From: an uncultured Lentisphaerales bacterium
Lineage (GTDB): Bacteria > Verrucomicrobiota > Lentisphaeria > JABSQK01 > UBA12247
Assembly (NCBI GenBank): GCA_943788985.1
Contig: CALSSJ010000002.1
Coordinates: forward strand, 81,001-145,000
Length of the DNA stretch: 64,000 nt
Reading direction: 5' to 3'
Shown here: positions 1 through 64,000 of the stretch, in pieces
How the letters are laid out: the number at the start of each line of letters is the position of its first letter
Numbering within the stretch: position 1 is the stretch's first letter
Notes under the pieces: generated by a model
What the model saw: only the letters and a program-made list of their open reading frames with translations
Told to the model about the DNA's origin: nothing
The model's database searches: none
Position numbers and translations under genes: made by a program

Positions 1-1
1 G

Positions 2-808
2 AACGATGATTCCGCCGCCTTCGCGAGGAATGGCAAAAATCTTTCCTCTGTACTGCTCAATCGTTAGCCGGCAGTAGTACAACCCTAGGCCCCCATGGCT
101 GTGGCTCGGCTTTGTGGAGTACCCTGCGGCAAAGATCTGTTCACACTGATTCTCCCTCAGTCCTGCACCGCTATCCATGATCTGGCAGATAGCCTGGCCC
201 CGCTCAGAAAACGCCTTGGCTATGAGGCTTTTCTTGCCGGGAGCACCTTCCATCGCTTCCATCCCATTCTTCAGCAAATTCAGCACAACCTGTGTAATCT
301 GCGCGGCATCCACCATCACGCAGGGCGTGTCCGCGAAGTCTGTGTGGATGTTCACGCCGCGGCGCGTTGCGGACTCCGTAATCATGCGTGTACAATCCGC
401 GAGAACTGCTGGAATTGACGTGAGGTGCGGATTGCCATCGCCAGAAGCCATGCGGCGCTGGACGTCGATGATATCGCCGATGTGCCGGAGCTTGGTGTCG
501 AGTGCGCCGAGCAGCTGGTTTTGCCGCATCAGCGCTGTCTGTTGATGTTCGAGAAGCTCTGCCAGAGCCTGCACGTAATCGCTGGCTGGGGTGTCAGACT
601 CGCCGGTTGCTGCGGCCCGTAGTGCTGGCAGCAGATCCGAGAGCATGTAATCAAGGGCCTCGGTATCCGTTGTCTCTCGCAAGCTATCGATCGTCAGTTT
701 TGCGATCGTCGCAACATTTCCGATATTATGAAAGGCGTTCGCATTCAGCTGAACAATGTTCGCCGACCGAACCTCCTCGAATTGCTCAGAGTCTGGTCGC
801 GCGCTCAT
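2..808 (-). CDS. Sensor-less histidine kinase (HisKA-like + HATPase_c), runs off the left edge
   Basis: Not in the ORF track; hand translation from ATG at 808 gives MSARPDSEQ...AFHNIGN (H-box) ...QITQVVLNLLKNGMEAM (N-box) ...IMDSGAG (G1) ...IFAAGYSTK...GGLGL (F/G2). Starts 5 bp after the hpt stop. Confidence 0.85.
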   Translation of the reverse strand, partial: MSARPDSEQFEEVRSANIVQLNANAFHNIGNVATIAKLTIDSLRETTDTEALDYMLSDLLPALRAAATGESDTPASDYVQALAELLEHQQTALMRQNQLLGALDTKLRHIGDIIDVQRRMASGDGNPHLTSIPAVLADCTRMITESATRRGVNIHTDFADTPCVMVDAAQITQVVLNLLKNGMEAMEGAPGKKSLIAKAFSERGQAICQIMDSGAGLRENQCEQIFAAGYSTKPSHSHGGLGLYYCRLTIEQYRGKIFAIPREGGGIIV

Positions 809-812
809 ATGT

Positions 813-1358
813 TCAGGCTTCAGGCGTCGCGTAACAGGCTGGGGAAAGGACGCCAACAAAGCCTAAGTGGCGGTACCGCTCGTTGTAGTCGAGGCCGTAG
901 CCCACGACCCATTCGTCACGAATGTGAAAGCCAGCGTAATCCGCTTCGAGCCCTCGCTCTTGATCATGCTGCTTATCAAGCAGGACACAGGTTTTGACGT
1001 CGTGTGCACCTTGATCCCGCACGGCCTGCACCAAGTTCTCCAGCGTGACACCGGTGTCCAGAATGTCGTCCACGATCACCACGTCTCGGCCTCGCACATC
1101 CAGCTTGCACCGCGAGCGTATGTCCAGGTTTTCGCGCGATACCGTGCCGGAATAGGACGATGCAGAGATCGTATCGAGCTGAAGTGGGATCGTAATTTGG
1201 CGCACAAGATCCGCGCCGAATATCACGGCACCGTTTGAAACGATGATGATTGTAAGGTGTCGCTCCCTATAATCATCGCTAATCCGCGCACCGAGTTCAG
1301 CTACGCGTTGCGCAATCTGCTCTACAGAAATCAGTTCTTCGTCGATATCGTCCAGCAC
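813..1358 (-). CDS. hpt: Hypoxanthine phosphoribosyltransferase
   Basis: PRPP-binding VVIVDDILDTGVTL and WVVGYGLDYNERYR motifs. Confidence 0.93.
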   Translation of the reverse strand: MLDDIDEELISVEQIAQRVAELGARISDDYRERHLTIIIVSNGAVIFGADLVRQITIPLQLDTISASSYSGTVSRENLDIRSRCKLDVRGRDVVIVDDILDTGVTLENLVQAVRDQGAHDVKTCVLLDKQHDQERGLEADYAGFHIRDEWVVGYGLDYNERYRHLGFVGVLSPACYATPEA

Positions 1359-1430
1359 TTATGCCTCCAACTAACAGCCAAGCGTTCACTATACGGTATG
1401 AACTCGCCACAGTCCATTCATGCCCGGCGA

Positions 1431-2468
1431 TCAGTTTGCGAGGTTTGCAAACAGAGTTGAAGTCACATCGTGGGTCGTCACTATCCCGATCTGCCCTCCC
1501 TCGCCATCCACGACGACCAACAATGGACTGCGTTCTGCGTTGGCTGCATGGAGCACATCGCGCAGCCGCGTTTGCCCATCAATGGTATGCAAAGGTCGCA
1601 TCCAGGTGACCACGGCCTCCTCACTCCAGCGCTCTCGTGCCACCCGAAAGAGTGCGTCATATAGGGAGAAAACGCCGATCCACTCGCCAGCCTGATTCTG
1701 CACCGGAAGTCGAGCGCATTTACGCTTAATCGCGACCTTGGCCGCACGGGCCAGTGTCGCCTTCTCATCGACGGTCAGCACGTCATCGCGCGCCACCATG
1801 ATCGAGCGTGCTCCGCGGTTTGGCAGGTCGAGCGCGGTCAGCACCATGTTTCTGACATCAGAATCCACCAGTCCGGCCTCCTCACTTTCTAACAGCATAT
1901 GACGCAGTTCTTCGCGCATTTGGCTGGCCGGGAGTTCTCTTTCGTTCTCATCGTGCAGCAGGCGACGTTGGATAAACAGCGTGATGTGCGACAGCAGCTG
2001 GACCGCTCGGCCAGTGCAGCGAAAGAATAGGTAGATCGGCCACACGGCCAGGCGACAGCGATTGAACGGCTGCTGCCGAAACCAGACTTTGGGTGTCACT
2101 TCCCCGAATACCAACATCACCAGTGTCAGCAGCACGGTGGTGAGCAACGAGATCGCGGCGATTGCCTGGTCCCGCGTCATGACCTTGCTCGCTTCCTCCA
2201 GCAGCCAGGCTCCGGCCGCGGCTTGAATCAGATTATCAAAGAAGACCGCCGCCAGCACGTTTGCCAAGACGTTGCCCAGCAGGATGCAGCCGAGCATCTT
2301 AGCCGGGTTATCCAGAAAGAACTTCATATGCTTGGCTGCCGGCATGCCGTCAGAGACGGCGTGATCTAGGCGCGCCTGCCGGACCTGAATCATGCCATTC
2401 TCAAAGCCGCTGAATAGCGCCGAGGCGATCAGCGCAAGAAGGAAGAAGATGGCGCATGCCTCAATCAC
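1431..2468 (-). CDS. CNNM/DUF21 + CBS membrane protein (hemolysin/CorB family)
   Basis: SALFSGFENG, ILLGNVLAN and VFGEVTPK motifs followed by a CBS pair. Confidence 0.88.
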   Translation of the reverse strand: MIEACAIFFLLALIASALFSGFENGMIQVRQARLDHAVSDGMPAAKHMKFFLDNPAKMLGCILLGNVLANVLAAVFFDNLIQAAAGAWLLEEASKVMTRDQAIAAISLLTTVLLTLVMLVFGEVTPKVWFRQQPFNRCRLAVWPIYLFFRCTGRAVQLLSHITLFIQRRLLHDENERELPASQMREELRHMLLESEEAGLVDSDVRNMVLTALDLPNRGARSIMVARDDVLTVDEKATLARAAKVAIKRKCARLPVQNQAGEWIGVFSLYDALFRVARERWSEEAVVTWMRPLHTIDGQTRLRDVLHAANAERSPLLVVVDGEGGQIGIVTTHDVTSTLFANLAN

Positions 2469-3711
2469 CCGTTACCTCCCGAATCACGTCCACCTCCAAA
2501 ATGCGTCCCCGGCGTACCCGAAACACCTTGATCTGGTACTCACCGTTAGCCCACGTGTCACCAGTTTCGGGAACTGCTCCCAGGCCCTCGGTTACGAGTC
2601 CAGACATTGTATTGGCATTGGACTCGCCCAGCTCAAACCCGGGAATTGCTGCGGCAACCTCAGTCGCCGCCATCCTGCCATCCAGCCGCCAATGACCCTC
2701 CTGAATTCTGGCGATTTCCGGCGGCGGCCGGTCAAACTCGTCCAGCAACTCGTCCCCCAGAATTTCTTCGATAATGTCCTCGGTGCTCAGCAGCCCACTC
2801 ACGCCGCCGAACTCGTCCACCATCATTGCAATTGGCGCCCGTCGTGCACGCAACTGGCCCAGTACCTGGCTTAGAGATGCCATCTCGGGAAGGAATAGAG
2901 GCGTGTCCAGGCAGCGTTCCTGCCAGTGCTGCTCTTGGCTCGGGGAAAGTCTTAGCAGGTTTGCGCAATTCAGCACGCCGACCACATTGTCGAGGTCGCC
3001 ATCCACCACGGGCAGCCTACGATGGCGGGCCTGGCGCATCCGCACGTAGACGCTTTCGATATCATCGGAGGCGTCGACGGTACACACCTCTACGCGCGGC
3101 GTCATCGCCTGGCTTGCCTTCGTCTCCCGCAACGCCAGAATCCCGTTTAACATGTCCAACTCGCGCGCTGGAAATGCCCCCGCCTTCTCTCCCATGGCTA
3201 GAAACGTGCGGTATTCCTCGACCGTGATCGCAACCGACTGGACGCCCTTCCCGAACAGGCGCAAAAGCCTGCCGCTCACTCCGCGAATCACAAAGATAAA
3301 CGGACGCAGTGGAGCGATCAGGTAGGATAGCAACCGAGCAGCCTTCGGTGCCAAAGCTTCTGCCTTCGTAAATGCAATGGTCTTTGGCGTGATCTCACCC
3401 AGAATCAAGACGACGACTGTGCTGATCACTACCGCGATTACGGAGGCTGCGGGCAATTCATAAGCCTGCGCCACGCGGTTCACCAAGATTGCCGTCATGT
3501 TGTTTACAAAATTGGTGCCAAGCAGAATCGCCACCAGCGTACCGTGGTGGTCCACCAACAGCCGTGCCGCCAGTTTCTGATTCGGGGTTCCATCATCGCC
3601 CCATTGACGCAGAGTGCTTGGACCCAGCGAGAATAACGCCGTCTCAGATGCTGAAAAGAATGCACTTGCCAAGACCAGAAACAGAAAACAGCCAAGCAAC
3701 AAGACAATCAC
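2461..3711 (-). CDS. CNNM/DUF21 + CBS + CorC_HlyC protein
   Basis: SAFFSASETALFSL, LGEITPKT, MTPR and VDEFGGVSGLLSTEDIIEEILG motifs. Confidence 0.92.
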   Translation of the reverse strand: MIVLLLGCFLFLVLASAFFSASETALFSLGPSTLRQWGDDGTPNQKLAARLLVDHHGTLVAILLGTNFVNNMTAILVNRVAQAYELPAASVIAVVISTVVVLILGEITPKTIAFTKAEALAPKAARLLSYLIAPLRPFIFVIRGVSGRLLRLFGKGVQSVAITVEEYRTFLAMGEKAGAFPARELDMLNGILALRETKASQAMTPRVEVCTVDASDDIESVYVRMRQARHRRLPVVDGDLDNVVGVLNCANLLRLSPSQEQHWQERCLDTPLFLPEMASLSQVLGQLRARRAPIAMMVDEFGGVSGLLSTEDIIEEILGDELLDEFDRPPPEIARIQEGHWRLDGRMAATEVAAAIPGFELGESNANTMSGLVTEGLGAVPETGDTWANGEYQIKVFRVRRGRILEVDVIREVTGD

Positions 3712-3815
3712 ATGACGCTCCGTTTACATACCAGCCTCGACTAGTCGACACATTAGCTCAGCTCGGGCGTAAGTCTCTCTCAGTTTCCCCGCAGAATCCA
3801 CCGCTGGTTGAGCAA

Positions 3816-3841
3816 GCAGGGGGAGACCGAGCTCCCCCTGC
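3816..3841 (-). terminator. Stem-loop downstream of the hsp20 pair, probable intrinsic terminator
   Basis: GCAGGGGGAG-accgag-CTCCCCCTGC perfect 10-bp stem, 8 bp after the stop; weak U-tract. Confidence 0.6.
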
Positions 3842-3849
3842 GAGTGCTG

Positions 3850-4221
3850 TTATCCCACGGTGACGGCGATTCGCTTGGGCTTGGCTGCCTCTGCTTTCGG
3901 CAGAGTCAGCGACAGGATGCCATTGGTGATCCCCGCCTGAATCGCGTCGCTGTTGACGCGCTCAGAAATGCGGAACGCTCGCTCGAAGTTGCCCACGGCG
4001 TACTCCGCGTGGACCTGCTCCCCAAACTCATTTGGCGCCACGCGTCCCAGGACGGTAAGCACTTGGTCCTCCAGCCGGATGTCGACCTGGTCCTGTGCGA
4101 CACCGGGCATCTCCAGCTGGAGACACAGGGCCTCGCTGTTCTCCCAGATATCGACGCGCGGGGTGAAGCAGTGGTGGTTGGTTGCCTCGGTGGTCTCGGT
4201 AGTGAGGGTTTCGTTGCTCAT
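3850..4221 (-). CDS. Small heat-shock protein (Hsp20)
   Basis: FTPRVDIWE...LEMPGV...FERAF...NGILSLTLPK; start moved to ATG 4221 behind an AAGGAG RBS. Confidence 0.92.
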   Translation of the reverse strand: MSNETLTTETTEATNHHCFTPRVDIWENSEALCLQLEMPGVAQDQVDIRLEDQVLTVLGRVAPNEFGEQVHAEYAVGNFERAFRISERVNSDAIQAGITNGILSLTLPKAEAAKPKRIAVTVG

Positions 4222-4249
4222 GGTCTTGCTCCTTCTCTGGTTACGTAGC

Positions 4250-4663
4250 TCAGCATGCCTTGACGGCAATCTGACGAGGTTGATCCTCAATGCGCGAATG
4301 GACCGTGACCTTAAGTACACCGAGCTTCAGCTCAGCGGTGGTCTTGTCACCATCAGCCCGGAAAGGAAGGCGGAACTGCCGGCTGAATTTGCCGTAGCAG
4401 CGCTCATTTCGGTGATAGGTGACGCCTTCTTCCTTGGCCTGCGCCGGGACCAATCCGGACAAAGTCAGGACATTGTCGTGGACATTGACGCCAATGGAAT
4501 CAGCGTCGAGGCCGGGAAGTTCTGCGGTGAGGACGACGTGGTCGTCTGCATTCCAAACGTTTACCTTCGGCGAACCGCCGGTATTGCGCTGGGGGTCGTG
4601 CTGTCTCGAGAACGGCCAGCCGCGCTCGAGTTCCTGCCATGGGGTAAAGAATGCCGTGCTCAT
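4250..4663 (-). CDS. Small heat-shock protein (Hsp20)
   Basis: PKVNVW...AELPGL...ERCYGKFSRQFRLP...GVLKV; ATG 4663 behind a GGAGG RBS. Confidence 0.92.
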   Translation of the reverse strand: MSTAFFTPWQELERGWPFSRQHDPQRNTGGSPKVNVWNADDHVVLTAELPGLDADSIGVNVHDNVLTLSGLVPAQAKEEGVTYHRNERCYGKFSRQFRLPFRADGDKTTAELKLGVLKVTVHSRIEDQPRQIAVKAC

Positions 4664-4728
4664 TTGCTGGCCTCCTCTTCTTTGCGTTGTCTCTGCTCGT
4701 GTCACCGTGACGCAAGCTAAGACCCAAT

Positions 4729-4746
4729 TTGCAGAGGATATGCCAA
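4729..4746 (-). promoter_or_regulatory. Sigma-54 (-24/-12) promoter of the hsp20 pair
   Basis: Minus strand TTGGCATATCCTCTGCAA has exact GG-N10-GC spacing, about 65 bp upstream of the ATG. Confidence 0.65.
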
Positions 4747-4822
4747 AAATGAATAAAAATCGCTTAATCCGTTCTGTAACAGGTAGATGCGAGGATTTTT
4801 ATTTCTTACGGATTAAGCTGGA

Positions 4823-4850
4823 TGCGCCAGTATGGCTCACTTTTGGCGCA
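4823..4850. promoter_or_regulatory. Putative enhancer-binding-protein site (NtrC-like)
   Basis: TGCGCCA-GTA-TGGCTCA overlapping ...TTTTGGCGCA resembles TGCACCA-N3-TGGTGCA; 80-100 bp upstream of the sigma-54 site, beyond an AT-rich spacer. Confidence 0.45.
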
Positions 4851-4900
4851 GCGCACACCCTCGACGCAGGCCATCCCAAGGCATGGCGGCCGATTCATTC

Positions 4901-5905
4901 TTAGAAACTAGCGAGTACGTTCTTGCCGATCACCCGGCCGTTCTCCTGTTCACGATGCGCCGCGATCAGGGTCTCGGCGCTGATCTGCCCTAGGTTCTTG
5001 GTCACTGTCGACACCAGCGTGCCAGCGTCCAGCAGCGCAGATACTCGATTGAGCAGCGCATGCTGCTTGTCGACATCGTGCGTCTGAAATATCGAACGGG
5101 CAAACATGAACTCCCAGCCGAAGCTTAGCGCCTTGGGCTTGATTGAATTGATTTTCAGTGACTGTGGGGCATCAATCAGGGCAATATGGCCGCGCGGTTT
5201 AATCAGCTCTACGATCGCCGAAAAGTGCTGATCAGTGGCTGTGAGAGACGCCACATAACGCGGCTCAAGGCCAAGAGCTTTGACCTGCTCCGCCAGTGAT
5301 TGCCGGTGATCGATCACATGGTCGGCCCCCATCTTCTGGACCCAGGCAATGGTTCCCGGGCTTGATGCCGTCGTAATCACCGTCAGGCGAGTAAACTTCT
5401 TCGCCAGCTGAATTAGGAGCGAGCCCACGCCTCCGGCCCCGCCGATCACCATCAAGCATTCGCCAGCACCGCCACCTTCTTCCAGTGCCAGCAAGTCAAA
5501 CAACAGCTCCCAGGCAGTGATCGACGTCAATGCCAGGCCTGCTGCCTCGGCAAATCCAAGTGCCGCCGGCTTTTCCCCGACAATTCGCTCGTCCACCGCG
5601 TGTAACTCCGAATTCGTTCCTGGCCGGGTCAAGTTACCCGCGTAGAAAACGTCATCTCCCACCGTGAAATTGCGGACTGCGCAGCCCACCTCCCGGACCA
5701 CGCCTGCGGCATCGTAGCCAATAATCTTGGTGCCGGTCTCCGGCCCCATTCGTGAGCGGACCTTTACATCCACCGGATTCACCCCGACTCCGCGAACCTC
5801 GACCAAAAGGTCGCGCGGATTCAGTGGTGGCGTCTCTGTTACGAAATCAATCAGCGCGTTTGCTGCCGAAATCGGACCGGCCTGATTAACGCCCACAGCT
5901 TTCAT
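4901..5905 (-). CDS. Zinc-type alcohol dehydrogenase-like / quinone oxidoreductase (MDR family)
   Basis: [26 protein letters not shown] and WEFMFAR motifs. Confidence 0.92.
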
Positions 5906-6340
5906 GTCCCGACTCCCTCAGTGTGAACTTTCGGGATTTATAGCGTCGAGCGCGGAAGCTAGCAGTCTGTCGGACTTAGAGCACCGAAGCAATAAATCTT
6001 ATCGATTTCGTGCATATTTCAGTAATTGGAGGGGGCATATGCAGATAGATAGCCGAAGTCGCTGGAACAATGCGCAAATGGAGACGGTTTTGCAGCCGGT
6101 GTGGCTAAGTCCGACAGGGCGCTAGGAAGTACAGAATGGCGAGATATCGTCCTAGGTCAAGCATCCGTAAAATGCAGAAGTGTGACCGGAGAAACCGGCA
6201 GCGCTCTTCATGCACGTGAGTTGCATGCGGATCCACCGCAGCGATTTGAAAGGGTTTGCATCGGCACAATCGCGACCTAAGGTGCGACTTTTGCCCCGTC
6301 GTAGTCGGCCGTCCGCCATGCAGATTCTCTGGAGAACGCA

Positions 6341-7024
6341 GTGAAGTTCTTGCTAACAGTCTTGTCCCTTCTGGTGATGCTCATGCTGCCTGCGCACTGC
6401 TTTGCCGCAGATGCTGATGAAGTTCTCGCCGATGCGCGGGAACTGTATACCGCCGGAAGATACGAGGAAGCCCCCAGCGCGTACCAGAAGCTAGACGAAG
6501 ACGCGCTCGCCCCCCAGCAGGCCAGCGCTCTGCAGTGCCAAGCCAAGCCATTCTACATTCTGAAGCGCTATGATGAAGCACAAGCCGCGGTGGACCGCCA
6601 CGCGCAGTTTACCTCTGACCAGATCAGGCCCTATCTCAGGATCCCTGACATGGTCTGGCAGCGGAAAATTTGGCAAGAAACCGAGAAACTCGACGAAGCA
6701 GTCGCCATCTACAGCGAAATACTGGCAATGGACGGCGAGCTAGATCGGCAAAAACTGCTGGCGTGGGAAGCCATTGGCCCGCTCCTGGTCTCGCATAAGC
6801 GCCACAAAAAAGCCGTCAAGGCTTTCAAATTTTTAGCCCCGAGTCAGCTCGCCAACAACTGCGAGCGCGCGGGTGCGATGCTGCACCTAGGCCGTGCCCT
6901 GGTAGAACTTTGGGAGATTAAATCAGCTAGGAAGGTGTTTGCCGAAGTCGCCAGAACCAAGGAATTTCTCGCCACGCATCGGGAGCAGGCAGAGCTTTGG
7001 CTCAAGGATCTGCCGCAGCAATAA
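6341..7024 (+). CDS. Exported TPR-like protein
   Basis: Signal peptide followed by helical TPR-like repeats. Confidence 0.6.
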   Translation: MKFLLTVLSLLVMLMLPAHCFAADADEVLADARELYTAGRYEEAPSAYQKLDEDALAPQQASALQCQAKPFYILKRYDEAQAAVDRHAQFTSDQIRPYLRIPDMVWQRKIWQETEKLDEAVAIYSEILAMDGELDRQKLLAWEAIGPLLVSHKRHKKAVKAFKFLAPSQLANNCERAGAMLHLGRALVELWEIKSARKVFAEVARTKEFLATHREQAELWLKDLPQQ

Positions 7025-7070
7025 CCCCGACTCGCCTCCCTCCAGTCGCCATTAGAAACGGAACCGTCCC

Positions 7071-8816
7071 ATGCCTGCCGCTCCCAACGTTGTCTTTGTA
7101 ATCACCGACGATCAGGGCTTCCCTCCCATGGGCTGCCATGGGCACCCCTTCGTGCGTACCCCAAATCTCGACGGCTTTCACGCGCAATCCGCACGCTTTA
7201 CGCAGTTTCACACCGGCACCACCTGCGCACCCACGCGGGCCGGGCTCATGACCGGGCACTACTGCAACTCCACCGGCGTCTGGCACACCATTGGCGGGCG
7301 CTCACTACTGCGCCGCGACGAGTGGTCGCTGGCAAACGCAATGGGAGACGCCGGCTACACCACCGGCTTGTTCGGCAAATGGCACCTCGGCGATGACTAC
7401 CCCTACCGCCCGCAGGATCGCGGCTTCCAGCGCGTGGTCTGTCACGGTGGCGGTGGTATCAGCCAGCAGCCTGACCATTGGGGTAACGACTACTTCGATG
7501 ACACCTACATGGTCGACGGCGAGCCCAAGGCCTTCCAAGGCTATTGCACCGACGTTTTCTTCCGTGAGGCGCTCGACTTCATCGAGTCCAACCGTGATCA
7601 GCCTTTTCTCGCCTATATCTCCACCAACGCGCCACATGGCCCGTTCAATGTCGAGCCACACTATCGCGATCTCTACAAAGACCACACCACCAGTGAGAAC
7701 TACGCGCGATTCCTCGGGATGATCACCAATATCGACGAGAACTTTGGCCGCCTGCGCGACAAGCTTCGGGAACTCGAGTTGGAAGATAACACCATTCTAG
7801 TCTTCATGAGTGACAATGGCCAAACCGGCATCGGCGGCGCTCCGCCAGATATGTACAACGCCAACATGCGCGGCTTCAAAAGCAGTCCCTATGACGGTGG
7901 CCATCGCGTTCCCTTCTTCATTCGTTGGCCAGACGGCGGCATCTCCGATGGCAGAGACCTCGACCAACTGACGAGCTACGTCGACTTCATGCCCACCATC
8001 CTCGACCTCTGCGGCGTACCCGTGCCAGAAGAGCGTTCCTTTCATGGCGAGAGCCTGCTGCCTCTCCTGGAGGACACCATTGACTCACACTGGGCAGAAC
8101 GCGTAATCACCACCGACACGCAGCGCGTCGCGCATCCGCTCAAATGGCGGCACAGCTGCGTCATGAAGGATTCCTGGCGCCTCGTCAATCGCAACGAGCT
8201 GTACCACATCACCGATGATCCGAGTCAGACCCAAGACATCAGTGCAGCGCATCCAGACCTCGTCGTCGAACTACAAGATCAGTACGAGCGGTGGTGGGAG
8301 CTATGCTCTCGCCAAGACAACGACGAGATTCCCATCTCTATCGGCTCTGACGCGCAGGAAATCACCGTCTTGCGGACCCATGACATCCGCAACGAGCAGG
8401 ACCACATGGGCGTCTGGGACCAATCCCAAGTCCGCCAAGGTGGCCAAGCCCATGGCTGGTGGGACGTCATGGTCGAGGCCGCTGGCGAGTACGAGTTTGA
8501 CCTGCGTCGGTGGCCCGACGAAGCTGGCCACCGAGTCCGCGGGGGGATTGAGGGCGACGACATTGTCTATCGCGAGGATGGCATCCAGCCTGGCGCCGAA
8601 GGCACCTACTCCGGCGGCGTTGCTTTAGACATCAACACAGCCGCTCTCTACATCTCCGGCATGCCCGAGAGCTGGGTCCCCGTAAACGATCAGGATCGCG
8701 GCACGGTCATTCGCGTCTCTCTGTCTGAAGGGCTGCGCAAGGTACGGGCCCAATTCTCAGCCTCATCCGGATTTTACAGCTCCGCCTACTACGTCTACGT
8801 GCGTCGCGTTTCCTAG
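7071..8816 (+). CDS. Arylsulfatase (Cys-type, formylglycine-dependent)
   Basis: PNVVFVITDDQG, CAPTRAGLMTG, GKWHLG and SDNG motifs. Confidence 0.95.
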   Translation: MPAAPNVVFVITDDQGFPPMGCHGHPFVRTPNLDGFHAQSARFTQFHTGTTCAPTRAGLMTGHYCNSTGVWHTIGGRSLLRRDEWSLANAMGDAGYTTGLFGKWHLGDDYPYRPQDRGFQRVVCHGGGGISQQPDHWGNDYFDDTYMVDGEPKAFQGYCTDVFFREALDFIESNRDQPFLAYISTNAPHGPFNVEPHYRDLYKDHTTSENYARFLGMITNIDENFGRLRDKLRELELEDNTILVFMSDNGQTGIGGAPPDMYNANMRGFKSSPYDGGHRVPFFIRWPDGGISDGRDLDQLTSYVDFMPTILDLCGVPVPEERSFHGESLLPLLEDTIDSHWAERVITTDTQRVAHPLKWRHSCVMKDSWRLVNRNELYHITDDPSQTQDISAAHPDLVVELQDQYERWWELCSRQDNDEIPISIGSDAQEITVLRTHDIRNEQDHMGVWDQSQVRQGGQAHGWWDVMVEAAGEYEFDLRRWPDEAGHRVRGGIEGDDIVYREDGIQPGAEGTYSGGVALDINTAALYISGMPESWVPVNDQDRGTVIRVSLSEGLRKVRAQFSASSGFYSSAYYVYVRRVS

Positions 8817-8867
8817 GATAGGTCAGCTGGCTGCTTGGCGCCAGCACCCCGCCGCAGTTCCAGTGAT

Positions 8868-9350
8868 CTACTTGCGCCGGGGGCGAATCACCAGAACTTC
8901 GGTGGCCCAGAACTCTTCGAGATCGTAGAGCATCTGCCTCAGGCGGCTACGAGACGAGCCGCTTGACGACTGAAGGGCGTCGACTTCGTCGCGAATCTGG
9001 GCGAAGTGCCCATTCATGTTGACGACGCGTCCGGCCAAAATCTGGGCTACGTTGAGGGCCGCGGCAGAGTCAGCGCCCAAGAAGTTGTTGAAGTCTTCGA
9101 TGACATACACTGTGGCATTGGTCTTGGCAGTGACGGTCGCCGACACCTCACAGCCTAGCAAGGCCGAAATTTCACCGATGACCGCGCCTTCCGTATCCAC
9201 TTTGCAGACTACGTTTCCAGACACAGAAACTGAAAGGGTCCCGCTCTGCAAAATGTAGGCCTGTGACTTGCGCGCGCCTTGTTCGAGGATGATTTCTCCT
9301 GCAGAAAAACTGCGGGAGGGCAAGTTAGAGATATCCAGACTTGCTTCCAT
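8868..9350 (-). CDS. Cyclic-nucleotide-binding domain protein
   Basis: AGEIILEQG...YILQSG...GAVIGEISAL...SATVTA; ATG 9350 behind GGAGG. Confidence 0.85.
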   Translation of the reverse strand: MEASLDISNLPSRSFSAGEIILEQGARKSQAYILQSGTLSVSVSGNVVCKVDTEGAVIGEISALLGCEVSATVTAKTNATVYVIEDFNNFLGADSAAALNVAQILAGRVVNMNGHFAQIRDEVDALQSSSGSSRSRLRQMLYDLEEFWATEVLVIRPRRK

Positions 9351-9452
9351 GATTGCCTCCACTTCTCTGAGATGGGCGAGCGCCCCCTGCCTGCCTGCAA
9401 GTTACGCACGCCGTATTCATTTGACAAGTGGTATACGAAAAAGGATCAGTTG

Positions 9453-10745
9453 CTAGCGCCTGCGGCCTGCTTGCCAAGGGATGCGCGTCGCAGCCGCGAG
9501 CGCGCATGCGGGGATGATCGCTAGCACAGCCGTGGAGATGCGTAGTTCTCCGGCGACAGCCCGAACACCGGCAAATATCAGCGGCCCGACCGCGCTGGTC
9601 ATGACCAGCAGAGAATGAAGCTTGCCGTTGATCGCCCCTAACTCTGAACGTCCGAAGCACGCAGGGACGGCAGTGCTCATGATCGGTCCCATGGTTCCCG
9701 TGGTCAAGCCAAGCGTCACCGCCGCCAGCGTGTGCATGCCGGGGCGATCCATGACGGCAAGCGATAGATAGGCGATGGTGGCATTGATGCCCATAAAGGT
9801 CAGCATAGCGCGCGCACCCAGCCGGTCACTCAGCCAGGCCATGGTGAAGCCGGTCGGGATGCTGATGATGGCTACCGGCACAAAGAAGGCCATCGCGGCC
9901 TTGGTCGAGATGCCGCTCTCTGGCCCGATTGACTGGAGATGAAAGGTGTAGCCGGTCAGCACGGTTCCGTGGGCGCAGAGCATCAGCGCGATCACGAGGA
10001 ACTCGAGGCTGCGAACTGCTTCAGTCGCTGGCCGGTCCACGACCGCTGTCTGGGCCGTGGTGGTGGAGCCTTGCTCGCCGTCCACCGATAGGCCGCAGGC
10101 TTCGGGGGTGTCGCGGCAGAAGAGCCAGGCGATCGCCGTGACGCCCAGCCCTAGGACCAACGCCAGGCGGAGCCAGCCGCCATCCCAATCATACAGGTCG
10201 ACCAGGTCAGACATGGCCTTGGGGGCATAGCTGAAGGCCAGGCCGTTTACTACGCCCAAAAGGGCGGCAGCGCGGGCGCGTCGCCGATCGAACCACTTGC
10301 CGACCAGCGTATTGGCGATGATGGGCAGCAAGCCCTGACCGAAGAAGCGCACGCCCAGAAATCCGCAAGCCATAGTCACCATGAAAACAGGGGTTGCGAA
10401 CTCCGCAGCTGGCTTCAGCTGCTGAAGCACCTTGACCAACGTGAATAGGGTCAGGGCCAGACAGGCGGTTGTCATGCAGTAGGCTCGGCGCGCGCCGAGG
10501 CGATCCACTAGCCTGCCTGCGCTCGGCAGGACCAAACCGCTCGTCGCCGTACCGAGCAAGTAGGCAATACTCAGCTGCAGATCTGAGAGGCCGGTTACGG
10601 CGCAGAGGGGCTGGGTAAAGGCCGCGATGCCGGCAGTCTGGCCCGGAAGGCTGGAGAACATTGCCAGGACGGCCAGCAGCAGGATGGCCCACCCGTAATA
10701 AAATGGGACACGTGTTACATCGAACGGTAGCTTGGCCGCAAACAT
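9453..10745 (-). CDS. MFS transporter
   Basis: About 12 hydrophobic segments, motif A GRLVDRLGAR; start MFAAK assumed. Confidence 0.9.
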   Translation of the reverse strand: MFAAKLPFDVTRVPFYYGWAILLLAVLAMFSSLPGQTAGIAAFTQPLCAVTGLSDLQLSIAYLLGTATSGLVLPSAGRLVDRLGARRAYCMTTACLALTLFTLVKVLQQLKPAAEFATPVFMVTMACGFLGVRFFGQGLLPIIANTLVGKWFDRRRARAAALLGVVNGLAFSYAPKAMSDLVDLYDWDGGWLRLALVLGLGVTAIAWLFCRDTPEACGLSVDGEQGSTTTAQTAVVDRPATEAVRSLEFLVIALMLCAHGTVLTGYTFHLQSIGPESGISTKAAMAFFVPVAIISIPTGFTMAWLSDRLGARAMLTFMGINATIAYLSLAVMDRPGMHTLAAVTLGLTTGTMGPIMSTAVPACFGRSELGAINGKLHSLLVMTSAVGPLIFAGVRAVAGELRISTAVLAIIPACALAAATRIPWQAGRRR

Positions 10746-10909
10746 TGCGTCCCCTCGAGGGCTGAAAATACAGCCGGTGGATAAAACCGCATGATACACA
10801 CCTGCGCCACACACTCCATGCTGATTCGTCGCCGGCGGTTGCAATCCAATGCAGGCCGAGCTATGGTGCTATCATAGTTTGCAGGAAGAGCCACCTCAGA
10901 GGAAGGATC

Positions 10910-11206
10910 ATGGATGATCAAGATGAACCAGCCGTAGTATTTACCGGCGGCCCGATTGAGGCTGGCCTTCTGCAGGGCAAACTGGCAGATTCGGAGATTC
11001 GGAGCTTTTTGCACAATGAGTATATGGGGGGTCTCGGAACCACTGCCATTGGTGTGCGGGTCGCTGTCCGAGCACTGGACTTGGCGGCAGCTCTGCCTGT
11101 CGTGAATGCATTCAATGACGCGCGCCTAAATGAGCCTAGCGACACTGAGGACAGCGAGATTGAGGACGGCGATGCCCCTGAGCTTGACGTCGGCGAGCCT
11201 TCCTGA
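10910..11206 (+). CDS. DUF2007-like small protein with acidic tail
   Basis: VFTGGPIEAGLLQGKLADSEIRSFL...GVRVAV pattern. Confidence 0.65.
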   Translation: MDDQDEPAVVFTGGPIEAGLLQGKLADSEIRSFLHNEYMGGLGTTAIGVRVAVRALDLAAALPVVNAFNDARLNEPSDTEDSEIEDGDAPELDVGEPS

Positions 11207-11208
11207 TT

Positions 11209-11544
11209 TTGCTGGCGCGCAGAGTCTGGCTGGGGCTACTCTTCTTGGGCGTCCTCGCGGTCGGATGCCGGACGAGTGGTCCGCAGAAGGAACGCGTTTC
11301 AAGCGATGCGATACCGGTAATTGTCAGCAAGACCGTCATTCTGGTCAACGGCGAGCAGTTTGAGCTGCGCGACCTCGCGCTTGGGGTTGCTTTCGAAGGG
11401 CTCCCCCCATCCCCTCGCTTCTTCGACATGCAGGTGATTCGTGGCGTCTCAGAGCGGCGTCTTTACCGGATCGAGAGCTATCTCAGCGGCCATCTTAAAG
11501 ATGGCGATCAGTACCGGGTGACGATCGTAGACCCGCCTGATTGA
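11209..11544 (+). CDS. Putative lipoprotein
   Basis: Lipobox-like LAVGC after a hydrophobic stretch; directly follows the previous gene. Confidence 0.55.
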   Translation: MLARRVWLGLLFLGVLAVGCRTSGPQKERVSSDAIPVIVSKTVILVNGEQFELRDLALGVAFEGLPPSPRFFDMQVIRGVSERRLYRIESYLSGHLKDGDQYRVTIVDPPD

Positions 11545-11638
11545 CTGTGTGGTGTTCACCGCTGTACTAAATCAACGGTTCGTCTCATGTCATGCTGCAG
11601 GCTGTAACTGAAGGTAGCTTGGCCGTGTGGCGGTGCGT

Positions 11639-12364
11639 CTATTTGGCGGGCGGTGTTTCGCCAGAATCCGCCGGCAGGCCTGCGTTGTAAGACGGCAGCG
11701 CCCTCAGGCCACGGGACCAGTGCGTGTTCACCAGCAGTTGGATTTCCGGACCAAGCGAACTCTGTGCCTTCGCCAGTATGGCATCGGACTCTTCCAACTC
11801 GCCTCGATGGAAGTGGATGCAGGCCTGCATGAAATCGAAGGGACCAGAAAAGGTGCCGCCAAGCTTGGCGTATCCTTCATCGATGACCTTCTGCGCCTCA
11901 TCATAGCGATGGAGGCACATCAGAGCTGCGGAGAGATTCGTATACGCCTCAATGCGCTCCGGGGCAATTTTCTTGAAATGCGTAAAGAAATTGACCGCTT
12001 CGTGGTAGCGATGATCGACGAAGGCCAGCTGCCCCACTGCCTGCATCGGACCGGGGCGGACTTCCCAAAGCAGGACATTGCGAAACAATTCCTCCGCCTC
12101 AAGCACGTTTCCAGCCCGCCACTCACCGTAGGCGCGATCTGTCAGACCCTTAACGAGGGTCCCTACATTCATCTCGATGACCGGGGGCGGCATTTCGAGC
12201 TGGGCCTCGAACTCTGCCGGGTTGATGGACATCGTCGGGCGCGGGCCATAGGAAACCGCAGCATAGACATTCGTGCGGGGGGCCCCAATCGCGATTAACA
12301 CCGTGATTGTGACTGTGACTGCCAGCGAAATGCTGAGAATCAAAACGCTGCGGTGGGTGTTCAA
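11639..12364 (-). CDS. Membrane-anchored TPR protein
   Basis: N-terminal TM segment; TPR-like EAYTNLSAALMCLHRYDEA. Confidence 0.7.
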   Translation of the reverse strand: MNTHRSVLILSISLAVTVTITVLIAIGAPRTNVYAAVSYGPRPTMSINPAEFEAQLEMPPPVIEMNVGTLVKGLTDRAYGEWRAGNVLEAEELFRNVLLWEVRPGPMQAVGQLAFVDHRYHEAVNFFTHFKKIAPERIEAYTNLSAALMCLHRYDEAQKVIDEGYAKLGGTFSGPFDFMQACIHFHRGELEESDAILAKAQSSLGPEIQLLVNTHWSRGLRALPSYNAGLPADSGETPPAK

Positions 12365-12479
12365 AAAGGCTGCCTCTGTCCTTCTGGGGTCTAGTCGACG
12401 ATACTCTGGTAGCGTTGACGCGGACGCGTAAGTTGTGGCCGTCTACTAGAATTACAATCTACGATTTTGGAAGCCCAAG

Positions 12480-14048
12480 ATGCCTAAAGCCTCTCAGGAA
12501 TTATTCATAACTCGCGAATACTCAGGGTTTTCCCTCGATTTAAGAAACTCTGAAAAGCACCTGCAACAGTTACCAAAACTGGCGCAGACATTTGCGGCTG
12601 TGCATGCGCAGATGCAGTGCATTGAGGCGGGGGATATCAAGAATCCGGACGAAGGCAGGCAAGTTACACACTTTGGGGATCGGGCAGTTTACGCAAGCAG
12701 CGAGCTGTTCGCCGACGTCGAGGCATTTTTTGCAGCTGTGCGCAGCGGTGAACTGCTGTTGAACGGCAAGCGTGTATCTGCCGTGGTCATCAACGGGATC
12801 GGCGGGTCCGCCTTGGGGCCCCAGCTTGCGCAGTTCGCACTTCGCGGTCCGTATTGGAACGAGCTGAGCGCCGAGCAGCGCGACGGAAACCCGAAGCTGT
12901 ACATTCTCGATAACACAGATCCGGCTGGCATCCATGACCTTTGTGCGGTAGCCGACTGGTCCACGACTCTGGTCATTACCATCTCCAAGAGCGGCGGCAC
13001 ACGCGAGCCGCGCAACAACATGTTCGCCCTCCAAGCCATCTACGAGCGCGCAGGCCTGAACTTTGCCGCTCATGCCGGTGCGGTGACCATGGCCGGTAGC
13101 GCGCTCGATCAGCACGCCGAGACGAATGGCTGGCGCAAGCGCTGGCACATGGCTGAGTCCATCGGTGGACGCACCAGCGAAACGGCCGTGGTCGGTCACG
13201 TGCCCGCCGCTGCCGCAGGTATTGATTTTGGTCAGTTGCTCGAGGGGGCAGTCTTGATGGACGAGTGGACGCGCGATCCAGACCCCTATACCAATCCTTC
13301 GTATCTGCTGGCAGCCTCCTGGTACCTCCTCGGCGATGGTCGCGGAGATCGCAACATGGTCGTCCTGCCGTACTCTGACCGTCTAGTGTTGCTGGCGCGC
13401 TATCTTCAGCAGCTCGTGATGGAAAGCGTCGGGAAGGGCACAGATTTGCGCGGCGTGCCAGTCGAGCAAGGGCTTAACGTATTTGGGAACAAGGGCGGGT
13501 CCGATGCCCACGCCTTTGTCCAGCAGTTGCAGGAAGGCCGAGACGATTTCTTCGTGACGTTCGTGGAAGTGCTCGAGGACCCAGCGCACTATAATGCGGA
13601 ACAAGGGCTCAGCATGGCGGACTACCTTCATAACTTCCTCGGTGGGCTGGTAGACGCACTGGCCAGCAAGAACCGTCCGGTGATGACCATTACGATCGAG
13701 GCACTCACGCCTGCCGCACTTGGCATGTTGATTGCTCTCTTTGAGCGTGCGGTTGCCGCTTACGCCGAACTCGTGCAGGTAAACGCCTTTCATCAGCCCG
13801 GCGTCCAAGCCTACAAGCTCGCCAGTGGGGATATGGATGCCTTGGCCCAGGCGCTGCAGAAGCATGTCGCCGCCAATGCCGGGAGCGAAGGCCCGGCTGC
13901 GGAGATCGCAGCCGGACTTGGAGCCGCCCAGGCCGTCGAAGGTGTACTGGCCAAGTGGGCCGTAAACGGGCGCAGCTTTGGTGGCGTGACCGTATCCCGT
14001 AGCTTCGACAACGGCACCTGGATTTACGCTTTCCGCGGAGGGAGTTGA
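12480..14048 (+). CDS. pgi: Glucose-6-phosphate isomerase
   Basis: GIGGSALG, SKSGGT, GGRTS, QQLVMESVGK and NAFHQPGV motifs. Confidence 0.95.
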   Translation: MPKASQELFITREYSGFSLDLRNSEKHLQQLPKLAQTFAAVHAQMQCIEAGDIKNPDEGRQVTHFGDRAVYASSELFADVEAFFAAVRSGELLLNGKRVSAVVINGIGGSALGPQLAQFALRGPYWNELSAEQRDGNPKLYILDNTDPAGIHDLCAVADWSTTLVITISKSGGTREPRNNMFALQAIYERAGLNFAAHAGAVTMAGSALDQHAETNGWRKRWHMAESIGGRTSETAVVGHVPAAAAGIDFGQLLEGAVLMDEWTRDPDPYTNPSYLLAASWYLLGDGRGDRNMVVLPYSDRLVLLARYLQQLVMESVGKGTDLRGVPVEQGLNVFGNKGGSDAHAFVQQLQEGRDDFFVTFVEVLEDPAHYNAEQGLSMADYLHNFLGGLVDALASKNRPVMTITIEALTPAALGMLIALFERAVAAYAELVQVNAFHQPGVQAYKLASGDMDALAQALQKHVAANAGSEGPAAEIAAGLGAAQAVEGVLAKWAVNGRSFGGVTVSRSFDNGTWIYAFRGGS

Positions 14049-15013
14049 TGCGAATCCTGACGGGAGTTCAGCCATCTGGCGATCTTCACATCGGCAATTA
14101 CTTCGGGGCCATGAAGCCATCCATCGACTTACAGGGTCAAGGCCAGACCTTTCTGTTTGTCGCGGACTATCATGCCCTCACGCAGAATCCGGACCCGGAA
14201 TTGTTGCGTGAGCGCGTGCGTGGCGTGGTGCTGGACTGGCTGGCTGCGGGGCTTGCTCCCGAGCAGACGGTTCTCTATCGGCAGTCTGATATTCCTGCGG
14301 TCCAGGAACTCAGCTGGATCCTGTGCTGCTTCACGCCCGTTGGGCTATTGGAGCGCTGTCATAGCTACAAGGACAAGGTCGCGCAAGGCCTGACGCCAAA
14401 CCACGGGCTGTTCACCTATCCGGTGCTGATGGCGGCCGATATACTGCTCTATGACGCGAACGTGGTCCCGGTCGGCAAAGACCAGAAGCAACATCTCGAA
14501 GTCACGCGCGATCTCGCGATCCGGTTCAACAATGCGCACGGAGACATCCTCGTGGTGCCAGAGCCGCGCATTCGCGAAGAACTCGCCACCGTAGCGGGGG
14601 TAGACGGCCGCAAGATGTCCAAGAGCTATGACAACACCATCCCGCTTTTCGGCGCCGAAAAGCAGATTCGCAAAAAGTGCTTCATGAAGATCGTCACCGA
14701 CTCCACGCCGCAGGACGAGCCCAAGAATCCCGATACCTGCAACGTCTTCTCTATCTACAGCCTGTTCGCGAACGAGGACGAGTTGGAAGAGATGCGTGCG
14801 AACTACGCAACGCCCGGCTTTGGCTATGGCCATGCCAAGCAGGCTGCGTTCGAGGCATACTGGGAGTACTTTCGGACGTTCCGCGAACGCCGTGAAGAGC
14901 TTGCCGCCGATCCGGGCTATGTCGACCAGATCCTGGCCCGCGGGACCGAACAGGCCCGTGATATCGCCAGTGGCACCATGGCGCGCGTCCGCAAGGCCGT
15001 AGGGCTGCGATGA
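14048..15013 (+). CDS. trpS: Tryptophan--tRNA ligase
   Basis: HIGN and KMSKS motifs; YPVLMAADIL; VPVGKDQ. Confidence 0.97.
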   Translation: MRILTGVQPSGDLHIGNYFGAMKPSIDLQGQGQTFLFVADYHALTQNPDPELLRERVRGVVLDWLAAGLAPEQTVLYRQSDIPAVQELSWILCCFTPVGLLERCHSYKDKVAQGLTPNHGLFTYPVLMAADILLYDANVVPVGKDQKQHLEVTRDLAIRFNNAHGDILVVPEPRIREELATVAGVDGRKMSKSYDNTIPLFGAEKQIRKKCFMKIVTDSTPQDEPKNPDTCNVFSIYSLFANEDELEEMRANYATPGFGYGHAKQAAFEAYWEYFRTFRERREELAADPGYVDQILARGTEQARDIASGTMARVRKAVGLR

Positions 15014-15684
15014 TCAAACTCCATCAGCTCCCACTGGGGCCGGCCGATAATTTAATCTACCTGCTGCAGGACGAGGCAACCCAGGCTACCGCTGTGATCG
15101 ACCCGGCCTGGGATGTCCCGGCTATAATGGAACAGGCGGCTGTCCGCGGCTGCGTCATCGACCGCATCCTACTCACGCACACCCATCATGATCACGTCAA
15201 TGGCGTGGATCAGTTGTTGGACCATTGCGACGTGCCTGTTTTTGTGCACCCGCGAGAAGTGCCCGTTTGGCCTGGCACGCCCGAGACGTGGCACCCCTTA
15301 GCAGAGGGCGATGTCCTGCATCTGGGCGAGACCGAGCTGCGCGTCCTCGAGACACCCGGTCACTCCCCCGGCGGAGTCTGCTTCCAGTTCGATAGCCGCA
15401 TGATTGTCGGGGACACCATCTTTGTCTACGGGTGCGGCCACTGCCGCGCGCCCGGAGCGGACCCAGCCCAGCTGTTCGCTTCGCTGCAGCGTCTGAAGCA
15501 AGAGGTCCTGCCGGAGACCACCTTGTATCCCGGGCATGATTACGGCGCCACCTCGGTGACTACCATGGCCGAACAACGCGCCGGAAACCCCTGGCTGCAA
15601 CTTAGCGATGAAGCCGCGTTCATTCGCCATCGTCGTCACGGCTGCGGCCGCTCCACCCCCTACGGGCCTTACACCTTTACCTGA
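15010..15684 (+). CDS. MBL-fold hydrolase (glyoxalase II-like)
   Basis: THTHHDHVNG, TPGHSPG, GDT and PGHDY motifs. Confidence 0.9.
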   Translation: MIKLHQLPLGPADNLIYLLQDEATQATAVIDPAWDVPAIMEQAAVRGCVIDRILLTHTHHDHVNGVDQLLDHCDVPVFVHPREVPVWPGTPETWHPLAEGDVLHLGETELRVLETPGHSPGGVCFQFDSRMIVGDTIFVYGCGHCRAPGADPAQLFASLQRLKQEVLPETTLYPGHDYGATSVTTMAEQRAGNPWLQLSDEAAFIRHRRHGCGRSTPYGPYTFT

Positions 15685-15701
15685 AATCTACGAGTGCAGT
15701 T

Positions 15702-16916
15702 ATGAACCAGACCCCTCTTTATCAACGACACGATTCAGCCGGTGCGAAATGGGGCGAGTTCGGTGGCTTTGCCATGCCTCTCTGGTATGAAGCTGGCCTG
15801 ATTCGCGAGCATCGCGCCGTCCTGCTCGCTGCTGGCCTGTTCGATACCAGCCACATGTCGATGTTTACCATAGCAGGCGCCAGTGCCCGCGAGCTGCTGC
15901 AGGCCACCTTGACCCGGGATCTCGAGACAGCCTTGCCCGGCAAAAAGCCACTATGCCCGGGACGCGCCGCCTACGGCTTTTTTCTCGACGAACGCGGGCA
16001 TGTGATTGATGACGTCATCGTTTTTCAGGAAGTACCAGACCGCTATTTTGTGGTCGTGAATGCGGCCATGGACGGACCCGTCATCGCCCACCTCCAGGCT
16101 CACGCGGCCGCTGACGTCTCCTTCGAGATCTTGACCGGCACGCTTGCCAAGCTGGACCTCCAAGGCCCCAAGGCGGGCGATATTCTCGAGCGCGTCATCG
16201 GCGACCAGGCCCGGCCGTTTCCAGCCTTTTCATTTCGTGGCCACTACGGGGCGTCTAGCACCGTGAAGACCCGTTCTGGCGCACCCGTGCTTGTCTCCCG
16301 CTCGGGCTATACCGGCGAGTTCGGCTTCGAGCTCTACCTGCCCGCCGAGCACGCCACGGCCGTCTGGGATGAGATTCTGGCACAAGGGCAAGACTGCGGG
16401 ATCCTGCCCTGCGGGCTCGGGGCGCGAGACAGCCTACGTGCCGGGGCTATGCTGCCACTTTCTCATCAGGACATTGGCGACTGGCCCTGCATCCGTCATC
16501 CGTGGGAGTTTGCCCTGCCACGGGCCGACGGTGGCTGGTCCAAATCATTCATTGGCGACCGGGCACTCGAACAGGCCAGCGACGCCAGCTACACCTACGC
16601 CTTTGTCGGCGAGAATAACCGCAAAGTCCCCGTTGGCCGGGATACCCGCGTCCTGCTCGCAGACCAAGACATCGGCCACGTCCTCACCTGCGTCACTGAC
16701 ATCAGCATTGAGCGCGTCGCTGGGACCATCCTTCGCATTGGTACCGAAAGCGCCCCTGCGGACTTCGCACCGCGAGGGCTTGCCTGCGGCTTCGTCTATC
16801 TCGATCAGAACGTCGAGCCCGGGACATCACTCTTGCTCGTAAACGGCCGCCGCCGCATCCAGGTGACGATCGCCACCACAGTTCGTCCCGGACGCACCTT
16901 TCGTATGCGTTGGTAG
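15702..16916 (+). CDS. gcvT: Glycine-cleavage T-protein (aminomethyltransferase) family
   Basis: TPLY, GLFDTSHM, SRSGYTGEFGFE and GLGARDSLR motifs; no gcvH/gcvP adjacent. Confidence 0.85.
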   Translation: MNQTPLYQRHDSAGAKWGEFGGFAMPLWYEAGLIREHRAVLLAAGLFDTSHMSMFTIAGASARELLQATLTRDLETALPGKKPLCPGRAAYGFFLDERGHVIDDVIVFQEVPDRYFVVVNAAMDGPVIAHLQAHAAADVSFEILTGTLAKLDLQGPKAGDILERVIGDQARPFPAFSFRGHYGASSTVKTRSGAPVLVSRSGYTGEFGFELYLPAEHATAVWDEILAQGQDCGILPCGLGARDSLRAGAMLPLSHQDIGDWPCIRHPWEFALPRADGGWSKSFIGDRALEQASDASYTYAFVGENNRKVPVGRDTRVLLADQDIGHVLTCVTDISIERVAGTILRIGTESAPADFAPRGLACGFVYLDQNVEPGTSLLLVNGRRRIQVTIATTVRPGRTFRMRW

Positions 16917-17011
16917 TGATGCTTTCGCGGGTGAGGCACTTCACCGGCTCGCGCGTTGCATCGCAGCTGCGGCCGTCTATATACCGTGAATCGCTGAACC
17001 CGGAGTATTCC

Positions 17012-19699
17012 ATGTACCGCATTCCCTCTGTACTGCTGATCCTGCTGTCCGTCTTCGCGCACAGCGGAGAACAGGAAGACCAGTTCCATTTTGCCGAAGG
17101 CCTGTTTATCCAGCAGGACTACGCCTCCGCGATCGAGGAGTATCGTGTCTACCTGCAAGACTTTCCAACCGGAGAGGCAGCGGCCACCTGCGCGTTTAGA
17201 ATCGGCGAATGCCAGCTCAGGACCGGGGTCCACGAGCAGGCGATCACCGCCTATGAGGCTGCTATCTCGAAGCATGCAAAGGCCGACGGAATTTCCCTCG
17301 CCTGGTACAACCTAGCTCGTTCGCGCTTGGCGCTGAAGAAGTACGCGCCAGCGGCCCAGGCATTCGGCACGGCCGCAGGCCTCGGCGATGCCCGCATCCG
17401 CCCAGAAGCCCTCATTGCCCAAGGCGAATGCCTGCTGCAACTCGAGAAGTTTGCGGAGTCCGCAACCCTCTACGAGACCTTTGTCGCGGAGTTCGCAACC
17501 CACAGCGGACTTGCTGGCGTGCAGTTTTCGCTCGGCTGGTGCTACCAACGGTTGCAACACCCCCAAAAAGCGATTGCCGTGTTGGAAGCCATGCTGAAGA
17601 CCGCGCCTGAAGCGCCGGATGCCCGCCGTGCTCGCTTGGCCCTGTCTGAAGCGTACACCGAGCTGGCGCAGTTCGACAAGGCCGCAGGCGCACTCGAAGG
17701 CGTCGAAGATGCGGACGGCGCTGCCACGCTGCGCCGCGCTTGGATGGAATTCCAAGCAGGCAATAAGGCGGCCTCCTGCGACCTGTTTGTCGCCTACCTG
17801 AGCAAGCATCCGGCCGGGGCCGAGCATCTCTCGGCCCGCTACAATGCTGGTGTGGCAGCCTACGAAGCGCGGCAGTTCGAGCGCGGCCTCACAATTCTCG
17901 GCGAGCTAGCCGCCCAAGCACCCGACAGCAAGGAAGCCGCCGATGCGTCCCTATGGCGTGGACTCTGCGCGTACGAATTGCAGCGCTTTCCGCAGGCGCT
18001 GGCGTGGTTGGAGCCGCTCACGCAAAAGGACGGAGTGGAGCAGCGAGAGAGCCTGTGGTACAGCTATGGCGAGTCGCTTGCGGGCACCAAGCGCCACGCC
18101 GAGGCCATCACCGCTTTCGACCAACTACTTGCGAAGTTCGCAACTGGCAAGTATGCCGCCAACGCTGCCTACTCGCGCGCTTTGTCGCTGGAAGAAAATG
18201 GCCAGGGGAACGAAGCGGTGGCTGCCCTCAAAGCTCTGCTGGAGACATCGCTTCCCGGCGAGCTGCGAAACAAAGCACTCTTTGCCACCAGCGAGTTTCT
18301 GTACCGCCAAGACCGCGCAGCGGATGCCATCAACTACTTGTTGGAATTAGCCCGGGCGGATCAGCCAGACCCGCAGACTCTGTATCGGCTGGGCTGGGCC
18401 GCATTTAAGACGGACCGGTTTCCGCTTTCGGGCGAGCACTTCTCGACCTTGGCCGCCGGCGACGGCGAGTTTGCCAGCGAAAGTTCCTTCATGCTTGGCC
18501 GTATCGCCGAGTCTACCGGCCGCACCGAGGAAGCCGTCGCTGCCTATCAACGCCTGATGAAGCGCAGCGGGGAGGACCCGTTTATCGAGCGCGCCTGGCG
18601 GCGTCTGGCTTACGTCTACAGCGGCGACGCGCTCACCCAGCATCAGACCGCGTACCAAGCGCAGTTCCCGAGCGGGAAGTATGGCGCTGAGCTGGCACTG
18701 CGCCTTGCTGAGGATGCCTTTTCTCTGGGCCAGGTCGATGCGGCACGAGCGGCCTTTACGGAGCTGTTGCCAAGCTTAAAAGACCCCGCCTTACGGCACG
18801 CTGCAGAATACGGCTTGGCCTGGTGCCTCCTGCAACAGGAGCAGCTAGAGGCCGCAGCTGCGATGTTCGCAGAACTCGCCGTGCTCAAGGGCAGTGAATG
18901 GCGACTGGATAGCCTGCTGCAGTGTGGCGAAATTTCCTTTAAGCAGGGCGACCATGTTACAGCGCTCGCTGCTTTTCGTGAGGTTGCCGGTGCCTCCACG
19001 CCGGAATCTGAACGTGCGCAGTACATGACAGGCTGGGTCCAGCGCGAACGCGGCGAACATGCAGCCGCGGCTAAGGCTTTTCGCGCCGTGCCAGAGCGTT
19101 TCCCAAACGGAGTCCTGCGCATCGAAGCAATGGTGCGCGCTGCGGAGGCGTACCTGGCCGCAGATCAGGCGCAGGCTGGCGCCGACCTGCTGCTGAGCAT
19201 TGCGGGGGGCGAGCGCGACGAGAGCGTCTGGCATGCCTTGGATGACTGCTTCGTGGCACTCGCGCGCTGGCAGGACGTGATCGAGCACAGCGCCCTGCTG
19301 CTGGAGGCCTATCCAGACTCGAAGCAAGCCTACCTGGCCTACTTCCGCCGGGGGCTGGCGCGGAAGGCGCTGGGTATCCACGCCGAAGCGATCGCGGACT
19401 TCAAGGCTACGATCGCCCACACCGACACTCGCCCGGCGGCTCAAGCACAGTTCAACATCGGCTCTGTGTTGCTGGCGCAAGGACAGCCAGACCGCGCCGC
19501 CAGGCAGTTCCTACGGGTCGAGATGCTCTTCGACTATCCCGATCTGTCGCCGCGGGCCTTGTATCACGCGGTCGATGCCTTTGTCCAGGCTGGCCCGGAT
19601 CACGCCAAGCGTGCCACGCTCTACGCGGCCAAGCTACGCGAGAAGTATCCAGACTCAGAGTGGGTGCCCAAGCTTGACGCATTGCAGGTGGCAAAGTGA
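17012..19699 (+). CDS. Large exported TPR protein (CpoB/BamD-like repeats)
   Basis: Signal peptide from ATG 17012 (GGAG RBS); about 895 aa of TPR repeats; stop overlaps the exbB start. Confidence 0.85.
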   Translation: MYRIPSVLLILLSVFAHSGEQEDQFHFAEGLFIQQDYASAIEEYRVYLQDFPTGEAAATCAFRIGECQLRTGVHEQAITAYEAAISKHAKADGISLAWYNLARSRLALKKYAPAAQAFGTAAGLGDARIRPEALIAQGECLLQLEKFAESATLYETFVAEFATHSGLAGVQFSLGWCYQRLQHPQKAIAVLEAMLKTAPEAPDARRARLALSEAYTELAQFDKAAGALEGVEDADGAATLRRAWMEFQAGNKAASCDLFVAYLSKHPAGAEHLSARYNAGVAAYEARQFERGLTILGELAAQAPDSKEAADASLWRGLCAYELQRFPQALAWLEPLTQKDGVEQRESLWYSYGESLAGTKRHAEAITAFDQLLAKFATGKYAANAAYSRALSLEENGQGNEAVAALKALLETSLPGELRNKALFATSEFLYRQDRAADAINYLLELARADQPDPQTLYRLGWAAFKTDRFPLSGEHFSTLAAGDGEFASESSFMLGRIAESTGRTEEAVAAYQRLMKRSGEDPFIERAWRRLAYVYSGDALTQHQTAYQAQFPSGKYGAELALRLAEDAFSLGQVDAARAAFTELLPSLKDPALRHAAEYGLAWCLLQQEQLEAAAAMFAELAVLKGSEWRLDSLLQCGEISFKQGDHVTALAAFREVAGASTPESERAQYMTGWVQRERGEHAAAAKAFRAVPERFPNGVLRIEAMVRAAEAYLAADQAQAGADLLLSIAGGERDESVWHALDDCFVALARWQDVIEHSALLLEAYPDSKQAYLAYFRRGLARKALGIHAEAIADFKATIAHTDTRPAAQAQFNIGSVLLAQGQPDRAARQFLRVEMLFDYPDLSPRALYHAVDAFVQAGPDHAKRATLYAAKLREKYPDSEWVPKLDALQVAK

Positions 19700-20391
19700 T
19701 GCGCTGGCTGTTGACTACGCTGGCGATCTCCGCATTCCACCTGAGTGCCGCAGAGGGCGGTCCCCTGGGCAATGAGATGTGGGAGACGCTGGAACGTGGC
19801 GGCGAGGTGATGTACGCCATTCTGGCGGCTTCGGTGATTGGTATCGCCTTTGTCCTAGAGAGCCTGTTTCGCACCCGGCGCGGGCGTATTCTGCCGCGCT
19901 TTGCCGAGAACCAACTGCATACGCAGCGGGCCGCTGCGGTGAGTGAGGTCATGGCCCGAGCTGCGAAGACCTGTGTCGGCGAGATTCTCGCAGCAGCCAT
20001 ACAGTGGGAAGCGGGCACGCCCGAGCAACGCCGCCAGGCCATCGAGGAAGCGGTAGAAAACCACCTGTGGAAACTGCGGCGAGGGGTGCGCCCAATTGGG
20101 GTGATTGCCAACGTGACGCCGCTTCTCGGGCTGCTGGGGACGGTTGTCGGCATTATCGAAGCATTTGATACCGTGTCTCAGCAGGGAGCGCTGGGCGATC
20201 CTGCAGCGTTGGCTGGCGGGATTTCTAAAGCACTGCTCACTACCTGCTTTGGCCTGATCGTGGCCATTCCGCTGCTGCTATCGTATCACTACCTTACCGG
20301 CCGCCTGGACGCCAGGCTACATCGCTGCGAGGAGTTGGTCAAAGAAGCCCTGCTGCTGCCGACCGCACCGGCGCCCGACGCGGACGCCTGA
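19696..20391 (+). CDS. exbB: MotA/TolQ/ExbB proton-channel protein
   Basis: TPLLGLLGTVVGII and GISKALLTTCFGLIVAIP motifs. Confidence 0.92.
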   Translation: MMRWLLTTLAISAFHLSAAEGGPLGNEMWETLERGGEVMYAILAASVIGIAFVLESLFRTRRGRILPRFAENQLHTQRAAAVSEVMARAAKTCVGEILAAAIQWEAGTPEQRRQAIEEAVENHLWKLRRGVRPIGVIANVTPLLGLLGTVVGIIEAFDTVSQQGALGDPAALAGGISKALLTTCFGLIVAIPLLLSYHYLTGRLDARLHRCEELVKEALLLPTAPAPDADA

Positions 20392-20392
20392 G

Positions 20393-20812
20393 ATGGCACG
20401 CCGGTGGCAAGAGAGCGAGCAGTTTGAGGTGCCCCAGACCCCGCTGATTGATATTATCTTCATCCTCATCGTCTTCTTCCTCGTCGCCACCACCTTTTAC
20501 ACGGAAGAGCGCGACATGAAGGTCGAGCTGCCCGAGGGCACCCAGGGCTCTGCCATCGCCAAAGATCAGGAGCGGCTGGTGATAAACATTCGCGCCGGTG
20601 GAATCATTGTCATAAATCAGGACGTGCTCAGCCTGCAACTTCTCGAGGACCAGCTGCGTAGTTGGGTCAAAAGCCATGGCAATCGCGATGTCGAGATCCG
20701 CGGCGATGCCAACGCGAAACATGGCCGAATCATGGAGGTGATGAACCTTTGCAAGAAGACTGGCGTCGAGAAGTACAGCGTCACACAACGCATCGTCCAG
20801 GAACGCGAGTAG
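20393..20812 (+). CDS. exbD: ExbD/TolR family protein
   Basis: TPLIDIIFILIVFFLV with the conserved Asp; IRGD motif. Confidence 0.92.
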   Translation: MARRWQESEQFEVPQTPLIDIIFILIVFFLVATTFYTEERDMKVELPEGTQGSAIAKDQERLVINIRAGGIIVINQDVLSLQLLEDQLRSWVKSHGNRDVEIRGDANAKHGRIMEVMNLCKKTGVEKYSVTQRIVQERE

Positions 20813-20906
20813 CCGCCTCGCGCCATAGCGGGTAGCCTGACATTGTAAAGCCCTTCGCGAACAGCTAGATTAGAGACCAGATCAACGACGGATGTAGAGA
20901 GCTGAA

Positions 20907-22355
20907 ATGGCAAAGAAGATTGAGCGAAAACAACTGAAGCACATCGAGAAGCGCCTCAAAGAGCTGTACGATCGAGGTGTCAAGGCGTTAGTTCAGAAGA
21001 ATTACGGCTATGCCATCGACATGTTTCGGACCGTCTTGTACGATGAGCCGGGCCTGCTTGAAGTTCGCCAGAAGCTCCGGGAAGCCCAGCTGGGGCGTGT
21101 CGGGAATAAGCCCAGCATGGCTCGCGCAGTCCTTGCGTTCTTCGTCACACTGCCCGCTCGGGCTAAAGCTAAAGTAGCGATTAGGGCTGGGAATTTCAGC
21201 AAGGCGCTGGATCAAGCCGAGGTCGTGATGACTGGTGACCCCACATCACCCAGTGCAGCCCTGTTTATGGCTGGCATTGCCGCCGATGCCAATGTGTGGG
21301 ATGTCGCTATCAACGCGCTCGACTGCGCCTTGGCTCATCACCTGCAAAGCATTCCGCTGTTACACCGCCTGGCGAACGCCTATGTGAAAGGCGACGAGGC
21401 CTTGAAAGGGCTGGAGTGCATGAACCGCATCTGTGGCATCAAGCCTACGGACAAGTTTATGGCGGAAAGAAAAGAAATGACCGCTCTGGCCGCGATGAAG
21501 CAAGGAGGATGGGCCGCTGCCGAGCAGGGCAAGGCCGATTACAAAGACATCATCCGCGACAAGGACCAAGCCGTCAAGCAGGAACAGGAGGGCTCTACCT
21601 TTCGCACAAGCGCGGACATGGAGATGCAGATCAAGAGCCTGCAACAACTGGTGGATGGGCGAGATTCCGGCGCAAATCGTCAGAAGCTGGCAGAGGCGTA
21701 CCGCCAGGCAGGCCGCGACGAAGAGGCCATTGTCGAGTACGAGAAGGCGCTGGAGATGCTCGATGGGTTCGACCCAGGCTTGTACAACCACGTCACCGAA
21801 TGCAAAGGCAAGGTCATCGACAAGGAAATTACGAGCTGGAAAGAAGCCTTGGCCAACGAAGTGGCAACCGAAGCGGAAGCCATCGAGAATATCAAGGCTT
21901 GGGAAGACGAACGGCTGACCATCATGCTGGACCGCTGGGGCGAGCTGGTCAAACGGCTGCCGAGTGAAGTCAAGGGCCGCGATACGCTCGCGCACTATCA
22001 ATTCGAGGCAGGAGAGTACGACCTCGCCCTCGCAAACTTCCAGATGGTGAAGAAAAATCCGGCATTACGCCAGCAGGCCAGTCTCACGATTGGGCGCTGC
22101 CTCTCGTTCCAAGGCAAGCACGATCTGGCCATTGTCGAGCTGGAGGGCGCCTTAGAAGGAATGCACAACATGGACGGCATCAAGAAGAGCACGTTGTACC
22201 AGCTCGCCGAAGAGTACAAGGTCAGGGGCGATCAGGAAAAGGCAGACAGCTACTTCAAAGAAGTCTATTCAGCCGACATCGGGTTTCGTGATGTCTCCGA
22301 GATCGTCGAAAAGATCTACTCTCGCGAGAGCAGCGGCAAAGAAGAAGTTGACTAA
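20907..22355 (+). CDS. Cytoplasmic TPR protein
   Basis: Multiple TPR-like helices, C-terminal DIGFRDV. Confidence 0.75.
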   Translation: MAKKIERKQLKHIEKRLKELYDRGVKALVQKNYGYAIDMFRTVLYDEPGLLEVRQKLREAQLGRVGNKPSMARAVLAFFVTLPARAKAKVAIRAGNFSKALDQAEVVMTGDPTSPSAALFMAGIAADANVWDVAINALDCALAHHLQSIPLLHRLANAYVKGDEALKGLECMNRICGIKPTDKFMAERKEMTALAAMKQGGWAAAEQGKADYKDIIRDKDQAVKQEQEGSTFRTSADMEMQIKSLQQLVDGRDSGANRQKLAEAYRQAGRDEEAIVEYEKALEMLDGFDPGLYNHVTECKGKVIDKEITSWKEALANEVATEAEAIENIKAWEDERLTIMLDRWGELVKRLPSEVKGRDTLAHYQFEAGEYDLALANFQMVKKNPALRQQASLTIGRCLSFQGKHDLAIVELEGALEGMHNMDGIKKSTLYQLAEEYKVRGDQEKADSYFKEVYSADIGFRDVSEIVEKIYSRESSGKEEVD

Positions 22356-22385
22356 TTGGAGACTGACCCGTGCGGGGGCCAGCCC

Positions 22386-23399
22386 ATGGACACCCTAACG
22401 GACACACTTTGCCGGCCATTGCGCGACCTCCGTGTTTCACTGATCGATGCCTGCAATCTGCGCTGTCGCTATTGCATGCCCACCGAACAATTCAGCCCCG
22501 ACCACCGCTTTCTGCGACCGGCTGAACGTCTCTCAGACGAAGAAGTGCTGCGCTTCATCCGTATTTTTGTGGAATGTGGAGTTAGCAAAATCAGACTGAC
22601 CGGTGGCGAACCGCTGCTGCGCCCGGGCGTCGCCCAGCTCATTGGCCGCATTCGCGAGATTCCCGGGATTACGGACATCGCACTGACCACTAACGGCGTG
22701 CACCTTGCTAAGTTCGCAGCGGCGCTGCGCGAGGCTGGCGTGGATCGCCTGACGATCAGCCTGGATGCGGTTAACCGGGCCACGCTAGCCCGGCTAGCCG
22801 GGCGAGCAGTGGACCCAAAGGCCATTCTGGACGGTGCAATTGCGGCCCGCGACGTGGGCTTCCAGCAAACCAAGATCAATATGGTGGCCATGCGCGGCTG
22901 GAATGAAGATCACATCCTACCGCTGGCCGAGCTAGGACGTGAACACGACTTCATCGTGCGTTTCATTGAGTACATGGACGTGGGCACCATGAATCAGTGG
23001 CAGCGGGAGGACGTCATCCCCGCGCGCGAGATTCATGACCTGATTCACGAGCGATATCCACTCGAGCCCGCAGACCCGCTCTACCGGGGCGAAGTGGCCC
23101 GGCGCTACCGCTATCTGGATGGCGGCGGCGAGATTGGGCTGATCTCATCTGTGACCGAGCCCTTCTGCCATGAATGCAGCCGCGCCAGAATCAGCGCTGA
23201 CGGCTTCCTGTTTACCTGCCTGTTCGGCACCTCTGGGCTTGATCTGCGCACGTTGATGCTGGCCGGGGCCGATGATAGCGAACTCCGCAAAACAGTAGAG
23301 TCGCACTGGCAGGCACGGACCGATCGCTATTCAGCAGACCGCCTGCAGTTGAAGGGCCAGACCACCGGCAAGGTGGAGATGTACCATATCGGCGGTTGA
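22386..23399 (+). CDS. moaA: GTP 3',8-cyclase (molybdopterin biosynthesis)
   Basis: CNLRCRYC radical-SAM motif, LTGGEPLLR, FCHECSRAR, C-terminal IGG. Confidence 0.96.
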   Translation: MDTLTDTLCRPLRDLRVSLIDACNLRCRYCMPTEQFSPDHRFLRPAERLSDEEVLRFIRIFVECGVSKIRLTGGEPLLRPGVAQLIGRIREIPGITDIALTTNGVHLAKFAAALREAGVDRLTISLDAVNRATLARLAGRAVDPKAILDGAIAARDVGFQQTKINMVAMRGWNEDHILPLAELGREHDFIVRFIEYMDVGTMNQWQREDVIPAREIHDLIHERYPLEPADPLYRGEVARRYRYLDGGGEIGLISSVTEPFCHECSRARISADGFLFTCLFGTSGLDLRTLMLAGADDSELRKTVESHWQARTDRYSADRLQLKGQTTGKVEMYHIGG

Positions 23400-23414
23400 A
23401 AGTTACGAAACACG

Positions 23415-23443
23415 TTGACAGACCCCTGCCATGTGTTTATCAT
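23415..23443 (+). promoter_or_regulatory. Sigma-70 promoter of tRNA-Leu
   Basis: TTGACA-N17-TATCAT followed by a GC-rich discriminator. Confidence 0.8.
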
Positions 23444-23469
23444 ACCCGGCCTGCAGTCGCAGATCGAGT

Positions 23470-23558
23470 ACCAGAGTGGCGGAACTGGCAGACGCGCTAG
23501 GTTCAGGTCCTAGTTCCCGTAACCGGGAGTGGGGGTTCGAATCCCCCCTCTGGTACCA
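23470..23558 (+). tRNA. tRNA-Leu (anticodon CAG)
   Basis: Acceptor stem ACCAGAG/CTCTGGT plus ACCA; anticodon arm CTAGG-TTCAGGT-CCTAG; long variable arm; T arm GGGGG-TTCGAAT-CCCCC. Confidence 0.96.
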
Positions 23559-23579
23559 CCCCTTTTTTTAGCGGGATGT

Positions 23580-24645
23580 GGTATCAAGTTTCGCTTTCAT
23601 CGATAGTCGATTGGTGAAGAAGAGATCGCCGAAGTGTGCGATAGCATTCGCAGCGGCTGGCTGACCTCCGGCCCTAAAGTCCGCGCCTTCGAACAAGCAT
23701 TCGCAAACTACGTAGGTGCTAACTTCCCAGTTGCGGTCAACTCTTGTGCTGCAGCCATGCATCTGGCGCTTGAAGCCCACGGGATTGGTCCCAAAGATGC
23801 GGTGGTCACCTCCGACTACACCTTCACCGCCTCGGCCGAAGTGATTCGCTATCTCGGTGCCACCCCGGTGTTCGTCGATATCAACCCGGTGATGCTCACT
23901 CTTTCCCCCGCGGCCCTGGCCCGCGCCCTGGCCGAGAATCCCCGTATTCGCGCGGTGATCCCCGTTCATACCGCCGGCCATCCCTGTGACATGGCTGGCT
24001 TGCGAGAAGCGATTGCGGGCCGGGATGTGGTCCTCATCGAAGACGCCGCACATTCCCTGCCCAGCGAGCTCTCAGGCCAACGCATCGGCGCGGCCAGCGA
24101 TGGCTGCTGTTTCAGCTTCTACGTCACCAAGACGCTCTGTACCGAGGAAGGCAGTATGCTGACCACGGATTCTGTGGAGATCGCAGCCCGCGCCCGCACG
24201 ATGCGCTTGCATGGGATCGATGCGGATGTCTTCGCCTGGGAGGACAGCGAACGACCGCTCCGGTACTACGAGGTGGTCGCTCCGGACTTTAAATACAACA
24301 TGACCGATCTGGCGGCCGCGATCGGTCTGCACCAGCTGCGGCGTCAGGACGAGTTTTGCGAACTGCGCAGCAGGACCGCCGCGCGGTATGACAGCTTGCT
24401 TGCTAACTGCCCCGTTACCCCTCCCCACGGTAAGCACTGGCTGCAAGCACGCGTGGCACCTGTACATCTTGCAGCTCCAGCTGGAGCACCTAACTTGCGA
24501 TCGCGATGAGATCAGTCGTCGTCTCGGCGCCGCCGGGGTGGCCCACAGCGAGCATTTCATTCCCTTGCACCGTCAGCCATACTGGCGTGTCCGCTCTGCG
24601 CTCACGCCCGCGCACTTTCCGGTCTCGGAGCAAGCCTTTCAGTAG
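23580..24645 (+). pseudogene. DegT/DnrJ/EryC1/StrS aminotransferase pseudogene
   Basis: SIGEEEIAEV..SGWLTSGP, IEDAAH and FSFYVTK motifs; in-frame TAG at 23604, frameshift near 24420, truncated C-terminus. Confidence 0.88.
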
Positions 24646-24679
24646 CCGAGGTTTTGCGGATTTCGCAAAAACGCGCCTG

Positions 24680-24882
24680 ATGCAACGCGCCTTTGATCTG
24701 CTGACTTCCGGATGCCCGCTGCTGCTGATTTGGCCGCTGCTGGCTCTGCTGGCGCTTTGGGTTCGGCTGGATTTAACCGGGCCAGTGTCGTTCGTGCAGG
24801 AGCGCGTGGGCCGAAATGGTGAGCTATTCAAAATTTTGAAGTTTCGGACCATGCAGACCGATGCCGAACAGAGTGGCCCTAC
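24680..24882 (+). pseudogene. Bacterial sugar transferase (WcaJ/WbaP C-terminal type) 5' remnant
   Basis: MQRAFDLL...GPVSFVQERVGRNGELFKILKFRTM, after which similarity stops. Confidence 0.8.
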
Positions 24883-24989
24883 AGGCGCAATACGTTGCCG
24901 AGCGCACGATCTGGCAAGATTGTGTCGTGATCCTCCGGACGCTGGTGCTGATTGTGCGGAGTTCGCAAACCCCGTCTTCGTGATCGCTG

Positions 24990-26372
24990 TCAGCCGGCGA
25001 GGGTTTGGATGATGGTCTCGCGGACAGTCGCTTCCTTGGCGTCGATCACTCGGCAGCGGGTCTTGGCTCCCTTCAGCTGATCAAGAATCGGGTGGGTGGC
25101 CGGTGCGTCGGGATTGGCGCGGGCGATTGCATCGGGGAACTTGGCGGGATGCGCTGTTGCCAGGCAGAGGCTCGGGCCGGAACCGGCGAGTTGCTGCGCG
25201 GCGGCGACGCCGACTGCGGTGTGTGGATCGAGCACATAGCCATGATTCTGGTAGCAGGCGGCGATGGTGGCAAGCGTCTGCTCAGTGTTGATGGCGGCCG
25301 CTTGAAAGCCGCTGTCGACACCGTCGGGGCCAAAGGGCACGGACAGGGATGCGGAGTTCGCAAACTCGTCCATGAGCGCGCACACCTTGGTGGCGTCGCT
25401 GCCACAGTGATAGAATAAATAGCGCTCGAAATTACTGGCGACCTGGATATCCATCGAGGGGCTGAGCGTGGGGGCGACCGTGCCGCGTGAGTAGGTGCCG
25501 GTGGTGAAGAAGCGGCTGAGGATGTCATTCTCGTTGGTGGCGACGATCAGGCTAGAGATCGGCGCGCCCATCCGTCGGGCGATGTAGCCAGCGAAGATGT
25601 CACCGAAGTTACCGGTGGGGACGGAGACAGTCACGGACTCCCCGCCTTCGCGTTCAAGGACGCGATAGCAACCGTAGAAATAATAGACGACTTGGGCGAG
25701 GACGCGGGCCCAGTTTACGGAGTTGATGGCTCCCAGTTGATAGTCGCGCTTGAAATCGAGGTCGCGAAATAGCGACTTCATGATGCTCTGGCCATCGTCG
25801 AAGGTGCCGCGGATGGCGAGGTTGTGAACATTCTCATCGAGCACGGAGGTCATCTGCAGCTCTTGCAGCGGACTGACGCGCTGGTGTGGATGCATGATGA
25901 AGATCTCGATGTTCTGGCGGCCACGCAGGCCTTGAATGGCCGCACTGCCGGTATCGCCGCTGGTCGCGCCGAGCACGGTCAACTTCTCGTTGCGTTCGCT
26001 CAGGATGTACTCAAAGACGGGCCCGAGAAACTGCAGGGCGATGTCTTTGAAGGCGAGGGTAGGGCCGTGGAATAGTTCGAGGATGTTGGTGCGGCCGAGC
26101 GGCACGACCGGGGCAACTTCGTCATGGCGAAAAGAGGAGTAGGCACTATTCACCAGCTGCATCAGGTCGCGAGATGGGATGTCATCGATAAAGAGGCTGA
26201 AGACTTCGTGAGCCAGTGCCGGATAGGCGAGGCTGCGCCACTCGGCCAGTCGGTTCCGCACGTCCGGGATTGTCTCCGGAAGAAGTAGGCCGCCGTCGGT
26301 GGCTAGCCCCATCATCACTGCGTCCTTAAAGGAAACGGGCGCGGTCTGGCCCCGTGTACTGATGTATCTCAT
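24990..26372 (-). CDS. thrC: Threonine synthase
   Basis: MRYISTRG, ELFHGPTLAFKD, ATSGDTG, NSVNWAR, VPTGNFG and TAHPAKF motifs. Confidence 0.96.
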   Translation of the reverse strand: MRYISTRGQTAPVSFKDAVMMGLATDGGLLLPETIPDVRNRLAEWRSLAYPALAHEVFSLFIDDIPSRDLMQLVNSAYSSFRHDEVAPVVPLGRTNILELFHGPTLAFKDIALQFLGPVFEYILSERNEKLTVLGATSGDTGSAAIQGLRGRQNIEIFIMHPHQRVSPLQELQMTSVLDENVHNLAIRGTFDDGQSIMKSLFRDLDFKRDYQLGAINSVNWARVLAQVVYYFYGCYRVLEREGGESVTVSVPTGNFGDIFAGYIARRMGAPISSLIVATNENDILSRFFTTGTYSRGTVAPTLSPSMDIQVASNFERYLFYHCGSDATKVCALMDEFANSASLSVPFGPDGVDSGFQAAAINTEQTLATIAACYQNHGYVLDPHTAVGVAAAQQLAGSGPSLCLATAHPAKFPDAIARANPDAPATHPILDQLKGAKTRCRVIDAKEATVRETIIQTLAG

Positions 26373-26521
26373 GGCAAAAACTTGAACTGAGGGCCTGGTG
26401 CGTAAAACAAGAACCGTACGTCGATGCGAACAGTCGGCAACGACTGGTGTCAACGTTGAGTGATCGGCCCTCAAGCGCGCAGGCAAGTATCACTGTCCCT
26501 TGCCCCTGCCCCCAGGCAAGG

Positions 26522-26619
26522 TTGACTCTTGACTTTCGACTCTTGACTCTTGGGCTGACTGGCTGACTCGCTGACTGTCGCTGGGTCAAAGAGTCATCTC
26601 GTCAAGAGTCAAGAGTCAG
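26522..26619. repeat. Inverted array of heptamer repeats (TTGACTC)n ... (GAGTCAA)n
   Basis: Read directly in the divergent thrC-iscA intergenic region. Confidence 0.8.
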
Positions 26620-26736
26620 GCCGCTGCCAGAGAGCCGATCGGAGCTGAGCGATTTGCCTGTTATCGGGACGCGGGTATCGTACTAGGCTCGACTACGCAT
26701 TATATTATCTGCGATCCGAATTTCCAAGGTGCAACG

Positions 26737-27072
26737 ATGTCCAGCACAACCCCAGCAATCACAATAACCGAAAATGCCCGCCAGCGCCTGCTGGATGCTG
26801 GGCTACAGGAAGGCGGTTACCTGCGTATTAAAGTAATTTCTGGAGGCTGTTCCGGCCATACCTTCGACGCCACGATTGAAGCCGAGATGAGTGATGGCGA
26901 TGTAATTGTGCTCGATCATGACAACTTGCGCATCATCACTGATCCAAAAAGTTCGCTATTCATCAATGGCCTCGATATCGACTACTCGAACGATCTGATT
27001 CAGGCCGGGTTTCGGCTGACGAATGGGAACGCGAGTGAGTCCTGTGGCTGCGGTGCAAGCTTTGCAATGTAA
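26737..27072 (+). CDS. HesB/IscA/ErpA A-type Fe-S carrier
   Basis: GGCSG and CGCGASF motifs. Confidence 0.93.
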   Translation: MSSTTPAITITENARQRLLDAGLQEGGYLRIKVISGGCSGHTFDATIEAEMSDGDVIVLDHDNLRIITDPKSSLFINGLDIDYSNDLIQAGFRLTNGNASESCGCGASFAM

Positions 27073-27084
27073 CGAAGGTGCCTA

Positions 27085-27294
27085 ATGGCTGTTGAACCTG
27101 TATCTATTCTCGGCGGCAAGTCCGTCTACTGTATTAACGAAGGCCAACTCAAGGATGCCTGCGCGCTGGCCCAGGAAGGCGAGGCTGGCGAGCGCATCCA
27201 AGCGGAGCTGGCCCGGATTGGTGAAAACCTGAGCCGCAACGAGCAGGCCGCGTTGGCGTTTATGATCATTGAAAACCTGCGAAACTCCGCCTGA
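27085..27294 (+). CDS. Small hypothetical protein in the Fe-S operon
   Basis: AAGG RBS; stop overlaps the next ATG (TGATG). Confidence 0.65.
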   Translation: MAVEPVSILGGKSVYCINEGQLKDACALAQEGEAGERIQAELARIGENLSRNEQAALAFMIIENLRNSA

Positions 27295-27857
27295 TGAGTA
27301 CGCCACCACTTGAGATCAATCTCGAGATTACGCCGAATCCCAATGCGCTGAAGTACGCGCTGAATCGTCGGATTCTATTGACTGGGGCTGAGTACTACGC
27401 GACTGAGGCTGAGGCCGAGGAGTATTCGCCGCTGGCAGCCCGGCTGTTCCATCTTGGCGATATTCAGGCTGTGATGCTTGGTGGGGACTTCGTCTCGGTC
27501 ACGATTGCCGGGATGGACCGGGTGCGCGAATTAAATGAAGAGATTATCGCCAACATCCGCGCCCACATTGAGGGCGGTGGTGAGATCTGCTCGCCGCGTG
27601 ATGAGGCCGACCTAGCCGCGAACGAATCCGAGGATTCGGCGCTGGTGCGCAAGATCATCAACGAGGAAGTGCGTCCGGCTGTGGCGATGGACGGTGGCGA
27701 TATCGTGTTCTACCGGCTAGACGAAGATGTGGTTTACGTGCACATGCACGGGGCCTGCGCCGGTTGCCCAAGCTCGACGATGACGTTGAAGGCTGGGATT
27801 CTCAATCGCCTGCAGCAGGATATCCCCACGATTCGGGACGTTGAGCCGATCGCCTGA
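27294..27857 (+). CDS. NifU/Nfu family Fe-S scaffold
   Basis: TPNPNALKY N-domain; VRPAVAMDGGD...GACAGCPSS. Confidence 0.93.
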   Translation: MSTPPLEINLEITPNPNALKYALNRRILLTGAEYYATEAEAEEYSPLAARLFHLGDIQAVMLGGDFVSVTIAGMDRVRELNEEIIANIRAHIEGGGEICSPRDEADLAANESEDSALVRKIINEEVRPAVAMDGGDIVFYRLDEDVVYVHMHGACAGCPSSTMTLKAGILNRLQQDIPTIRDVEPIA

Positions 27858-27870
27858 CAGCCTGCCGCGC

Positions 27871-27977
27871 GAAGAGGGAATAGGTAAAATATTAAGGGGG
27901 TAAAAAATTGGGAGGGGGATCACGCCAGCCTTTTGTCTTCATTTTTTACCCTTAAATATTTTACCTATTCCTTCTTC
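27871..27977. repeat. AT-rich imperfect inverted repeat (about 37-bp arms) between convergent genes
   Basis: Left arm GAAGAGGGAATAGGTAAAATATTAAGGGGGTAAAAAAT; reverse complement of right arm GAAGAAGGAATAGGTAAAATATTTAAGGGTAAAAAAT. Confidence 0.85.
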
Positions 27978-27984
27978 TCCGTGC

Positions 27985-30900
27985 TTAGCGCTGGCCTAGC
28001 CTGAGCGGCTCAATCGTGATTGTAGCCGACCGATCCTGCGGATAGAACAGCAAAAACAGTCGCTCGGCCGTGCGTGTTCCGTCAATCGATGCGGTGAATT
28101 GCCAGGCCGTTACGGCTGATTTGAGCCGTAGCGTGCGCAGGTCAAACACCAGCTCATTTCGTCCAGGCCGCACAAAGAGTGGCTCGCTCTCCAGGTATTC
28201 ATCGCCAAACTGGAAGGCCATGGCCAGGCGACTGCCACTGGCCATCTGCGCTTGCAGCGGGACGATCCAGGTCTGGCCCGGGTGTACCTCGGTGTCGGTC
28301 TGCGCCGCCATCACGATCTTTTCCGATGCGCCCGCCGTCTGCTCCAGAGCGAAGCGAAACCTGACGCCGCCGTCCCGCTGCTCGACAAGCTCACTGGGCA
28401 GAATATCCGTCCACCCTTCCGGCAAGGCCCACTCAGTCACCGCGAGCTCCTCCGTGGCGACTTCCTGCGCCCGTTTCAAGTGATCCTGGCGTTCTTGTGC
28501 CAGGTCTCGCCCGCGCAGCCCCAGCGTCTCGGTCGCGCCGTGCGCCAGAAAACTGGTCACGATATTGATGCCCATCTGCACCGACCCTTCCTGCATTTCC
28601 CGGGGCGATAGGTCCGTCAACGACGGCATCAGCGGATGCGTCCTCGGGTCGATTTCAAGCCCGTCTCCGTAGTCATTGCGGGTGTAGACCACGCGCCAGC
28701 GGCCATCCAGTTGCACGCCCTCTAGATAGTCGAGGCGGTACTTATCTCCCGGCGGGACCCGATATCCCAGGAAGCCCGTGCTCAGATCGTACGGCGCCGC
28801 GAAGAGTGGCGCAGTCAGCGGAATTTTGGCCAGCCGCTTTCCCGGCAACACCTGTGCGAGCGCCTCGCGGACTGCGCCGTCGAATGCTTCGCTGTCCAGT
28901 GCCGACGAATCGTTGATCCACAGGCATCCGCCTTGGGCGAGATACTCGGCCAGCCGGGTGACCTCCGTTGCGGACATCGCAAATGGGTCGTGCCCCGACA
29001 TAAACAAGAACGGGGCCTCGGTGAGTTCCTGATCATCCGTGCGGATCGCCCGGCTTCCGTAGGGCAGCAGACTGCCCAACCGTTGCTCAAACTGATGAGC
29101 CAGATGCAGCATTGCCGTGGCGTCGCAGTCCCAATCGCCGCCATACTCCAGAACCGGCAGCGTGCGTTGCCACTGGCTCGAGATCGCGTGCTGCGCATCT
29201 GCTCCCGCAGTGCCGCCTGGCCGCACCAGCGCCGCAGCCGCGGAGAGGGCAGTGCTCGCTGCCGGAATCGTCACTGCGCCCACTGGGGCGTCATCAATGA
29301 TCATGCGTCGTCTGCCCACCAGCTCTGGCCCGGGCCTTGTAACTTCGGCGGTGCGCTTGGCCGTGGGCGCTGCAGCCTGGCTGGCGAGGGCCGCCAAGTC
29401 GATGGCTTCACGTGTGGCGGCGCTGCGGAGTGAGCCGCTGGCACTGATGGGTGCCCGCGCCGGTGCGAACTCCGCAACTTCTTGTCCAGGACTGGCTGAC
29501 TGGCGCGAGGCGCGCTCGCCCGCCAGTGCTTGCCCCATCGCTTGGGCGGTGCGCTTGGCCGTGGGCGCTGCAGGATCGCTGGCGACGGCCGCCACCGCGA
29601 CCGCTTCGCGTTCGGCGTGGGCACTGCGGAGCGTGCCGCTGCCACTGATGGGCGCGCGTGCCGGTGCGAACTCCGCAACTTCCTGTCCTGGGCTGGCTGA
29701 CTGGCGTGAGGCACGCTCGCCCGCCAGTGCTTGCCCCATCGCTTGGGAGGTGCGCTTGGCCGTGGGCGCTGCTGCCTGGCTGGCGACGGCGGCCACATCG
29801 ACGGCTTCACGTGTGGTGGCTGCGCTGCGGAGCGTGCCGATGACGCCAATCGGCGCGCGCGCTGGTGCGAACTCCGCAACTCCTTGTCCAGAGCTGGCTG
29901 ACTGGCGTGAGGCGCGCTCGCCCGCCAGTGCTTGCCCCATCGCTCGGGCGTTGCGCCTGGCGGTGGGGGCCTCAGCCTGGCTGGCTACCGCGGCGACATC
30001 GACGGCTTCACGTGTGGTAGCTGCGCTGCGGAGCGTGGCGATGGCACTGACGGGGGACCGCGCCGGTGCGAACTCCGCAACTCCTTGTCCAGAGCTGGCT
30101 GACTGACGTGAGGCACGCTCGCCCGCTAGTGCTTGCCCCATCGCCTGGGCGGTGTGCTTGGCTACGGGCGCGGCAGTCCTCGCTGGCGACGGCCGCCACA
30201 GCGACCGCCTCGCGTGCGGCGTGGGCACTACGGAGTGTGCCGCTGGCGCCAATGGGGGACCGTGCCGGTGCGAACTCCGCAACTTCCTGTCCCGGGCTGG
30301 CGGACTGGCGTGAGGCGCGCTCGCCTGCCAGCGCCTGGACGGCCCCTTCAGTCGCCTGGCGACGCCCGGTCTCGGCCGCGGCTTCGCGGACGTCCTGCGG
30401 TTGCTCGTGCGCGCGGCCGACGGTTCCGATTGCGATCTCCGCAACTGCTGCGGAGTTCGCAGTCGCCCGTTCCGGGCCAAGCGCCTGCTCGGCGCTGTGG
30501 GCAGTTGCCTCGCGGGCCAGCTTGCCGCCCTCGGGGGCTGCGCGCTCGCTGCTTTCGGCATGACGCAGCGCAACGCTGGCGGTGCTCTCTGCCGGAGCGA
30601 CCTGCGCTGCCGGACGGCTCAGCTCTGGCACTCGAACTTGCGGCTCGGCCACGGTCGCCAGCGGCGTTGGGGTTGCCTCGAGAGACTGGCTCTCGTCCAT
30701 CATTTCTTCCGCGCGCTCCCGTGCTTCGGCCGCCGTGGGTTGCTGCTCCGCCAGCGCCTTGTGCACCGGCGCCGCGGTCGCGGCCTCGGTCGATTGGTCT
30801 GCTGGTTCCACCGGCTCGTGGGCCAATTCAGGGGCGATCGCCTCTGGCTGCTCGTCCGTTTCCTGCTGCGCTTGTTCTGGCTCGGCTGGCGCGGATTCAT

Positions 30901-33295
30901 CGACCACTTCGCGCTCCACCGGCTGCGGGGCCTCGGGCTCTGCGACCGCCGCACTCTCGGTGGTTGCGATCTCGGCACTCACCTCCTGCTCGACGATCTC
31001 TTCGCCGGCGGTGACCGTCATGATGGTCACGATTTCCTCGGTCGGCTCTTCGCGGGGCGAGGATTTAGGCAGCACGACAAACAGGAGTAATGCATGCACT
31101 GCCACGGAGGCCAGCACGAAGCGCGCGCGTTCATTGCCGCGAACCGCATGGATTAGCAGCGCGAGCAGGGCCAGAACGATCAGCAGCCAGGCCAGCCACC
31201 AGAGTACGTTCCAGCCGCTGTCTGCGGCCTTGGCCTCCGCCAGCGGCGGCGCGGCTACGCGTGTTTGCCGCGAGACCTCGACCGAGAGCGGAACACGCAC
31301 TGGCATCAGTCCATCTGCCTGGGCGACAATCTCGGTCGCCAGCTGTTCGCTCGGCAACGGGCGTTCCAAGCGCCAGACAAACGGCGTGGTCTGCCAATCT
31401 GCTGTTGTGGCTAGGCTGGCGGTCTCGAACTCCAGGCCTGCGGCCGGAGAGCGAAGCGACGCCGCGGCGGCTCCCTCCGGATCTAGTCGCAGCTCGGCGA
31501 TGCCCGCGACCCGCACTTCGTGTTCGCCCTCGGCCACTGTGACCGCACTTAGCCGCAGCAGAAGTTGCGGAGTTCGCACTTCGCCGTGAAACGGAACCTG
31601 CCAGGATTTTCCCGCGAAGTTGATCGATACCGTCCCTTCAAATGGCCCGGCCTCGGTCTGCTCGGTGGCGGCAATGAGGGAGAGCCGGCTCGTGGCAGTG
31701 CCCGCCAGATCGCCCTCCGCGCGCACCGTCACGTGCGGCGGGGGCTGGATGGAGAGCGTGGCCGCGTCGCCTGCGCTACCTCCGTACAACTGAATCTCGA
31801 GGTCTGCCTTTTGTGGCACGCCCGCGTAAAGCGGGGCGAAGGTGACCACCTTGGGCTCGGCCAGCATGCTCGCTTCCAAACCGGCTGCGGTGGCATCGAG
31901 CGCCAGCTTTGCCGGCGCAATGTCGCCAGCGACCGCTCGCTCGGCCAGCCGGGCCGGGCGGAAACTGCGGGCTCTGGGCCCGCCGCTCGCTGCTGCCGGC
32001 CCTGTTACGACCGGGCGCACTGCACCTTGCAGCGAGATTAGATCGGTTCGCACCAGCGGTTGGTCGTCCAAGGCTGCTTTTGCGGAGAGCGCAAACCGCT
32101 GCATACGGGCCTGCTGCGTGGGCGAGAAGCGCATCAGGCCAGGGACGGGCGTAGGGAGTGGGGGCAACGTGGAGTCGTGGGATAGTGCCGTCGCCACGAT
32201 GGTGGCCGTGCCGTCGAAATCACCGCGCAGCCAGGCGCAGAAGCCATCGGCCAGCGTGACCACCCGCAGCGTGATATCGGTGGAGGCAATGAGTTCGTAG
32301 GTTGGGGCCTCGCCCAGCCCTGGTGAGAGCGTGTTGCGGCCGCGTTGAAATGTGGTGAGATTCTCAGCACCATTGAGTCGCGGGGCACCGCCGCTGACCT
32401 GCAGCAGCGGCTGGCGCATACTGTCGTCGAGCCACAGTTCCGTCTCTGCCGCGAGGAAGCCGCGTGCTGCGACTTGGCGGCGATCGATGCGATGAAAAAC
32501 ATCCCGAAACAGCGCGGGCAAGGCGTCGGCATCGGGTGCCTGCACATGCATGCCGCCGGTCTTTTTCGCAATCCGGGCCATCAGCGATTGGTCGACTTCT
32601 GCGCTTAGGCCGATGGTGAATACCGGGGTCTCGCGCAGGCTCTCGTGGGCCTCGCGGTAGGCGCGATGGGGGCGCCCGTCTGAGAACAGCAGAATTGCCC
32701 GGCGGTTGCCGGTTTCCAGGCCGTCGAGCATGCGCGCTGCCGCGGCAAGCGGCAGGTCGAAGTCGGTCGAGCCGCGTGGGCGGAGCGCCCGCACCATGCT
32801 CGCGACATCTGGGCAGTCCTGCGGCGCTACCGGCACTTGGATGACTTCTGGCTCATCGCGAAAGCTCACCACCCCGACGTGCTGGATCCGGCGGCTCTGC
32901 CGCGCCAGGTCCAGGAACTCCTGCAGCGCCCGCAGTCTTGCGTTGTCGGGGTCGTGCTTGCGCATGCTGTGTGAGCTGTCGATGAGAGCGACCAAGTCAT
33001 AGCGTTCTTTGCGAAACTCGTGCTCTGCTGTTATTGGCACGGATTTCCCGGCGGCCAGCAGCGAGACTGGGAAGGTCCCAGATTTGCGGAGTTCGCAACG
33101 CGCTACGATCAAGCGGCGGCCGTTACGCTCGCTCAGGATCGCTGCTGGAAAGCGTTGAGGCAGCTCAGAGCCGACGATCAACTCGCCAGCCTCGAGGGCG
33201 GCCACGGCGGCGGGTGCCTGGGCTTCGAACCAGAAGGTTTCGCTGGCTGAGACCGTGGCCACTAACAGTACGGTAAGGAGAATGCGCATATTCAT
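27985..33295 (-). CDS. Giant vWA / 2 TM / Ala-rich repeat / DUF4159 protein, split by a 1-nt insertion near 30177
   Basis: ORF 30008-33295: signal peptide, MIDAS LIDSSHSM, GSTDF, LFSDG, TM pair. ORF 27985-30573: LEYGGDWD, PFLFMSGH, YLAQGGCLWINDS, QMGINIV (DUF4159-like). The same repeat continues across the two frames. Confidence 0.75.
29350..30345 (-). repeat. Intragenic tandem repeat, about 5 copies of 201 bp (67 aa)
   Basis: Anchor GTGCGAACTCCGCAA at 29463, 29664, 29865, 30066 and 30268 (periods 201, 201, 201, 202). Confidence 0.92.
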
Positions 33296-33705
33296 GCGTA
33301 GTGTACGGTGGCCGGTCTATAACGCGATTGCGATAACTGCTGGGTATACACTGTCGCCAAGCCGCAGGCATCCTTCCCCGCGGATTCGCAATCACGCAGA
33401 GAGGAGCGGAGCACAGCAATGGTGAACACGGTCGGGGAGGCAGCACAGAATATGGCGTGGGGGGAGCTTGGAAAGGTTCTCGCCCCTGGCAGCCTGCGAC
33501 CGCCATTTTCCCCGCACTTTCGGGGCACGATTGGGGCAATTCTGACAACAATGGAATCTGTCTGAAAACTTGCCTCACTTATCCGTCAGGATACGGCGCA
33601 TCCGGGCTTTCTGTTTTCTATCCCAAATTTTTCCCTTGTCCTTGCCCAGATCTATGGTAATCGTGTAGCACGCGCAGGGGAAGAAATCAGGTAGGTTGAA
33701 GACTA

Positions 33706-34482
33706 ATGAACGCAGAAAGCCGGTTTTGCTCGCGAAGATTCACGCTGATCGAGTTGCTTGTTGTCATCGCAATTATCGCTATTTTGGCGAGTCTGCTGTT
33801 GCCAGCGATGGCCAAGAGCCGCGAGAAAGCGCGGTTGGCCTCTTGTACCAATAACATCCGCCAGATTGGCCTGGGCACGATGATGTACTCCTCCGAGCAT
33901 AATGAATGGTTTATGACCAACGATGACAGCTCCGGCACGGGATCTTGGGATTATAAGCTCTCGGACTACGATGGGCGGGGCACGCTGCCTTCAAGGGGAG
34001 AGACTTTGCCCGCTGATGGCGCCTACAGTGGAATCTACAGCTGTCCATCTGATGGTTTTATACCGACGGCGACCACCCAATACAACCGCTCCTATTCAGT
34101 GAACCTCTATCGAGAGAATGCCGCCGCCTACCAAGGAATGATTGGCAGCGCATCGATTAGCAGCCCTACGCAATCCCGCGCGGTCAGCGAGGTCCTCCAA
34201 CCCTCCGACGTGATGTTCTTTGCAGACTACCATCAAGTCAATAATAAAATCAACACCAACGATGACTTCAGCGGTTTGTCCTGGGATCAACTCAACCCCG
34301 CCAGCGGTTCGGCTTCATCCGCAAGCAACAAGTTCTTTCCACACAAACCGGCTCATTGCAATGTTCTGCTTGTGGACGGGCATGCCGACCTAATCGATCG
34401 CGGAACTCTCACGGTTAGCCAATCTAGCGGGCTTTTTGAATCAAGGCCAAATAACACAATGATGGACGCCGATGCGCCATAA
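33706..34482 (+). CDS. Prepilin-type N-terminal cleavage/methylation protein with H-X9-DG-like C-terminal motif
   Basis: [32 protein letters not shown]...[21 protein letters not shown]. Confidence 0.93.
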
Positions 34483-34539
34483 CTAGCCGCTGCCCCCAAG
34501 TGATTCTGCACGGTTAGTTGCCGTGTCAGAAAACTCAAA

Positions 34540-34977
34540 TCAGCCGCAGGTGAGGACCAGACGCTCATAGACGGTCTGGCCGCCGTGGTGGAGGCAATCG
34601 TGGCTCAGGGCGCAGCCGTGATCATTGGCGATCTGGATGCGTATCCCAGTGGTTGCGGAGTCCGCAAGCCAGGGTGCTATCTCGCGCTCGAAGAGGGCGC
34701 GGAGGGTGCCGGACAGGCCTTTAAGGAGGCGGTGCGGAGTTCGCAAATCCGGCAGTAGGTCACTGAGCGATTGGGCTTCGCCGCCGGGGATGTGGTGGTA
34801 GGCAATGCCATGCGTGGCATAGAATTCGGTCGGGTCCTGATCGGTCCCGAGGCGCTGACCCAGGCCGGCGGTGGTTGCGGTGGGCCCTGGCAGGCGGGCA
34901 ATGCGCAGCTCGCCGGGAGGTAGATCAGTGATCGCGAGCCAGACGTCTACGGGCACAGCATTGAGGATCAGCAGCAC
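34540..34977 (-). CDS. Hypothetical protein
   Basis: 145-aa ORF filling the gap with plausible composition; no recognisable motif. Confidence 0.45.
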   Translation of the reverse strand: MLLILNAVPVDVWLAITDLPPGELRIARLPGPTATTAGLGQRLGTDQDPTEFYATHGIAYHHIPGGEAQSLSDLLPDLRTPHRLLKGLSGTLRALFEREIAPWLADSATTGIRIQIANDHGCALSHDCLHHGGQTVYERLVLTCG

Positions 34978-35021
34978 ATCTGCGGAGGTTCTTCGTTATT
35001 CTTGTTGAGCATGTGCCGGAC

Positions 35022-35292
35022 ATGACAAACGCAGCATGCCGAATGGCAACGAAGTCAATGGGGCTGTCGTGCTTTGCATTGCTGCTGGCCTGGCCGAGCC
35101 TGTACGCTGAGGCAGGTGTACAGCAAGACGCGGACTAAAGCCATGGCTTTATGACCCAGTTGTTTGTGATGTTCGCAGTCTGGGATCATCAGTCACGCCC
35201 GGTGTCAGGGGCGGGGCACTGGTGGGCTTTGTCCGCGGCGTTGGTCGGGGCAGGGCTGATCGTGCTGGGCAATTGGTATGCCATCGCGCAGC
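35022..35292 (+). pseudogene. Exosortase 5' remnant (copy 1)
   Basis: Diverged copy of 38942-39093 with indels and a stop; SHGFM..LF..FAVWD...WWAL pattern. Confidence 0.6.
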
Positions 35293-35303
35293 GATCTCTC
35301 GGC

Positions 35304-38300
35304 CTATTGCTGTTTCAGAATCCAGGTTGAATTCGTTCGCCCATCAAGTGGTACGTTGTAGGTCATGCGGTAGGTGTTGGTGGTGAGATCGTGGTCGGTC
35401 TGCCAAAAGTCGTTGCCACGTACAGACTGGTCGAGCTTGGTCTCGCCGTTAGCGGCCTTGTCATACAGTGCGTAGCCGTCGGGCGACGCTAGCCCTTCGA
35501 ACTGAATGGGAACATAGCCGATACCACCCGTGATGGTAACCTGCACGATGTCTGCGGTCGCCCGCACCATGATCGGGAACTGCTGAAGGAGTTCGCCGCC
35601 GACCACGTCGATGTCCAGATTGTTTCCGCTGACTTCCCGATAGGTGGTCCGCCACGATTGCGGATGCTGCGCGAGATGTTCGCGATAGGCCTCGTTGGAG
35701 CCGCCGTAGCGGTCGGCATTGCGGTGTAGATGGAGCCATTGGGTATCGAGCAGTACGCGGTCCCCGGGCTGGTAGCTCTTAACGACCGGAGGCGGTACGA
35801 GGAGCGTTTCGAGCGTGGCTTCGTTGCCATTCCGCTTCTCGATTTTGACCTGGAAGTGGGGATTGGGATAGTCCGTGCTGCCGAAAGTGGCGTGGTAGTC
35901 CCGTATGACCCAGGAGATGTAGCCGATAGCCCAATCGCGTCCCGCCATGTCGGCGTCCCGCCGGGTTCGTCCCGGGAAGGCTACCCACCATGGGCCGGGG
36001 CCGGTGATTTCCGTAGGTGGAATTAGCAGGTCGCCTCTCTTAGTCTTCCCTTCGATGCGTTTCTCGGCGATCAGGCCATTGGCATTGCCGTAGGCGACGG
36101 TGGTGTCGAAGCAATCGGCGTGCTTTTTCATCAGATACGAGTTTTTCGTGCTGACTTTCTGTTGAAACTGGTACTCGAGTTTCTGGAAGGTGCGGGCGTA
36201 GTCGTTGGTGCGCGGGGTCTGAACGCGGGCGCTGAGCAGGGCTTTTCCGTCGGCCCCATAGGTGCCTTGGTAGAGTACGTCGGTGAGACATGGGCCGTGT
36301 GAGAGGTAGGCGGCTTTCATGCCAGCGTTAGGGATCTTATGGTTCCCGTGATAGAGGCCGAGCCAATCGCCGCCCCAGCCGACATCGGACCAGGTCCATG
36401 GATTGCCGTCTTTACCATTCCGAGCCAATGGCAGGCGGATGTCACAAACCGCGACCTCTGTCGGACTCATGTCGATATCAAAGGTGATGGATTCACCACC
36501 GGATGAGAGGGCCAGCTGGTCCCAGCGGCCGTTGCCGCCCCAGCCGACCAAGGAAAGCTGTGCATGACTTGCAGTGGGTAGGTTGCCGTAGAAGGTGTAC
36601 GGGACGCGCAAGCGATATCGGTTTGCGCCCTTTTTGAGTGGGAGCAGGGTGAAGGCGCGCAGGCCGTTGCCCATGGGAGGATCGTGCCAGTTCTTGCTGA
36701 GCTGTACGGGAATGCCCGATGGCGTGCCATCCGGGTGGCAGAGGATCGGGACCATGGCGGTGTCGTTTGCCGATTCATACATGCGCAGGAGAAACGGGAG
36801 GGGGCGGGTCGCGTCGTCAGCGCAATCGAGCTGGATGTTGAATTCGTCGTAGTTTGTGATCTTGATGTAGCCAACCTCGAAGCGGCGCTCAAGATCTATG
36901 ATGTCCGCGACATAGCAGTTTGAGGTGGCATCGAATCGAATGGGAAAGGTCTGGCCGCCCGGGGTGGTGACGGTCCCAGAAACCTGGCGGTCGCTGGCAC
37001 AGCTGGCGTCGAGATCACAAGTAAGGGTGAGCTGCTTGGGCTGCCCAGCCTCCCAGGCACCGTCAATGGGCTGGGATGCCTTCCATTCACGCTCGGCCGT
37101 CTTGAAACGCAGGTTTACCTGGGCGTTGGTCCATGATGGCACCTTGAACTCAGCGCCGCTGTCGAAGTTTCTTTCGAAGAGAAGCCCCTGCTTGTCGGGA
37201 ATTATGCCGGGGGCGCGGAGATGGGCTTTCAGCTCGTCCTGCGAGAGTACCCGGTTCCAGATACGGAGCTGATCATACAGCCCGTGAATGACCGCCAGCT
37301 CGCCATCGGCACGCTGCCCTATGCGCAGGGCGCCGGTGCCTGGGGTGCGTGGTGCGCCCAGCTTCTTGGAGCCATGACGTTCGCCATCCACATAAAACTC
37401 CATCGTTGTGCCGTCATAGGCAATGGCGTAGTGATACCAGCGGCCGGGCTTAAGCGGGCCGTATTGGGGAATTCGAACTTGGTTCAGCTGGCCGCCAGCG
37501 TTGTTCATGACAGCGGCCACCATTCCGTTGTTATACACGAGCCCGAAGTTTCCCTGGCCCCATTCATTGTCATTTTTGCAGAGCATCCAGCCGTTCATAT
37601 TGCGCTCCAGACCCTTCGGCATTTGCATCCAGATCTCAGCGGTGAACGTGGCTGGATCCAGTTCGGGGCTGTGTGGAATCTGCAACGGGGTGTTGATGAT
37701 GCAGTGGCCGTTCCCGCTGGCGCCCCGATCTGGCCCATCTGCGAACTGTAACGCGGGCTCAAGTTCCGTGGTCAGAGTCAGACTCCCGGGCCAGGCGACG
37801 AGGTCGAGCTTGCCAAAGCAGGCGAATTGCTTGCCTGTCTCATCGGTAAAAACGAGATCGTGAACGATGTAGTGCTGGGCGAAGCGACCAGACCACCAGA
37901 GGTTTGCGTTTTTGAGGCGCTGCACGTCTGTATCCACACCAGCGCGGCAGGTCGTCGCCTGGTAGGTCTTGCCATCGACAACGAGCTCGATCGCTAGCTC
38001 GGCTGGTTGTAGCGTGTCGATGCGCGCCCTACCGGCGTTCAGAGCTCCGACGTAGTCGACGCGATCATTGAATAGGCCAAAGCGCGGGGCTGGTCAGGTC
38101 GTCCATATCCAGCAGGAAGCCGTAGTGTCCGGTCTCGAAGCACAACACGTCTGGGGAGGTGTCTTTCGGGGTCTTTCGCCAGCCATTGGGCCAATAACCA
38201 TAGGAGAACCGACGGGCAGGTTCGGGGAGTACTGTGGTCGCAGCAGCAGTAGCCTCGTTGACCGTCTCGGTTGCTTCGGGGGCTTGGGCAAGGCATTCTG

Positions 38301-38358
38301 CGGACACAATGAGTGCCACCAGGGACAACCAAGTCGCAAAGGTTCGAATTCTATTCAT
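35304..38358 (-). CDS. Large exported LamG-like jellyroll protein, split by a +1 frameshift near 38087
   Basis: Signal-peptide ORF 38065-38358 joins ORF 35304-37937 if one G of GGGG (38086-38089) is removed; WYHYAIAYDG..FYVDG and YDQLRIWNRVLS LamG motifs. Confidence 0.75.
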
Positions 38359-38941
38359 GTGAGATCTCTTATGCCTTCCTAAAAAGGGCTACTGATTACC
38401 AGTCTTCGTCGGAAACTCGAGAAATTTGGCGGCGCTTCGTTTCGTTTTCCGGCCTCAACCATACTGGGTAACGTGCGCACACCTGCTGCCGTGATGGGAG
38501 TAGTTCACTCGTTTTTCGTCGCCTCCAGCAAGCCTTTCTGCTCCAGGAACTGGCCTATTTCATGCGTGATGGCGTCAAGATGTAGACCGGAGCCAAAGCC
38601 CTCCTTGATCTAGTTTCGCAATGGAATCCCGGATATTTTGAGCGCTGCGACAAAGCTCTGGCCGTTGCGCTCTTCGCGTCTCGATTCCGGCTTGTCGGTG
38701 TAGGCGGCTTCGTCCAGCAGCCCAGACGACGTGGCACGTCACGACTTACCGTTCTTTCCCAACCCGAAAACCAAAACCATCGCAATCAAATGCAACTTAT
38801 TTCGCCGTCGCATCAGTAGGCCGGGAAGGTCCCGTATTGGCGGAGTTCGCACCGCGATGGGGACGATGTCTTGCGTCGCCGCCTTGAGCGCCTCCACGCA
38901 TGCGCACCCTACTACCTCCCCTTCTTGAGCATGGTTCGGAC

Positions 38942-39259
38942 ATGACAAACGCAGCACGCCGATTGGCAACGAAGACAATAGGGCTGTCGTGCTGTGCATT
39001 GCTGCTGGCGTGGCCAAGCCTGTACGCGCTGGGGCAGTTGTACAGCGAGAGCGCGGACTGCAGCCATGGCTTTATGATCCCGCTGTTCGCGATCCCGCTG
39101 CTAATGCTATTGGTGGGGGTGCTCACCCGGGCGCTGCGTGCCTTGGTTTCGACAATGGCGGAGCCGCTAATTCGGCTATGCGGGATCAGCATTTTTCGCG
39201 AGGTAAATGTGATGCATCTGGCGAATATGTCGCTGGGAGTGGACGATGCCTGCAGCTGA
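38942..39259 (+). pseudogene. Exosortase pseudogene (copy 2, internally deleted)
   Basis: DCSHGFMIP joined directly to LFAIPL...GISIFREVNVMHL..LGVDDACS, then TGA where the ACSG glycine is expected. Confidence 0.75.
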
Positions 39260-39389
39260 GGCGCTGGATGAATCGCTCGAGCTGCACGGGCTGCCGATGT
39301 TTGGTTCGTTTCGTCAAGGAGGAATGCTCGCCGACGACTATGGTGGGTAGATCGCGTGATACCTCGCTATTTTAGGGTGAATTGAAAGT

Positions 39390-39944
39390 ATGGAACAATT
39401 TATAACGCTCATGTTTGCTGGCGGTCTGGCTGCTTGGTTACTTCCTGGCTGCGGGCAACCTGCGGAGCCGGCTGCTACGAGCGAGGCGGGAAAAGCACCT
39501 GCCGCGACTGCTTTGCCCTATCACCAGGTGATCGAAGCGGAGTCCGCAACGGTGGCTGATGGCGATTTTGCGGAATTCGCAACCCCTGGGGCATCGGCTG
39601 GCGCTTGTCTGCGGATTGCGCCGAGTGCGGAGAAAAAGGCGTTTGGCGGATCTGCGGAGTTCGCAATTGAGCTGCCGAAGGCGCAGCAGGTGAGTATCTG
39701 GTTTCGGACGAGGTGGGGTGGGACGTGTGCGAATTCGTTCGAGCTGGTGGCACCGGCCGGGCCGCTGCAGTTGATTGGGGAGGATGGAACTTATGGGGCT
39801 TGGCACTGGGTCAAAGGATCGCGGCTGCCGCTGGCGGCTGGAAAGAATGTGTTTGTAATGAAACCGCGGGAGCCGGATGTGCAGATTGATCAGATCGTGG
39901 TGACCGCCGATGAGGGCTTTGTACCGATGGGAGTGGAGCAATGA
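39390..39944 (+). CDS. Lipoprotein with a carbohydrate-binding-module-like beta-sandwich
   Basis: Lipobox LPGC; IEAES...WHWV...LAAGKN...REPDVQIDQIVVT. Confidence 0.7.
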   Translation: MEQFITLMFAGGLAAWLLPGCGQPAEPAATSEAGKAPAATALPYHQVIEAESATVADGDFAEFATPGASAGACLRIAPSAEKKAFGGSAEFAIELPKAQQVSIWFRTRWGGTCANSFELVAPAGPLQLIGEDGTYGAWHWVKGSRLPLAAGKNVFVMKPREPDVQIDQIVVTADEGFVPMGVEQ

Positions 39945-40657
39945 CAGTACACCGAGACTTGTGCCTGAGCAGTTGGTACATGACGCTCGGGGCGTACACG
40001 TTTCCGACGGTGTTCGTGCCGTTGCCAAATGACGCGCGGGCGGCTTTAGCCGTCGGCACCAACGAAGGCTTGGAAGTGATCGACATGAAACACCGGCTGC
40101 AACGCGCACTGCGGATGCTGCCGGGCAGTGGCTTTGTGCATGCAGACGGCTGCGCACCGACGGACTCGCCGGTGTTTCAGCGCGATAATGGCGCGGTGAG
40201 CACGGGAGATGGGGCCTGGCAGATGCTGATTTCCAGCACTAAGGCGCGGGCAGCCGCAGAGAGCGGGGAGACCGAGCGCCTAGCTATGCATAGCTACCGA
40301 CGCATGGAGCCAGCACGGGAGTTTCGGCTGTTTATTCATCATCGCCGGCCGGTGGCGATGTCACAGCGAAATTTGGACCGCTACTACGCGAGCTTGGCGA
40401 AACGCCGGAATGATTATTGGCGGCAGGCGAGGGATTTTGCTTTGGATATCAGCCACCTGTGGCCGCGCGAGCACTTGGTGGCGGATGTCTATCTCACATC
40501 GAGCGGTGACTTCATTATTCTGGACCTGAACCCATGGGGGGCAGAGACGGATCCGCTGCTGTTGCTGGACTGGGATCGGGACTGGTCTGAGGACCTGGGC
40601 TTGAAGATTGTGCCAAGACCAGTCAAGTTTACGGGGAACATTCAAGTATCATTCTGA
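39941..40657 (+). CDS. Cdc123/D123-like ATP-grasp protein
   Basis: SSWY...TFPTVFVPLP, APTD, LISS, EFRLFI, MSQR..RYY, ADVY and LDLNPWG..TDPLL, colinear with Cdc123 motifs. Confidence 0.72.
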   Translation: MTVHRDLCLSSWYMTLGAYTFPTVFVPLPNDARAALAVGTNEGLEVIDMKHRLQRALRMLPGSGFVHADGCAPTDSPVFQRDNGAVSTGDGAWQMLISSTKARAAAESGETERLAMHSYRRMEPAREFRLFIHHRRPVAMSQRNLDRYYASLAKRRNDYWRQARDFALDISHLWPREHLVADVYLTSSGDFIILDLNPWGAETDPLLLLDWDRDWSEDLGLKIVPRPVKFTGNIQVSF

Positions 40658-40722
40658 TGAAAGACCGCCGAGGTTGTCGCTTCAGATGCGACGGTACACG
40701 CCCCAGCAGTAAGAGGTCCCCG

Positions 40723-41079
40723 ATGAGCGAGACAAACCAGACACAGAACAAGAAACGCGAACAGAGTTGGGCAGATAAGCTTGGGCCCGGCGCGATCTGG
40801 GCGGCGGTGACCGACATCCCCAGATTCATGACTAGCAAGCACGTCGAAACGAGTAAGAAGCTTGCACTGATCCTGTCTGTCATCTACCTGTTGTCTCCGG
40901 TCGATGTGTTGCCGGAGCTTTTTGCGCCGTTTATTGGCTGGATTGATGACGTGGCGTTGGGCGCGTGGATTCTTGGGATGGTCCAGGCGGCGCGGGTACG
41001 CGAAATTGAAGAAGATAACTCGCCTGCTGGATCGGACCCTGAGAAGGTGATCGATGTAGAGGCACAACCGGTTCTATGA
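40723..41079 (+). CDS. DUF1232 (YkvA) membrane protein
   Basis: YLLSPVDVLPE..PFIGWIDD motif; start at ATG 40723 behind GAGG. Confidence 0.85.
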   Translation: MSETNQTQNKKREQSWADKLGPGAIWAAVTDIPRFMTSKHVETSKKLALILSVIYLLSPVDVLPELFAPFIGWIDDVALGAWILGMVQAARVREIEEDNSPAGSDPEKVIDVEAQPVL

Positions 41080-41106
41080 CCGGCCTAATTATGTTGAGGA
41101 TGATCT

Positions 41107-42390
41107 GTGTTTGAACTCTTGGAACGGTCCACCGAGCAGCGCCATGCACTCCTGGTGGCCGTCTGCCCCCAGCAGTCTACGGTAGAGCATGCGAACGAAA
41201 TGCTCGACGAACTTGCCGAGCTTGCCGAAACGTACGGTGCCGAGGCATCGGCACGCCGTGTGATCCGCCTGAGTAAACCTCAGGCGAGGTACCTGATCGG
41301 CTCCGGAAATGCGGATTCGATCGTGGAGCAATGTCGAGAGCAGAAACTCGATATGATCATTTTTGACGACGAGCTCTCGCCGTCCCAGCAGCGAAACTGG
41401 GAGAAGTTGGCCGAGATCCCGGTGGTCGATCGCCACGAGGTTATTCTGGGAATTTTTGGTCGCCGGGCTCGGACGCGCGAGGCCAAGCTGCAGGTTCAGC
41501 TGGCCCAGTCCGAGTACTCTCTGCCACGCTTGAAAAATGCCTGGACACATTTGTCCCGTCAGCAGGGCGGTGTGGGGATTCGCGGCGGCGAAGGTGAGAA
41601 GCAGATCGAGCTGGACGGGAGAATGGTCAGGCATCGCATTACGCATCTCAAGCGGGAGCTGGAGGAGCTGAAGAAGCATCGCGCAGAGCAACGCAAGAAG
41701 CGCACGCAGCAACCGATTCCCTCGGCAGCAATTGTTGGCTACACGAATGCGGGAAAATCTTCGCTGTTGAACAAGCTGACGCAGGCGGATGCTTTTGTCG
41801 AGAATAAGCTGTTCGCGACGCTGGACCCGACGACGCGGCGGCTCGCCCTGCCGAATAATCAGACGTTGCTGTTGACGGACACGGTCGGATTCATCCGCAA
41901 GCTGCCGCATGACTTGGTCGAATCGTTTAAGTCGACGCTGGAGTCTGCAGCTGATGCAGAATTTCTGATTCACGTGGTGGATATCACCAGTGCGCATGCC
42001 GAAGACCACATCCGGACGACGGAAGAGGTGCTCGAGGAGATTGGCGCGGGTGAGCACTACCGGGTGCTGGTCTTCAACAAGGTGGATGCGATCGAGGATG
42101 AGTTTCTGCTGTCGCGCTTTCGTCGGCGTCATCCGGAGGCGTTCTTCATCTCGGTGCATGCGGGGGATGGGCTGGAGGTGCTGGTGGAAGAGCTGGCAGA
42201 GGTGTTGGCCCAGAAGATGGGGACCATGGAATTGCGGATTCCGCAAGCGCGCTACGACGTCGTGGCCTCGGTGCATCGCACAAGCCAGGTGCTGAAGGAA
42301 ACGTATGACGACGATGGCACGGTGCTGCTCGAAGCCGTGGTGCCGGATCGAAGTCGCTACGAATATGCGGAGTTCGTGGCCGGTGACTGA
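41107..42390 (+). CDS. hflX: Ribosome-splitting GTPase HflX
   Basis: GYTNAGKSS, LFATLDPT, DTVGFI and NKVD motifs. Confidence 0.96.
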   Translation: MFELLERSTEQRHALLVAVCPQQSTVEHANEMLDELAELAETYGAEASARRVIRLSKPQARYLIGSGNADSIVEQCREQKLDMIIFDDELSPSQQRNWEKLAEIPVVDRHEVILGIFGRRARTREAKLQVQLAQSEYSLPRLKNAWTHLSRQQGGVGIRGGEGEKQIELDGRMVRHRITHLKRELEELKKHRAEQRKKRTQQPIPSAAIVGYTNAGKSSLLNKLTQADAFVENKLFATLDPTTRRLALPNNQTLLLTDTVGFIRKLPHDLVESFKSTLESAADAEFLIHVVDITSAHAEDHIRTTEEVLEEIGAGEHYRVLVFNKVDAIEDEFLLSRFRRRHPEAFFISVHAGDGLEVLVEELAEVLAQKMGTMELRIPQARYDVVASVHRTSQVLKETYDDDGTVLLEAVVPDRSRYEYAEFVAGD

Positions 42391-43066
42391 CTGGCGCAAG
42401 GGGCTGCAGGCAGTGATCATTAGTGACCTGCACCTGGGCTCGCCGCACACGAGAACGGAGCGGATTCTGGCCTTGCTGGACAAGCTGCCGCCGGGCGTGG
42501 AGCTGGTCTTGAATGGTGACACGCTGGATCGCTCGTCTGGGGAGATGTCGGACGAGCACCGAGTGGTTTCCGAGAGGCTGTTTGCTGAACGAAAGCTGCG
42601 GCCGTTGGTCTGGATCTGCGGAAACCATGATGTGCTGTTTCAGCCACCAGAGCTTGAGGTGCTGGAGACGTATCAGGTGAGCCCTGGCGTGATGGTGGCG
42701 CACGGGCACCATTTTCACGGCAGTTGCAAGTGGCTGCGGCCGTTCTTCCGCATTTGCAAAGCGCTCATCTGGCTGCGCACAAGCTGTCATGGCTCCGGCA
42801 TCCATCCGGCGGCATACGCCAAGCGATGGCCCACATTGTACAGCTGGCTGCGTAAGGAAGTGCGCGACAACGCGCGCAGGTTCGCCAAGGCGCAGGGCTG
42901 CGAGGTCATGATCTGCGGGCACGTGCACTTCTCGGAGGATTCGACGGCAGACGGCGTTCGCTATGTCAACTCTGGTGCCTGGACCGAGGACTCGACGCAC
43001 TGCGTACTGATCTATGAGCACCAGCGAACCGAGTTGGTCGAGGATCCGGACCTGGTGCTGGTCTGA
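42383..43066 (+). CDS. Calcineurin-like metallophosphoesterase (LpxH/LpxI-pathway UDP-2,3-diacylglucosamine hydrolase-like)
   Basis: SDLHLG, GD, GNHD, HG, GHVH and YVNSGAW motifs; GTG start overlapping the hflX end. Confidence 0.8.
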   Translation: MTDWRKGLQAVIISDLHLGSPHTRTERILALLDKLPPGVELVLNGDTLDRSSGEMSDEHRVVSERLFAERKLRPLVWICGNHDVLFQPPELEVLETYQVSPGVMVAHGHHFHGSCKWLRPFFRICKALIWLRTSCHGSGIHPAAYAKRWPTLYSWLRKEVRDNARRFAKAQGCEVMICGHVHFSEDSTADGVRYVNSGAWTEDSTHCVLIYEHQRTELVEDPDLVLV

Positions 43067-43111
43067 TGAGGTGGATAGCAGCCTTGTCCCGGCGCTATGT
43101 GCAGCGTCTCT

Positions 43112-44059
43112 CTACGTTTGCTCTCGTAAACAGCGCAAGCTGAACAACTTGCCGCCTTCTGGAAGCTCGCCGGTGCCATATCGTCGTTGCTTCGCCCGGT
43201 CTTCGCCGTACATCTCCGTCGCAACCTGCTGTACGAACAACTTGGAGCCGATTACGGCGCCATCTGTCCAATACCGAACACGACGCGAAGCCACCAACTG
43301 GATGGCTGGCTTTCGCTTCGCCTCGTCGTAGGCGGCCTTCACCGTATCACCCGTTGCGTCCTTTCGTGCAGCTTCCATCGTTCGGGCAATATCGGCCCGT
43401 AGCTCGTCTGCGACCTCCGCAACACTCCAGTGCCTAGCGCGCTCACCCAGGGAGCACTTGACGTATTTAAAGAACGCCCGTCCAAAGGGGTGCTTTCCTG
43501 AGCCGTTCCAGACACCCCAGCTGCAGAATCGATAGTCGGCGGGGTTCTCGACAATTCCGGCACGAACCGAGTTCAATTCGATGTACTTAATGCATGTCCA
43601 CAACGAAGCTTTTCCATCCAATAGCACGCTTTTGAAGCGATCAGCCCAGAGCCGACCGCGACGTGTGATCTTGCGCGTCCGATTGAACCAGATCGTGAAG
43701 CTCTGTTGTAGGTCACGAACCATGCAACTGAAGTCGATCATCCGTGCTCGGATCTCCTCAATATCGGGGACCTCTGCGTCGATCTGGCGTTTGCCCTCGT
43801 AGTAGCTGTTATAGCGGCGAACCGCCTCCTCCTCGCTCGGCAACGCACACGGCACATGAATCACTGCGTGCCAATGATTGCTCATTACCGTGTAGCTGAC
43901 TACCTCCACTGTGTAAAAGCGCTGCACTTTGTGCAGCAGCTTGACGAACATCTCCTGCTCGACAGGTCCGAACGGTCGATCCTGATGCGTGCCCGCCGTC
44001 CGATTCATTACGTGGTAGAATGCTCCACCACCTCGGTATTTGATGCGTGCAATTCTCAT
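43112..44059 (-). mobile_element. RAYT-type (REP-associated) Y1 HUH transposase
   Basis: FYHVMNR, VMSNHWH (HUH), LWADRFKS and YIELNSVRAGIV..PADYRFCS motifs. Confidence 0.88.
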
Positions 44060-44147
44060 TCCTTGGGTCTTCCCTATTGACCTTTACTCATTTCCTAAGT
44101 TATCCTCATCCCTGACTAAATCCATTCCTATTTTGTAATTAAAACCA

Positions 44148-44177
44148 TGTCCCTTAAAAGTTTGTCCCTTAAAAGTT
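44148..44177 (+). repeat. Perfect 15-bp tandem duplication upstream of the transposase
   Basis: TGTCCCTTAAAAGTT twice in direct succession. Confidence 0.9.
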
Positions 44178-44250
44178 GCTCATGCCAGAGCGGACCGGAT
44201 GACCGGATAACTGGTAATATCAGACTAGCGTCTGACGGGTAGGCGACGCA

Positions 44251-44583
44251 TCAGCAGTGAATTTCGAGTGCATACTTGAGAGCGACATCTAAAGCCTGGC
44301 GACGATGCTCAGGAAGTGTCGCCACAAATTCAGTCAGGCGCCGCTTGAAGAGAAAAATGAGGAAGTCACAGCGAACGGCGCTTGCATGGGGCAAACCATC
44401 TTCTGAACTGAGCACCAGTTCGCTGTGCAGGCCGAGGATTTGGCTGTAAATTGGCGCGCAGAAGACCGTTGAGATGTCCGGATTGGCCGCGATAAAAGTG
44501 CGTGAGATGAAGAGATAAAATCCAGGTTTATCGCCACGTTTCGAGATTCGTTCTGATGTGCGATAGATCTCGCCGCGTTTCAC
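44251..44583 (-). CDS. PemK/MazF family toxin
   Basis: MKRGEIY...K.PG...ISR..F...STVFCAPI...DGLPHASAVRCD...ALDVALKYAL. Confidence 0.82.
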   Translation of the reverse strand: MKRGEIYRTSERISKRGDKPGFYLFISRTFIAANPDISTVFCAPIYSQILGLHSELVLSSEDGLPHASAVRCDFLIFLFKRRLTEFVATLPEHRRQALDVALKYALEIHC

Positions 44584-44813
44584 AGCTCGGCCTGTTCGAC
44601 GACCAATGCAAGAGCTTATCGCTCAACCAACTCACGGTTTTCTCTCCAGATTCCCCGCTCTGCGGCTTCGAGTTGACGGGTTTCCGCTGCTTGGAGAAAC
44701 TCTCGCAATGCCTCCCGGACTAGAGCCGAACGGCTCTTGGATTGCTAACGCTTAATACAGGCATCCAATGCTAGCAGTATTGGCGTTTCAATAGTAATTG
44801 CAATGGTTTTCAT
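44580..44813 (-). pseudogene. Ribbon-helix-helix antitoxin with two in-frame stops
   Basis: MKTIAITIETPILLALDACIKR*QSKSRSALVREALREFL...RELVER*ALALVVEQAEL*; the final TGA overlaps the toxin GTG. Confidence 0.82.
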
Positions 44814-44940
44814 ATTGTAGCTGTATTGACTAATGAGGAGATTTGCAAGGTTTTTACTTGCTTGGGATCCAGGCATCCAGGCATAGGCGGGGCAAAAGCA
44901 GGCGCAACCCAATGCGTCGTCCCTACCCCTATTTAGGTGC

Positions 44941-46914
44941 TCAGCGGGGAGGCGCGCCGGGGAATTGTTGGGGATCGGGTGTGTGCAGTTGCCCGTAGAG
45001 GGCTTTGAGGCGGACACGGATGGTCTCGGCGGGGGCAAGCTGATAGGCGCGTTCGAGGACACGACAGGCTTGCTGGTACAGGCCTTGCTGATAGTACATG
45101 ACGGAGGCGTCGCCGAGGAGGGAGGTGTCGTCGGGGGTAAGGGCAAGGGCTTTCTCGAAGTGAAACCGGGCTTTGGCTGGATCGGGCATGGTCTGGACGT
45201 AAACCATGCCGACGCGCCGGTGGCCGATGGAAGCAAAGAGGGGGTTAGGGTGCTCGGTAGTTGCTTTGTGAGCAGCGAGGTAGAGGTCGGTGTTCTTGGC
45301 CTCCCAAGCCCTGTCGGCCATGACTTGGAGGTTGTTGCGCGCGTTCTCGCTGGTGGACGTGAAGGCAAAGCAGCGTTTGAAGGCGGCGATGGATTCGGGG
45401 TAGCGCTGGTCTTCGTAGTAAGCGTTAGCCAGACCAAACCAGGCTGGGCCATATGCGGGGTAGAGTTCGACGGAGCGTTCGAGGCAGGTATAGGCATCGT
45501 CGAGCCAGACGCGCTTCTGGTCTGCAGACTCCGCAGACTCGGCCGCGGCGATGAGTGCGGCTCCGGCGATCATCTGCATGCGGGCGCTATTGGTGGAGAC
45601 GTGGCGATCGGCCATGGCAAGGGTGAAATCGTCGCGCCAATTGAGGGTGCGGGCAAAGGTGAGGCCGGCGAAGAGGACGGCTACGAGGATGGCAAGGGCG
45701 ACGCCGAGCTTGCGGTTGTTTGCGGAGTTCGCAGCGAGTATGCGGCTGAGCCCGAGGGCTGCGATCATCGCAAAGCCGAGCGATGGGATGTAGACGAACC
45801 GCTCGCTCATAAAGGCGCCGATGGGAAAGACGAGGTTGGAGACGAGAACGAAGGTGAGCGCATAGAAGGCGATGGCACCGGGAATGATTTTTTGGCCCGC
45901 GCGCAGGAGGACGATGGCGGTGCCAATGAGGCTGGCGTGGAGGGCGGTGGAGAACAGGGCGCGGAGGTCGCCCAAGTTTAGGATTGGGATGTGGAAGGGG
46001 TAGTAGTCGTGGGTAAGCGGATAGGGGAGGACGAGTAGCTTGAGGTAGATGAGCCAGGTGTAGGCGACGGTGGCGAAGCGCTGGCCGGTGGAGGCGTGCA
46101 GAAAGGGGTCGTTCATGATGTCTTGGTGCTCGATGCTCTCGGGGATGCCGAGGATAGCGAGGCGCAGGGCGACGTAGGCGATGCTGGCGAGCAGTATCGG
46201 AAGGGCGACGCGAATGGCTTCGCCGCGAGTCTTCACGCGGCCGCAAAGGTAGAGCAGGAGGGGGCCGGCAACGACGAACGAAACGGGGGTTTCTTTGGCC
46301 AGCAGGGCGAGAAAGAGGACGCAGCCGGAGCCGATGGACCACCAGTGCGAAGATTTGCGGAGTCCGCAAACCGCAAGCGCTAGGGCGGATAGGGCGAGGA
46401 GTAGGCAGAGGAGTTCGTCGCGACTTTTGATGTTTGCGACGACTTCGGTGTGAAGTGGGTGAAGGGCAAAGACGGCGGCGGTGAGAAAGGGCCAGGAGCG
46501 CCACCAACTGCCGCTCGTCTGGGTGGCGAAGAGCCAGTAGATCAGCAGAATGGTGAGGGCGTAGAGCAGGACGTTACTGGCGTGCTGAAGGTGAGGCAGG
46601 GCCGCGGAGTTGCCGAAGAGTTGGGATTCGATGGCGAAGGTTGCGAGGGTGAGGGGGCGGTAGCGCCCACCGGAAACGCGATTGCGCTCGCTGCCAAAGT
46701 AGCCGGTGAAGAGTTCGGTGGTGAAGATGTCGGGCAGCCCGGAAAAGCCTTGGGCGGTGAAGGTGTTGCCGGTGATGTAGATCTTGTCGTCCATGGCGTA
46801 GCCGAAGGTGACGCTGATCCCATAGAGGGCGAGAGTGCCGAGCACCAGGACAAGACAGGGGACCCGGTGCAGGCGCAGCCACGGCGGGCTAGCTGAGCGC
46901 TTGCGTTTTTTCAT
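44941..46914 (-). CDS. TMTC-like GT-C membrane glycosyltransferase with C-terminal TPRs
   Basis: MDD, YRPL, HPLHTEVVANI, KE and ERFVYIPS motifs, followed by TPRs. Confidence 0.85.
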   Translation of the reverse strand: MKKRKRSASPPWLRLHRVPCLVLVLGTLALYGISVTFGYAMDDKIYITGNTFTAQGFSGLPDIFTTELFTGYFGSERNRVSGGRYRPLTLATFAIESQLFGNSAALPHLQHASNVLLYALTILLIYWLFATQTSGSWWRSWPFLTAAVFALHPLHTEVVANIKSRDELLCLLLALSALALAVCGLRKSSHWWSIGSGCVLFLALLAKETPVSFVVAGPLLLYLCGRVKTRGEAIRVALPILLASIAYVALRLAILGIPESIEHQDIMNDPFLHASTGQRFATVAYTWLIYLKLLVLPYPLTHDYYPFHIPILNLGDLRALFSTALHASLIGTAIVLLRAGQKIIPGAIAFYALTFVLVSNLVFPIGAFMSERFVYIPSLGFAMIAALGLSRILAANSANNRKLGVALAILVAVLFAGLTFARTLNWRDDFTLAMADRHVSTNSARMQMIAGAALIAAAESAESADQKRVWLDDAYTCLERSVELYPAYGPAWFGLANAYYEDQRYPESIAAFKRCFAFTSTSENARNNLQVMADRAWEAKNTDLYLAAHKATTEHPNPLFASIGHRRVGMVYVQTMPDPAKARFHFEKALALTPDDTSLLGDASVMYYQQGLYQQACRVLERAYQLAPAETIRVRLKALYGQLHTPDPQQFPGAPPR

Positions 46915-47486
46915 GGCTGGGGCCGGGCCTTGAGGAAGTGTACGACGGTGTCGCCGTAGCGCTTCTCGCGGAGGACCTGCCAGGGGGAGTTGGCCAGCAG
47001 TGGCAGTGGATTGTGGCGGGAGCGCTCTACGACCCAGACGCCATCGCCGAGCCAGATTTGAAAGGGGGGGGCGTTGAGCAGGGTCTGGATCGGGCAGTCG
47101 CCGTCGGGAAAGTAGGGGGCGTCGGCGAGGACGATGTCTGGGGTGTTGGCGGGCAGGAGATGGGCGGCGCGGGTGGCATCGCCGACGATAACTCGCCAGT
47201 CGATGCGCTCTTGAATGCGAGCGGCGACGTTTTCCAGATTACGCTTGACAAGGTTGGTATATTTTCGGTCCTTCTCAATGGCGATGACGGTGGTGGCACC
47301 GCGGCTGAGTGCTTCGGCCCCGAGGGCACCACTGCCGCTGAAGAGGTCGACGACAGTGGTGCCGGCGAGATTGCCAAGGGCGGAGAAGATGGCTTCTTTG
47401 ACGCGATCTGTGGTCGGGCGGATGGCGTCGCGATCTCGGGGCGCATCGAGCTGCATGCCGCGGGCAATTCCGGAAATGATTCTCAT
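46911..47486 (-). CDS. rsmD: 16S rRNA m2G966 methyltransferase
   Basis: MRIISG, RPTTDRVKEAIF, DLFSGSGALGAEALSRGA and DAPY motifs. Confidence 0.92.
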   Translation of the reverse strand: MRIISGIARGMQLDAPRDRDAIRPTTDRVKEAIFSALGNLAGTTVVDLFSGSGALGAEALSRGATTVIAIEKDRKYTNLVKRNLENVAARIQERIDWRVIVGDATRAAHLLPANTPDIVLADAPYFPDGDCPIQTLLNAPPFQIWLGDGVWVVERSRHNPLPLLANSPWQVLREKRYGDTVVHFLKARPQP

Positions 47487-47487
47487 G

Positions 47488-48390
47488 CTAGAACTTGGTC
47501 TTTCTGCTGGTTAGAAATCGCCTGAGCGGGACGTCGAATTGCTCGGAGGTGTCGAAGGCCAGATGGCCGATGCCGAGGTCACGGCAGAGGGTGGCGACGG
47601 CGTCGATCTGCTCTTGGATAACGGCTTGGTAGGTCTCGCGCACGTCGTCGCCGACGGCTTTGACGGAGATAGAGGCATCTTCGGTGTCGGAGAAGCGAAT
47701 GGTGCCGCCGAAGGGGAGGGTGAGTTCGGCGTGGTCGAGGATCTGGAAGACGATGATGTCATGGCGGCGGAAGCTGAGGCGTTCGAGGCCGGCGGCGAGG
47801 GCGCTGGGTTCTTCGAGGAAGTCGGAGAGGACGATGATCATGCCACGGTGACAAATCAGGCCGCTGATGGCGGCTGCGGCTTTGCTGAAGTTGGTGGACG
47901 CGACGGGCTCGACGCTGGCGAGTTGGCCGATGATGCCGGCGAGCTGTCGCGAGCTGCTGCGTGGTTTGACGTAGGACTTTACGGTCTCGTCAAAGGTGGC
48001 CAGGCCGACGCTGTCTTGCTGGCGCAAGAGTAGATAGCTGATGGCGGCGGCGAGGGAGATGCAGTAGTCGAGCTTGGAGACTGCGGCGTCATCATAGCGA
48101 TAGGCCATGGAACGACTGATGTCGACGATGAGGGTGCAGTCGACGTTGTTCTGGGCCTCGAACTTCTTGACGAAGAGCTTTTCGGTTTTGGCGTAGGCAT
48201 TCCAGTCGATGGTCTTGGGCTCATCGCCAGCGATGTACTTGCGATGCTCAGAGAATTCTGTGCTGAAGCCGTGAAATGGGCTGCGATGGAGGCCGGAGAG
48301 AAAGCCTTCGACGATGCATTGCGCCTGGAGGTCCAGCCGGGAGATGGAGCTGAGGACTTCGGGTTTGAGATATTCTGCGATTGCGGGCAT
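47488..48390 (-). CDS. DUF58 (vWA-like, MoxR-associated) protein
   Basis: GLHRSPFHGFSTEFSEHRKY..GD..IDW and VLSDF motifs; ATG overlaps the trkH stop. Confidence 0.9.
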   Translation of the reverse strand: MPAIAEYLKPEVLSSISRLDLQAQCIVEGFLSGLHRSPFHGFSTEFSEHRKYIAGDEPKTIDWNAYAKTEKLFVKKFEAQNNVDCTLIVDISRSMAYRYDDAAVSKLDYCISLAAAISYLLLRQQDSVGLATFDETVKSYVKPRSSSRQLAGIIGQLASVEPVASTNFSKAAAAISGLICHRGMIIVLSDFLEEPSALAAGLERLSFRRHDIIVFQILDHAELTLPFGGTIRFSDTEDASISVKAVGDDVRETYQAVIQEQIDAVATLCRDLGIGHLAFDTSEQFDVPLRRFLTSRKTKF

Positions 48391-49871
48391 CAGCGTCGCC
48401 AGAATTTCGGGAGGAAGAGGACGACGACTGTATAGACTTCGAGGCGACCGACAAGCATGGCTAGGATGAGCATGAGCTTGGTGTGAGGAGCAAACCAAGA
48501 AAAGTTTTGGGTGGCACCGACTTTTCCGAGGCCCGGGCCGATGTTTCCGAGGGTGGCGATGGAGGCGCTAAGGGCGGTCTCGAGCGGGTGGGCATCGATT
48601 CCTGCGACGGGGGTGGCGAGGTTGGGCTCGAAGGCGCAGATCGCGAGGGTGAGGGCGAAGAAGATGGAGACGAAGATGAAGAAGAAGCCAAGGATCTTGG
48701 CCATGATCGAGGCGCTGACGCCCTGGCCGTTGAGCTGCAGGTTCGCGACGGCGCGCGGGTAGATGCTCTGGGTGAGCTGGCCGACGGCGTATTTCACCAG
48801 CAGCAGGATTCGGGAGACTTTGATGCCGCCGCCGGTGGAGCCGCCGCAGCCGCCAACAAACATCAGGAGCAGGAGCAGGCAGCGGGCATACGGGGGCCAG
48901 ATGTCGAAGTTTTCGGTGCAGAAGCCGGTGGTGGTGATGACGGATACGGTGGTGAAGGCGCTGTGCCGCAGAATGGTGGCGAGGTCGCGGTCATAGAAGT
49001 TTCCGATGTAAAGGAATAGCCCGATGGTGACGACACCGGTGGCGATCGCGGCAAAGTAGGCACGAAATTCTTCGTCCTTGAAGTAGAAGAGGGGGCGCCC
49101 TCTGAGGGCACGGAGGTGAAGGACGAAGTTTACACCTGCGAGAAACATGAAGACGGTGACGACGCCATCGACGTAGGCGCTGTCAAAGAAGGCCAGGCTG
49201 GTGTTGCGGGTGGAGAAACCACCGGTGGCGAGAGTACCGCAGGTGTGACACCAGGCGTCGAAGAGGCTCATTTTGGGGAGCAGTAGCAGGGTCTCGGCAA
49301 CGGTGAGCAGCAGGTAGATGCCCCACAGGTACTTGGCGGTAGTGGTGATGCGCGGGGCCAGCTGATCGCTGGTCGGGCCGGGAGCTTCGGCGCGATACAG
49401 CTGCATGCCGCCAATGCCGAGGATGGGCATGATGGCGAGAGAGAGGACGACGATGCCCATACCGCCGAGCCAATGCGTCATGCTGCGCCAATAGAGCAGG
49501 CAGTAGGGCAGGGCTTCGATATCGGTCAGGATGCTCGCGCCAGTGGTGGAAAAGCCGGACATGGTCTCGAAAACGCCGTCGATCAAGGAGAGGTCTGCGT
49601 CCCAGACGAACGGGAGCGCCCCGAACAGCGAGGAGGCAATCCAGCCAAAGGTGACGACGCCAAACCCTTCGCGAAAGCCAAGGTCGGTGCTACGGCAGAA
49701 CCAGACGGCGATGCCGCCAGCCAGCATGGTGATGACCGCTGAGGAGAGAACGCCGAAGCATTGCTCGACCGAGTCTCCCATCATCAGCCCGACGGGAAAG
49801 GCGGTGGACATGGTGGCGCCGACTACAAGCAGAATGCCGCCTACGCAGCGTAGAACAACGTTCGCATTCAT
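48390..49871 (-). CDS. trkH: Trk potassium uptake membrane subunit
   Basis: [36 protein letters not shown] and GNIGPG motifs. Confidence 0.95.
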
Positions 49872-49878
49872 GGCGTGG

Positions 49879-51249
49879 TTACTTCTTCCTAGCGGGCCCG
49901 CACAGCAACTTCTCGACCTGTGGGATGGCGTTATGGTGGAGGAGCACGCAGACGCGGTCGCGCTCGCGGATGGTTTCGCTACCGATGGCGGGGACCAAGT
50001 CATCGCCGCGGAAAATCAGAGCCAGGACGATGTCGTTCGGAATCTTCAGGTCGGCGATGCGTTTGCCGGCCGCGGGTGCGTTGTTGTCTACGACAAATTC
50101 GACGACTTCGGCGGGTACGCGTTTGAGCACTGCGGCGGTCTGGCGGCGGTCACTGGGGACGCATTTGATGAGCGCGTTGATGGCTGCGATGAGCGGGCTG
50201 AAGCCGCAGTCAATGAGGTTGATGCCAGCGATGACTTGCATGTAATCCAGGTTCTGGGTGCTGGCGATGACTTTCTTGGCACCGAGGCGCTTGGCCAGGA
50301 TGCAGCTCATCATGTTGCTCTCATTGTCGGCCTGAAGGCCGATAAAGGCGTCACAGGCGTCGATGCCAGCTTCTCGCAGCGCACCGGAGTCGGTGGACTG
50401 TGCTTGGATGACGAGGGTGCGGTTGCCGAGGGTGGCTGCAGCTTGGGCAGCGAGGCGCTCATCTGGCTCGATCAGGGTGACGCGTATATCCAGCGGGCGG
50501 AGCATGTCGGTGAGCATGAAGCCGAGTTGGGTGGCCCCGGCGATGATGACGCGGCCCACGGCGGTTTCGAGCGGGTCTGCCCACTCGATCAGCTCTTCGA
50601 TCATGGTCTGGGCCCCGGCGACATAGAGTTCATCGCGGGCGGAAAAAGTGGTCTGCCCGTGGGGGATGATCATTTGCCCGTAGCGGAGGATAGCGCAGAA
50701 ACGCAACTGCTCGAGCATTTCTGGATGGGGAAAGTTGGCGAGATTGGCGCCAATGATGGGGGAGCCGGATTTGATCTGGAAGTTCACGATCTGCGCGTCG
50801 GGATGGCTGAGCCGCACGGTTTCTTTGACCTGCGGGTGAATGAGGGCATCGATGATGTTCGAGGCGCATTCGAGTTCGGTGATGATCTGCTCATCGACGC
50901 CGACGACGGCGGCGGTGACGCCTTCGGCAATGCTGTCGAAATGATCGGCGCGGCGAACGCGGGCGATGGTTTTGGCGACGCCGGCGTGTTTTGCCAAGAC
51001 GCAGGCGAGAATGTTTACCTCGCTGCGGCCAGTGACGGCGAGGAGGAGGTCTGTCTGGTCGATACCGGCGCGATGGAGGCAGGACATGGTGCTGCCGTCG
51101 CCAGTGACGGTCATGACGTCCAATGAGTCTTTGAGTTGCTCTAGGAGAGCACCGTTGCGGTCGATAACGACAACATCGTTGCGGGCTTCGCAAAGAATGC
51201 GGGCCATTTCGGTCCCAACGTCTCCTACCCCTATGATCAGAACACGCAT
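49879..51249 (-). CDS. trkA: Trk potassium uptake NAD-binding subunit
   Basis: Two RCK domains; IIGVGDVG. Confidence 0.93.
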   Translation of the reverse strand: MRVLIIGVGDVGTEMARILCEARNDVVVIDRNGALLEQLKDSLDVMTVTGDGSTMSCLHRAGIDQTDLLLAVTGRSEVNILACVLAKHAGVAKTIARVRRADHFDSIAEGVTAAVVGVDEQIITELECASNIIDALIHPQVKETVRLSHPDAQIVNFQIKSGSPIIGANLANFPHPEMLEQLRFCAILRYGQMIIPHGQTTFSARDELYVAGAQTMIEELIEWADPLETAVGRVIIAGATQLGFMLTDMLRPLDIRVTLIEPDERLAAQAAATLGNRTLVIQAQSTDSGALREAGIDACDAFIGLQADNESNMMSCILAKRLGAKKVIASTQNLDYMQVIAGINLIDCGFSPLIAAINALIKCVPSDRRQTAAVLKRVPAEVVEFVVDNNAPAAGKRIADLKIPNDIVLALIFRGDDLVPAIGSETIRERDRVCVLLHHNAIPQVEKLLCGPARKK

Positions 51250-51300
51250 CGTCTGCTCCGCGCTACGAGGTTATGGTCAGGCTCGCCTGAATGATCCAGG

Positions 51301-52086
51301 CTAGTCGCTCTTGGTGCGCCGGACAAGTGGACACTTGGAGCCTTTGGAGAAGGCGGCCATGGCGGCGATGTCGGCGTTTTCAGGATGGGCCGCGAGGGCT
51401 GCCTTATTGCCGCCGGCAACAGTTGGGGAGGTCATAATCAGCTGGTGTGCTTCCGCGATGGCATCAATTTGCTCGGGGGAAAAGTCACGACGCTTCAGGC
51501 CCACCTTGTTTATACCACGGGTCGCGGCGGGGACGCCCTCGACGATTGAGAATGGCAAGACATCGCCGGCAAGCTTGGTATAACCGCCGACAAATGCGTG
51601 TTGACCGACTCGAACAAACTGCACGATCCCGGTGTGGCCGCCGATGATCGCGTAGTCTTCCAAGGTGACATGACCAGCCAGCATGGCTGCGCTGCTCATG
51701 ATGACGTGGTTGCCGATGTTGCACTCATGGGCGATGTGGCAATAGGACTGGATCAGGCAATCACTACCGACGATGGTGGAGGCGCCAGCTGTGGTGGCGG
51801 CGTTTACGGTCACGTATTCGCGAATGACGGTTCGGTCCCCAATGGTCGCGTAGGTGATGTCTCCCTCGAACTTCAGGTCTTGGGTCTGCATGCCGAGGCA
51901 AGCAAAGGGGAATATCTCACAATCCTTTCCCAGCCGGAGGTAGCCGCTCAGAACGACATGGCTATGAAGCGTGCAGCCGCCCCCGATCTCTACGTGGGGA
52001 CCAATCGTGCAATAGGGGCCGATGGTGCAGCCTTCACCGATCCTGGCACCGTCTTCAATAACGGCGGTCGGGTGAATATGGGTCAT
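51301..52086 (-). CDS. lpxA: UDP-N-acetylglucosamine acyltransferase
   Basis: IHPTAVIE, hexapeptide repeats, QDLKF, HIAHEC. Confidence 0.95.
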   Translation of the reverse strand: MTHIHPTAVIEDGARIGEGCTIGPYCTIGPHVEIGGGCTLHSHVVLSGYLRLGKDCEIFPFACLGMQTQDLKFEGDITYATIGDRTVIREYVTVNAATTAGASTIVGSDCLIQSYCHIAHECNIGNHVIMSSAAMLAGHVTLEDYAIIGGHTGIVQFVRVGQHAFVGGYTKLAGDVLPFSIVEGVPAATRGINKVGLKRRDFSPEQIDAIAEAHQLIMTSPTVAGGNKAALAAHPENADIAAMAAFSKGSKCPLVRRTKSD

Positions 52087-53018
52087 TTACTGGACTCGGC
52101 CATCGCGAACTTGACGTCCGTTTCGGCGACAACTTCTGAGCCGACCAGTACGCGTCCGACACCTTTTCCGTAGCGCTCGCGGAGGGAGACGAGCTGGCCT
52201 TCGATGACCAATTCATCGCCAGGTAGAATGGAGCGGGTAAAGCGGGCACGGTCCACGGCGACGAAATAGACGAGCTTGCCTCTATTCTCCGGGTTGAGGA
52301 GGCGGGCGACGCAGCCGACCTGTGCCAGAATTTCGGTGAGCATGGTGGCCGGCAGAAAGGCGTGGTTTCCGTACCAAGCGAGCGAGCGTTGCTCATCGGC
52401 GGAGACGCTGCGCAGAGCGCGAATGGGGTCTGTCGCCTGAAAGTTCTCTGAGAAGCCCATAACGCGATCGATCATCAAAAATGGATAGCGATGCGGAATG
52501 GCCTGCATAATTTCTGCGGTTTCTACCACGTGTTCGAAGGGAGCACCCTCGTACTTCGGCAGGAACTCTTTCGGTGTCAACTCTTCGGTACCGTCGACAA
52601 ATTCAAAGGTAAGCTTGGCTTGGCTCGCGACTGTTCCGTCGCATTCTACGGTGGAGACGGCCTTAAAGCCTTGCTCCTCCTTGGTGACGGAGACATAGGT
52701 CATCATACGAAAGCCAGGCATGATCGGGCGGCGAAACTTGACGTTGTCCAAGCCGCGCAGGACGGGAAGGCCGGTCATGCCCTGTTTGCGGCAGATCAGG
52801 ACTGCCAGTTGAAACATTGCCTCCACTTGGAGGACGCCCGGCAGGATCGGCTGATCGGGGAAGTGCCCTTGGAAATATGGGGATCCGGCGGTGGCACACT
52901 TAGTGCCGACCCAGGCACCGTCCACTTTTGCGACACGATCCAGCATCTGGTACGGCGGGCGATAGCCAAGCTCGTCGCTGATGTCCGCGGGTCCCATCAA
53001 TGATTCGTAGTTACTCAT
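52083..53018 (-). CDS. fabZ: Tandem (double hot-dog) 3-hydroxyacyl-ACP dehydratase
   Basis: Domain 1 has YFQGHFPDQPILPGVLQVEAM; domain 2 has IPHRYPFLMIDRV...LTEILAQ. Confidence 0.85.
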   Translation of the reverse strand: MSNYESLMGPADISDELGYRPPYQMLDRVAKVDGAWVGTKCATAGSPYFQGHFPDQPILPGVLQVEAMFQLAVLICRKQGMTGLPVLRGLDNVKFRRPIMPGFRMMTYVSVTKEEQGFKAVSTVECDGTVASQAKLTFEFVDGTEELTPKEFLPKYEGAPFEHVVETAEIMQAIPHRYPFLMIDRVMGFSENFQATDPIRALRSVSADEQRSLAWYGNHAFLPATMLTEILAQVGCVARLLNPENRGKLVYFVAVDRARFTRSILPGDELVIEGQLVSLRERYGKGVGRVLVGSEVVAETDVKFAMAESSK

Positions 53019-53863
53019 GCCCTCTCCACTCTCATGTGCTCACGGATATTTCTGGCCAGTGCCACGTTGCTGGGGTGCCCGGGCTTTAGCGCGACCACAT
53101 GGCCGCGCAGCCGATGACCCACCAAGCTCAGGTCTCCGACTATGTCGAGCATCTTATGTCGCACACACTCATCGGCAAAACGTAACCCATCTTTGCTGAT
53201 GATCGCACCATCTTTCAAGACCATGGCATTGTCCAAGCTTGCTCCGCGAATCAAGCCGGCCTCCATTAGTGATTCAATCTCTTCGTAATCCGGGCAAAAG
53301 GTACGTGCAGCCGACAGCTCCTCAACAAAACTTTTCTGCGTAATCTCAGTACTATAAAACTGAGTCAGGAAACCGGGCCCGAATGCGACAGTACATGAGA
53401 TTCGGTAGTTTTCTTCGGGAAGCAGGACAATGGTGGTCTCTTCTTGGGTGACTGTGACGGGCTGATCGATGTAAGCGATCGTGCGTGTCAGGGTCTGCGG
53501 GACAGTGCCCGCCTCCCTTATTATCTGGATAAATGGCTCACTGCTTCCGTCTGCGATTGGGGGCTCCGCGCCGTCGAGTTCGATGTAGGCGTTGTCGACC
53601 CCCATGCCGTACAGGGCGGCGAGCACATGCTCGACCGTGTGCACGTGGGCGTTGCCAACGGCCAGCGTGGTGGCGCGACGGACGTCCACGACATTGTCTG
53701 CAATAGCCGGGATCTCCGGTTTTCCAGGAAGATCGACACGGCGCAGCACGAAGCCGGTATCCTCGTCGGCAGGGCGCAGGACCAACCGCGCGCGGATTCC
53801 CGTGTGCAGGGATATCCCCGAAAAATTAGCAGATCGTTTAAGGGTGTGCTGGAGGTTCGACAA
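53015..53863 (-). CDS. lpxC: UDP-3-O-acyl-GlcNAc deacetylase
   Basis: TVEHVLAAL, ARTF and RHKMLDIVGDL motifs. Confidence 0.96.
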   Translation of the reverse strand: MSNLQHTLKRSANFSGISLHTGIRARLVLRPADEDTGFVLRRVDLPGKPEIPAIADNVVDVRRATTLAVGNAHVHTVEHVLAALYGMGVDNAYIELDGAEPPIADGSSEPFIQIIREAGTVPQTLTRTIAYIDQPVTVTQEETTIVLLPEENYRISCTVAFGPGFLTQFYSTEITQKSFVEELSAARTFCPDYEEIESLMEAGLIRGASLDNAMVLKDGAIISKDGLRFADECVRHKMLDIVGDLSLVGHRLRGHVVALKPGHPSNVALARNIREHMRVERA

Positions 53864-54033
53864 CGGTGGTATCGTATCCGAGGGACTGGAGACATGTCAA
53901 GAACCCGTGGAGAGTTGATCCAAGGGCGGCTGTAAACATAACACCACAACACACACGTGTAAGGTGTGCGCTCGCTTTTCCGCAGTCAGGCGGAATATTT
54001 GCAGAGAGACGACAACACTTTTGAGGAAACATC

Positions 54034-54321
54034 ATGCGAATCCTGATTTTGACCTGCGTGCTGGCGTTGGCGTGTGGCTGCACCAGTACAGACCGTGTCC
54101 ATATCGACCAGACTGGCCGTACCTGGCTGAATGGGCACGAAGTCCAGCGCCCGGCGCTCTCGGAGAAGGCCGCAGGCAGTAAGCGCGTGCGGATCACTTC
54201 TGCGGCGTACACACCGTACTCACAGATTGTCGCGACGCAGCACGAGCTAATCGCGGCGGACGTCGTGGAGATTGAGGTCGATACGGACCGAGACCTGGAG
54301 AAGCGCGAGCAGAATCGCTGA
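54034..54321 (+). CDS. Small lipoprotein resembling the ExbD periplasmic domain
   Basis: GAGG RBS, lipobox LACGC; VHIDQTGRTWLNG...VRI.SAAYTPYSQIV. Confidence 0.6.
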   Translation: MRILILTCVLALACGCTSTDRVHIDQTGRTWLNGHEVQRPALSEKAAGSKRVRITSAAYTPYSQIVATQHELIAADVVEIEVDTDRDLEKREQNR

Positions 54322-54487
54322 GGCCACTGGCGGCGAAGATGGCTGATTCAATGCTGCAGAGATAGGGAGTTTCTACGGAGGTTGCAACGCCCGCCACTTT
54401 TTCCTGCACCGATCACCCAGTTTATTTTGCGCGCAGGTGGTTATCCCGAAGCGGCCGCACTGATCAATTCTGTTGCATATTTTGACT

Positions 54488-55355
54488 ATGGCTCAGAATA
54501 TCCACCCTGATTTCTCTCGCGACCTACCGGCAGAGGCAGATGCGCTCCGCTGGGGCTTGTATGTGGTCGATTACGGATTGGCTGACGTCGTGCCCGGGAG
54601 CGATTATCCGCAGAGTCTGGCCAAGCATTCCCCGACATATCAGTTCACCAGGGATGCAGGCCGGACGCTTCAGGAATACCAGCTGGTCTACATCAGCGAA
54701 GGTCGCGGGATATTGGAATCGGCCCCCCACTGGTCGCTGTAGGTCTTCTTCCTTTATCCCGGCGTTTGGCATCGCTTTCGGCCGATTCGCACCGTGGGTT
54801 GGACGGGAAACTGGGGGGGATGGGTATGCGGCGGAGCGGATCATGGGCTCATTTTTCTCGCCAGACAAAGCGGTGGTCCGGGTCGGTCACGACCATGAGC
54901 TACTGCAGTTGATCCGGTCTGTTGCCGGGCTGGCAGATCAGGCACTGGGAGGGTATCAACAACTCATGGGTGCTCGAGCAGTGATGGCCTTGGCGCATGT
55001 CCGATCGCGCGCGATGAGCATGCGACCGGTCGATCGCGTGACTGCGCAGCAGGTTTAGAAGGCGCGGCGTTATCTGGCTGAGCACTGCAAGGAAGCCGTC
55101 GATGTGAAGCGTCTGGCTCGCGCGCTTGGCATGAGCTACTCTCGTTTTCAACCGGTATTCAAGGCTCATATTGGCATGGCACCTCACCAGTATCTTCTGG
55201 ATGTGCGCCTAAATCTTGCCCGGTACTGGCTGACGGACTCAGATCTGGCAGTTTCGGAGATCGCGGATCGCCTTGGCTTCTCCACCGTGTACTACTTCTC
55301 GCGCCTGTTGAAACAGAGCCCTGGCTCGTCCCCCTTCACCTACCGCAGATGCTAA
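54488..55355 (+). pseudogene. AraC family regulator pseudogene
   Basis: GRTLQEYQLVYISEGRG, FLYPGVWHRFRP and the C-terminal HTH (LGFSTVYYFSRL) are spread over frames; TAG at 54740 and 55056; C6 and G7 runs. Confidence 0.85.
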
Positions 55356-55359
55356 TTAT

Positions 55360-56022
55360 TTAGCTGCCGAGACGTTCGACTTCTTCCTGGATCCAGGCTT
55401 GCCAGCGCTGTTGCTGCTGGCTGCGCCAGAGGTCGCCTTCTGGGCTACCAGCCTGGCTGCGTTGGTCTACGTGATGGGCGGAAGAGCGAGCTCGTGAGGC
55501 GTCGAGCCGTTGCACATCGCGGTCTTCTGGCATGGGGGGCGGGGCCTCGAGTTCTTCTTCGCCCTCTGCCTCTGCGCGCTTGCGGCGGAACGAGAAGGTC
55601 TCAATCTGGTTCAGGCGTGCGCTGGCCAGCAACAGGAGACAGCAGCAGATAACCTGCCAGTAGTTGACCTGTTCCACTAACGATTCACCCGGCAGCCACT
55701 GCGGAATCGGCAGTTCTTCTGCGAAGGCGATATAGATGACTCCAACTAGGAGCAACCACTCAAGCCAGAATGTACGGAAGCGCTTGAGCAGTTTCTCCGC
55801 TCTCTGGGCCAATGCCAGCGGAAGACGATCAAGATCCCCGGCCCGCAGGACTAGGTACAGCCCGACAGTAAGAATGAGGGCGGTGAAGAAGATGTTCACA
55901 AGGTCCGGCACCCGGAGAAAGTTGGCTAGGCAGTAGCCAACGATCACCGGATGTAGCGGGCTGAAACCACGCTGTGCCGCTCGCTTAGAACGCCCGGTGC
56001 CTTGATTGTGCGTATCGTTCAT
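55360..56022 (-). CDS. Hypothetical membrane protein
   Basis: About 4 hydrophobic segments; GGAG RBS. Confidence 0.6.
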   Translation of the reverse strand: MNDTHNQGTGRSKRAAQRGFSPLHPVIVGYCLANFLRVPDLVNIFFTALILTVGLYLVLRAGDLDRLPLALAQRAEKLLKRFRTFWLEWLLLVGVIYIAFAEELPIPQWLPGESLVEQVNYWQVICCCLLLLASARLNQIETFSFRRKRAEAEGEEELEAPPPMPEDRDVQRLDASRARSSAHHVDQRSQAGSPEGDLWRSQQQQRWQAWIQEEVERLGS

Positions 56023-56097
56023 GCGACTCCGTCCAACAAATCACGTCAGGAACTTTCCTACTGTACGTGACCACAGCTAGAAAACACTAGCGGCAGT

Positions 56098-57561
56098 TCA
56101 GACGCGTGGCAGGTCTTCGGGGCCCTTTGTCGGTAGCTCGCTCGAGCCTTGGAGGAAAATATCTAGCTGACGTGCGCACTCGCGGCCTTCTGAGATAGCC
56201 CACACGATCAAGGACTGACCCCGTCGCATGTCGCCAGCTGCGAAGACATTTTCGACATTGCTCCGGTATTCGGTGGTTTTGACATTTCCACGCTCATCCA
56301 GTTCCAGACCCAGGTCTTGAATCATGGTGTTGGTCTCTGGGCCGAGAAAGCCAAGGGCAAGCAGGACAAGTTCACAAGCCCAGGTCTGCTCACTGCCGGG
56401 CACTTCTTCCATGCGCGGCCGGCCTCCATCTGGGTTGGGAACGAACTGAACCTGCACAGTCTTAAGACCGGTTAGCTTGCCGTCCTTGCCGACAAATTCC
56501 TTGGTCAACACGCTCCAATTGCGATCACAGCCTTCCTCGTGGGAGGTGCTGGTGCGCAATTTCATTGCGTAGTAAGGCCAGGGCTGGTGCCCGGGGCGCC
56601 CGTCAGGTGGTCTGGGCAGGAGCTCAAAGTTGGTGACACTACGTGCACCCTGCCGGTTCGAGGTGCCGATACAATCACTGCCAGTATCCCCGCCACCGAT
56701 GACGATCACGTTTTTACCTTCAGCCCGTGTCAGTTCGTCGGTGCTGGGAAAGCCATCAGCTACCCATTTGTTTGACTGGGTCAGAAAGTCCATAGCGAAG
56801 TGCACGCCGTCCAGCTCTCGGCCAGCGACGGGCATATCTCTGGGCTTGGCCGAACCACCGCAGAGAGCAACAGCGTCGAACGCTTCAAGCTCGGACGTAG
56901 GCCGATTCACGCCGATATGAGCGTTGGTTTCGAAGGTGATGCCTTCTTCTTCCATGATGGCCAGCCGCCGGTCGATGATGTGCTTTTCCATCTTGAAGTC
57001 CGGAATGCCGTAGCGCAGCAAGCCGCCGATGCGATCAGCGCGCTCGAATACAGTCACGGTGTGGCCTGCGCGGTTAAGCTGTTGGGCGCAGGCTAGACCC
57101 GCTGGGCCGGAGCCGATCACAGCGACTACTTTTCCAGTGCGTATGGCTGGTGGCTGGGCCTTGATTAAACCTTTCGCAAAGGCATGCTCTACGATCGTCT
57201 TCTCGACTTCTTCGATGGTGACGGGAGGCTCATTAATGCCAAGAACACACGCCTCTTCGCAGGGCGCTGGGCATAGCCGACCAGTAAACTCGGGGAAATT
57301 ATTCGTCGCCTGGAGGCGTTCGATCGCTTCTTCCCAGCGTCCACGATAAACGAGGTCATTCCAATCTGGGATAATATTTCCCAGCGGACAACCGATATGA
57401 CAGAACGGGACGCCACAATCCATACAGCGCGAGGCCTGGTCCTGAAGCTTTTCTTCCGGCCATTCCAGATACAGCTCGTTATAATCCTCTATGCGCTCAG
57501 TCGCAGGCCGCTTTGGCGGCAAGGCGCGCGTATCATCCATAAAACCGGTAGGGTTACCCAT
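56098..57561 (-). CDS. gltD: Glutamate synthase small subunit
   Basis: MGNPTGF, RCMDCGVPFCH.GCP, NNFPEFTGRLCPAPC and RRGQSLIVWAI motifs. Confidence 0.95.
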   Translation of the reverse strand: MGNPTGFMDDTRALPPKRPATERIEDYNELYLEWPEEKLQDQASRCMDCGVPFCHIGCPLGNIIPDWNDLVYRGRWEEAIERLQATNNFPEFTGRLCPAPCEEACVLGINEPPVTIEEVEKTIVEHAFAKGLIKAQPPAIRTGKVVAVIGSGPAGLACAQQLNRAGHTVTVFERADRIGGLLRYGIPDFKMEKHIIDRRLAIMEEEGITFETNAHIGVNRPTSELEAFDAVALCGGSAKPRDMPVAGRELDGVHFAMDFLTQSNKWVADGFPSTDELTRAEGKNVIVIGGGDTGSDCIGTSNRQGARSVTNFELLPRPPDGRPGHQPWPYYAMKLRTSTSHEEGCDRNWSVLTKEFVGKDGKLTGLKTVQVQFVPNPDGGRPRMEEVPGSEQTWACELVLLALGFLGPETNTMIQDLGLELDERGNVKTTEYRSNVENVFAAGDMRRGQSLIVWAISEGRECARQLDIFLQGSSELPTKGPEDLPRV

Positions 57562-57684
57562 CAAAAAACTCCATAGCCATCAGCGCAGCGTGGCAAGACA
57601 CGCCCACTGTCATAGAATAAGAAAAAGCCGGTACAATACCGCCCGCCCGCACGATTCTCAACCGGCGGGCCAGCGGCAGCGCTG

Positions 57685-59091
57685 TCAGGCAAGAAACGCC
57701 GAGAAACCGCGGTAGGCCATGTACAGGTCAAACTTGCCGACGACTTCCATGGGGGCATGCATGCTCATCACGCCGACTCCGCAGTCGATCACGTCCATCT
57801 CATACCTGGCCAGCATGTAGGCGATGGTACCGCCGCCGCCCTGATCGACCTTGCCAATCTCACCCGTTTGCCAGGTTACCCCGGCATCGTCGAACAATGC
57901 GCGCAGCTCGGCTACGTACTCGGCATGGGCATCGTTTGAGCCAGATTTGCCGCGTGCGCCCACGTACTTGGTCATCACCAGGCCATGGTTCAACTGCGCC
58001 ATATTTTTGTTTGGCGAGCTTACTTCCGGGTAGTTGGGATCATGCAGTGCGTTCACGTCTGCGGACAGCATCTTGGAGTTGCGCAGGGTGCGCCGTAGGA
58101 TGAGGTCTGAGTAGTCCTCTGTGCACAGGTTTACGATTTCAGCCGCTGCGTTCTCGAACAGAAAACTATTCATCCCGGTGCTGCCGACGGAGCCAATCTC
58201 TTCCTTATCGCAAAGCAGGACCATGGCCGTGTATTCGGGCGTTTCGTCCTGGTCGACGATGGCACGAATCGCCGGGTAGGCGCTGGCGCGGTCATCGTGC
58301 CCGTAGCCAAGCAGCATCGAGCGATCAAATCCCAGGTCGCGCGCCGGGCCTGCTGGAACAATCTCCAGCTCTGCGCTGGTCAGGTCCCACTCATCGATTC
58401 CGTAGTCTGCGTGAAGTTTTTCAAGAATGGCCCGCTTGATCTGCTGGGTGCCTTTTCCGGCGGGCATGCTGCCACAGAGGACGTTCAGGCCCTCGCCGGT
58501 AATGGCTACGCCGAGCTTACGATCAGACTGTTCCTTGGCCAGATGGGGCAGCAGGTCGGTGATACAGAACACGGGTTCATCCGCGTTTTCACCGATCGAG
58601 ATGCTCACGCTGGTGCCGTCCTTCTTGGCCACTACGCCGTGAATTGCCAGCGGCGTGGTCACCCACTGATACTTGCGCACACCGCCGTAGTAGTGCGTAT
58701 CCAGCAGTGCCATTCCGCCTTCCTCATATAAGGGGCGAGGCTTTAGGTCCAAGCGCGGGGAGTCCGTGTGCCCGCCGATGAGCCGCAGGCCCTCGACGAT
58801 CGGCCGCGTGCCGATATGAGCAAGGATGAGCGTCTTGCCGCCGACGCTAAAGTATACCTTGTCTCCGGCCTTCAGCCGTTCCCCGGCCGCGATGCGCGGT
58901 GCGAGGTCCGTGAAGCCATGCGCCTCCGCTAGGCGAACGCCCTCATCATTTGCTTGCCGTTCGGTCTTTACCGTAGAGATGAACTGGCGGTAGTTTTCGC
59001 AGAACGAGAAGATCTGCTTCCGCTCCTTTGCGTTTGTGCCCAGCCAGCCATTTTCCTGCTCAATTTCGTAGGTTGGTTTCTTCTTAGCCAT
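57685..59091 (-). CDS. M18 family aminopeptidase
   Basis: GHTDSPRLD, GHDDR, DKEEIGS, SADV and SMHAP motifs. Confidence 0.93.
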   Translation of the reverse strand: MAKKKPTYEIEQENGWLGTNAKERKQIFSFCENYRQFISTVKTERQANDEGVRLAEAHGFTDLAPRIAAGERLKAGDKVYFSVGGKTLILAHIGTRPIVEGLRLIGGHTDSPRLDLKPRPLYEEGGMALLDTHYYGGVRKYQWVTTPLAIHGVVAKKDGTSVSISIGENADEPVFCITDLLPHLAKEQSDRKLGVAITGEGLNVLCGSMPAGKGTQQIKRAILEKLHADYGIDEWDLTSAELEIVPAGPARDLGFDRSMLLGYGHDDRASAYPAIRAIVDQDETPEYTAMVLLCDKEEIGSVGSTGMNSFLFENAAAEIVNLCTEDYSDLILRRTLRNSKMLSADVNALHDPNYPEVSSPNKNMAQLNHGLVMTKYVGARGKSGSNDAHAEYVAELRALFDDAGVTWQTGEIGKVDQGGGGTIAYMLARYEMDVIDCGVGVMSMHAPMEVVGKFDLYMAYRGFSAFLA

Positions 59092-59132
59092 GTTGTCCTG
59101 TTGCTCCCTCTTTCATGATAGTGTCGCGCTGC

Positions 59133-59546
59133 TTACCGATCCTGGTTCTCGAGTTCGCCGGTCTTAGGATTCAGGCGGCGGTAGTAGCAATTGCGCGGTT
59201 CGCCTTGCTCGTTCTTCGTGTGGCAGATGCCGCCTCGTCTGGGACGCACGGTATAGACCAGTGAGTTCTGCTCACAATTCACAAAGACATCAACCAGGTC
59301 AAAGGTGGCACCGGAGGTCGCGCCCTTGATCCACAGTTCGTTTCGCGAGGTGCTCCAGAACGTGGCGGTTCCGGTCTCAAGCGAGTGATTCAGGGCCTGC
59401 TCATTGGCATAGGCCACCAGAATAATCTCGCGAGTATCTACGTTCTGTACAGCGACTGGGACCACGCGCGAGCCCGTGGCTGCGACCTTTGCCAGCTTAT
59501 CGTAGTCCAGCGTAAACGCATTTCCCTCTTCCAGTTCCTTCATCAT
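59133..59546 (-). CDS. hisI: Phosphoribosyl-AMP cyclohydrolase
   Basis: FWSTSRNELWIKGATSG, NCEQNSL, GICH and CYYR motifs; start at MMKELEEG behind GGGAGA. Confidence 0.9.
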   Translation of the reverse strand: MMKELEEGNAFTLDYDKLAKVAATGSRVVPVAVQNVDTREIILVAYANEQALNHSLETGTATFWSTSRNELWIKGATSGATFDLVDVFVNCEQNSLVYTVRPRRGGICHTKNEQGEPRNCYYRRLNPKTGELENQDR

Positions 59547-59766
59547 TCTCTCCCAATTAGCGTCTTCTGACGGACCGGTAGCAGTACCGTCGCCCGCGCC
59601 GCCAGCAATCGCGGCGGGCGTAAAGGCCGGTGGCGAGGAGGGCAAGCCATAGCGCCTCGCGCGGCTGCGGTTGCTGACCGTGAATCCGTTTGTATTCTCG
59701 CGCTCGCAAGTTATGATGCCTATTATGATCCTATCTAAAACAACTGTAGGGGCACAATCACGTACC

Positions 59767-60852
59767 ATGGGCACAGCATCCGAGGATAATGGTAAATCGC
59801 TGTATCGCCAGATTGCGGCGCAGCTGACGGACCGGGTGCGTAGTGGGGCGTTCGGGGATCGCCTGCCGACGCTGCAGCAGCTTGCGGAGGAGTACGATGT
59901 GGGGATGGTGACGGTGCGCCGGGCGGTGGGGGTGCTGCAGCACGAAGGCGTAGTCACAGCAACCCGCGGGCGCGGGATCGAACCAACCCGCCTGCGCCGT
60001 GGCCGCACGCATACGCTGGGCATGGTGGTCGGCGGGGTGCGGACGCCGCTGGGGCGGAGGCTGGAGGAAGGCGTGGCCGCCACCTGCCAGGCGCACGGAC
60101 AGGCACTGGCCACAGAATGCTACGAGAACGATCTGAGCCAGCAGGGAACACTGGTCCGCCAGCTCGTAGAAGACCGCCAGGTGGATGGCCTCGTGCTATG
60201 GCTGGTTGAGGACATGGCTGAGATTCTCGCGTACCTCGAAAGAGAACGGACGCCATTTGTGTTGCTGCCAGAGCCGGATATGGACCACTATGCAGGCTGT
60301 CATACGGTCGGCAATTCTGACTCTGGCGCGGCAGCGGATGTGATGACCCACTTGATCGGGCGTGGGGCGCGACAAATCCGCTTCGTCTGCGGACAGCCGC
60401 CGGAAACCGAGGGCTATGTACGCCATCGTTATCAGCGTTATCGACATAGCATGAAGGTTGCAGGGTTGCCTGTAGCAGAGCCGCTGGTGGTTGGCAAGGA
60501 CGAGGCGCTGGTCGCCCAGTTGCGCCAGTGCGATGCCGTCTTCTGCGCGACCGACACGCTGGCCTGCACGGTTATGCGTGTTTGCCTGGCCGCTGGTCTT
60601 CGCGTGCCCGGTGAGTTGCTGGTCACGGGCTACGACAATACCCCGGCGGCAGAGCTGATCGGGTTGACCACGGTCGAGCAGCATTTCGAGCGGATTGGCG
60701 AGCAGGCTGTCTCCATCCTGCTGGACGACATCGAGGGGCGCGTCAGCGCGCCGGTTCACCGCATCGTACGCTCCGAGCTGATCACCCGCGCCAGCACTGG
60801 CCGCCCAATCGGCGACCTCCGCGTTGGTCCGGCACTGACCACTGACAACTGA
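59767..60852 (+). CDS. GntR-HTH / LacI-type sugar-binding regulator (AraR-like)
   Basis: LYRQIA...RLPT..LAEEYDVGMVTVRRA...GRG; VTGYDN; LTTVEQ. Confidence 0.9.
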   Translation: MGTASEDNGKSLYRQIAAQLTDRVRSGAFGDRLPTLQQLAEEYDVGMVTVRRAVGVLQHEGVVTATRGRGIEPTRLRRGRTHTLGMVVGGVRTPLGRRLEEGVAATCQAHGQALATECYENDLSQQGTLVRQLVEDRQVDGLVLWLVEDMAEILAYLERERTPFVLLPEPDMDHYAGCHTVGNSDSGAAADVMTHLIGRGARQIRFVCGQPPETEGYVRHRYQRYRHSMKVAGLPVAEPLVVGKDEALVAQLRQCDAVFCATDTLACTVMRVCLAAGLRVPGELLVTGYDNTPAAELIGLTTVEQHFERIGEQAVSILLDDIEGRVSAPVHRIVRSELITRASTGRPIGDLRVGPALTTDN

Positions 60853-60856
60853 CAAC
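60833..60856 (+). repeat. Short heptamer tandem (C/A)ACTGAC, about 3 copies
   Basis: cactgac cactgac aactgac aac across the regulator stop codon. Confidence 0.6.
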
Positions 60857-60874
60857 AAACAACGGACTGCATCC

Positions 60875-62707
60875 ATATTTACCCATAATCGCCAGGAAAG
60901 ATCCCTCAACGGGACCTGGAAGTTTAACCCCGATCCCTACCAGCGCTGTCGGCAGCAGTCTTGGTGGAAGCAGGAGGGCCCGCCAGACCGCTTCTTCCCC
61001 TGCTTCAATATGGCAGGCATGTGGGACACGCAGGTTCCTTCCACTTGGAAAAAGGAATTCCCGCAGCTCGAATGGTACGATGGACATGCGAACTACGCAC
61101 TCGACTTCGAGCTGCCGGACATTCCACAAGACCACGAGGCCTTTCTCTGTTTTGACGCCGTCACCTATCGCTCCGAGGTCTACCTCAACGGCATGGCAGT
61201 CGGCAGCCACGAGTGGGGCTACTCTCCGTTTCAGTTTCGCGTCACCGAGTATCTGAATCGCAGCAACCGGCTCTGCGTACTGGTGGACAATATCATGCAG
61301 GAAGACCGTGTGCCGGGCATCCGCTGCGATTGGAACAACGACGGCGGCATCACCGGGGCCGTGAAACTCATTTTCGTGCCCCGCATTCACATCGAGAACT
61401 TCCGCACTGCGACCCGGCTGGAAGGTGACGATGCCGTGATTACTGTCACCACCTGGCTGCAGGCTCGGGACCAGACTGTGACCGAAGAGATCACCATTGC
61501 CATCGAAGAGCTGGGTCTGGAAACCACGGTCACCGCGACCGTAGGCGAACCCGCCAGCGTCGAGTTGCGAATTCCGCAAACAGACATTGAGTTGTGGTGC
61601 CCGGCCAATCCCAAGCTTTACCGCACGACGTTGCGCACGCGCCACGAGACGCTGGCAGACGAGATCGGCTATCGCGAAATCCGCACCGAAGGCCAGCGCA
61701 TTTTGCTCAATGGCGAAGAACTGCGTCTCTACGGCGTGGCCATCCATTCGGAGTTTCCAGACAGCGGCCGAGCCGCGACGGCCGAGGGCATCGACCGCCT
61801 CCTGGCCAAGGCCCGCGAATTGGGGGTAAACTTCCTGCGCTGCGCTCACTATCCGTATGCAGACATTTGGGCGCGCGCCATGGATCGTGCCGGCATGCTC
61901 TGGTGGGAAGAAGTGCCCGTCTACTGGCTGCCGCATGTCCACCAGGAGCCACAGCTTTCCCAGGCCCTCGGGATGATGCGCGAAACCATCGTTCGGGACT
62001 GGAACCGGGCCTCGCTGATCTTCTGGTCTGTCTCCAACGAATGCGCGGGTGACGGCAGCGGCTTCTGCAATTCCCTGGAGCAGGGCAACTACCCATACTG
62101 GGTCAAGACCTGCGCGCAGGTGCGTGAGCTCGACCCCAGTCGCCTGATCTCCTCCGCCGATGCCGGCCACCGCCGCACCCTCAGCAGCAACTGGTCTCCC
62201 GCCGCCGGCGACGCCTTCGACGAGCACACCCAGGACGAGCGCTTTCTCCCCGGCCACCCCGACGCGTTCTACGACCTGCTGGACGTGCTCGGTGCCAACC
62301 TCTATGTCTCGCATCCCGGCGCCAACCCCAGCACGACCGACCGCTTTGTCGACATGCTGCGCGGCTACAACAAACCGCTCATGCTCACCGAGTTTGGCTC
62401 GATGTCGACCACCGAAGAACCGGACATGCCAGCCAGCGAAGTTGGCCATCCAGAGCGCCACGCCCAGATCCTGCGTGAGGGCTATGCAACATTCCATCAC
62501 CATCCGGAGATCGTCGGCTACGTGCCCTGGGCCTTGATGGATGTACGCGTGCCGATGCACTGGCGTTGGTACAATCGCGGCAGCGGCACCTTTGCTTACG
62601 GCCTGACCGACAACCAGTTTCGCAACAAGGCTGTGTTCTCCGTCGTCCAGGAAGAGACCGCCCGCCTGCGCGAAACATGGGGCTGTGCCCAGGATGGGAG
62701 TACGTAA
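60875..62707 (+). CDS. Glycoside hydrolase family 2 (beta-glucuronidase/galactosidase-like)
   Basis: RCAHYP, WSVSNE (acid/base) and LTEFG (nucleophile) motifs; in-frame SLNGTWKF lies upstream of the first ATG (61010), so the start is uncertain. Confidence 0.88.
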   Translation: MFTHNRQERSLNGTWKFNPDPYQRCRQQSWWKQEGPPDRFFPCFNMAGMWDTQVPSTWKKEFPQLEWYDGHANYALDFELPDIPQDHEAFLCFDAVTYRSEVYLNGMAVGSHEWGYSPFQFRVTEYLNRSNRLCVLVDNIMQEDRVPGIRCDWNNDGGITGAVKLIFVPRIHIENFRTATRLEGDDAVITVTTWLQARDQTVTEEITIAIEELGLETTVTATVGEPASVELRIPQTDIELWCPANPKLYRTTLRTRHETLADEIGYREIRTEGQRILLNGEELRLYGVAIHSEFPDSGRAATAEGIDRLLAKARELGVNFLRCAHYPYADIWARAMDRAGMLWWEEVPVYWLPHVHQEPQLSQALGMMRETIVRDWNRASLIFWSVSNECAGDGSGFCNSLEQGNYPYWVKTCAQVRELDPSRLISSADAGHRRTLSSNWSPAAGDAFDEHTQDERFLPGHPDAFYDLLDVLGANLYVSHPGANPSTTDRFVDMLRGYNKPLMLTEFGSMSTTEEPDMPASEVGHPERHAQILREGYATFHHHPEIVGYVPWALMDVRVPMHWRWYNRGSGTFAYGLTDNQFRNKAVFSVVQEETARLRETWGCAQDGST

Positions 62708-62833
62708 TGCTGTTCGTAGTCAGGCACGGCAGTGCCGTTCTTCCGGCGTCTGTCCCCACACCACACCTCTCACGCGACTGCCGTCGCTCACTACAAACCT
62801 GAGTGTCTCTCGCCACCCACGAGAAAACGTAAA

Positions 62834-64000
62834 ATGAAGAACGTGAAAGCATGGATTGCGGTCCTCCTGGTAGCAGCAGTTGCCAGCTACATTGTCTTTG
62901 CGATGGCCATGACGCAGGAAGAGCTGAAGGCGTACAAACAAGACGCCACGCCAGTGGACTGGAATACGGTCTCCACCGATCCCGGCAAGGTGCTGAAGGT
63001 GCGGATGCTGATGGCGGTCAGCGGCGAGCCGGACTCGTGGATGGAGCGTTTCTTCGAGGAGCGGTTTAATCTGGAGATCGAACCGGTCTTCCTGGGGCCC
63101 GCGGCCTACCAATATGCCAAGCCGCTGATGATGGCAGGCGGAGATATCCCGGATCTCTTGCTGGAACCTGATCCGATCATGGTCCAGCGCGATGCCTATC
63201 ACGGCTTTCTGCTGACGATCCCGCCGGAAGTGATCCTGAAGCATGCGCCCAGCTATGCCAACGCGGTAAACGCAGACGATCCGATCGGTTGGCTGTACGG
63301 CAACTGGAATGGCGTAAACTACGGGATCCCCAGGATCTTTGCCGCATTACGCTGGTCGGTGCCGGGCGTCTGGCGCCAGGATTGGCTGCGCAAGGTGGGG
63401 ATTGAGAAAACGCCCGAGACACTCGAGGAGATGCACGAGGCGTTCAGGCGCTTCACCTTTGATGATCCCGATGGCAACGGCAAGCAGGATACCTAGGGCC
63501 TGAGCGGTGACGTGAACCACTGGTGGTGGGCCTCGTTCGCCGATATCTTCGGTGCCTATGGTGTGGTGCCGTACGATTGGATGGAGCGCGACGGAACCGC
63601 TGTCTGGGCCGGCACACTTCCGGAAACCAAGGAGGCACTGGCGCTGCTAAACGCCTGGTACCAGGAAGGCATCATTCACAAGGACTTTGTGACTGACAAG
63701 AGCCGCGAGACTCTGCACCGCAAGTTCTACAACGGCGTCATCGGCTACCTCTACTCCCAAGGCAAGCACCGCGATTTCGATCCAGACGCGGCCGGCTCGC
63801 TGGCCGCTCAGCTCCGAGGCCTCAATCCCGACGCGACAATCACGCCCGGGCGCTTCCCGATCGGGCCCGCTGGCAAGCGTGGCGGTCGGGTGTGGTCGGG
63901 TGGCCACACGATCAGCTTCGGCAGTCACATGGCTGAGCGTCCCGAGGTCGTGATTCGCATCCTCCAGGCCTTGGAGGCAATGGTCACCGACGAGCAGCTC
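62834..64000 (+). pseudogene. Carbohydrate ABC transporter solute-binding protein interrupted by one TAG; runs off the right edge
   Basis: WRQDWLRKVG..TPETLEE..DPDGNGKQDT*GLSG; the frame stays open from 63497 to the end of the window. Confidence 0.8.

Follow-up and report, generated by a model that had tools for sequence, protein, structure and literature searches.

The question raised by this locus is why one 15-base near-palindrome, TTGCGGAGTYCGCAA, recurs in ordinary genes of the source bacterium and of its distant relatives. The original prediction, made on a 64-kb stretch of DNA (hereafter, the window), took the copies for a local parS/matS-like cluster bound by a dimeric chromosome-organising protein and named a genome-wide repeat of the HIP1 or DUS type as the alternative. 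Our results make it probable that the word is a genome-dispersed, clade-wide iterated palindrome, introduced into genes by point substitution wherever the encoded protein allows the change and shared across a deeply branching part of the PVC group, rather than a local centromere-like cluster.

Excess and placement of the motif in the window

The core GCGGAGTYCGC is present at each of the 21 positions reported previously. As was also reported, 17 sites remain when a tandem array holding five of them is counted once. The core copies (T or C variant at the Y position) are the following:

10394..10408, minus strand: core, T variant; sense in MFS transporter ORF 9453-10844, AEFA
17451..17465, plus strand: exact copy, C variant (perfect 7-1-7 palindrome); TPR ORF 16910-19699, AESA
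17484..17498, plus strand: core, T variant; TPR ORF 16910-19699, AEFA; 33 bp past the 17451 copy
23276..23290, minus strand: core, T variant; antisense in moaA 22356-23399, SELRK; aligns to the solved MoaA sequence without gaps
24954..24968, plus strand: core, T variant; truncated sugar-transferase ORF 24506-25012
25349..25363, plus strand: core, T variant; antisense in thrC 24990-26486, ANSA; aligns to solved ThrC sequences without gaps
29463..30282, minus strand: five cores, T variant; one per unit of the 201-bp tandem array 29343-30331; one independent event
30448..30462, plus strand: core, T variant; antisense in overlapping ORFs 27985-30573 and 30008-33295
31565..31579, plus strand: core, T variant; antisense in VWA ORF 30008-33295, LRTPQ-like
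33084..33098, plus strand: exact 15-mer, T variant; antisense in VWA ORF 30008-33295, CELRK
34653..34667, plus strand: exact 15-mer, C variant; antisense in ORF 34540-34977 (without a family match)
34732..34746, plus strand: core, T variant; ORF 34540-34977
38838..38852, plus strand: core, T variant; ORF 38797-39192, without family support, may be non-coding
39535..39549, plus strand: core, C variant; sense in ORF 39390-39944, AESA
39652..39666, plus strand: core, T variant; ORF 39390-39944, AEFA
45720..45734, plus strand: core, T variant; antisense in TPR ORF 44941-46914, ANSA
46355..46369, plus strand: exact 15-mer, C variant; antisense in TPR ORF 44941-46914, CGLRK

Dinucleotide shuffling predicts 0.14 core copies, and 21 copies were reached in 0 of 100 shuffles. 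Markov models of orders 1 to 5 predict 0.15 to 1.0 copies; the order-6 model, which already holds the motif's own 7-mers, predicts 4.1. The excess also survived the codon-preserving null that had been proposed as a check: when synonymous codons were shuffled with the proteins preserved, the mean was 1.5 and the maximum 6 (200 shuffles). The commonest 10-mers and 12-mers of the window are words of the motif. The looser pattern TGCG-N5-CGCA matches 38 times (3.9 expected), and all 12 variants listed in the original prediction are among these matches. With up to two mismatches allowed, the 15-mer yields 49 strand-matches against 0.47 expected, corresponding to 37 places, or 33 with the array taken as one. 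The degenerate copies are the following:

367..381, minus strand: 1 mismatch
5670..5684, minus strand: 2 mismatches
12826..12840, plus strand: 2 mismatches
13340..13354, plus strand: 2 mismatches
14796..14810, minus strand: 2 mismatches; in trpS
18129..18143, plus strand: 1 mismatch; A/T type in both half-sites
24356..24370, minus strand: 2 mismatches; in truncated DegT ORF
24654..24668, plus strand: 1 mismatch (centre T)
28968..28982, no strand assigned: 2 mismatches on either strand
30430..30444, minus strand: 1 mismatch
32080..32094, plus strand: 2 mismatches
39568..39582, plus strand: 1 mismatch (centre A); 33 bp past 39535
42232..42246, no strand assigned: 1 mismatch, perfect palindrome with A/T centre; 3′ end of hflX
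43408..43422, minus strand: 2 mismatches; inside Y1 transposase-like ORF
51179..51193, no strand assigned: 2 mismatches
61565..61579, minus strand: 1 mismatch (centre A/T)

Independent sites number 4, 17, and 12 at zero, one, and two mismatches, respectively. This top-heavy distribution suggests a drive to consensus rather than threshold binding, and the specificity of each site appears to far exceed what would be needed to locate so many sites. The conserved unit in the window is K-TT-core-AA alone, ~16 bp; its flanks are not conserved, and neither are those of 89 core sites from related loci. The motif is therefore not a copy-and-paste element.

Each of the 17 independent core sites is located inside one 36-kb stretch (P = 0.0008 versus uniform placement), and the local density peak described earlier is thus borne out for the core. 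The degenerate copies span positions 367 to 61579 and reach both window ends at ~20 times chance, with 4 in the 28 kb beyond the peak against ~0.2 expected. Density varies over tens of kilobases inside the window. Spacing showed no regularity, and close pairs were not significantly enriched. Overall, there is one site per 2 to 8 kb, the window being ~2 to 4 times denser than related loci. Both the bunching of the core sites and this higher density speak against a dispersed word; the window may hold a local cluster superimposed on copies spread genome-wide.

Coding context, origin, and symmetry of the sites

All 21 core sites are located inside listed ORFs, on both strands and in all frames, with codon frame 0 (of either strand) used at 12 of the 17 independent sites. 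The peptides AEFA, AESA, ANSA, LRTP, ELRK, and CGLRK noted earlier at the motif were recovered. Placement in pseudogene or non-coding DNA, also claimed earlier, was upheld only partly: the ORF around 24654 and 24954 matches the Bac_transf profile over positions 2-67 of 179 only, and the ORF around 38838 is without a family match. Since ThrC and MoaA align across the motif without gaps, the motif arose by substitution. In orthologous DNA, one exact site is common to two loci of 92% identity, and one trpS site is absent from a distant locus.

The T variant is preferred in the window (13 T and 4 C, compared to 30 T and 59 C in related loci; Fisher p = 0.002). The lineage of the window thus has its own “dialect,” in which GAGTTC replaces GAGTCC. 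The C variant forms a perfect 7-1-7 palindrome and is the prevailing type in relatives, at 59 of 89 core sites; it folds into a hairpin of −6.9 to −7.0 kcal/mol (z about −4.7), compared to −4.5 kcal/mol (z −1.6) for the T variant. Among 71 related-locus sites, there was neither polarity relative to the local GC skew (34 co-oriented and 37 anti-oriented) nor sense bias relative to the longest ORF (34 sense and 37 antisense). The perfect 7-1-7 form in relatives and the lack of polarity make a two-fold symmetric DNA-binding reader plausible. To this extent the dimeric protein of the original prediction is tenable; its chromosome-organising role at a local cluster is not supported.

Spread among relatives

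A search of 185,579 species genomes for the strict 16-mer gave 112 listed matches, a lower bound that does not include the window's own contig. Forty-eight of the 112 matches listed are MAGs labeled by their depositors as PVC (Lentisphaeria, Kiritimatiellota, Verrucomicrobiota, and the like; 35 to 71% GC). Among the matches listed, one assembly was hit on at least 7 contigs, a 35% GC assembly on at least 5, and others on 2 to 4, although contigs of fragmented MAGs could be neighbors. The positional clustering in related genomes that was to be checked is not seen among these matches, where the word is spread across many contigs of distant relatives at a density similar to that of the window. 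Beyond one seed per locus and with up to two mismatches, 34 PVC-labeled loci (405,869 b) among the matches listed contain 49 further sites, while 46 other loci (746,995 b) contain 3, i.e., one per 8.3 kb versus one per 249 kb. Most related loci of 4 to 20 kb hold extra copies.

In the 35% GC MAG, the exact GC-rich 15-mer lies inside a U32 peptidase gene adjoining dnaG. The identity of the 15-mer across genomes of 35 to 71% GC points to a very conserved, perhaps housekeeping, reader. ThrC of the window is nearest (61 to 64% identity) to named MAGs of the motif-bearing group, the 7-contig assembly among them. Approximately 1,110 chance matches are expected in the whole collection, and 64 of the matches listed are non-PVC. 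If these 64 fairly sample the chance matches, a single assembly would, as a rough estimate, carry ~100 or more strict 16-mers. By extension from the relatives, the word is probably spread genome-wide in the source organism as well.

Known systems and possible readers of the word

A genome-wide repeat of the HIP1 or DUS type, the alternative originally named, agrees with the data, including the dispersal over multiple contigs and lineages. DUS, USS, and HIP1 occur at about one per kilobase. The motif shares several traits with HIP1 (GCGATCGC, cyanobacteria): both are palindromes that vastly exceed the counts expected under composition-aware nulls, occupy ORFs in whichever frame, persist across a clade of phylum scale, and change in density over tens of kilobases. 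Unlike HIP1, our motif has a different sequence and belongs to a different phylum, has 15 to 16 bp in a 7-1-7 layout instead of 8 bp, is preferred by one lineage in an asymmetric variant, has no cognate methylases identified, and, at one site per 2 to 8 kb, is less dense. With DUS (Neisseriaceae) and USS (Pasteurellaceae) it shares a near-exact word of at least 10 nt built by substitution in coding DNA, both orientations, and lineage dialects one base apart. However, those sequences are denser, non-palindromic, and conserved at the family level only, and their uptake bias was shown by experiment. The sparser sites of our motif and the form and narrow conservation of known uptake sequences speak against uptake as its role. 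HIP1 is described as an intragenic palindrome found throughout its phylum, with a density that fluctuates over 10 to 90 kb (PMC5861425). It raises transformation efficiency (bioRxiv 10.1101/2024.09.10.611283), and the current hypothesis is that it marks DNA for recognition during uptake (PMC13756078). Whether it serves chromosome structure or, instead, DNA uptake or recombination is still under debate (PMC5861425, PMC13756078, bioRxiv 10.1101/2024.09.10.611283).

We tentatively suggest that a two-fold symmetric protein recognises the word in double-stranded DNA, with the lineage of the window using a dialect of this word, and that the abundance of the word is kept through favored DNA exchange. 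DNA carrying it would be favored in exchange between relatives, by uptake and/or recombination, and abundance would thereby be maintained. Such exchange-favored abundance has reportedly been demonstrated for uptake sequences in Neisseria and Haemophilus, and it is now proposed for HIP1. We identified no competence, methylase, or reader gene linked to the motif. We take the motif for a dispersed word of the HIP1/uptake-sequence class, with genome-wide recognition as its putative function.

The bunching of the core sites and the density of the window are what a region-restricted, non-canonical parS/matS-like array, loading or anchoring a partition or organising protein at this locus, would produce. 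The palindromic form and site number also resemble the multi-parS clusters of some bacteria, with ~20 copies of a palindrome of similar length suiting the symmetric ParB dimer. However, the motif is unrelated in sequence to canonical parS, a difference already pointed out in the original prediction, its centre is odd rather than even, and it has far more copies, which in relatives are scattered across many contigs. Features of parAB or of an origin are likewise missing from the window, where canonical parS is absent (1 match at three mismatches versus 0.96 expected), DnaA boxes are scattered rather than clustered (10 versus 6.1 expected), and ParA/ParB domains were found in 0 of 62 scanned ORFs. 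Together with the degenerate copies reaching both window ends and the rough estimate per assembly, this leaves a local array very improbable. Alternatively, a conserved protein that belongs to the nucleoid or structures the chromosome could bind a dispersed word, kept by selection for folding; Xu et al. are said to have proposed a chromosome-structure role for HIP1. The dominant palindrome of relatives and the lack of polarity fit a symmetric dimer on duplex DNA, the identity over a wide GC range suggests a slowly evolving housekeeping reader, and the density variation in the window is comparable to the HIP1 periodicity (PMC5861425). Nevertheless, we consider this role rather unlikely: hundreds of near-exact 15-bp sites would exceed the information need of a structural protein, the asymmetric variant preferred at 13 of 17 sites would be disfavored by a symmetric dimer, spacing is irregular, and no candidate protein was identified. 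Sites of Noc, SlmA, and MatP are likewise short palindromes scattered in genes and read by dimers, that of MatP also having an odd centre, but they number tens per genome (about one per 35 to 100 kb), are more degenerate, and occur in narrow taxa, while our motif is 10 to 50 times denser and almost invariant. We give almost no credence to a polar KOPS/Chi-type signal guiding a translocase or recombinase by replication direction. The plus strand holds 10 of the 13 independent T-variant sites of the window, and all sites beyond 30.4 kb are on this strand, where GC skew is positive; however, the bias is not significant (p = 0.09), orientations in related loci are balanced, and a near-palindrome is unable to carry much polarity.

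A REP-like hairpin that a Y1 (RAYT-type) transposase moves or binds in single-stranded DNA is hardly credible, although REPs are also abundant short palindromes and the window contains a RAYT-like gene. This 315–amino acid Y1/IS200-like ORF (43112-44059; Pfam E = 1.5e-7) reaches 53 bits with the NCBIfam model for the REP-associated tyrosine transposase, short of the cutoff of 80. Moreover, a multicopy 31-bp hairpin element of Reyranella MAGs carries the same 16-mer at its tip, and the C variant folds stably. Yet REPs are extragenic, longer, and spread as units, whereas our core sites include no extragenic one and arose by substitution without indels. Their flanks are unconserved, neither the motif nor REP-like inverted repeats flank the Y1 gene, the variant favored in the window folds weakly, and the sites favor neither strand with respect to replication skew. 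A REP-like RAYT element is largely refuted by the intragenic sites, substitutional origin, and unconserved flanks. It is also improbable, if less so, that the word lacks a function and simply results from sequence-specific methylation together with biased mismatch repair. At its centre the C variant reads GAGTC/GACTC, a GANTC site, the T variant corresponds to a C-to-T change at the C of this pentamer, and HIP1 embeds methylase sites and is recognised by two methylases (PMC13756078). However, GANTC pentamers are neither depleted nor unusual (GAGTC observed/expected, 0.76 to 0.99 in the window and related loci), and 0 of 62 window ORFs contain a DNA methyltransferase domain. We know of no repair system that recognises 15 bp. 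Finally, the mirror-image deamination product (centre C plus T) is rare, with one site, at 16757, so the T variant appears to be a preferred word and not decay.

Enrichment, structure, and gene context of the word in the window

All 21 positions at which the core GCGGAGTYCGC had been reported were confirmed in the 64-kb window, where 0.14 copies are expected and none of 100 dinucleotide-preserving shuffles reached 21; Markov models of order 1 to 5 predicted 0.15 to 1.0 copies. A codon-aware null had been proposed with the original prediction, and the enrichment survived it: when synonymous codons were shuffled across 54 ORFs, with every protein sequence kept, the mean was 1.5 copies and the maximum was 6 in 200 shuffles. 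Five of the copies are carried by a single 201-bp tandem array (29343 to 30331), so the core sites represent 17 independent events. When up to two mismatches to the 15-mer were allowed, 49 strand-matches were found in the window compared to 0.47 expected; these correspond to 37 places (33 with the array collapsed) that span positions 367 to 61579. The pattern TGCG-N5-CGCA matched 38 times in the window compared to 3.9 expected, and the 12 variant positions listed originally are all among these matches. The commonest 10-mers and 12-mers of the window are sub-words of the motif.

When the window sites were aligned on the motif strand, conservation was restricted to K-TT-GCGGAGTYCGC-AA, the base three positions before the core being G or T at each of the 17 independent sites. 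The flanks beyond this string were not conserved in the window sites, nor were those of 89 core sites from fetched loci, and we therefore consider the word to be ~16 bp long rather than part of a longer mobile element. In its C variant the 15-mer reads TTGCGGA-S-TCCGCAA, a perfect 7-1-7 palindrome; in the T variant one arm is imperfect. Independent window sites comprise 13 T variants and 4 C variants. Since the mirror-image variant was found only once, at 16757, the T form is a preferred word and not a product of symmetric decay. The predicted hairpin of the C variant has a folding energy of −6.9 to −7.0 kcal/mol (z about −4.7), compared to only −4.5 kcal/mol (z −1.6) for the T variant; the weak folding of the favored variant speaks against the word acting as a hairpin in this genome. 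A GANTC site lies at the center of the C variant; the frequencies of GANTC pentamers were unremarkable, and a link to GANTC methylation was set aside for this reason. Two pairs of sites (17451 to 17498 and 39535 to 39582) are spaced exactly 33 bp apart; in each pair the C-variant core comes first and the T-type copy second, with unrelated intervening DNA. Close pairs were dropped as a signal because their enrichment was not significant (P = 0.07 to 0.40).

All 21 core copies lie inside listed ORFs, on both strands and in all three frames, where they encode AEFA/AESA, ANSA/ADSA, LRTPQ-like, or CxLRK-like peptides; 12 of the 17 independent sites are read in the frame GCG|GAG|TYC|GCA or its complement. 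Three motif-bearing ORFs (34540 to 34977, 38797 to 39192, and 39390 to 39944) have no family support. In threonine synthase (ThrC) and MoaA, the motif region aligns without gaps to solved homologs, at variable protein positions. Base substitution, rather than a 15-bp insertion, thus created the word there, which rules out an origin as a five-codon insertion.

The tetra- and pentapeptides encoded by the motif occurred 24 times in 120 ThrC homologs (P0001 to P0120, protein sequences only, with the window's own cluster included) compared to 2 times for 14 scrambled controls. They are located at positions ~150 (CGVR/CGLR), ~340 (AEFA, ANSA, and ADSA), and ~392 to 404 (ADSA) in different lineages, and some homologs have ANSA, ADSA, or TNSA in the column of the window's site. 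The excess is no more than suggestive: it could reflect recurrent or conserved motif sites or, alternatively, a protein context compatible with the motif. Features of the protein may account for CGVR, seen nine times at a single position, and for the conserved EFA context.

Occurrence of the word in other genomes

The strict 16-mer was scanned against a collection of 185,579 species genomes, in the whole of which ~1,110 chance matches are expected, and at least 112 matching stretches were obtained. According to the depositors' labels, 48 of the 112 matches listed come from MAGs of Lentisphaeria/Lentisphaerae, Victivallales, Kiritimatiellota, Verrucomicrobiota, or Opitutae. These 48 include one match each in a Pirellulaceae MAG, a Phycisphaerales MAG, and Lentisphaera marina, for which the DNA fetched contained no extra site. 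At least 11 assemblies, with GC contents of 35 to 71%, have two or more matches among those listed.

Assemblies with two or more matches to the strict 16-mer among the matches listed
MVZH01: at least 7 matches on 7 contigs
JAYEIY01: at least 7 matches on 5 contigs; 35% GC
JBMCIU01: at least 4 matches on 4 contigs
JAADHN01: at least 4 matches on 3 contigs, one of them 151 kb long
Three further assemblies: at least 3 matches each, on 3 contigs each
Four further assemblies: at least 2 matches each, on 2 contigs each

The other 64 of the 112 matches listed either occur singly in unrelated phyla or belong to copies of repeats of other kinds, among them a REP/MITE-like hairpin element of 31 bp in Reyranella MAGs and a repeat of 1.1 kb in an Acidoferrales MAG. 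In the former (loci L006, L029, L044, L055, L084, and L108 of the scan, together with L034 and L036 from an "Asaia" MAG), the 16-mer sits at the tip of a perfect 31-bp palindrome with a second hairpin after it, the whole being a multicopy REP/MITE-like element of alphaproteobacterial MAGs; its exact identity to the 16-mer is probably a coincidence helped by palindromy. In the latter (L004 and L039), the match lies in a 1.1-kb segment present on two Mb-sized contigs with 99.9% identity, a repeated element that has nothing to do with the PVC word.

To count extra sites, we allowed up to two mismatches and excluded one seed per locus. The 34 PVC-labeled loci (405,869 b) contained 49 further sites, or one per 8.3 kb; 46 other loci longer than 2 kb (746,995 b) contained 3, or one per 249 kb, approximately as predicted by the null. 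In the 35% GC MAG, the exact GC-rich 15-mer is found three times inside a U32 peptidase gene adjoining dnaG, over a span of 175 bp; two divergent genes also carry it in their 5′ parts. No DNA-level similarity between the window and the fetched loci was detected by blastn, so the source genome is not among the matches listed. As a rough estimate, if the 64 unrelated matches listed are a fair sample (that is, if row order is unbiased), then ~6% of all matches would have been seen, and assemblies with seven to nine matches would hold ~100 or more strict matches. One exact site is common to two loci that are 91.7% identical, which is uninformative, since at this level a run of 15 bases would stay unchanged in 27% of cases. 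The degenerate trpS site of the window was absent at the one locus of the 35% GC MAG compared (n = 1).

The balance of the two variants differs between genomes: 59 C to 30 T sites outside the window compared to 4 C to 13 T within it (Fisher p = 0.002), which amounts to a dialect. At 71 core sites of the related loci, the motif strand was co-oriented with local GC skew in 34 cases and anti-oriented in 37, and it was likewise sense to the longest covering ORF in 34 cases and antisense in 37. In the window, 10 of 13 T-variant sites are on the plus strand, which is not significant (p = 0.09). Since orientation is unrelated to either skew or ORF strand, the word is neither a polar nor an RNA signal. 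A KOPS/Chi-type polar word was rejected on the same counts, as a strand bias following replication was absent.

Class of the word and its possible function

The original prediction preferred a parS/matS-like cluster, and this reading has given way to that of a dispersed word; we now regard such a cluster as very improbable. No ParA/ParB domain was found in the 62 window ORFs scanned. The canonical 16-bp parS consensus, which differs from the iterated word (another, 7-1-7, palindrome), had one window match at three mismatches compared to 0.96 expected, i.e., at chance level, and the 10 single-mismatch matches to DnaA boxes in the window (6.1 expected) were scattered without forming a cluster. 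Few sites, confined to one origin-proximal region beside parAB, are expected for parS, whereas the window contains 33 independent sites with up to two mismatches and a relative's assembly has the word on at least seven contigs. The matS sites of the MatP system occur about once per tens of kilobases and only in the terminus domain of enterobacteria and vibrios; here, the word is denser (one site per 1.9 to 3.8 kb in the window, with a core average of one per 3.8 kb), and the host is PVC-like. The local density peak noticed originally is real, with 17 independent core sites within 36 kb (P = 0.0008). Degenerate copies reach both window ends, with 4 in the outer 28 kb compared to ~0.2 expected, and the seed-corrected densities calculated by hand for two other assemblies (~one per 6 to 8 kb) differ from the core density of the window by no more than about twofold. 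Density waves of 10 to 90 kb are described for HIP1 (PMC5861425).

The alternative offered with the original prediction, a HIP1- or DUS-like genome-wide repeat, fits the data, and we consider it highly probable that the motif belongs to the HIP1/uptake-sequence class, as a highly iterated word dispersed throughout the lineage. Like members of the HIP1 class, it is palindromic, over-represented relative to both composition- and codon-aware nulls, located inside ORFs whatever the frame or strand without a peptide- or RNA-level explanation, and common to a deep clade (at least 11 assemblies of 35 to 71% GC). HIP1 has its own sequence and cognate methylases; since the present word has another sequence, the window ORFs scanned contain no DNA methylase domain, and GANTC is ordinary, the word is an analog of HIP1 and not HIP1 itself. 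DUS/USS are genome-wide, occur in both orientations, and have dialects; here, both orientations and a dialect were observed, and the spread observed is that over the contigs of relatives. REP/RAYT elements were rejected, since extragenic sites and repeats flanking a RAYT gene are expected for them and neither was found: a Y1/IS200-like, RAYT-like ORF (43112 to 44059, 315 amino acids) reached 53 bits with the NCBIfam model for REP-associated tyrosine transposases, for which the cutoff is 80, and neither the word nor REP-like repeats flank it.

Duplex DNA carrying the word would be recognized by a predicted symmetric protein, and the word would be maintained through favored DNA exchange (uptake and/or recombination). 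We advance this reading tentatively, as one with slightly less than an even chance of being correct. It is suggested by a per-site specificity far above that needed for marking sites, by the dialect, and by the closest analog, HIP1, which raises transformation efficiency (bioRxiv 10.1101/2024.09.10.611283) and is now hypothesized to be a phylum-level uptake signal (PMC13756078). The main rival is a conserved nucleoid-structuring protein, for which the depth of conservation across genomes of 35 to 71% GC speaks; we consider it rather unlikely. More speculative than exchange as such is the full proposal, that of an undescribed 15-bp "self" word in the Lentisphaeria/Kiritimatiellia branch of the PVC group, at 35 to 71% GC, that would serve as a clade-level uptake/recombination sequence with dialects and a highly conserved putative reader, and that would be the first of its kind beyond Neisseriaceae and Pasteurellaceae (and, as hypothesized, cyanobacteria).

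In the literature searched, the motif strings appeared only in unrelated primer lists, no paper combining "highly iterated palindrome" with Verrucomicrobia was found, and for PVC bacteria, keyword searches on uptake sequences and on iterated palindromes returned nothing relevant. Verrucomicrobia, Lentisphaerae, and Planctomycetes are not named in the HIP survey of Elhai 2015 (PMC4390886). If genome- and clade-wide, the motif would be a further well-defined short word running throughout a lineage's genes, beside DUS/USS and HIP1, and the first in the PVC group. HIP1 is shorter and less exact; a longer, more exact word that is conspicuous even at 35% GC should make the reader protein findable. 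Such a word could help to explain or to ease the genetic manipulation of PVC bacteria that are hard to work with (cyanobacterial transformation benefited from added methylated HIP1 sites), could act as a lineage marker for MAG binning, and would test DNA exchange against chromosome structure as the role of such words.

Gene content of the window and additional observations

Housekeeping and PVC-typical genes in the window include trpS, pgi, gcvT, moaA, thrC, hflX, trkAH, lpxC-fabZ-lpxA, and genes for sulfatase, DUF1559 pilin-like, BatA-like VWA, DUF4159, and DUF58 proteins. A tRNA-Leu is the only Rfam/ARAGORN match. The best named relatives of ThrC are from MAGs labeled Verrucomicrobiota (64%) and Lentisphaerae, Kiritimatiellales, Kiritimatiellaceae, and Pontiella (61%), with one odd "Rhodothermales" MAG at 66%. 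The source therefore resembles Kiritimatiellia or Lentisphaeria more than a planctomycete, and none of its named relatives is close.

Additional features of the window
23634 to 25012: DegT aminotransferase ORF (profile positions 14 to 271 of 360 only) and sugar-transferase ORF (positions 2 to 67 of 179 only)
24990 to 26486: thrC ORF, 498 amino acids, TTG start
27985 to 30573: DUF4159 ORF
30008 to 33295: VWA (BatA-like) ORF
44139 to 44177: 15-bp tandem repeat
52083 to 53018: ORF of 311 amino acids between lpxC and lpxA

Lying between tRNA-Leu and thrC, the DegT and sugar-transferase ORFs look like residual pieces of genes; three copies of the motif (24356, 24654, and 24954) fall within them. 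The DUF4159 and VWA ORFs overlap by 565 bp in the tandem array (4.9 units of 201 bp), one unit of which is 202 bp long (30066 to 30268), and at this unit the motif changes from the codon frame of one ORF to that of the other. The two look like one long gene shifted by +1, through a frameshift, pseudogene formation, or a sequencing error. The 15-bp tandem repeat accompanies an 880-bp gene-poor gap upstream of the Y1 ORF. Between lpxC and lpxA, where a single-domain FabZ would be expected, the ORF has two FabA-like hotdog stretches. The N terminus of the thrC product is ~38 residues longer than those of homologs of 455 to 465 amino acids, and the true start is probably further downstream than listed.

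Follow-up and report, generated by a model that had tools for sequence, protein, structure and literature searches.

A giant vWA-DUF4159 protein as candidate transducer of a Ton/Tol-like motor in Lentisphaerota and related bacteria

Introduction

Ton and Tol are the two textbook routes by which inner-membrane energy reaches the outer envelope of Gram-negative cells. It has been argued that more Ton/Tol-like transducers exist, and some PVC bacteria, e.g. Tichowtungia, are without recognisable TonB or TolA (PMC12204202). The stretch of DNA analysed here (the window; 64,000 nucleotides from an uncultured Lentisphaerales bacterium) carries an operon for an ExbB-ExbD motor together with a TPR gene. 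What does this motor drive? About 7 kb away lies a giant gene, whose product combines a vWA domain, a transmembrane hairpin with a Ser-x3-His motif, a very long linker and a DUF4159 domain. The original prediction proposed this protein as the energy transducer of the orphan motor.

Results

The first gene of the operon (17012..19699, plus strand) encodes a periplasmic TPR protein of 895 aa, counted from the ATG at 17012, with the signal-like N-terminus MYRIPSVLLILLSVFA. Its reading frame extends over 16910-19699 (+) and is open from a TTG at 16910. The protein matches many TPR families in Pfam, and the NCBIfam model tol_pal_ybgF scores 178.8 bits (cut-off 90.1), with seven YbgF/CpoB-like stretches. 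The stop codon of the TPR gene is overlapped by exbB (19696..20391, plus strand), which encodes an ExbB/TolQ-like proton-channel subunit of 231 aa with a signal-like N-terminus and three TM helices (Pfam MotA_ExbB, E 4e-29; PF01618, 101.4 bits against a cut-off of 22.9). The exbD gene (20393..20812, plus strand) starts 2 nt past the end of exbB and encodes an ExbD/TolR-like subunit of 139 aa (Pfam ExbD, E 5.6e-28; PF02472, 98 bits against a cut-off of 25.4). The overlap, the 2-nt spacing and the Pfam matches confirm the coupled TPR-exbB-exbD operon that had been proposed. Its claimed lack of tonB and tolA holds for the operon and for the entire window: none of the 62 window ORFs scanned with Pfam matches a TonB or TolA family at E <= 1e-3.

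The NCBIfam equivalog models score the window's ExbB below their cut-offs (TolQ 74.8 vs 221; ExbB 58.2 vs 206), so the protein is a member of the PF01618 family and an equivalog of neither TolQ nor ExbB. It matches E. coli TolQ/ExbB with an E-value no better than 4.5e-9. Residues S46, T149, T183 and P192 align with S34, T148, T181 and P190 of E. coli ExbB. The pore-lining T149 and T183 and the TM3 residue P192 are invariant in 18 sequences aligned to 5sv0_B, as is S46 in TM1, and the proton-binding Asp in the TM helix of ExbD (D20) is invariant in 23 sequences. A difference from E. coli ExbB lies at the position of W38, which is Leu or Ile in the window's ExbB clade (I50 in the window itself). 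This replacement of a transducer partner speaks against a transducer reading.

The giant gene (27985..33295) lies on the opposite, minus strand, as do all the parts of it given below. Its 3' end is 7.2 kb from the end of exbD, which confirms that the gene is not adjacent to the motor operon in the window. It would have 1769 codons if read through, and is present as two overlapping frames, 30008-33295 and 27985-30573 (1095 aa and 862 aa). The signal-peptide-like N-terminus MNMRILLTVLLVATVSASE (aa 1-19, 33239..33295) is followed by a vWA domain (aa 100-263, Pfam VWA, 32507..32998) with the MIDAS sequence DSSHS at aa 106-110. The MIDAS is intact, with D106, S108, S110, T177 and D206 invariant in 40 homologs. 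Beta-sandwich domains flank the vWA, giving an adhesin-like or integrin-like ectodomain. The hairpin consists of TM1 (about aa 695-718, 31142..31213), running from outside to inside, the basic cytoplasmic loop RGNERAR (31121..31141) and TM2, FVLASVAVHALLLFVVL (aa 726-742, 31070..31120), which carries the TonB/TolA-like pair Ser730-x3-His734 (codons at 31106-31108 and 31094-31096). A strand-like block, IVTIMTVT (aa 755-762, 31010..31033), starts 21 residues after His734.

Beyond this block extends a low-complexity tether rich in Ala, Glu, Pro, Ser and Arg (29158..31009). It is about 640 aa long in the intact protein and 399-925 aa across 40 homologs. The tether includes a tandem array (29343..30331) of 4.9 copies of a 201-nt (67-aa) unit; in the related protein P0007 the array is two copies shorter. 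The distal head begins with a DUF4159 domain of alpha/beta fold (28555..29157; Pfam E 2e-32; PF13709, 112.8 bits against a cut-off of 25.9) and ends in a beta-sandwich of about 160 aa (27988..28464), which resembles CBM11, CBM4 and CBM16 by fold only. The structure predicted for the C-terminal part (pLDDT 88.3) has the DUF4159 domain followed by the CBM-like sandwich. Its best PDB match in Foldseek is 4i66 (E 1.6e-11), and no vWA structure is found among the top PDB matches of the head. A search of the ESM Atlas with the C-terminal 408 aa had a best score of 0.81, for an unnamed cluster that gave no lead. Both vWA and DUF4159 were present in 25 of the 26 homologs scanned with Pfam, and proteins of the family range from 1100 to 2600 aa. 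Each part that had been described for this gene was thus recovered where expected: the signal peptide, the vWA with DSSHS, TM1, RGNERAR, TM2, the linker with its 67-aa repeats and the DUF4159 domain. A promoter scan of the two ends of the gene detected no promoter-like site; the sole terminator-like site in the scan of these ends overlies the start codon and is probably due to chance.

The Ser-x3-His motif of TM2 is a conserved feature of the family. Across 40 full-length homologs the conservation of S730 and H734 is 90% or higher, and among 117 distinct hairpins the Ser is present in 109 (Ala in 7, Thr in 1) and the His in 107, with Asn in the other 10. This conservation, on which the original prediction depended, makes the motif more than a chance occurrence. 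Asn in place of TonB His20 is described as fully functional in the introduction of a preprint. The passages of PMC12215075 on the docking helix report that the Ser-His pairs of TonB and of TolA touch TM1 of ExbB/TolQ in cryo-EM structures, and that conservation is lower for the SHLS motif's Leu and Ser. In the giant-protein family this Leu and Ser are not conserved: the position 7 residues past the His holds A, V or T and that 11 residues past it mostly L, with V and S in the window.

A signal-like N-terminus was found in 36 of 40 homologs, and the loop between TM1 and TM2 is short and basic across the family (consensus R-G-N-R-R-A or P-R-M-A-K). The signal peptide and the basic loop place the N-terminus of TM2 in the cytoplasm, in agreement with the N-in orientation originally assigned to this helix. 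An alternating-aliphatic block aligns after TM2 in two alignments (40 and 32 sequences), and a crude alternation test is satisfied by 19 of 32 sequences. By analogy with the motor box of published transducers (PMC12204202), the strand-like block is a candidate 'motor box'. A profile of the hairpin (32 sequences) had no match among PDB sequences at E <= 10, in a setting where short TM profiles are weak, so homology with the TonB/TolA helix is not shown by sequence.

We searched for related loci using only the DUF4159 motifs of the giant protein as a seed. The search returned 52 loci, all of them from MAGs and none from the window's own genome, with labels of the Lentisphaer-/Victivallales (23), Planctomycet-/Brocadiia (16), Kiritimatiellia (5), Verrucomicrobi- (4) and Akkermansia (3) kinds and one unclassified. 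Loci with at least 600 bp upstream of the 5' end of the giant gene were considered informative (n=29). In 22 of these 29 the gene immediately upstream of the giant gene, in the same orientation, encodes an ExbD homolog, and ExbB is also present in 20 of the 22. The upstream ExbDs are the nearest relatives of the window's own ExbD, and in five loci (L001, L004, L009, L011 and L027) ExbB is 52-58% and ExbD 52-61% identical to its counterpart in the window. The predicted co-occurrence of the giant protein with this ExbBD clade is therefore borne out. A phmmer search detected the TPR gene, upstream of exbB-exbD-giant, in 15 loci; the linked TPR genes match that of the window with E-values of 3e-181 to 7e-154. 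One locus (L046) has TPR and ExbB near the giant gene, and in another (L006) ExbD adjoins the giant gene without a neighbouring ExbB. Each of the 23 loci with an ExbD match has a single ExbD/TolR-like ORF. In the flanks of the 52 loci, conservation around the giant gene is confined to the TPR, ExbB and ExbD families, and no TolB- or Pal-like family is conserved there. The loci with the module span Lentisphaerota, Kiritimatiellota, Verrucomicrobiota and Planctomycetota. All these relatives are derived from MAGs, and gene order shared by kin is in part a matter of descent.

The recurrence of the order TPR-ExbB-ExbD-giant in related loci indicates that, as judged from gene content and order, the window is a split copy of a conserved four-gene module composed of TPR, ExbB, ExbD and the giant DUF4159 protein. 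The giant gene has been moved 7 kb off and inverted in this genome. Our guess is that one single inversion lies behind the displacement; inverted repeats were looked for at 20.8-20.9 kb and 33.3-33.7 kb, and none were found. The slot behind exbD that the giant gene holds in related loci is occupied in the window by a second TPR gene (20907..22355, plus strand; 482 aa, without a signal peptide). As a conserved member of the module this protein was rejected, with a homolog in 0 of the 52 loci; from its distribution, it probably stands outside the conserved module.

We consider it probable that the four genes form a conserved Ton/Tol-like force-transduction module of PVC bacteria. All three tests that the original prediction had set as possible refutations, those of motif, topology and co-occurrence, support the giant protein as a candidate transducer of the orphan motor. 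A giant protein acting as a static envelope anchor or adhesin would account for some of the same observations, having no more than operon and regulation in common with a Tol-like motor that drives another, unlinked TonB/TolA-like protein, and with Ser-x3-His serving hairpin packing or oligomerisation. The vWA/beta-sandwich ectodomain is akin to integrin ectodomains and pilus-tip adhesins, and the C-terminus resembles a carbohydrate-binding module. The giant gene stands apart from exbBD in 6 of the 29 informative loci as well as in the window, and ExbB here has no equivalent of the Trp with which E. coli ExbB contacts TonB His20. However, exbD directly adjoins the giant gene in the 22 loci above, and a conserved gene family of TonB or TolA type is lacking from the 10-kb flanks of the 52 loci. 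Moreover, Ser-x3-His is kept (with His replaced by Asn only) over four phylum-level groups at 22-31% overall identity, which packing alone hardly explains. We regard the static anchor as unlikely.

The two frames of the giant gene result from one extra G (GAG-G-ACT) in the first repeat copy (30178..30179, minus strand). The intact proteins P0157 and P0007 read ...VASETAAPVAK... at this site. In P0157, which is intact at 1769 aa and whose cluster has 21 member sequences, residues 1-1039 match one frame of the window (frame A) and the last 730 the other (frame B), with 5 substitutions in all. The 1-nt frameshift is absent from near-identical database copies. Decay of the system in this genome, with the giant gene a pseudogene, the motor operon a remnant and no function left, would fit the breakage into a 1095-aa and an 862-aa frame, the separation of the giant gene from the operon, and the adjacent DegT-like and Bac_transf-like ORFs, which span only part of their Pfam profiles. 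We find it improbable, as the intact form in the P0157 cluster differs from the window by only those 5 residues, P0007 is intact too, and an intact giant gene unlinked to the motor is also found in 6 other species. Since both frames are otherwise wholly open and conserved, an error in the GC-rich repeat or a very recent lesion is the more likely explanation of the single indel. The frameshifted gene of the window, as it reads here, could be inactive.

MoxR/DUF58/Bat neighbourhoods are a frequent setting for annotated DUF4159 and vWA domains, with double-TM anchors, and the window does hold a DUF58 gene (47488-48498, Pfam). This gene had been suggested to belong to the same dispersed system; we rejected it as a member, its homolog being found in the flanks of 0 of the 52 loci. 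A giant protein that forms part of a MoxR/DUF58/BatA-type vWA-DUF4159 system, with DUF58 and an AAA+ MoxR ATPase as partners in place of ExbBD, is very improbable, given this count, the conservation of no family besides TPR, ExbB and ExbD around the giant gene, the RsmD-like and TrkH neighbours of the DUF58 gene (Pfam) with no MoxR-type ATPase beside it, and an exported vWA with a signal peptide, unfit for a cytoplasmic MoxR partner. The giant family appears to resemble the MoxR/DUF58/Bat vWA proteins in its domain types, vWA and DUF4159, and in its anchoring by two membrane helices, and differs from them in its exported vWA and in having ExbBD, not MoxR/DUF58, in its conserved neighbourhood.

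Discussion

For the force-transduction module we infer physical docking, force transmission, an envelope target and a physiological role along the following lines. ExbB and ExbD would act as a motor driven by protons: the TM Asp is kept in ExbD, and ExbB keeps the Thr ring as well as the Ser and Pro that may link it to the transducer site. The giant protein would be exported via its signal peptide and anchored via the TM hairpin, with TM2, running from N-in to C-out, docking at the ExbB pentamer's rim by way of Ser730 and His734, the putative counterparts of S16 and H20 in TonB and S18 and H22 in TolA. The strand-like block after TM2 may contact the periplasmic domain of ExbD. The disordered tether of 400-900 aa would carry the action of the motor to the DUF4159 and CBM-like head, so that the proton-motive force might be delivered to DUF4159. 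What this distal head would hold in the envelope is most likely a glycan or a component associated with the outer membrane, and the N-terminal MIDAS vWA ectodomain could provide a second binding site near the inner membrane. The TPR protein, with its CpoB-like units, may serve as a periplasmic scaffold. Physiologically the module could serve for Tol-like tethering of the envelope, for adhesion or for the handling of glycans.

The giant protein shares several features with TonB and TolA: an N-in TM helix with Ser-x3-His, as described in the corresponding passages of PMC12215075 and PMC12204202, a short strand-like segment after the docking helix, a long Pro/Glu/Ala-rich periplasmic tether with a globular distal head and, in related loci, a gene right behind exbB-exbD. 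The CpoB-like TPR gene in the same operon is a likeness to tol-pal. The differences are that the giant protein has no TonB_C or TolA C-terminal domain, by Pfam and by predicted fold, that the family has a tether of 400-925 aa, that the SHLS Leu and Ser are not retained, and that the docking helix comes second in a hairpin, behind a 690-aa exported vWA ectodomain. The last of these, unlike the N-terminal signal anchor of TonB and TolA, weighs against a transducer. The tether, at about 600 aa, far exceeds those of TonB and TolA and may serve another purpose.

The transducer concept is not wholly new, since Williams-Jones et al. (Mol Biol Evol 2025, PMC12204202) put forward a closely related idea for another family of proteins, 'vWA force transducers' with an SHLS helix and non-TonB heads, encoded downstream of TPR-tolQ-tolR in PVC bacteria; these are proposed to dock on the motor rim, and their function is unknown. 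As in those proteins, we find a protein that is neither TonB nor TolA, with a conserved His in an SHLS-type helix, a disordered linker, and a PVC gene downstream of TPR and tolQ/tolR-like genes; the strand-like block is a candidate for the published motor box. In theirs the helix is N-terminal (His35), domain II spans about 100 residues and the C-terminal head is a YfbK-like vWA, and their genes lie behind a tolR-like pair, whereas the giant family has its vWA before the hairpin, a distal head of DUF4159 and CBM-like sandwich, and one ExbD per locus (in the 23 loci with a match). The words 'DUF', 'hairpin' and 'giant' are absent from the main text of PMC12204202. What appears to be new here is the different, DUF4159-family architecture of vWA, hairpin, tether and DUF4159/CBM-like head.

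The giant family would tie DUF4159, a domain of unknown function, to a proton-driven motor, and would show a Ser-x3-His docking helix inside a hairpin behind a large exported adhesin-like domain. DUF4159 was named in the literature searched only by a Pfam database paper, and a search on Kiritimatiellota, ExbB and TonB found nothing relevant. The closest structure, Hoch_4089 of Haliangium ochraceum (PDB 4i66), shares the DUF4159 fold (Foldseek TM 0.81, target-normalised; 24% identity) and differs in being a stand-alone protein of 200 residues, without hairpin, tether, motor context or assigned function. For Lentisphaerota, Kiritimatiellota and Planctomycetota, about whose envelopes little is known, the module is a candidate machine for tethering the envelope or handling glycans.

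A bolder interpretation, which we advance tentatively and think rather doubtful, is that of a third, undescribed architecture of Ton/Tol transducer. It would be hairpin-anchored and two-headed, with the MIDAS vWA ectodomain at the inner membrane and the DUF4159/CBM-like head on its 400-900-aa tether. It would replace TolA/TonB in Lentisphaerota, Kiritimatiellota and parts of Verrucomicrobiota/Planctomycetota, and would pull on glycan (peptidoglycan or outer-membrane polysaccharide), not on a TonB-box or TolB-type protein. If true, this would give DUF4159 its first function and explain how the proton gradient is coupled to the outer envelope in PVC cells with wide or variable periplasms. The transducer reading itself predicts that H734A is inactive and H734N active, and that function depends on D20 of ExbD.

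The Agl-Glt gliding machinery of Myxococcus pairs TonB-like Glt proteins and the vWA adhesin CglB with a TolQR-like motor. An analogy with this machinery was raised in PMC12204202. The module described here resembles it in bringing together a TolQR-type motor, a vWA adhesin-like domain and TPR proteins, and differs from it in that the vWA and the putative motor-docking helix of the giant protein share one polypeptide.

Motor operon and giant gene

The motor operon of TPR, exbB and exbD genes without tonB or tolA, as described in the original prediction, is present on the plus strand of the window. The TPR ORF (16910–19699) probably starts at the ATG at 17012, which gives an 895-aa protein whose N-terminus is signal-like. 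The start of the MotA_ExbB gene (exbB, 19696–20391) overlaps the TPR stop codon, and the ExbD gene (exbD, 20393–20812) begins two bases past the end of exbB. Among the NCBIfam families, the TPR protein is nearest to the Tol-Pal protein YbgF/CpoB (178.8 bits over seven stretches, cut-off 90.1), ExbB to TolQ and ExbD to TolR, the latter two under their equivalog cut-offs. A Pfam scan of 62 window ORFs returned no matches to the TonB or TolA families.

The giant gene on the minus strand (33295–27985) likewise has the anatomy ascribed to it. From the N- to the C-terminus, it encodes a signal-like N-terminus, a vWA domain with DSSHS, TM1, the loop RGNERAR, TM2 (FVLASVAVHALLLFVVL), a low-complexity tail containing 4.9 copies of a 201-nt repeat, and DUF4159 (E 2e-32). 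This single gene is represented in the window by two long overlapping frames, 30008–33295 and 27985–30573; our analyses of the protein are based on both frames and on intact database proteins.

Conservation of the gene neighborhood

We retrieved 52 related loci, all from MAGs, by seeding the search with two peptide patterns taken from the DUF4159 part of the alignment. The seeds were DUF4159 patterns, and the search was therefore not biased toward motor genes. The 32 proteins neighboring the giant gene in the window were searched against all ORFs of these loci: matches to the TPR protein occurred in 15 loci, to ExbB in 22 and to ExbD in 23. Scattered matches were found for a beta-lactamase-fold protein (4 loci), a DUF1559 protein (2) and a transposase-like ORF (1), and the remaining window proteins, including DUF58 and a second TPR protein, had no match in the 52 loci. 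All-against-all clustering of the ORFs of the 52 loci revealed no further conserved neighbor family.

In 23 of the loci the contig terminates inside or shortly before the giant gene; these were left out, leaving 29 informative loci. The co-occurrence expected with this ExbBD clade is borne out: ExbD lies immediately upstream of the giant gene, on the same strand and with small gaps or overlaps, in 22 of the 29. ExbB is also present in 20 of these 22, the exceptions being L003, where the contig ends, and L006, with an ilvD gene at the ExbB position. Another locus, L046, carries TPR and ExbB, and the remaining six (L028, L035, L037, L045, L048 and L051) have unrelated upstream genes, as confirmed with Pfam. 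Motor-linked loci represent all four groups (Lentisphaerota, Kiritimatiellota, Verrucomicrobiota and Planctomycetota), with giant-protein identity as low as 30–33%. The closest matches of the window's TPR, ExbB and ExbD proteins come from five loci (L001, L004, L009, L011 and L027), which also hold the giant proteins most similar to that of the window. The window thus holds one instance, split in two, of a conserved TPR-exbB-exbD-giant module.

One locus, L002, contains a second, distant ExbB/ExbD pair (10626–11781, minus strand; E 2e-12 and 1e-8 against those of the window), located on the opposite strand, 8 kb downstream of the giant gene, and representing a paralog distinct from the linked clade. 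Three MAG contigs labelled Akkermansia (L023, L024 and L026) carry the TPR-exbB-exbD-giant module. In alignments, the proteins of these modules lie close to their counterparts from Lentisphaerales and Victivallales MAGs (L022, L031 and L032); the labels may be wrong.

Proposed docking helix and topology

A profile HMM of the TM1-loop-TM2 hairpin, run across the collected proteins and the locus ORFs, recovered 117 distinct hairpins. The S-x3-H motif of TM2, whose conservation the transducer interpretation presupposes, is present in 100 of them; the others have S-x3-N (9), A-x3-H (6), T-x3-H (1) or A-x3-N (1). Asn is thus the sole substitute for His, and the introduction of a preprint, in the portion available, reports that TonB retains full function when His20 is changed to Asn. 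An aromatic residue lies four positions N-terminal to the Ser in 113 of the 117 hairpins, and the loop between TM1 and TM2 is basic. By a crude test, the N-terminus of 36 of 40 full-length members has a hydrophobic, signal-like stretch. Together with the basic loop, this makes the N-terminal end of TM2 cytoplasmic, the orientation originally proposed.

According to the available text of a cryo-EM study (PMC12215075), S16/H20 of TonB and S18/H22 of TolA contact a Ser and a Trp in TM1 of ExbB/TolQ, the contact network extends to a Pro in TM3, and within the SHLS motif the Leu and the Ser are less conserved. In a profile of 18 sequences from the giant-linked ExbB clade, the counterparts of the E. 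coli ExbB residues S34, T148, T181 and P190 (S46, T149, T183 and P192, respectively) are all invariant, and the position equivalent to E. coli Trp38 is occupied by Leu or Ile.

A short alternating-aliphatic block, IVTIMTVT, begins 21 residues past the His in the window protein and takes forms such as VTTMTV, VTVMTV, AVKVRAV, AVSLQAV and KVGLKAV in homologs. It is alignable in all 40 full-length homologs and in all 32 sequences of the hairpin alignment, of which only 19 satisfy a crude test of alternation. TonB and TolA have a 'motor box' strand C-terminal to the helix, as described in the accessible text of PMC12204202, and by analogy the block is a candidate counterpart of this strand. The tether that follows is 399–925 aa long (median 614.5).

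Protein family and structure of the heads

Residues 1–800 of the giant protein were used in an exhaustive HMMER search. It gave 1262 matching proteins with E <= 1e-3, the weaker of which mostly share the vWA domain alone; 20 reach E <= 1e-30. Among 26 long homologs chosen from the 150 matches listed, 25 combine VWA with DUF4159. With the C-terminal 406 residues as query, a word-based search yielded 109 proteins. Those that bear a name are annotated as 'DUF4159 domain-containing protein', 'hypothetical protein' or 'Mg-chelatase subunit ChlD'. Their sources are labelled as MAGs of Verrucomicrobia, Kiritimatiellia, Planctomycetota and Brocadiia. In the alignment of 40 full-length members, picked by hand, the MIDAS residues D106, S108, S110, T177 and D206 are invariant, and conservation of S730 and H734 is 90% or higher. 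A shorter subfamily (P0184–P0204, about 1100–1300 aa) retains the S-x3-H hairpin and DUF4159 behind a signal peptide and a beta-rich ectodomain, and has no vWA domain, which therefore lies outside the invariant core of the family. Two proteins close to those of the window, P0159 and P0241, are labelled 'Rhodothermales bacterium', possibly wrongly.

The C-terminal 408 aa were modeled confidently, with a pLDDT of 88.3 and a pTM of 0.85. The DUF4159 part matches 4i66, a structural-genomics entry, with E 1.6e-11 and a target-normalised TM of 0.81, and our literature search found DUF4159 named solely in a Pfam database paper. The last ~160 residues are modeled as a beta-sandwich with best matches to CBM11, CBM4 and CBM16 (target-normalised TM near 0.5); it is CBM-like by resemblance of fold, which is no proof of sugar binding. 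In the model of the N-terminal ectodomain (aa 20–692; pLDDT 82.8, pTM 0.59), a beta-sandwich is followed by the vWA domain and more beta-sandwich domains. Its best structural matches are integrin ectodomains, the bacterial vWA protein 4fx5 and the pilus-tip adhesins SpaC and PitA, at the low TM-scores to be expected of a multidomain model.

Probable force transduction and alternative explanations

The resemblance to pilus-tip adhesins would suit a static adhesin with which the motor shares only an operon; the S-x3-H helix and the linkage to ExbD favor a protein that engages the motor. We consider it likely that the TPR-ExbB-ExbD motor has the giant protein as its cognate partner, physically coupled to it and acting as a force transducer. 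Our confidence as to the nature of its target is much lower. As far as the consulted text of PMC12204202 goes, the vWA transducer-type proteins described there, of unassigned function, have an N-terminal SHLS helix (His35), placed at the motor rim in AF3 models; behind it come a disordered linker that includes a motor box, then domain II (about 100 residues), and finally the vWA head at the C-terminus. By that text, they have the concept and the operon type in common with the giant family and differ from it in architecture; the giant DUF4159 family is a variant within this recently proposed kind of transducer.

Decay of the module in the window's genome, a second alternative, is considered unlikely; the broken giant gene speaks for it. 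Relative to the remaining repeat copies, the first copy contains an extra G (GAG-G-ACT) at 30178/30179. Two database relatives are intact across this point: P0007 (1635 aa), with two repeats fewer, and P0157 (1769 aa), from a 21-member sequence cluster. The latter equals residues 1–1039 of the first frame joined to the last 730 residues of the second, with five substitutions in total. Because both proteins read through, the break appears to be an assembly error within the GC-rich repeat or a lesion of very recent date. Finally, assignment of the giant protein to a MoxR/DUF58-type system has the window's DUF58 gene and the vWA and DUF4159 domain types in its favor and is considered very unlikely, since no DUF58 homolog was found in any of the 52 loci. 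The core of the original prediction, the giant protein as motor partner, is supported, and its DUF58 part is not.

Other features of the window

Between the giant gene and a convergent nifU-like gene lies a 36-nt AT-rich inverted repeat (27871–27906 and 27942–27977; arms 86% complementary, spacer 35 nt). A simple terminator scan made no call here; possibly this is a terminator acting in both directions, or else a small repeat element. A DUF1559/prepilin-type gene was identified by domain match at 33706. At 23634–25012, a DegT-like ORF spans only profile positions 14–271 of 360. The ORF after it covers only positions 2–67 of 179 of the Bac_transf profile and extends into the threonine synthase gene, which is convergent with it. 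Indels or rearrangement seem to have truncated both ORFs. The nearest named relatives of the threonine synthase (61–66% identity) are from MAGs labelled Rhodothermales, Verrucomicrobiota, Lentisphaerae and Kiritimatiellales. Taken with the DUF1559/prepilin-type gene, they indicate an uncultured lineage within the PVC superphylum.

At 39941–41079, a bacterial ORF with a match to D123 (E 9.7e-21), a family found mainly in eukaryotes, is followed by a DUF1232 membrane protein. The 315-aa ORF at 43112–44059 has a weak match to IS200-like Y1 transposases (E 1.5e-7), and a relative of it adjoins the giant gene in L035 (E 4e-21). Between lpxA and lpxC, a FabZ-like ORF of 311 aa (52083–53018) contains two FabA-like stretches and looks like a doubled hot-dog form.

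Within the giant gene, every 201-nt tether repeat unit contains a 19–20-nt exact or near-exact reverse complement of 31560–31579 (at 29463–29482, 29664–29682, 29865–29884, 30066–30085 and 30268–30286). The complementary site lies 1.3–2 kb upstream of these repeat sites in the same gene, and the excess of such matches is far beyond chance.
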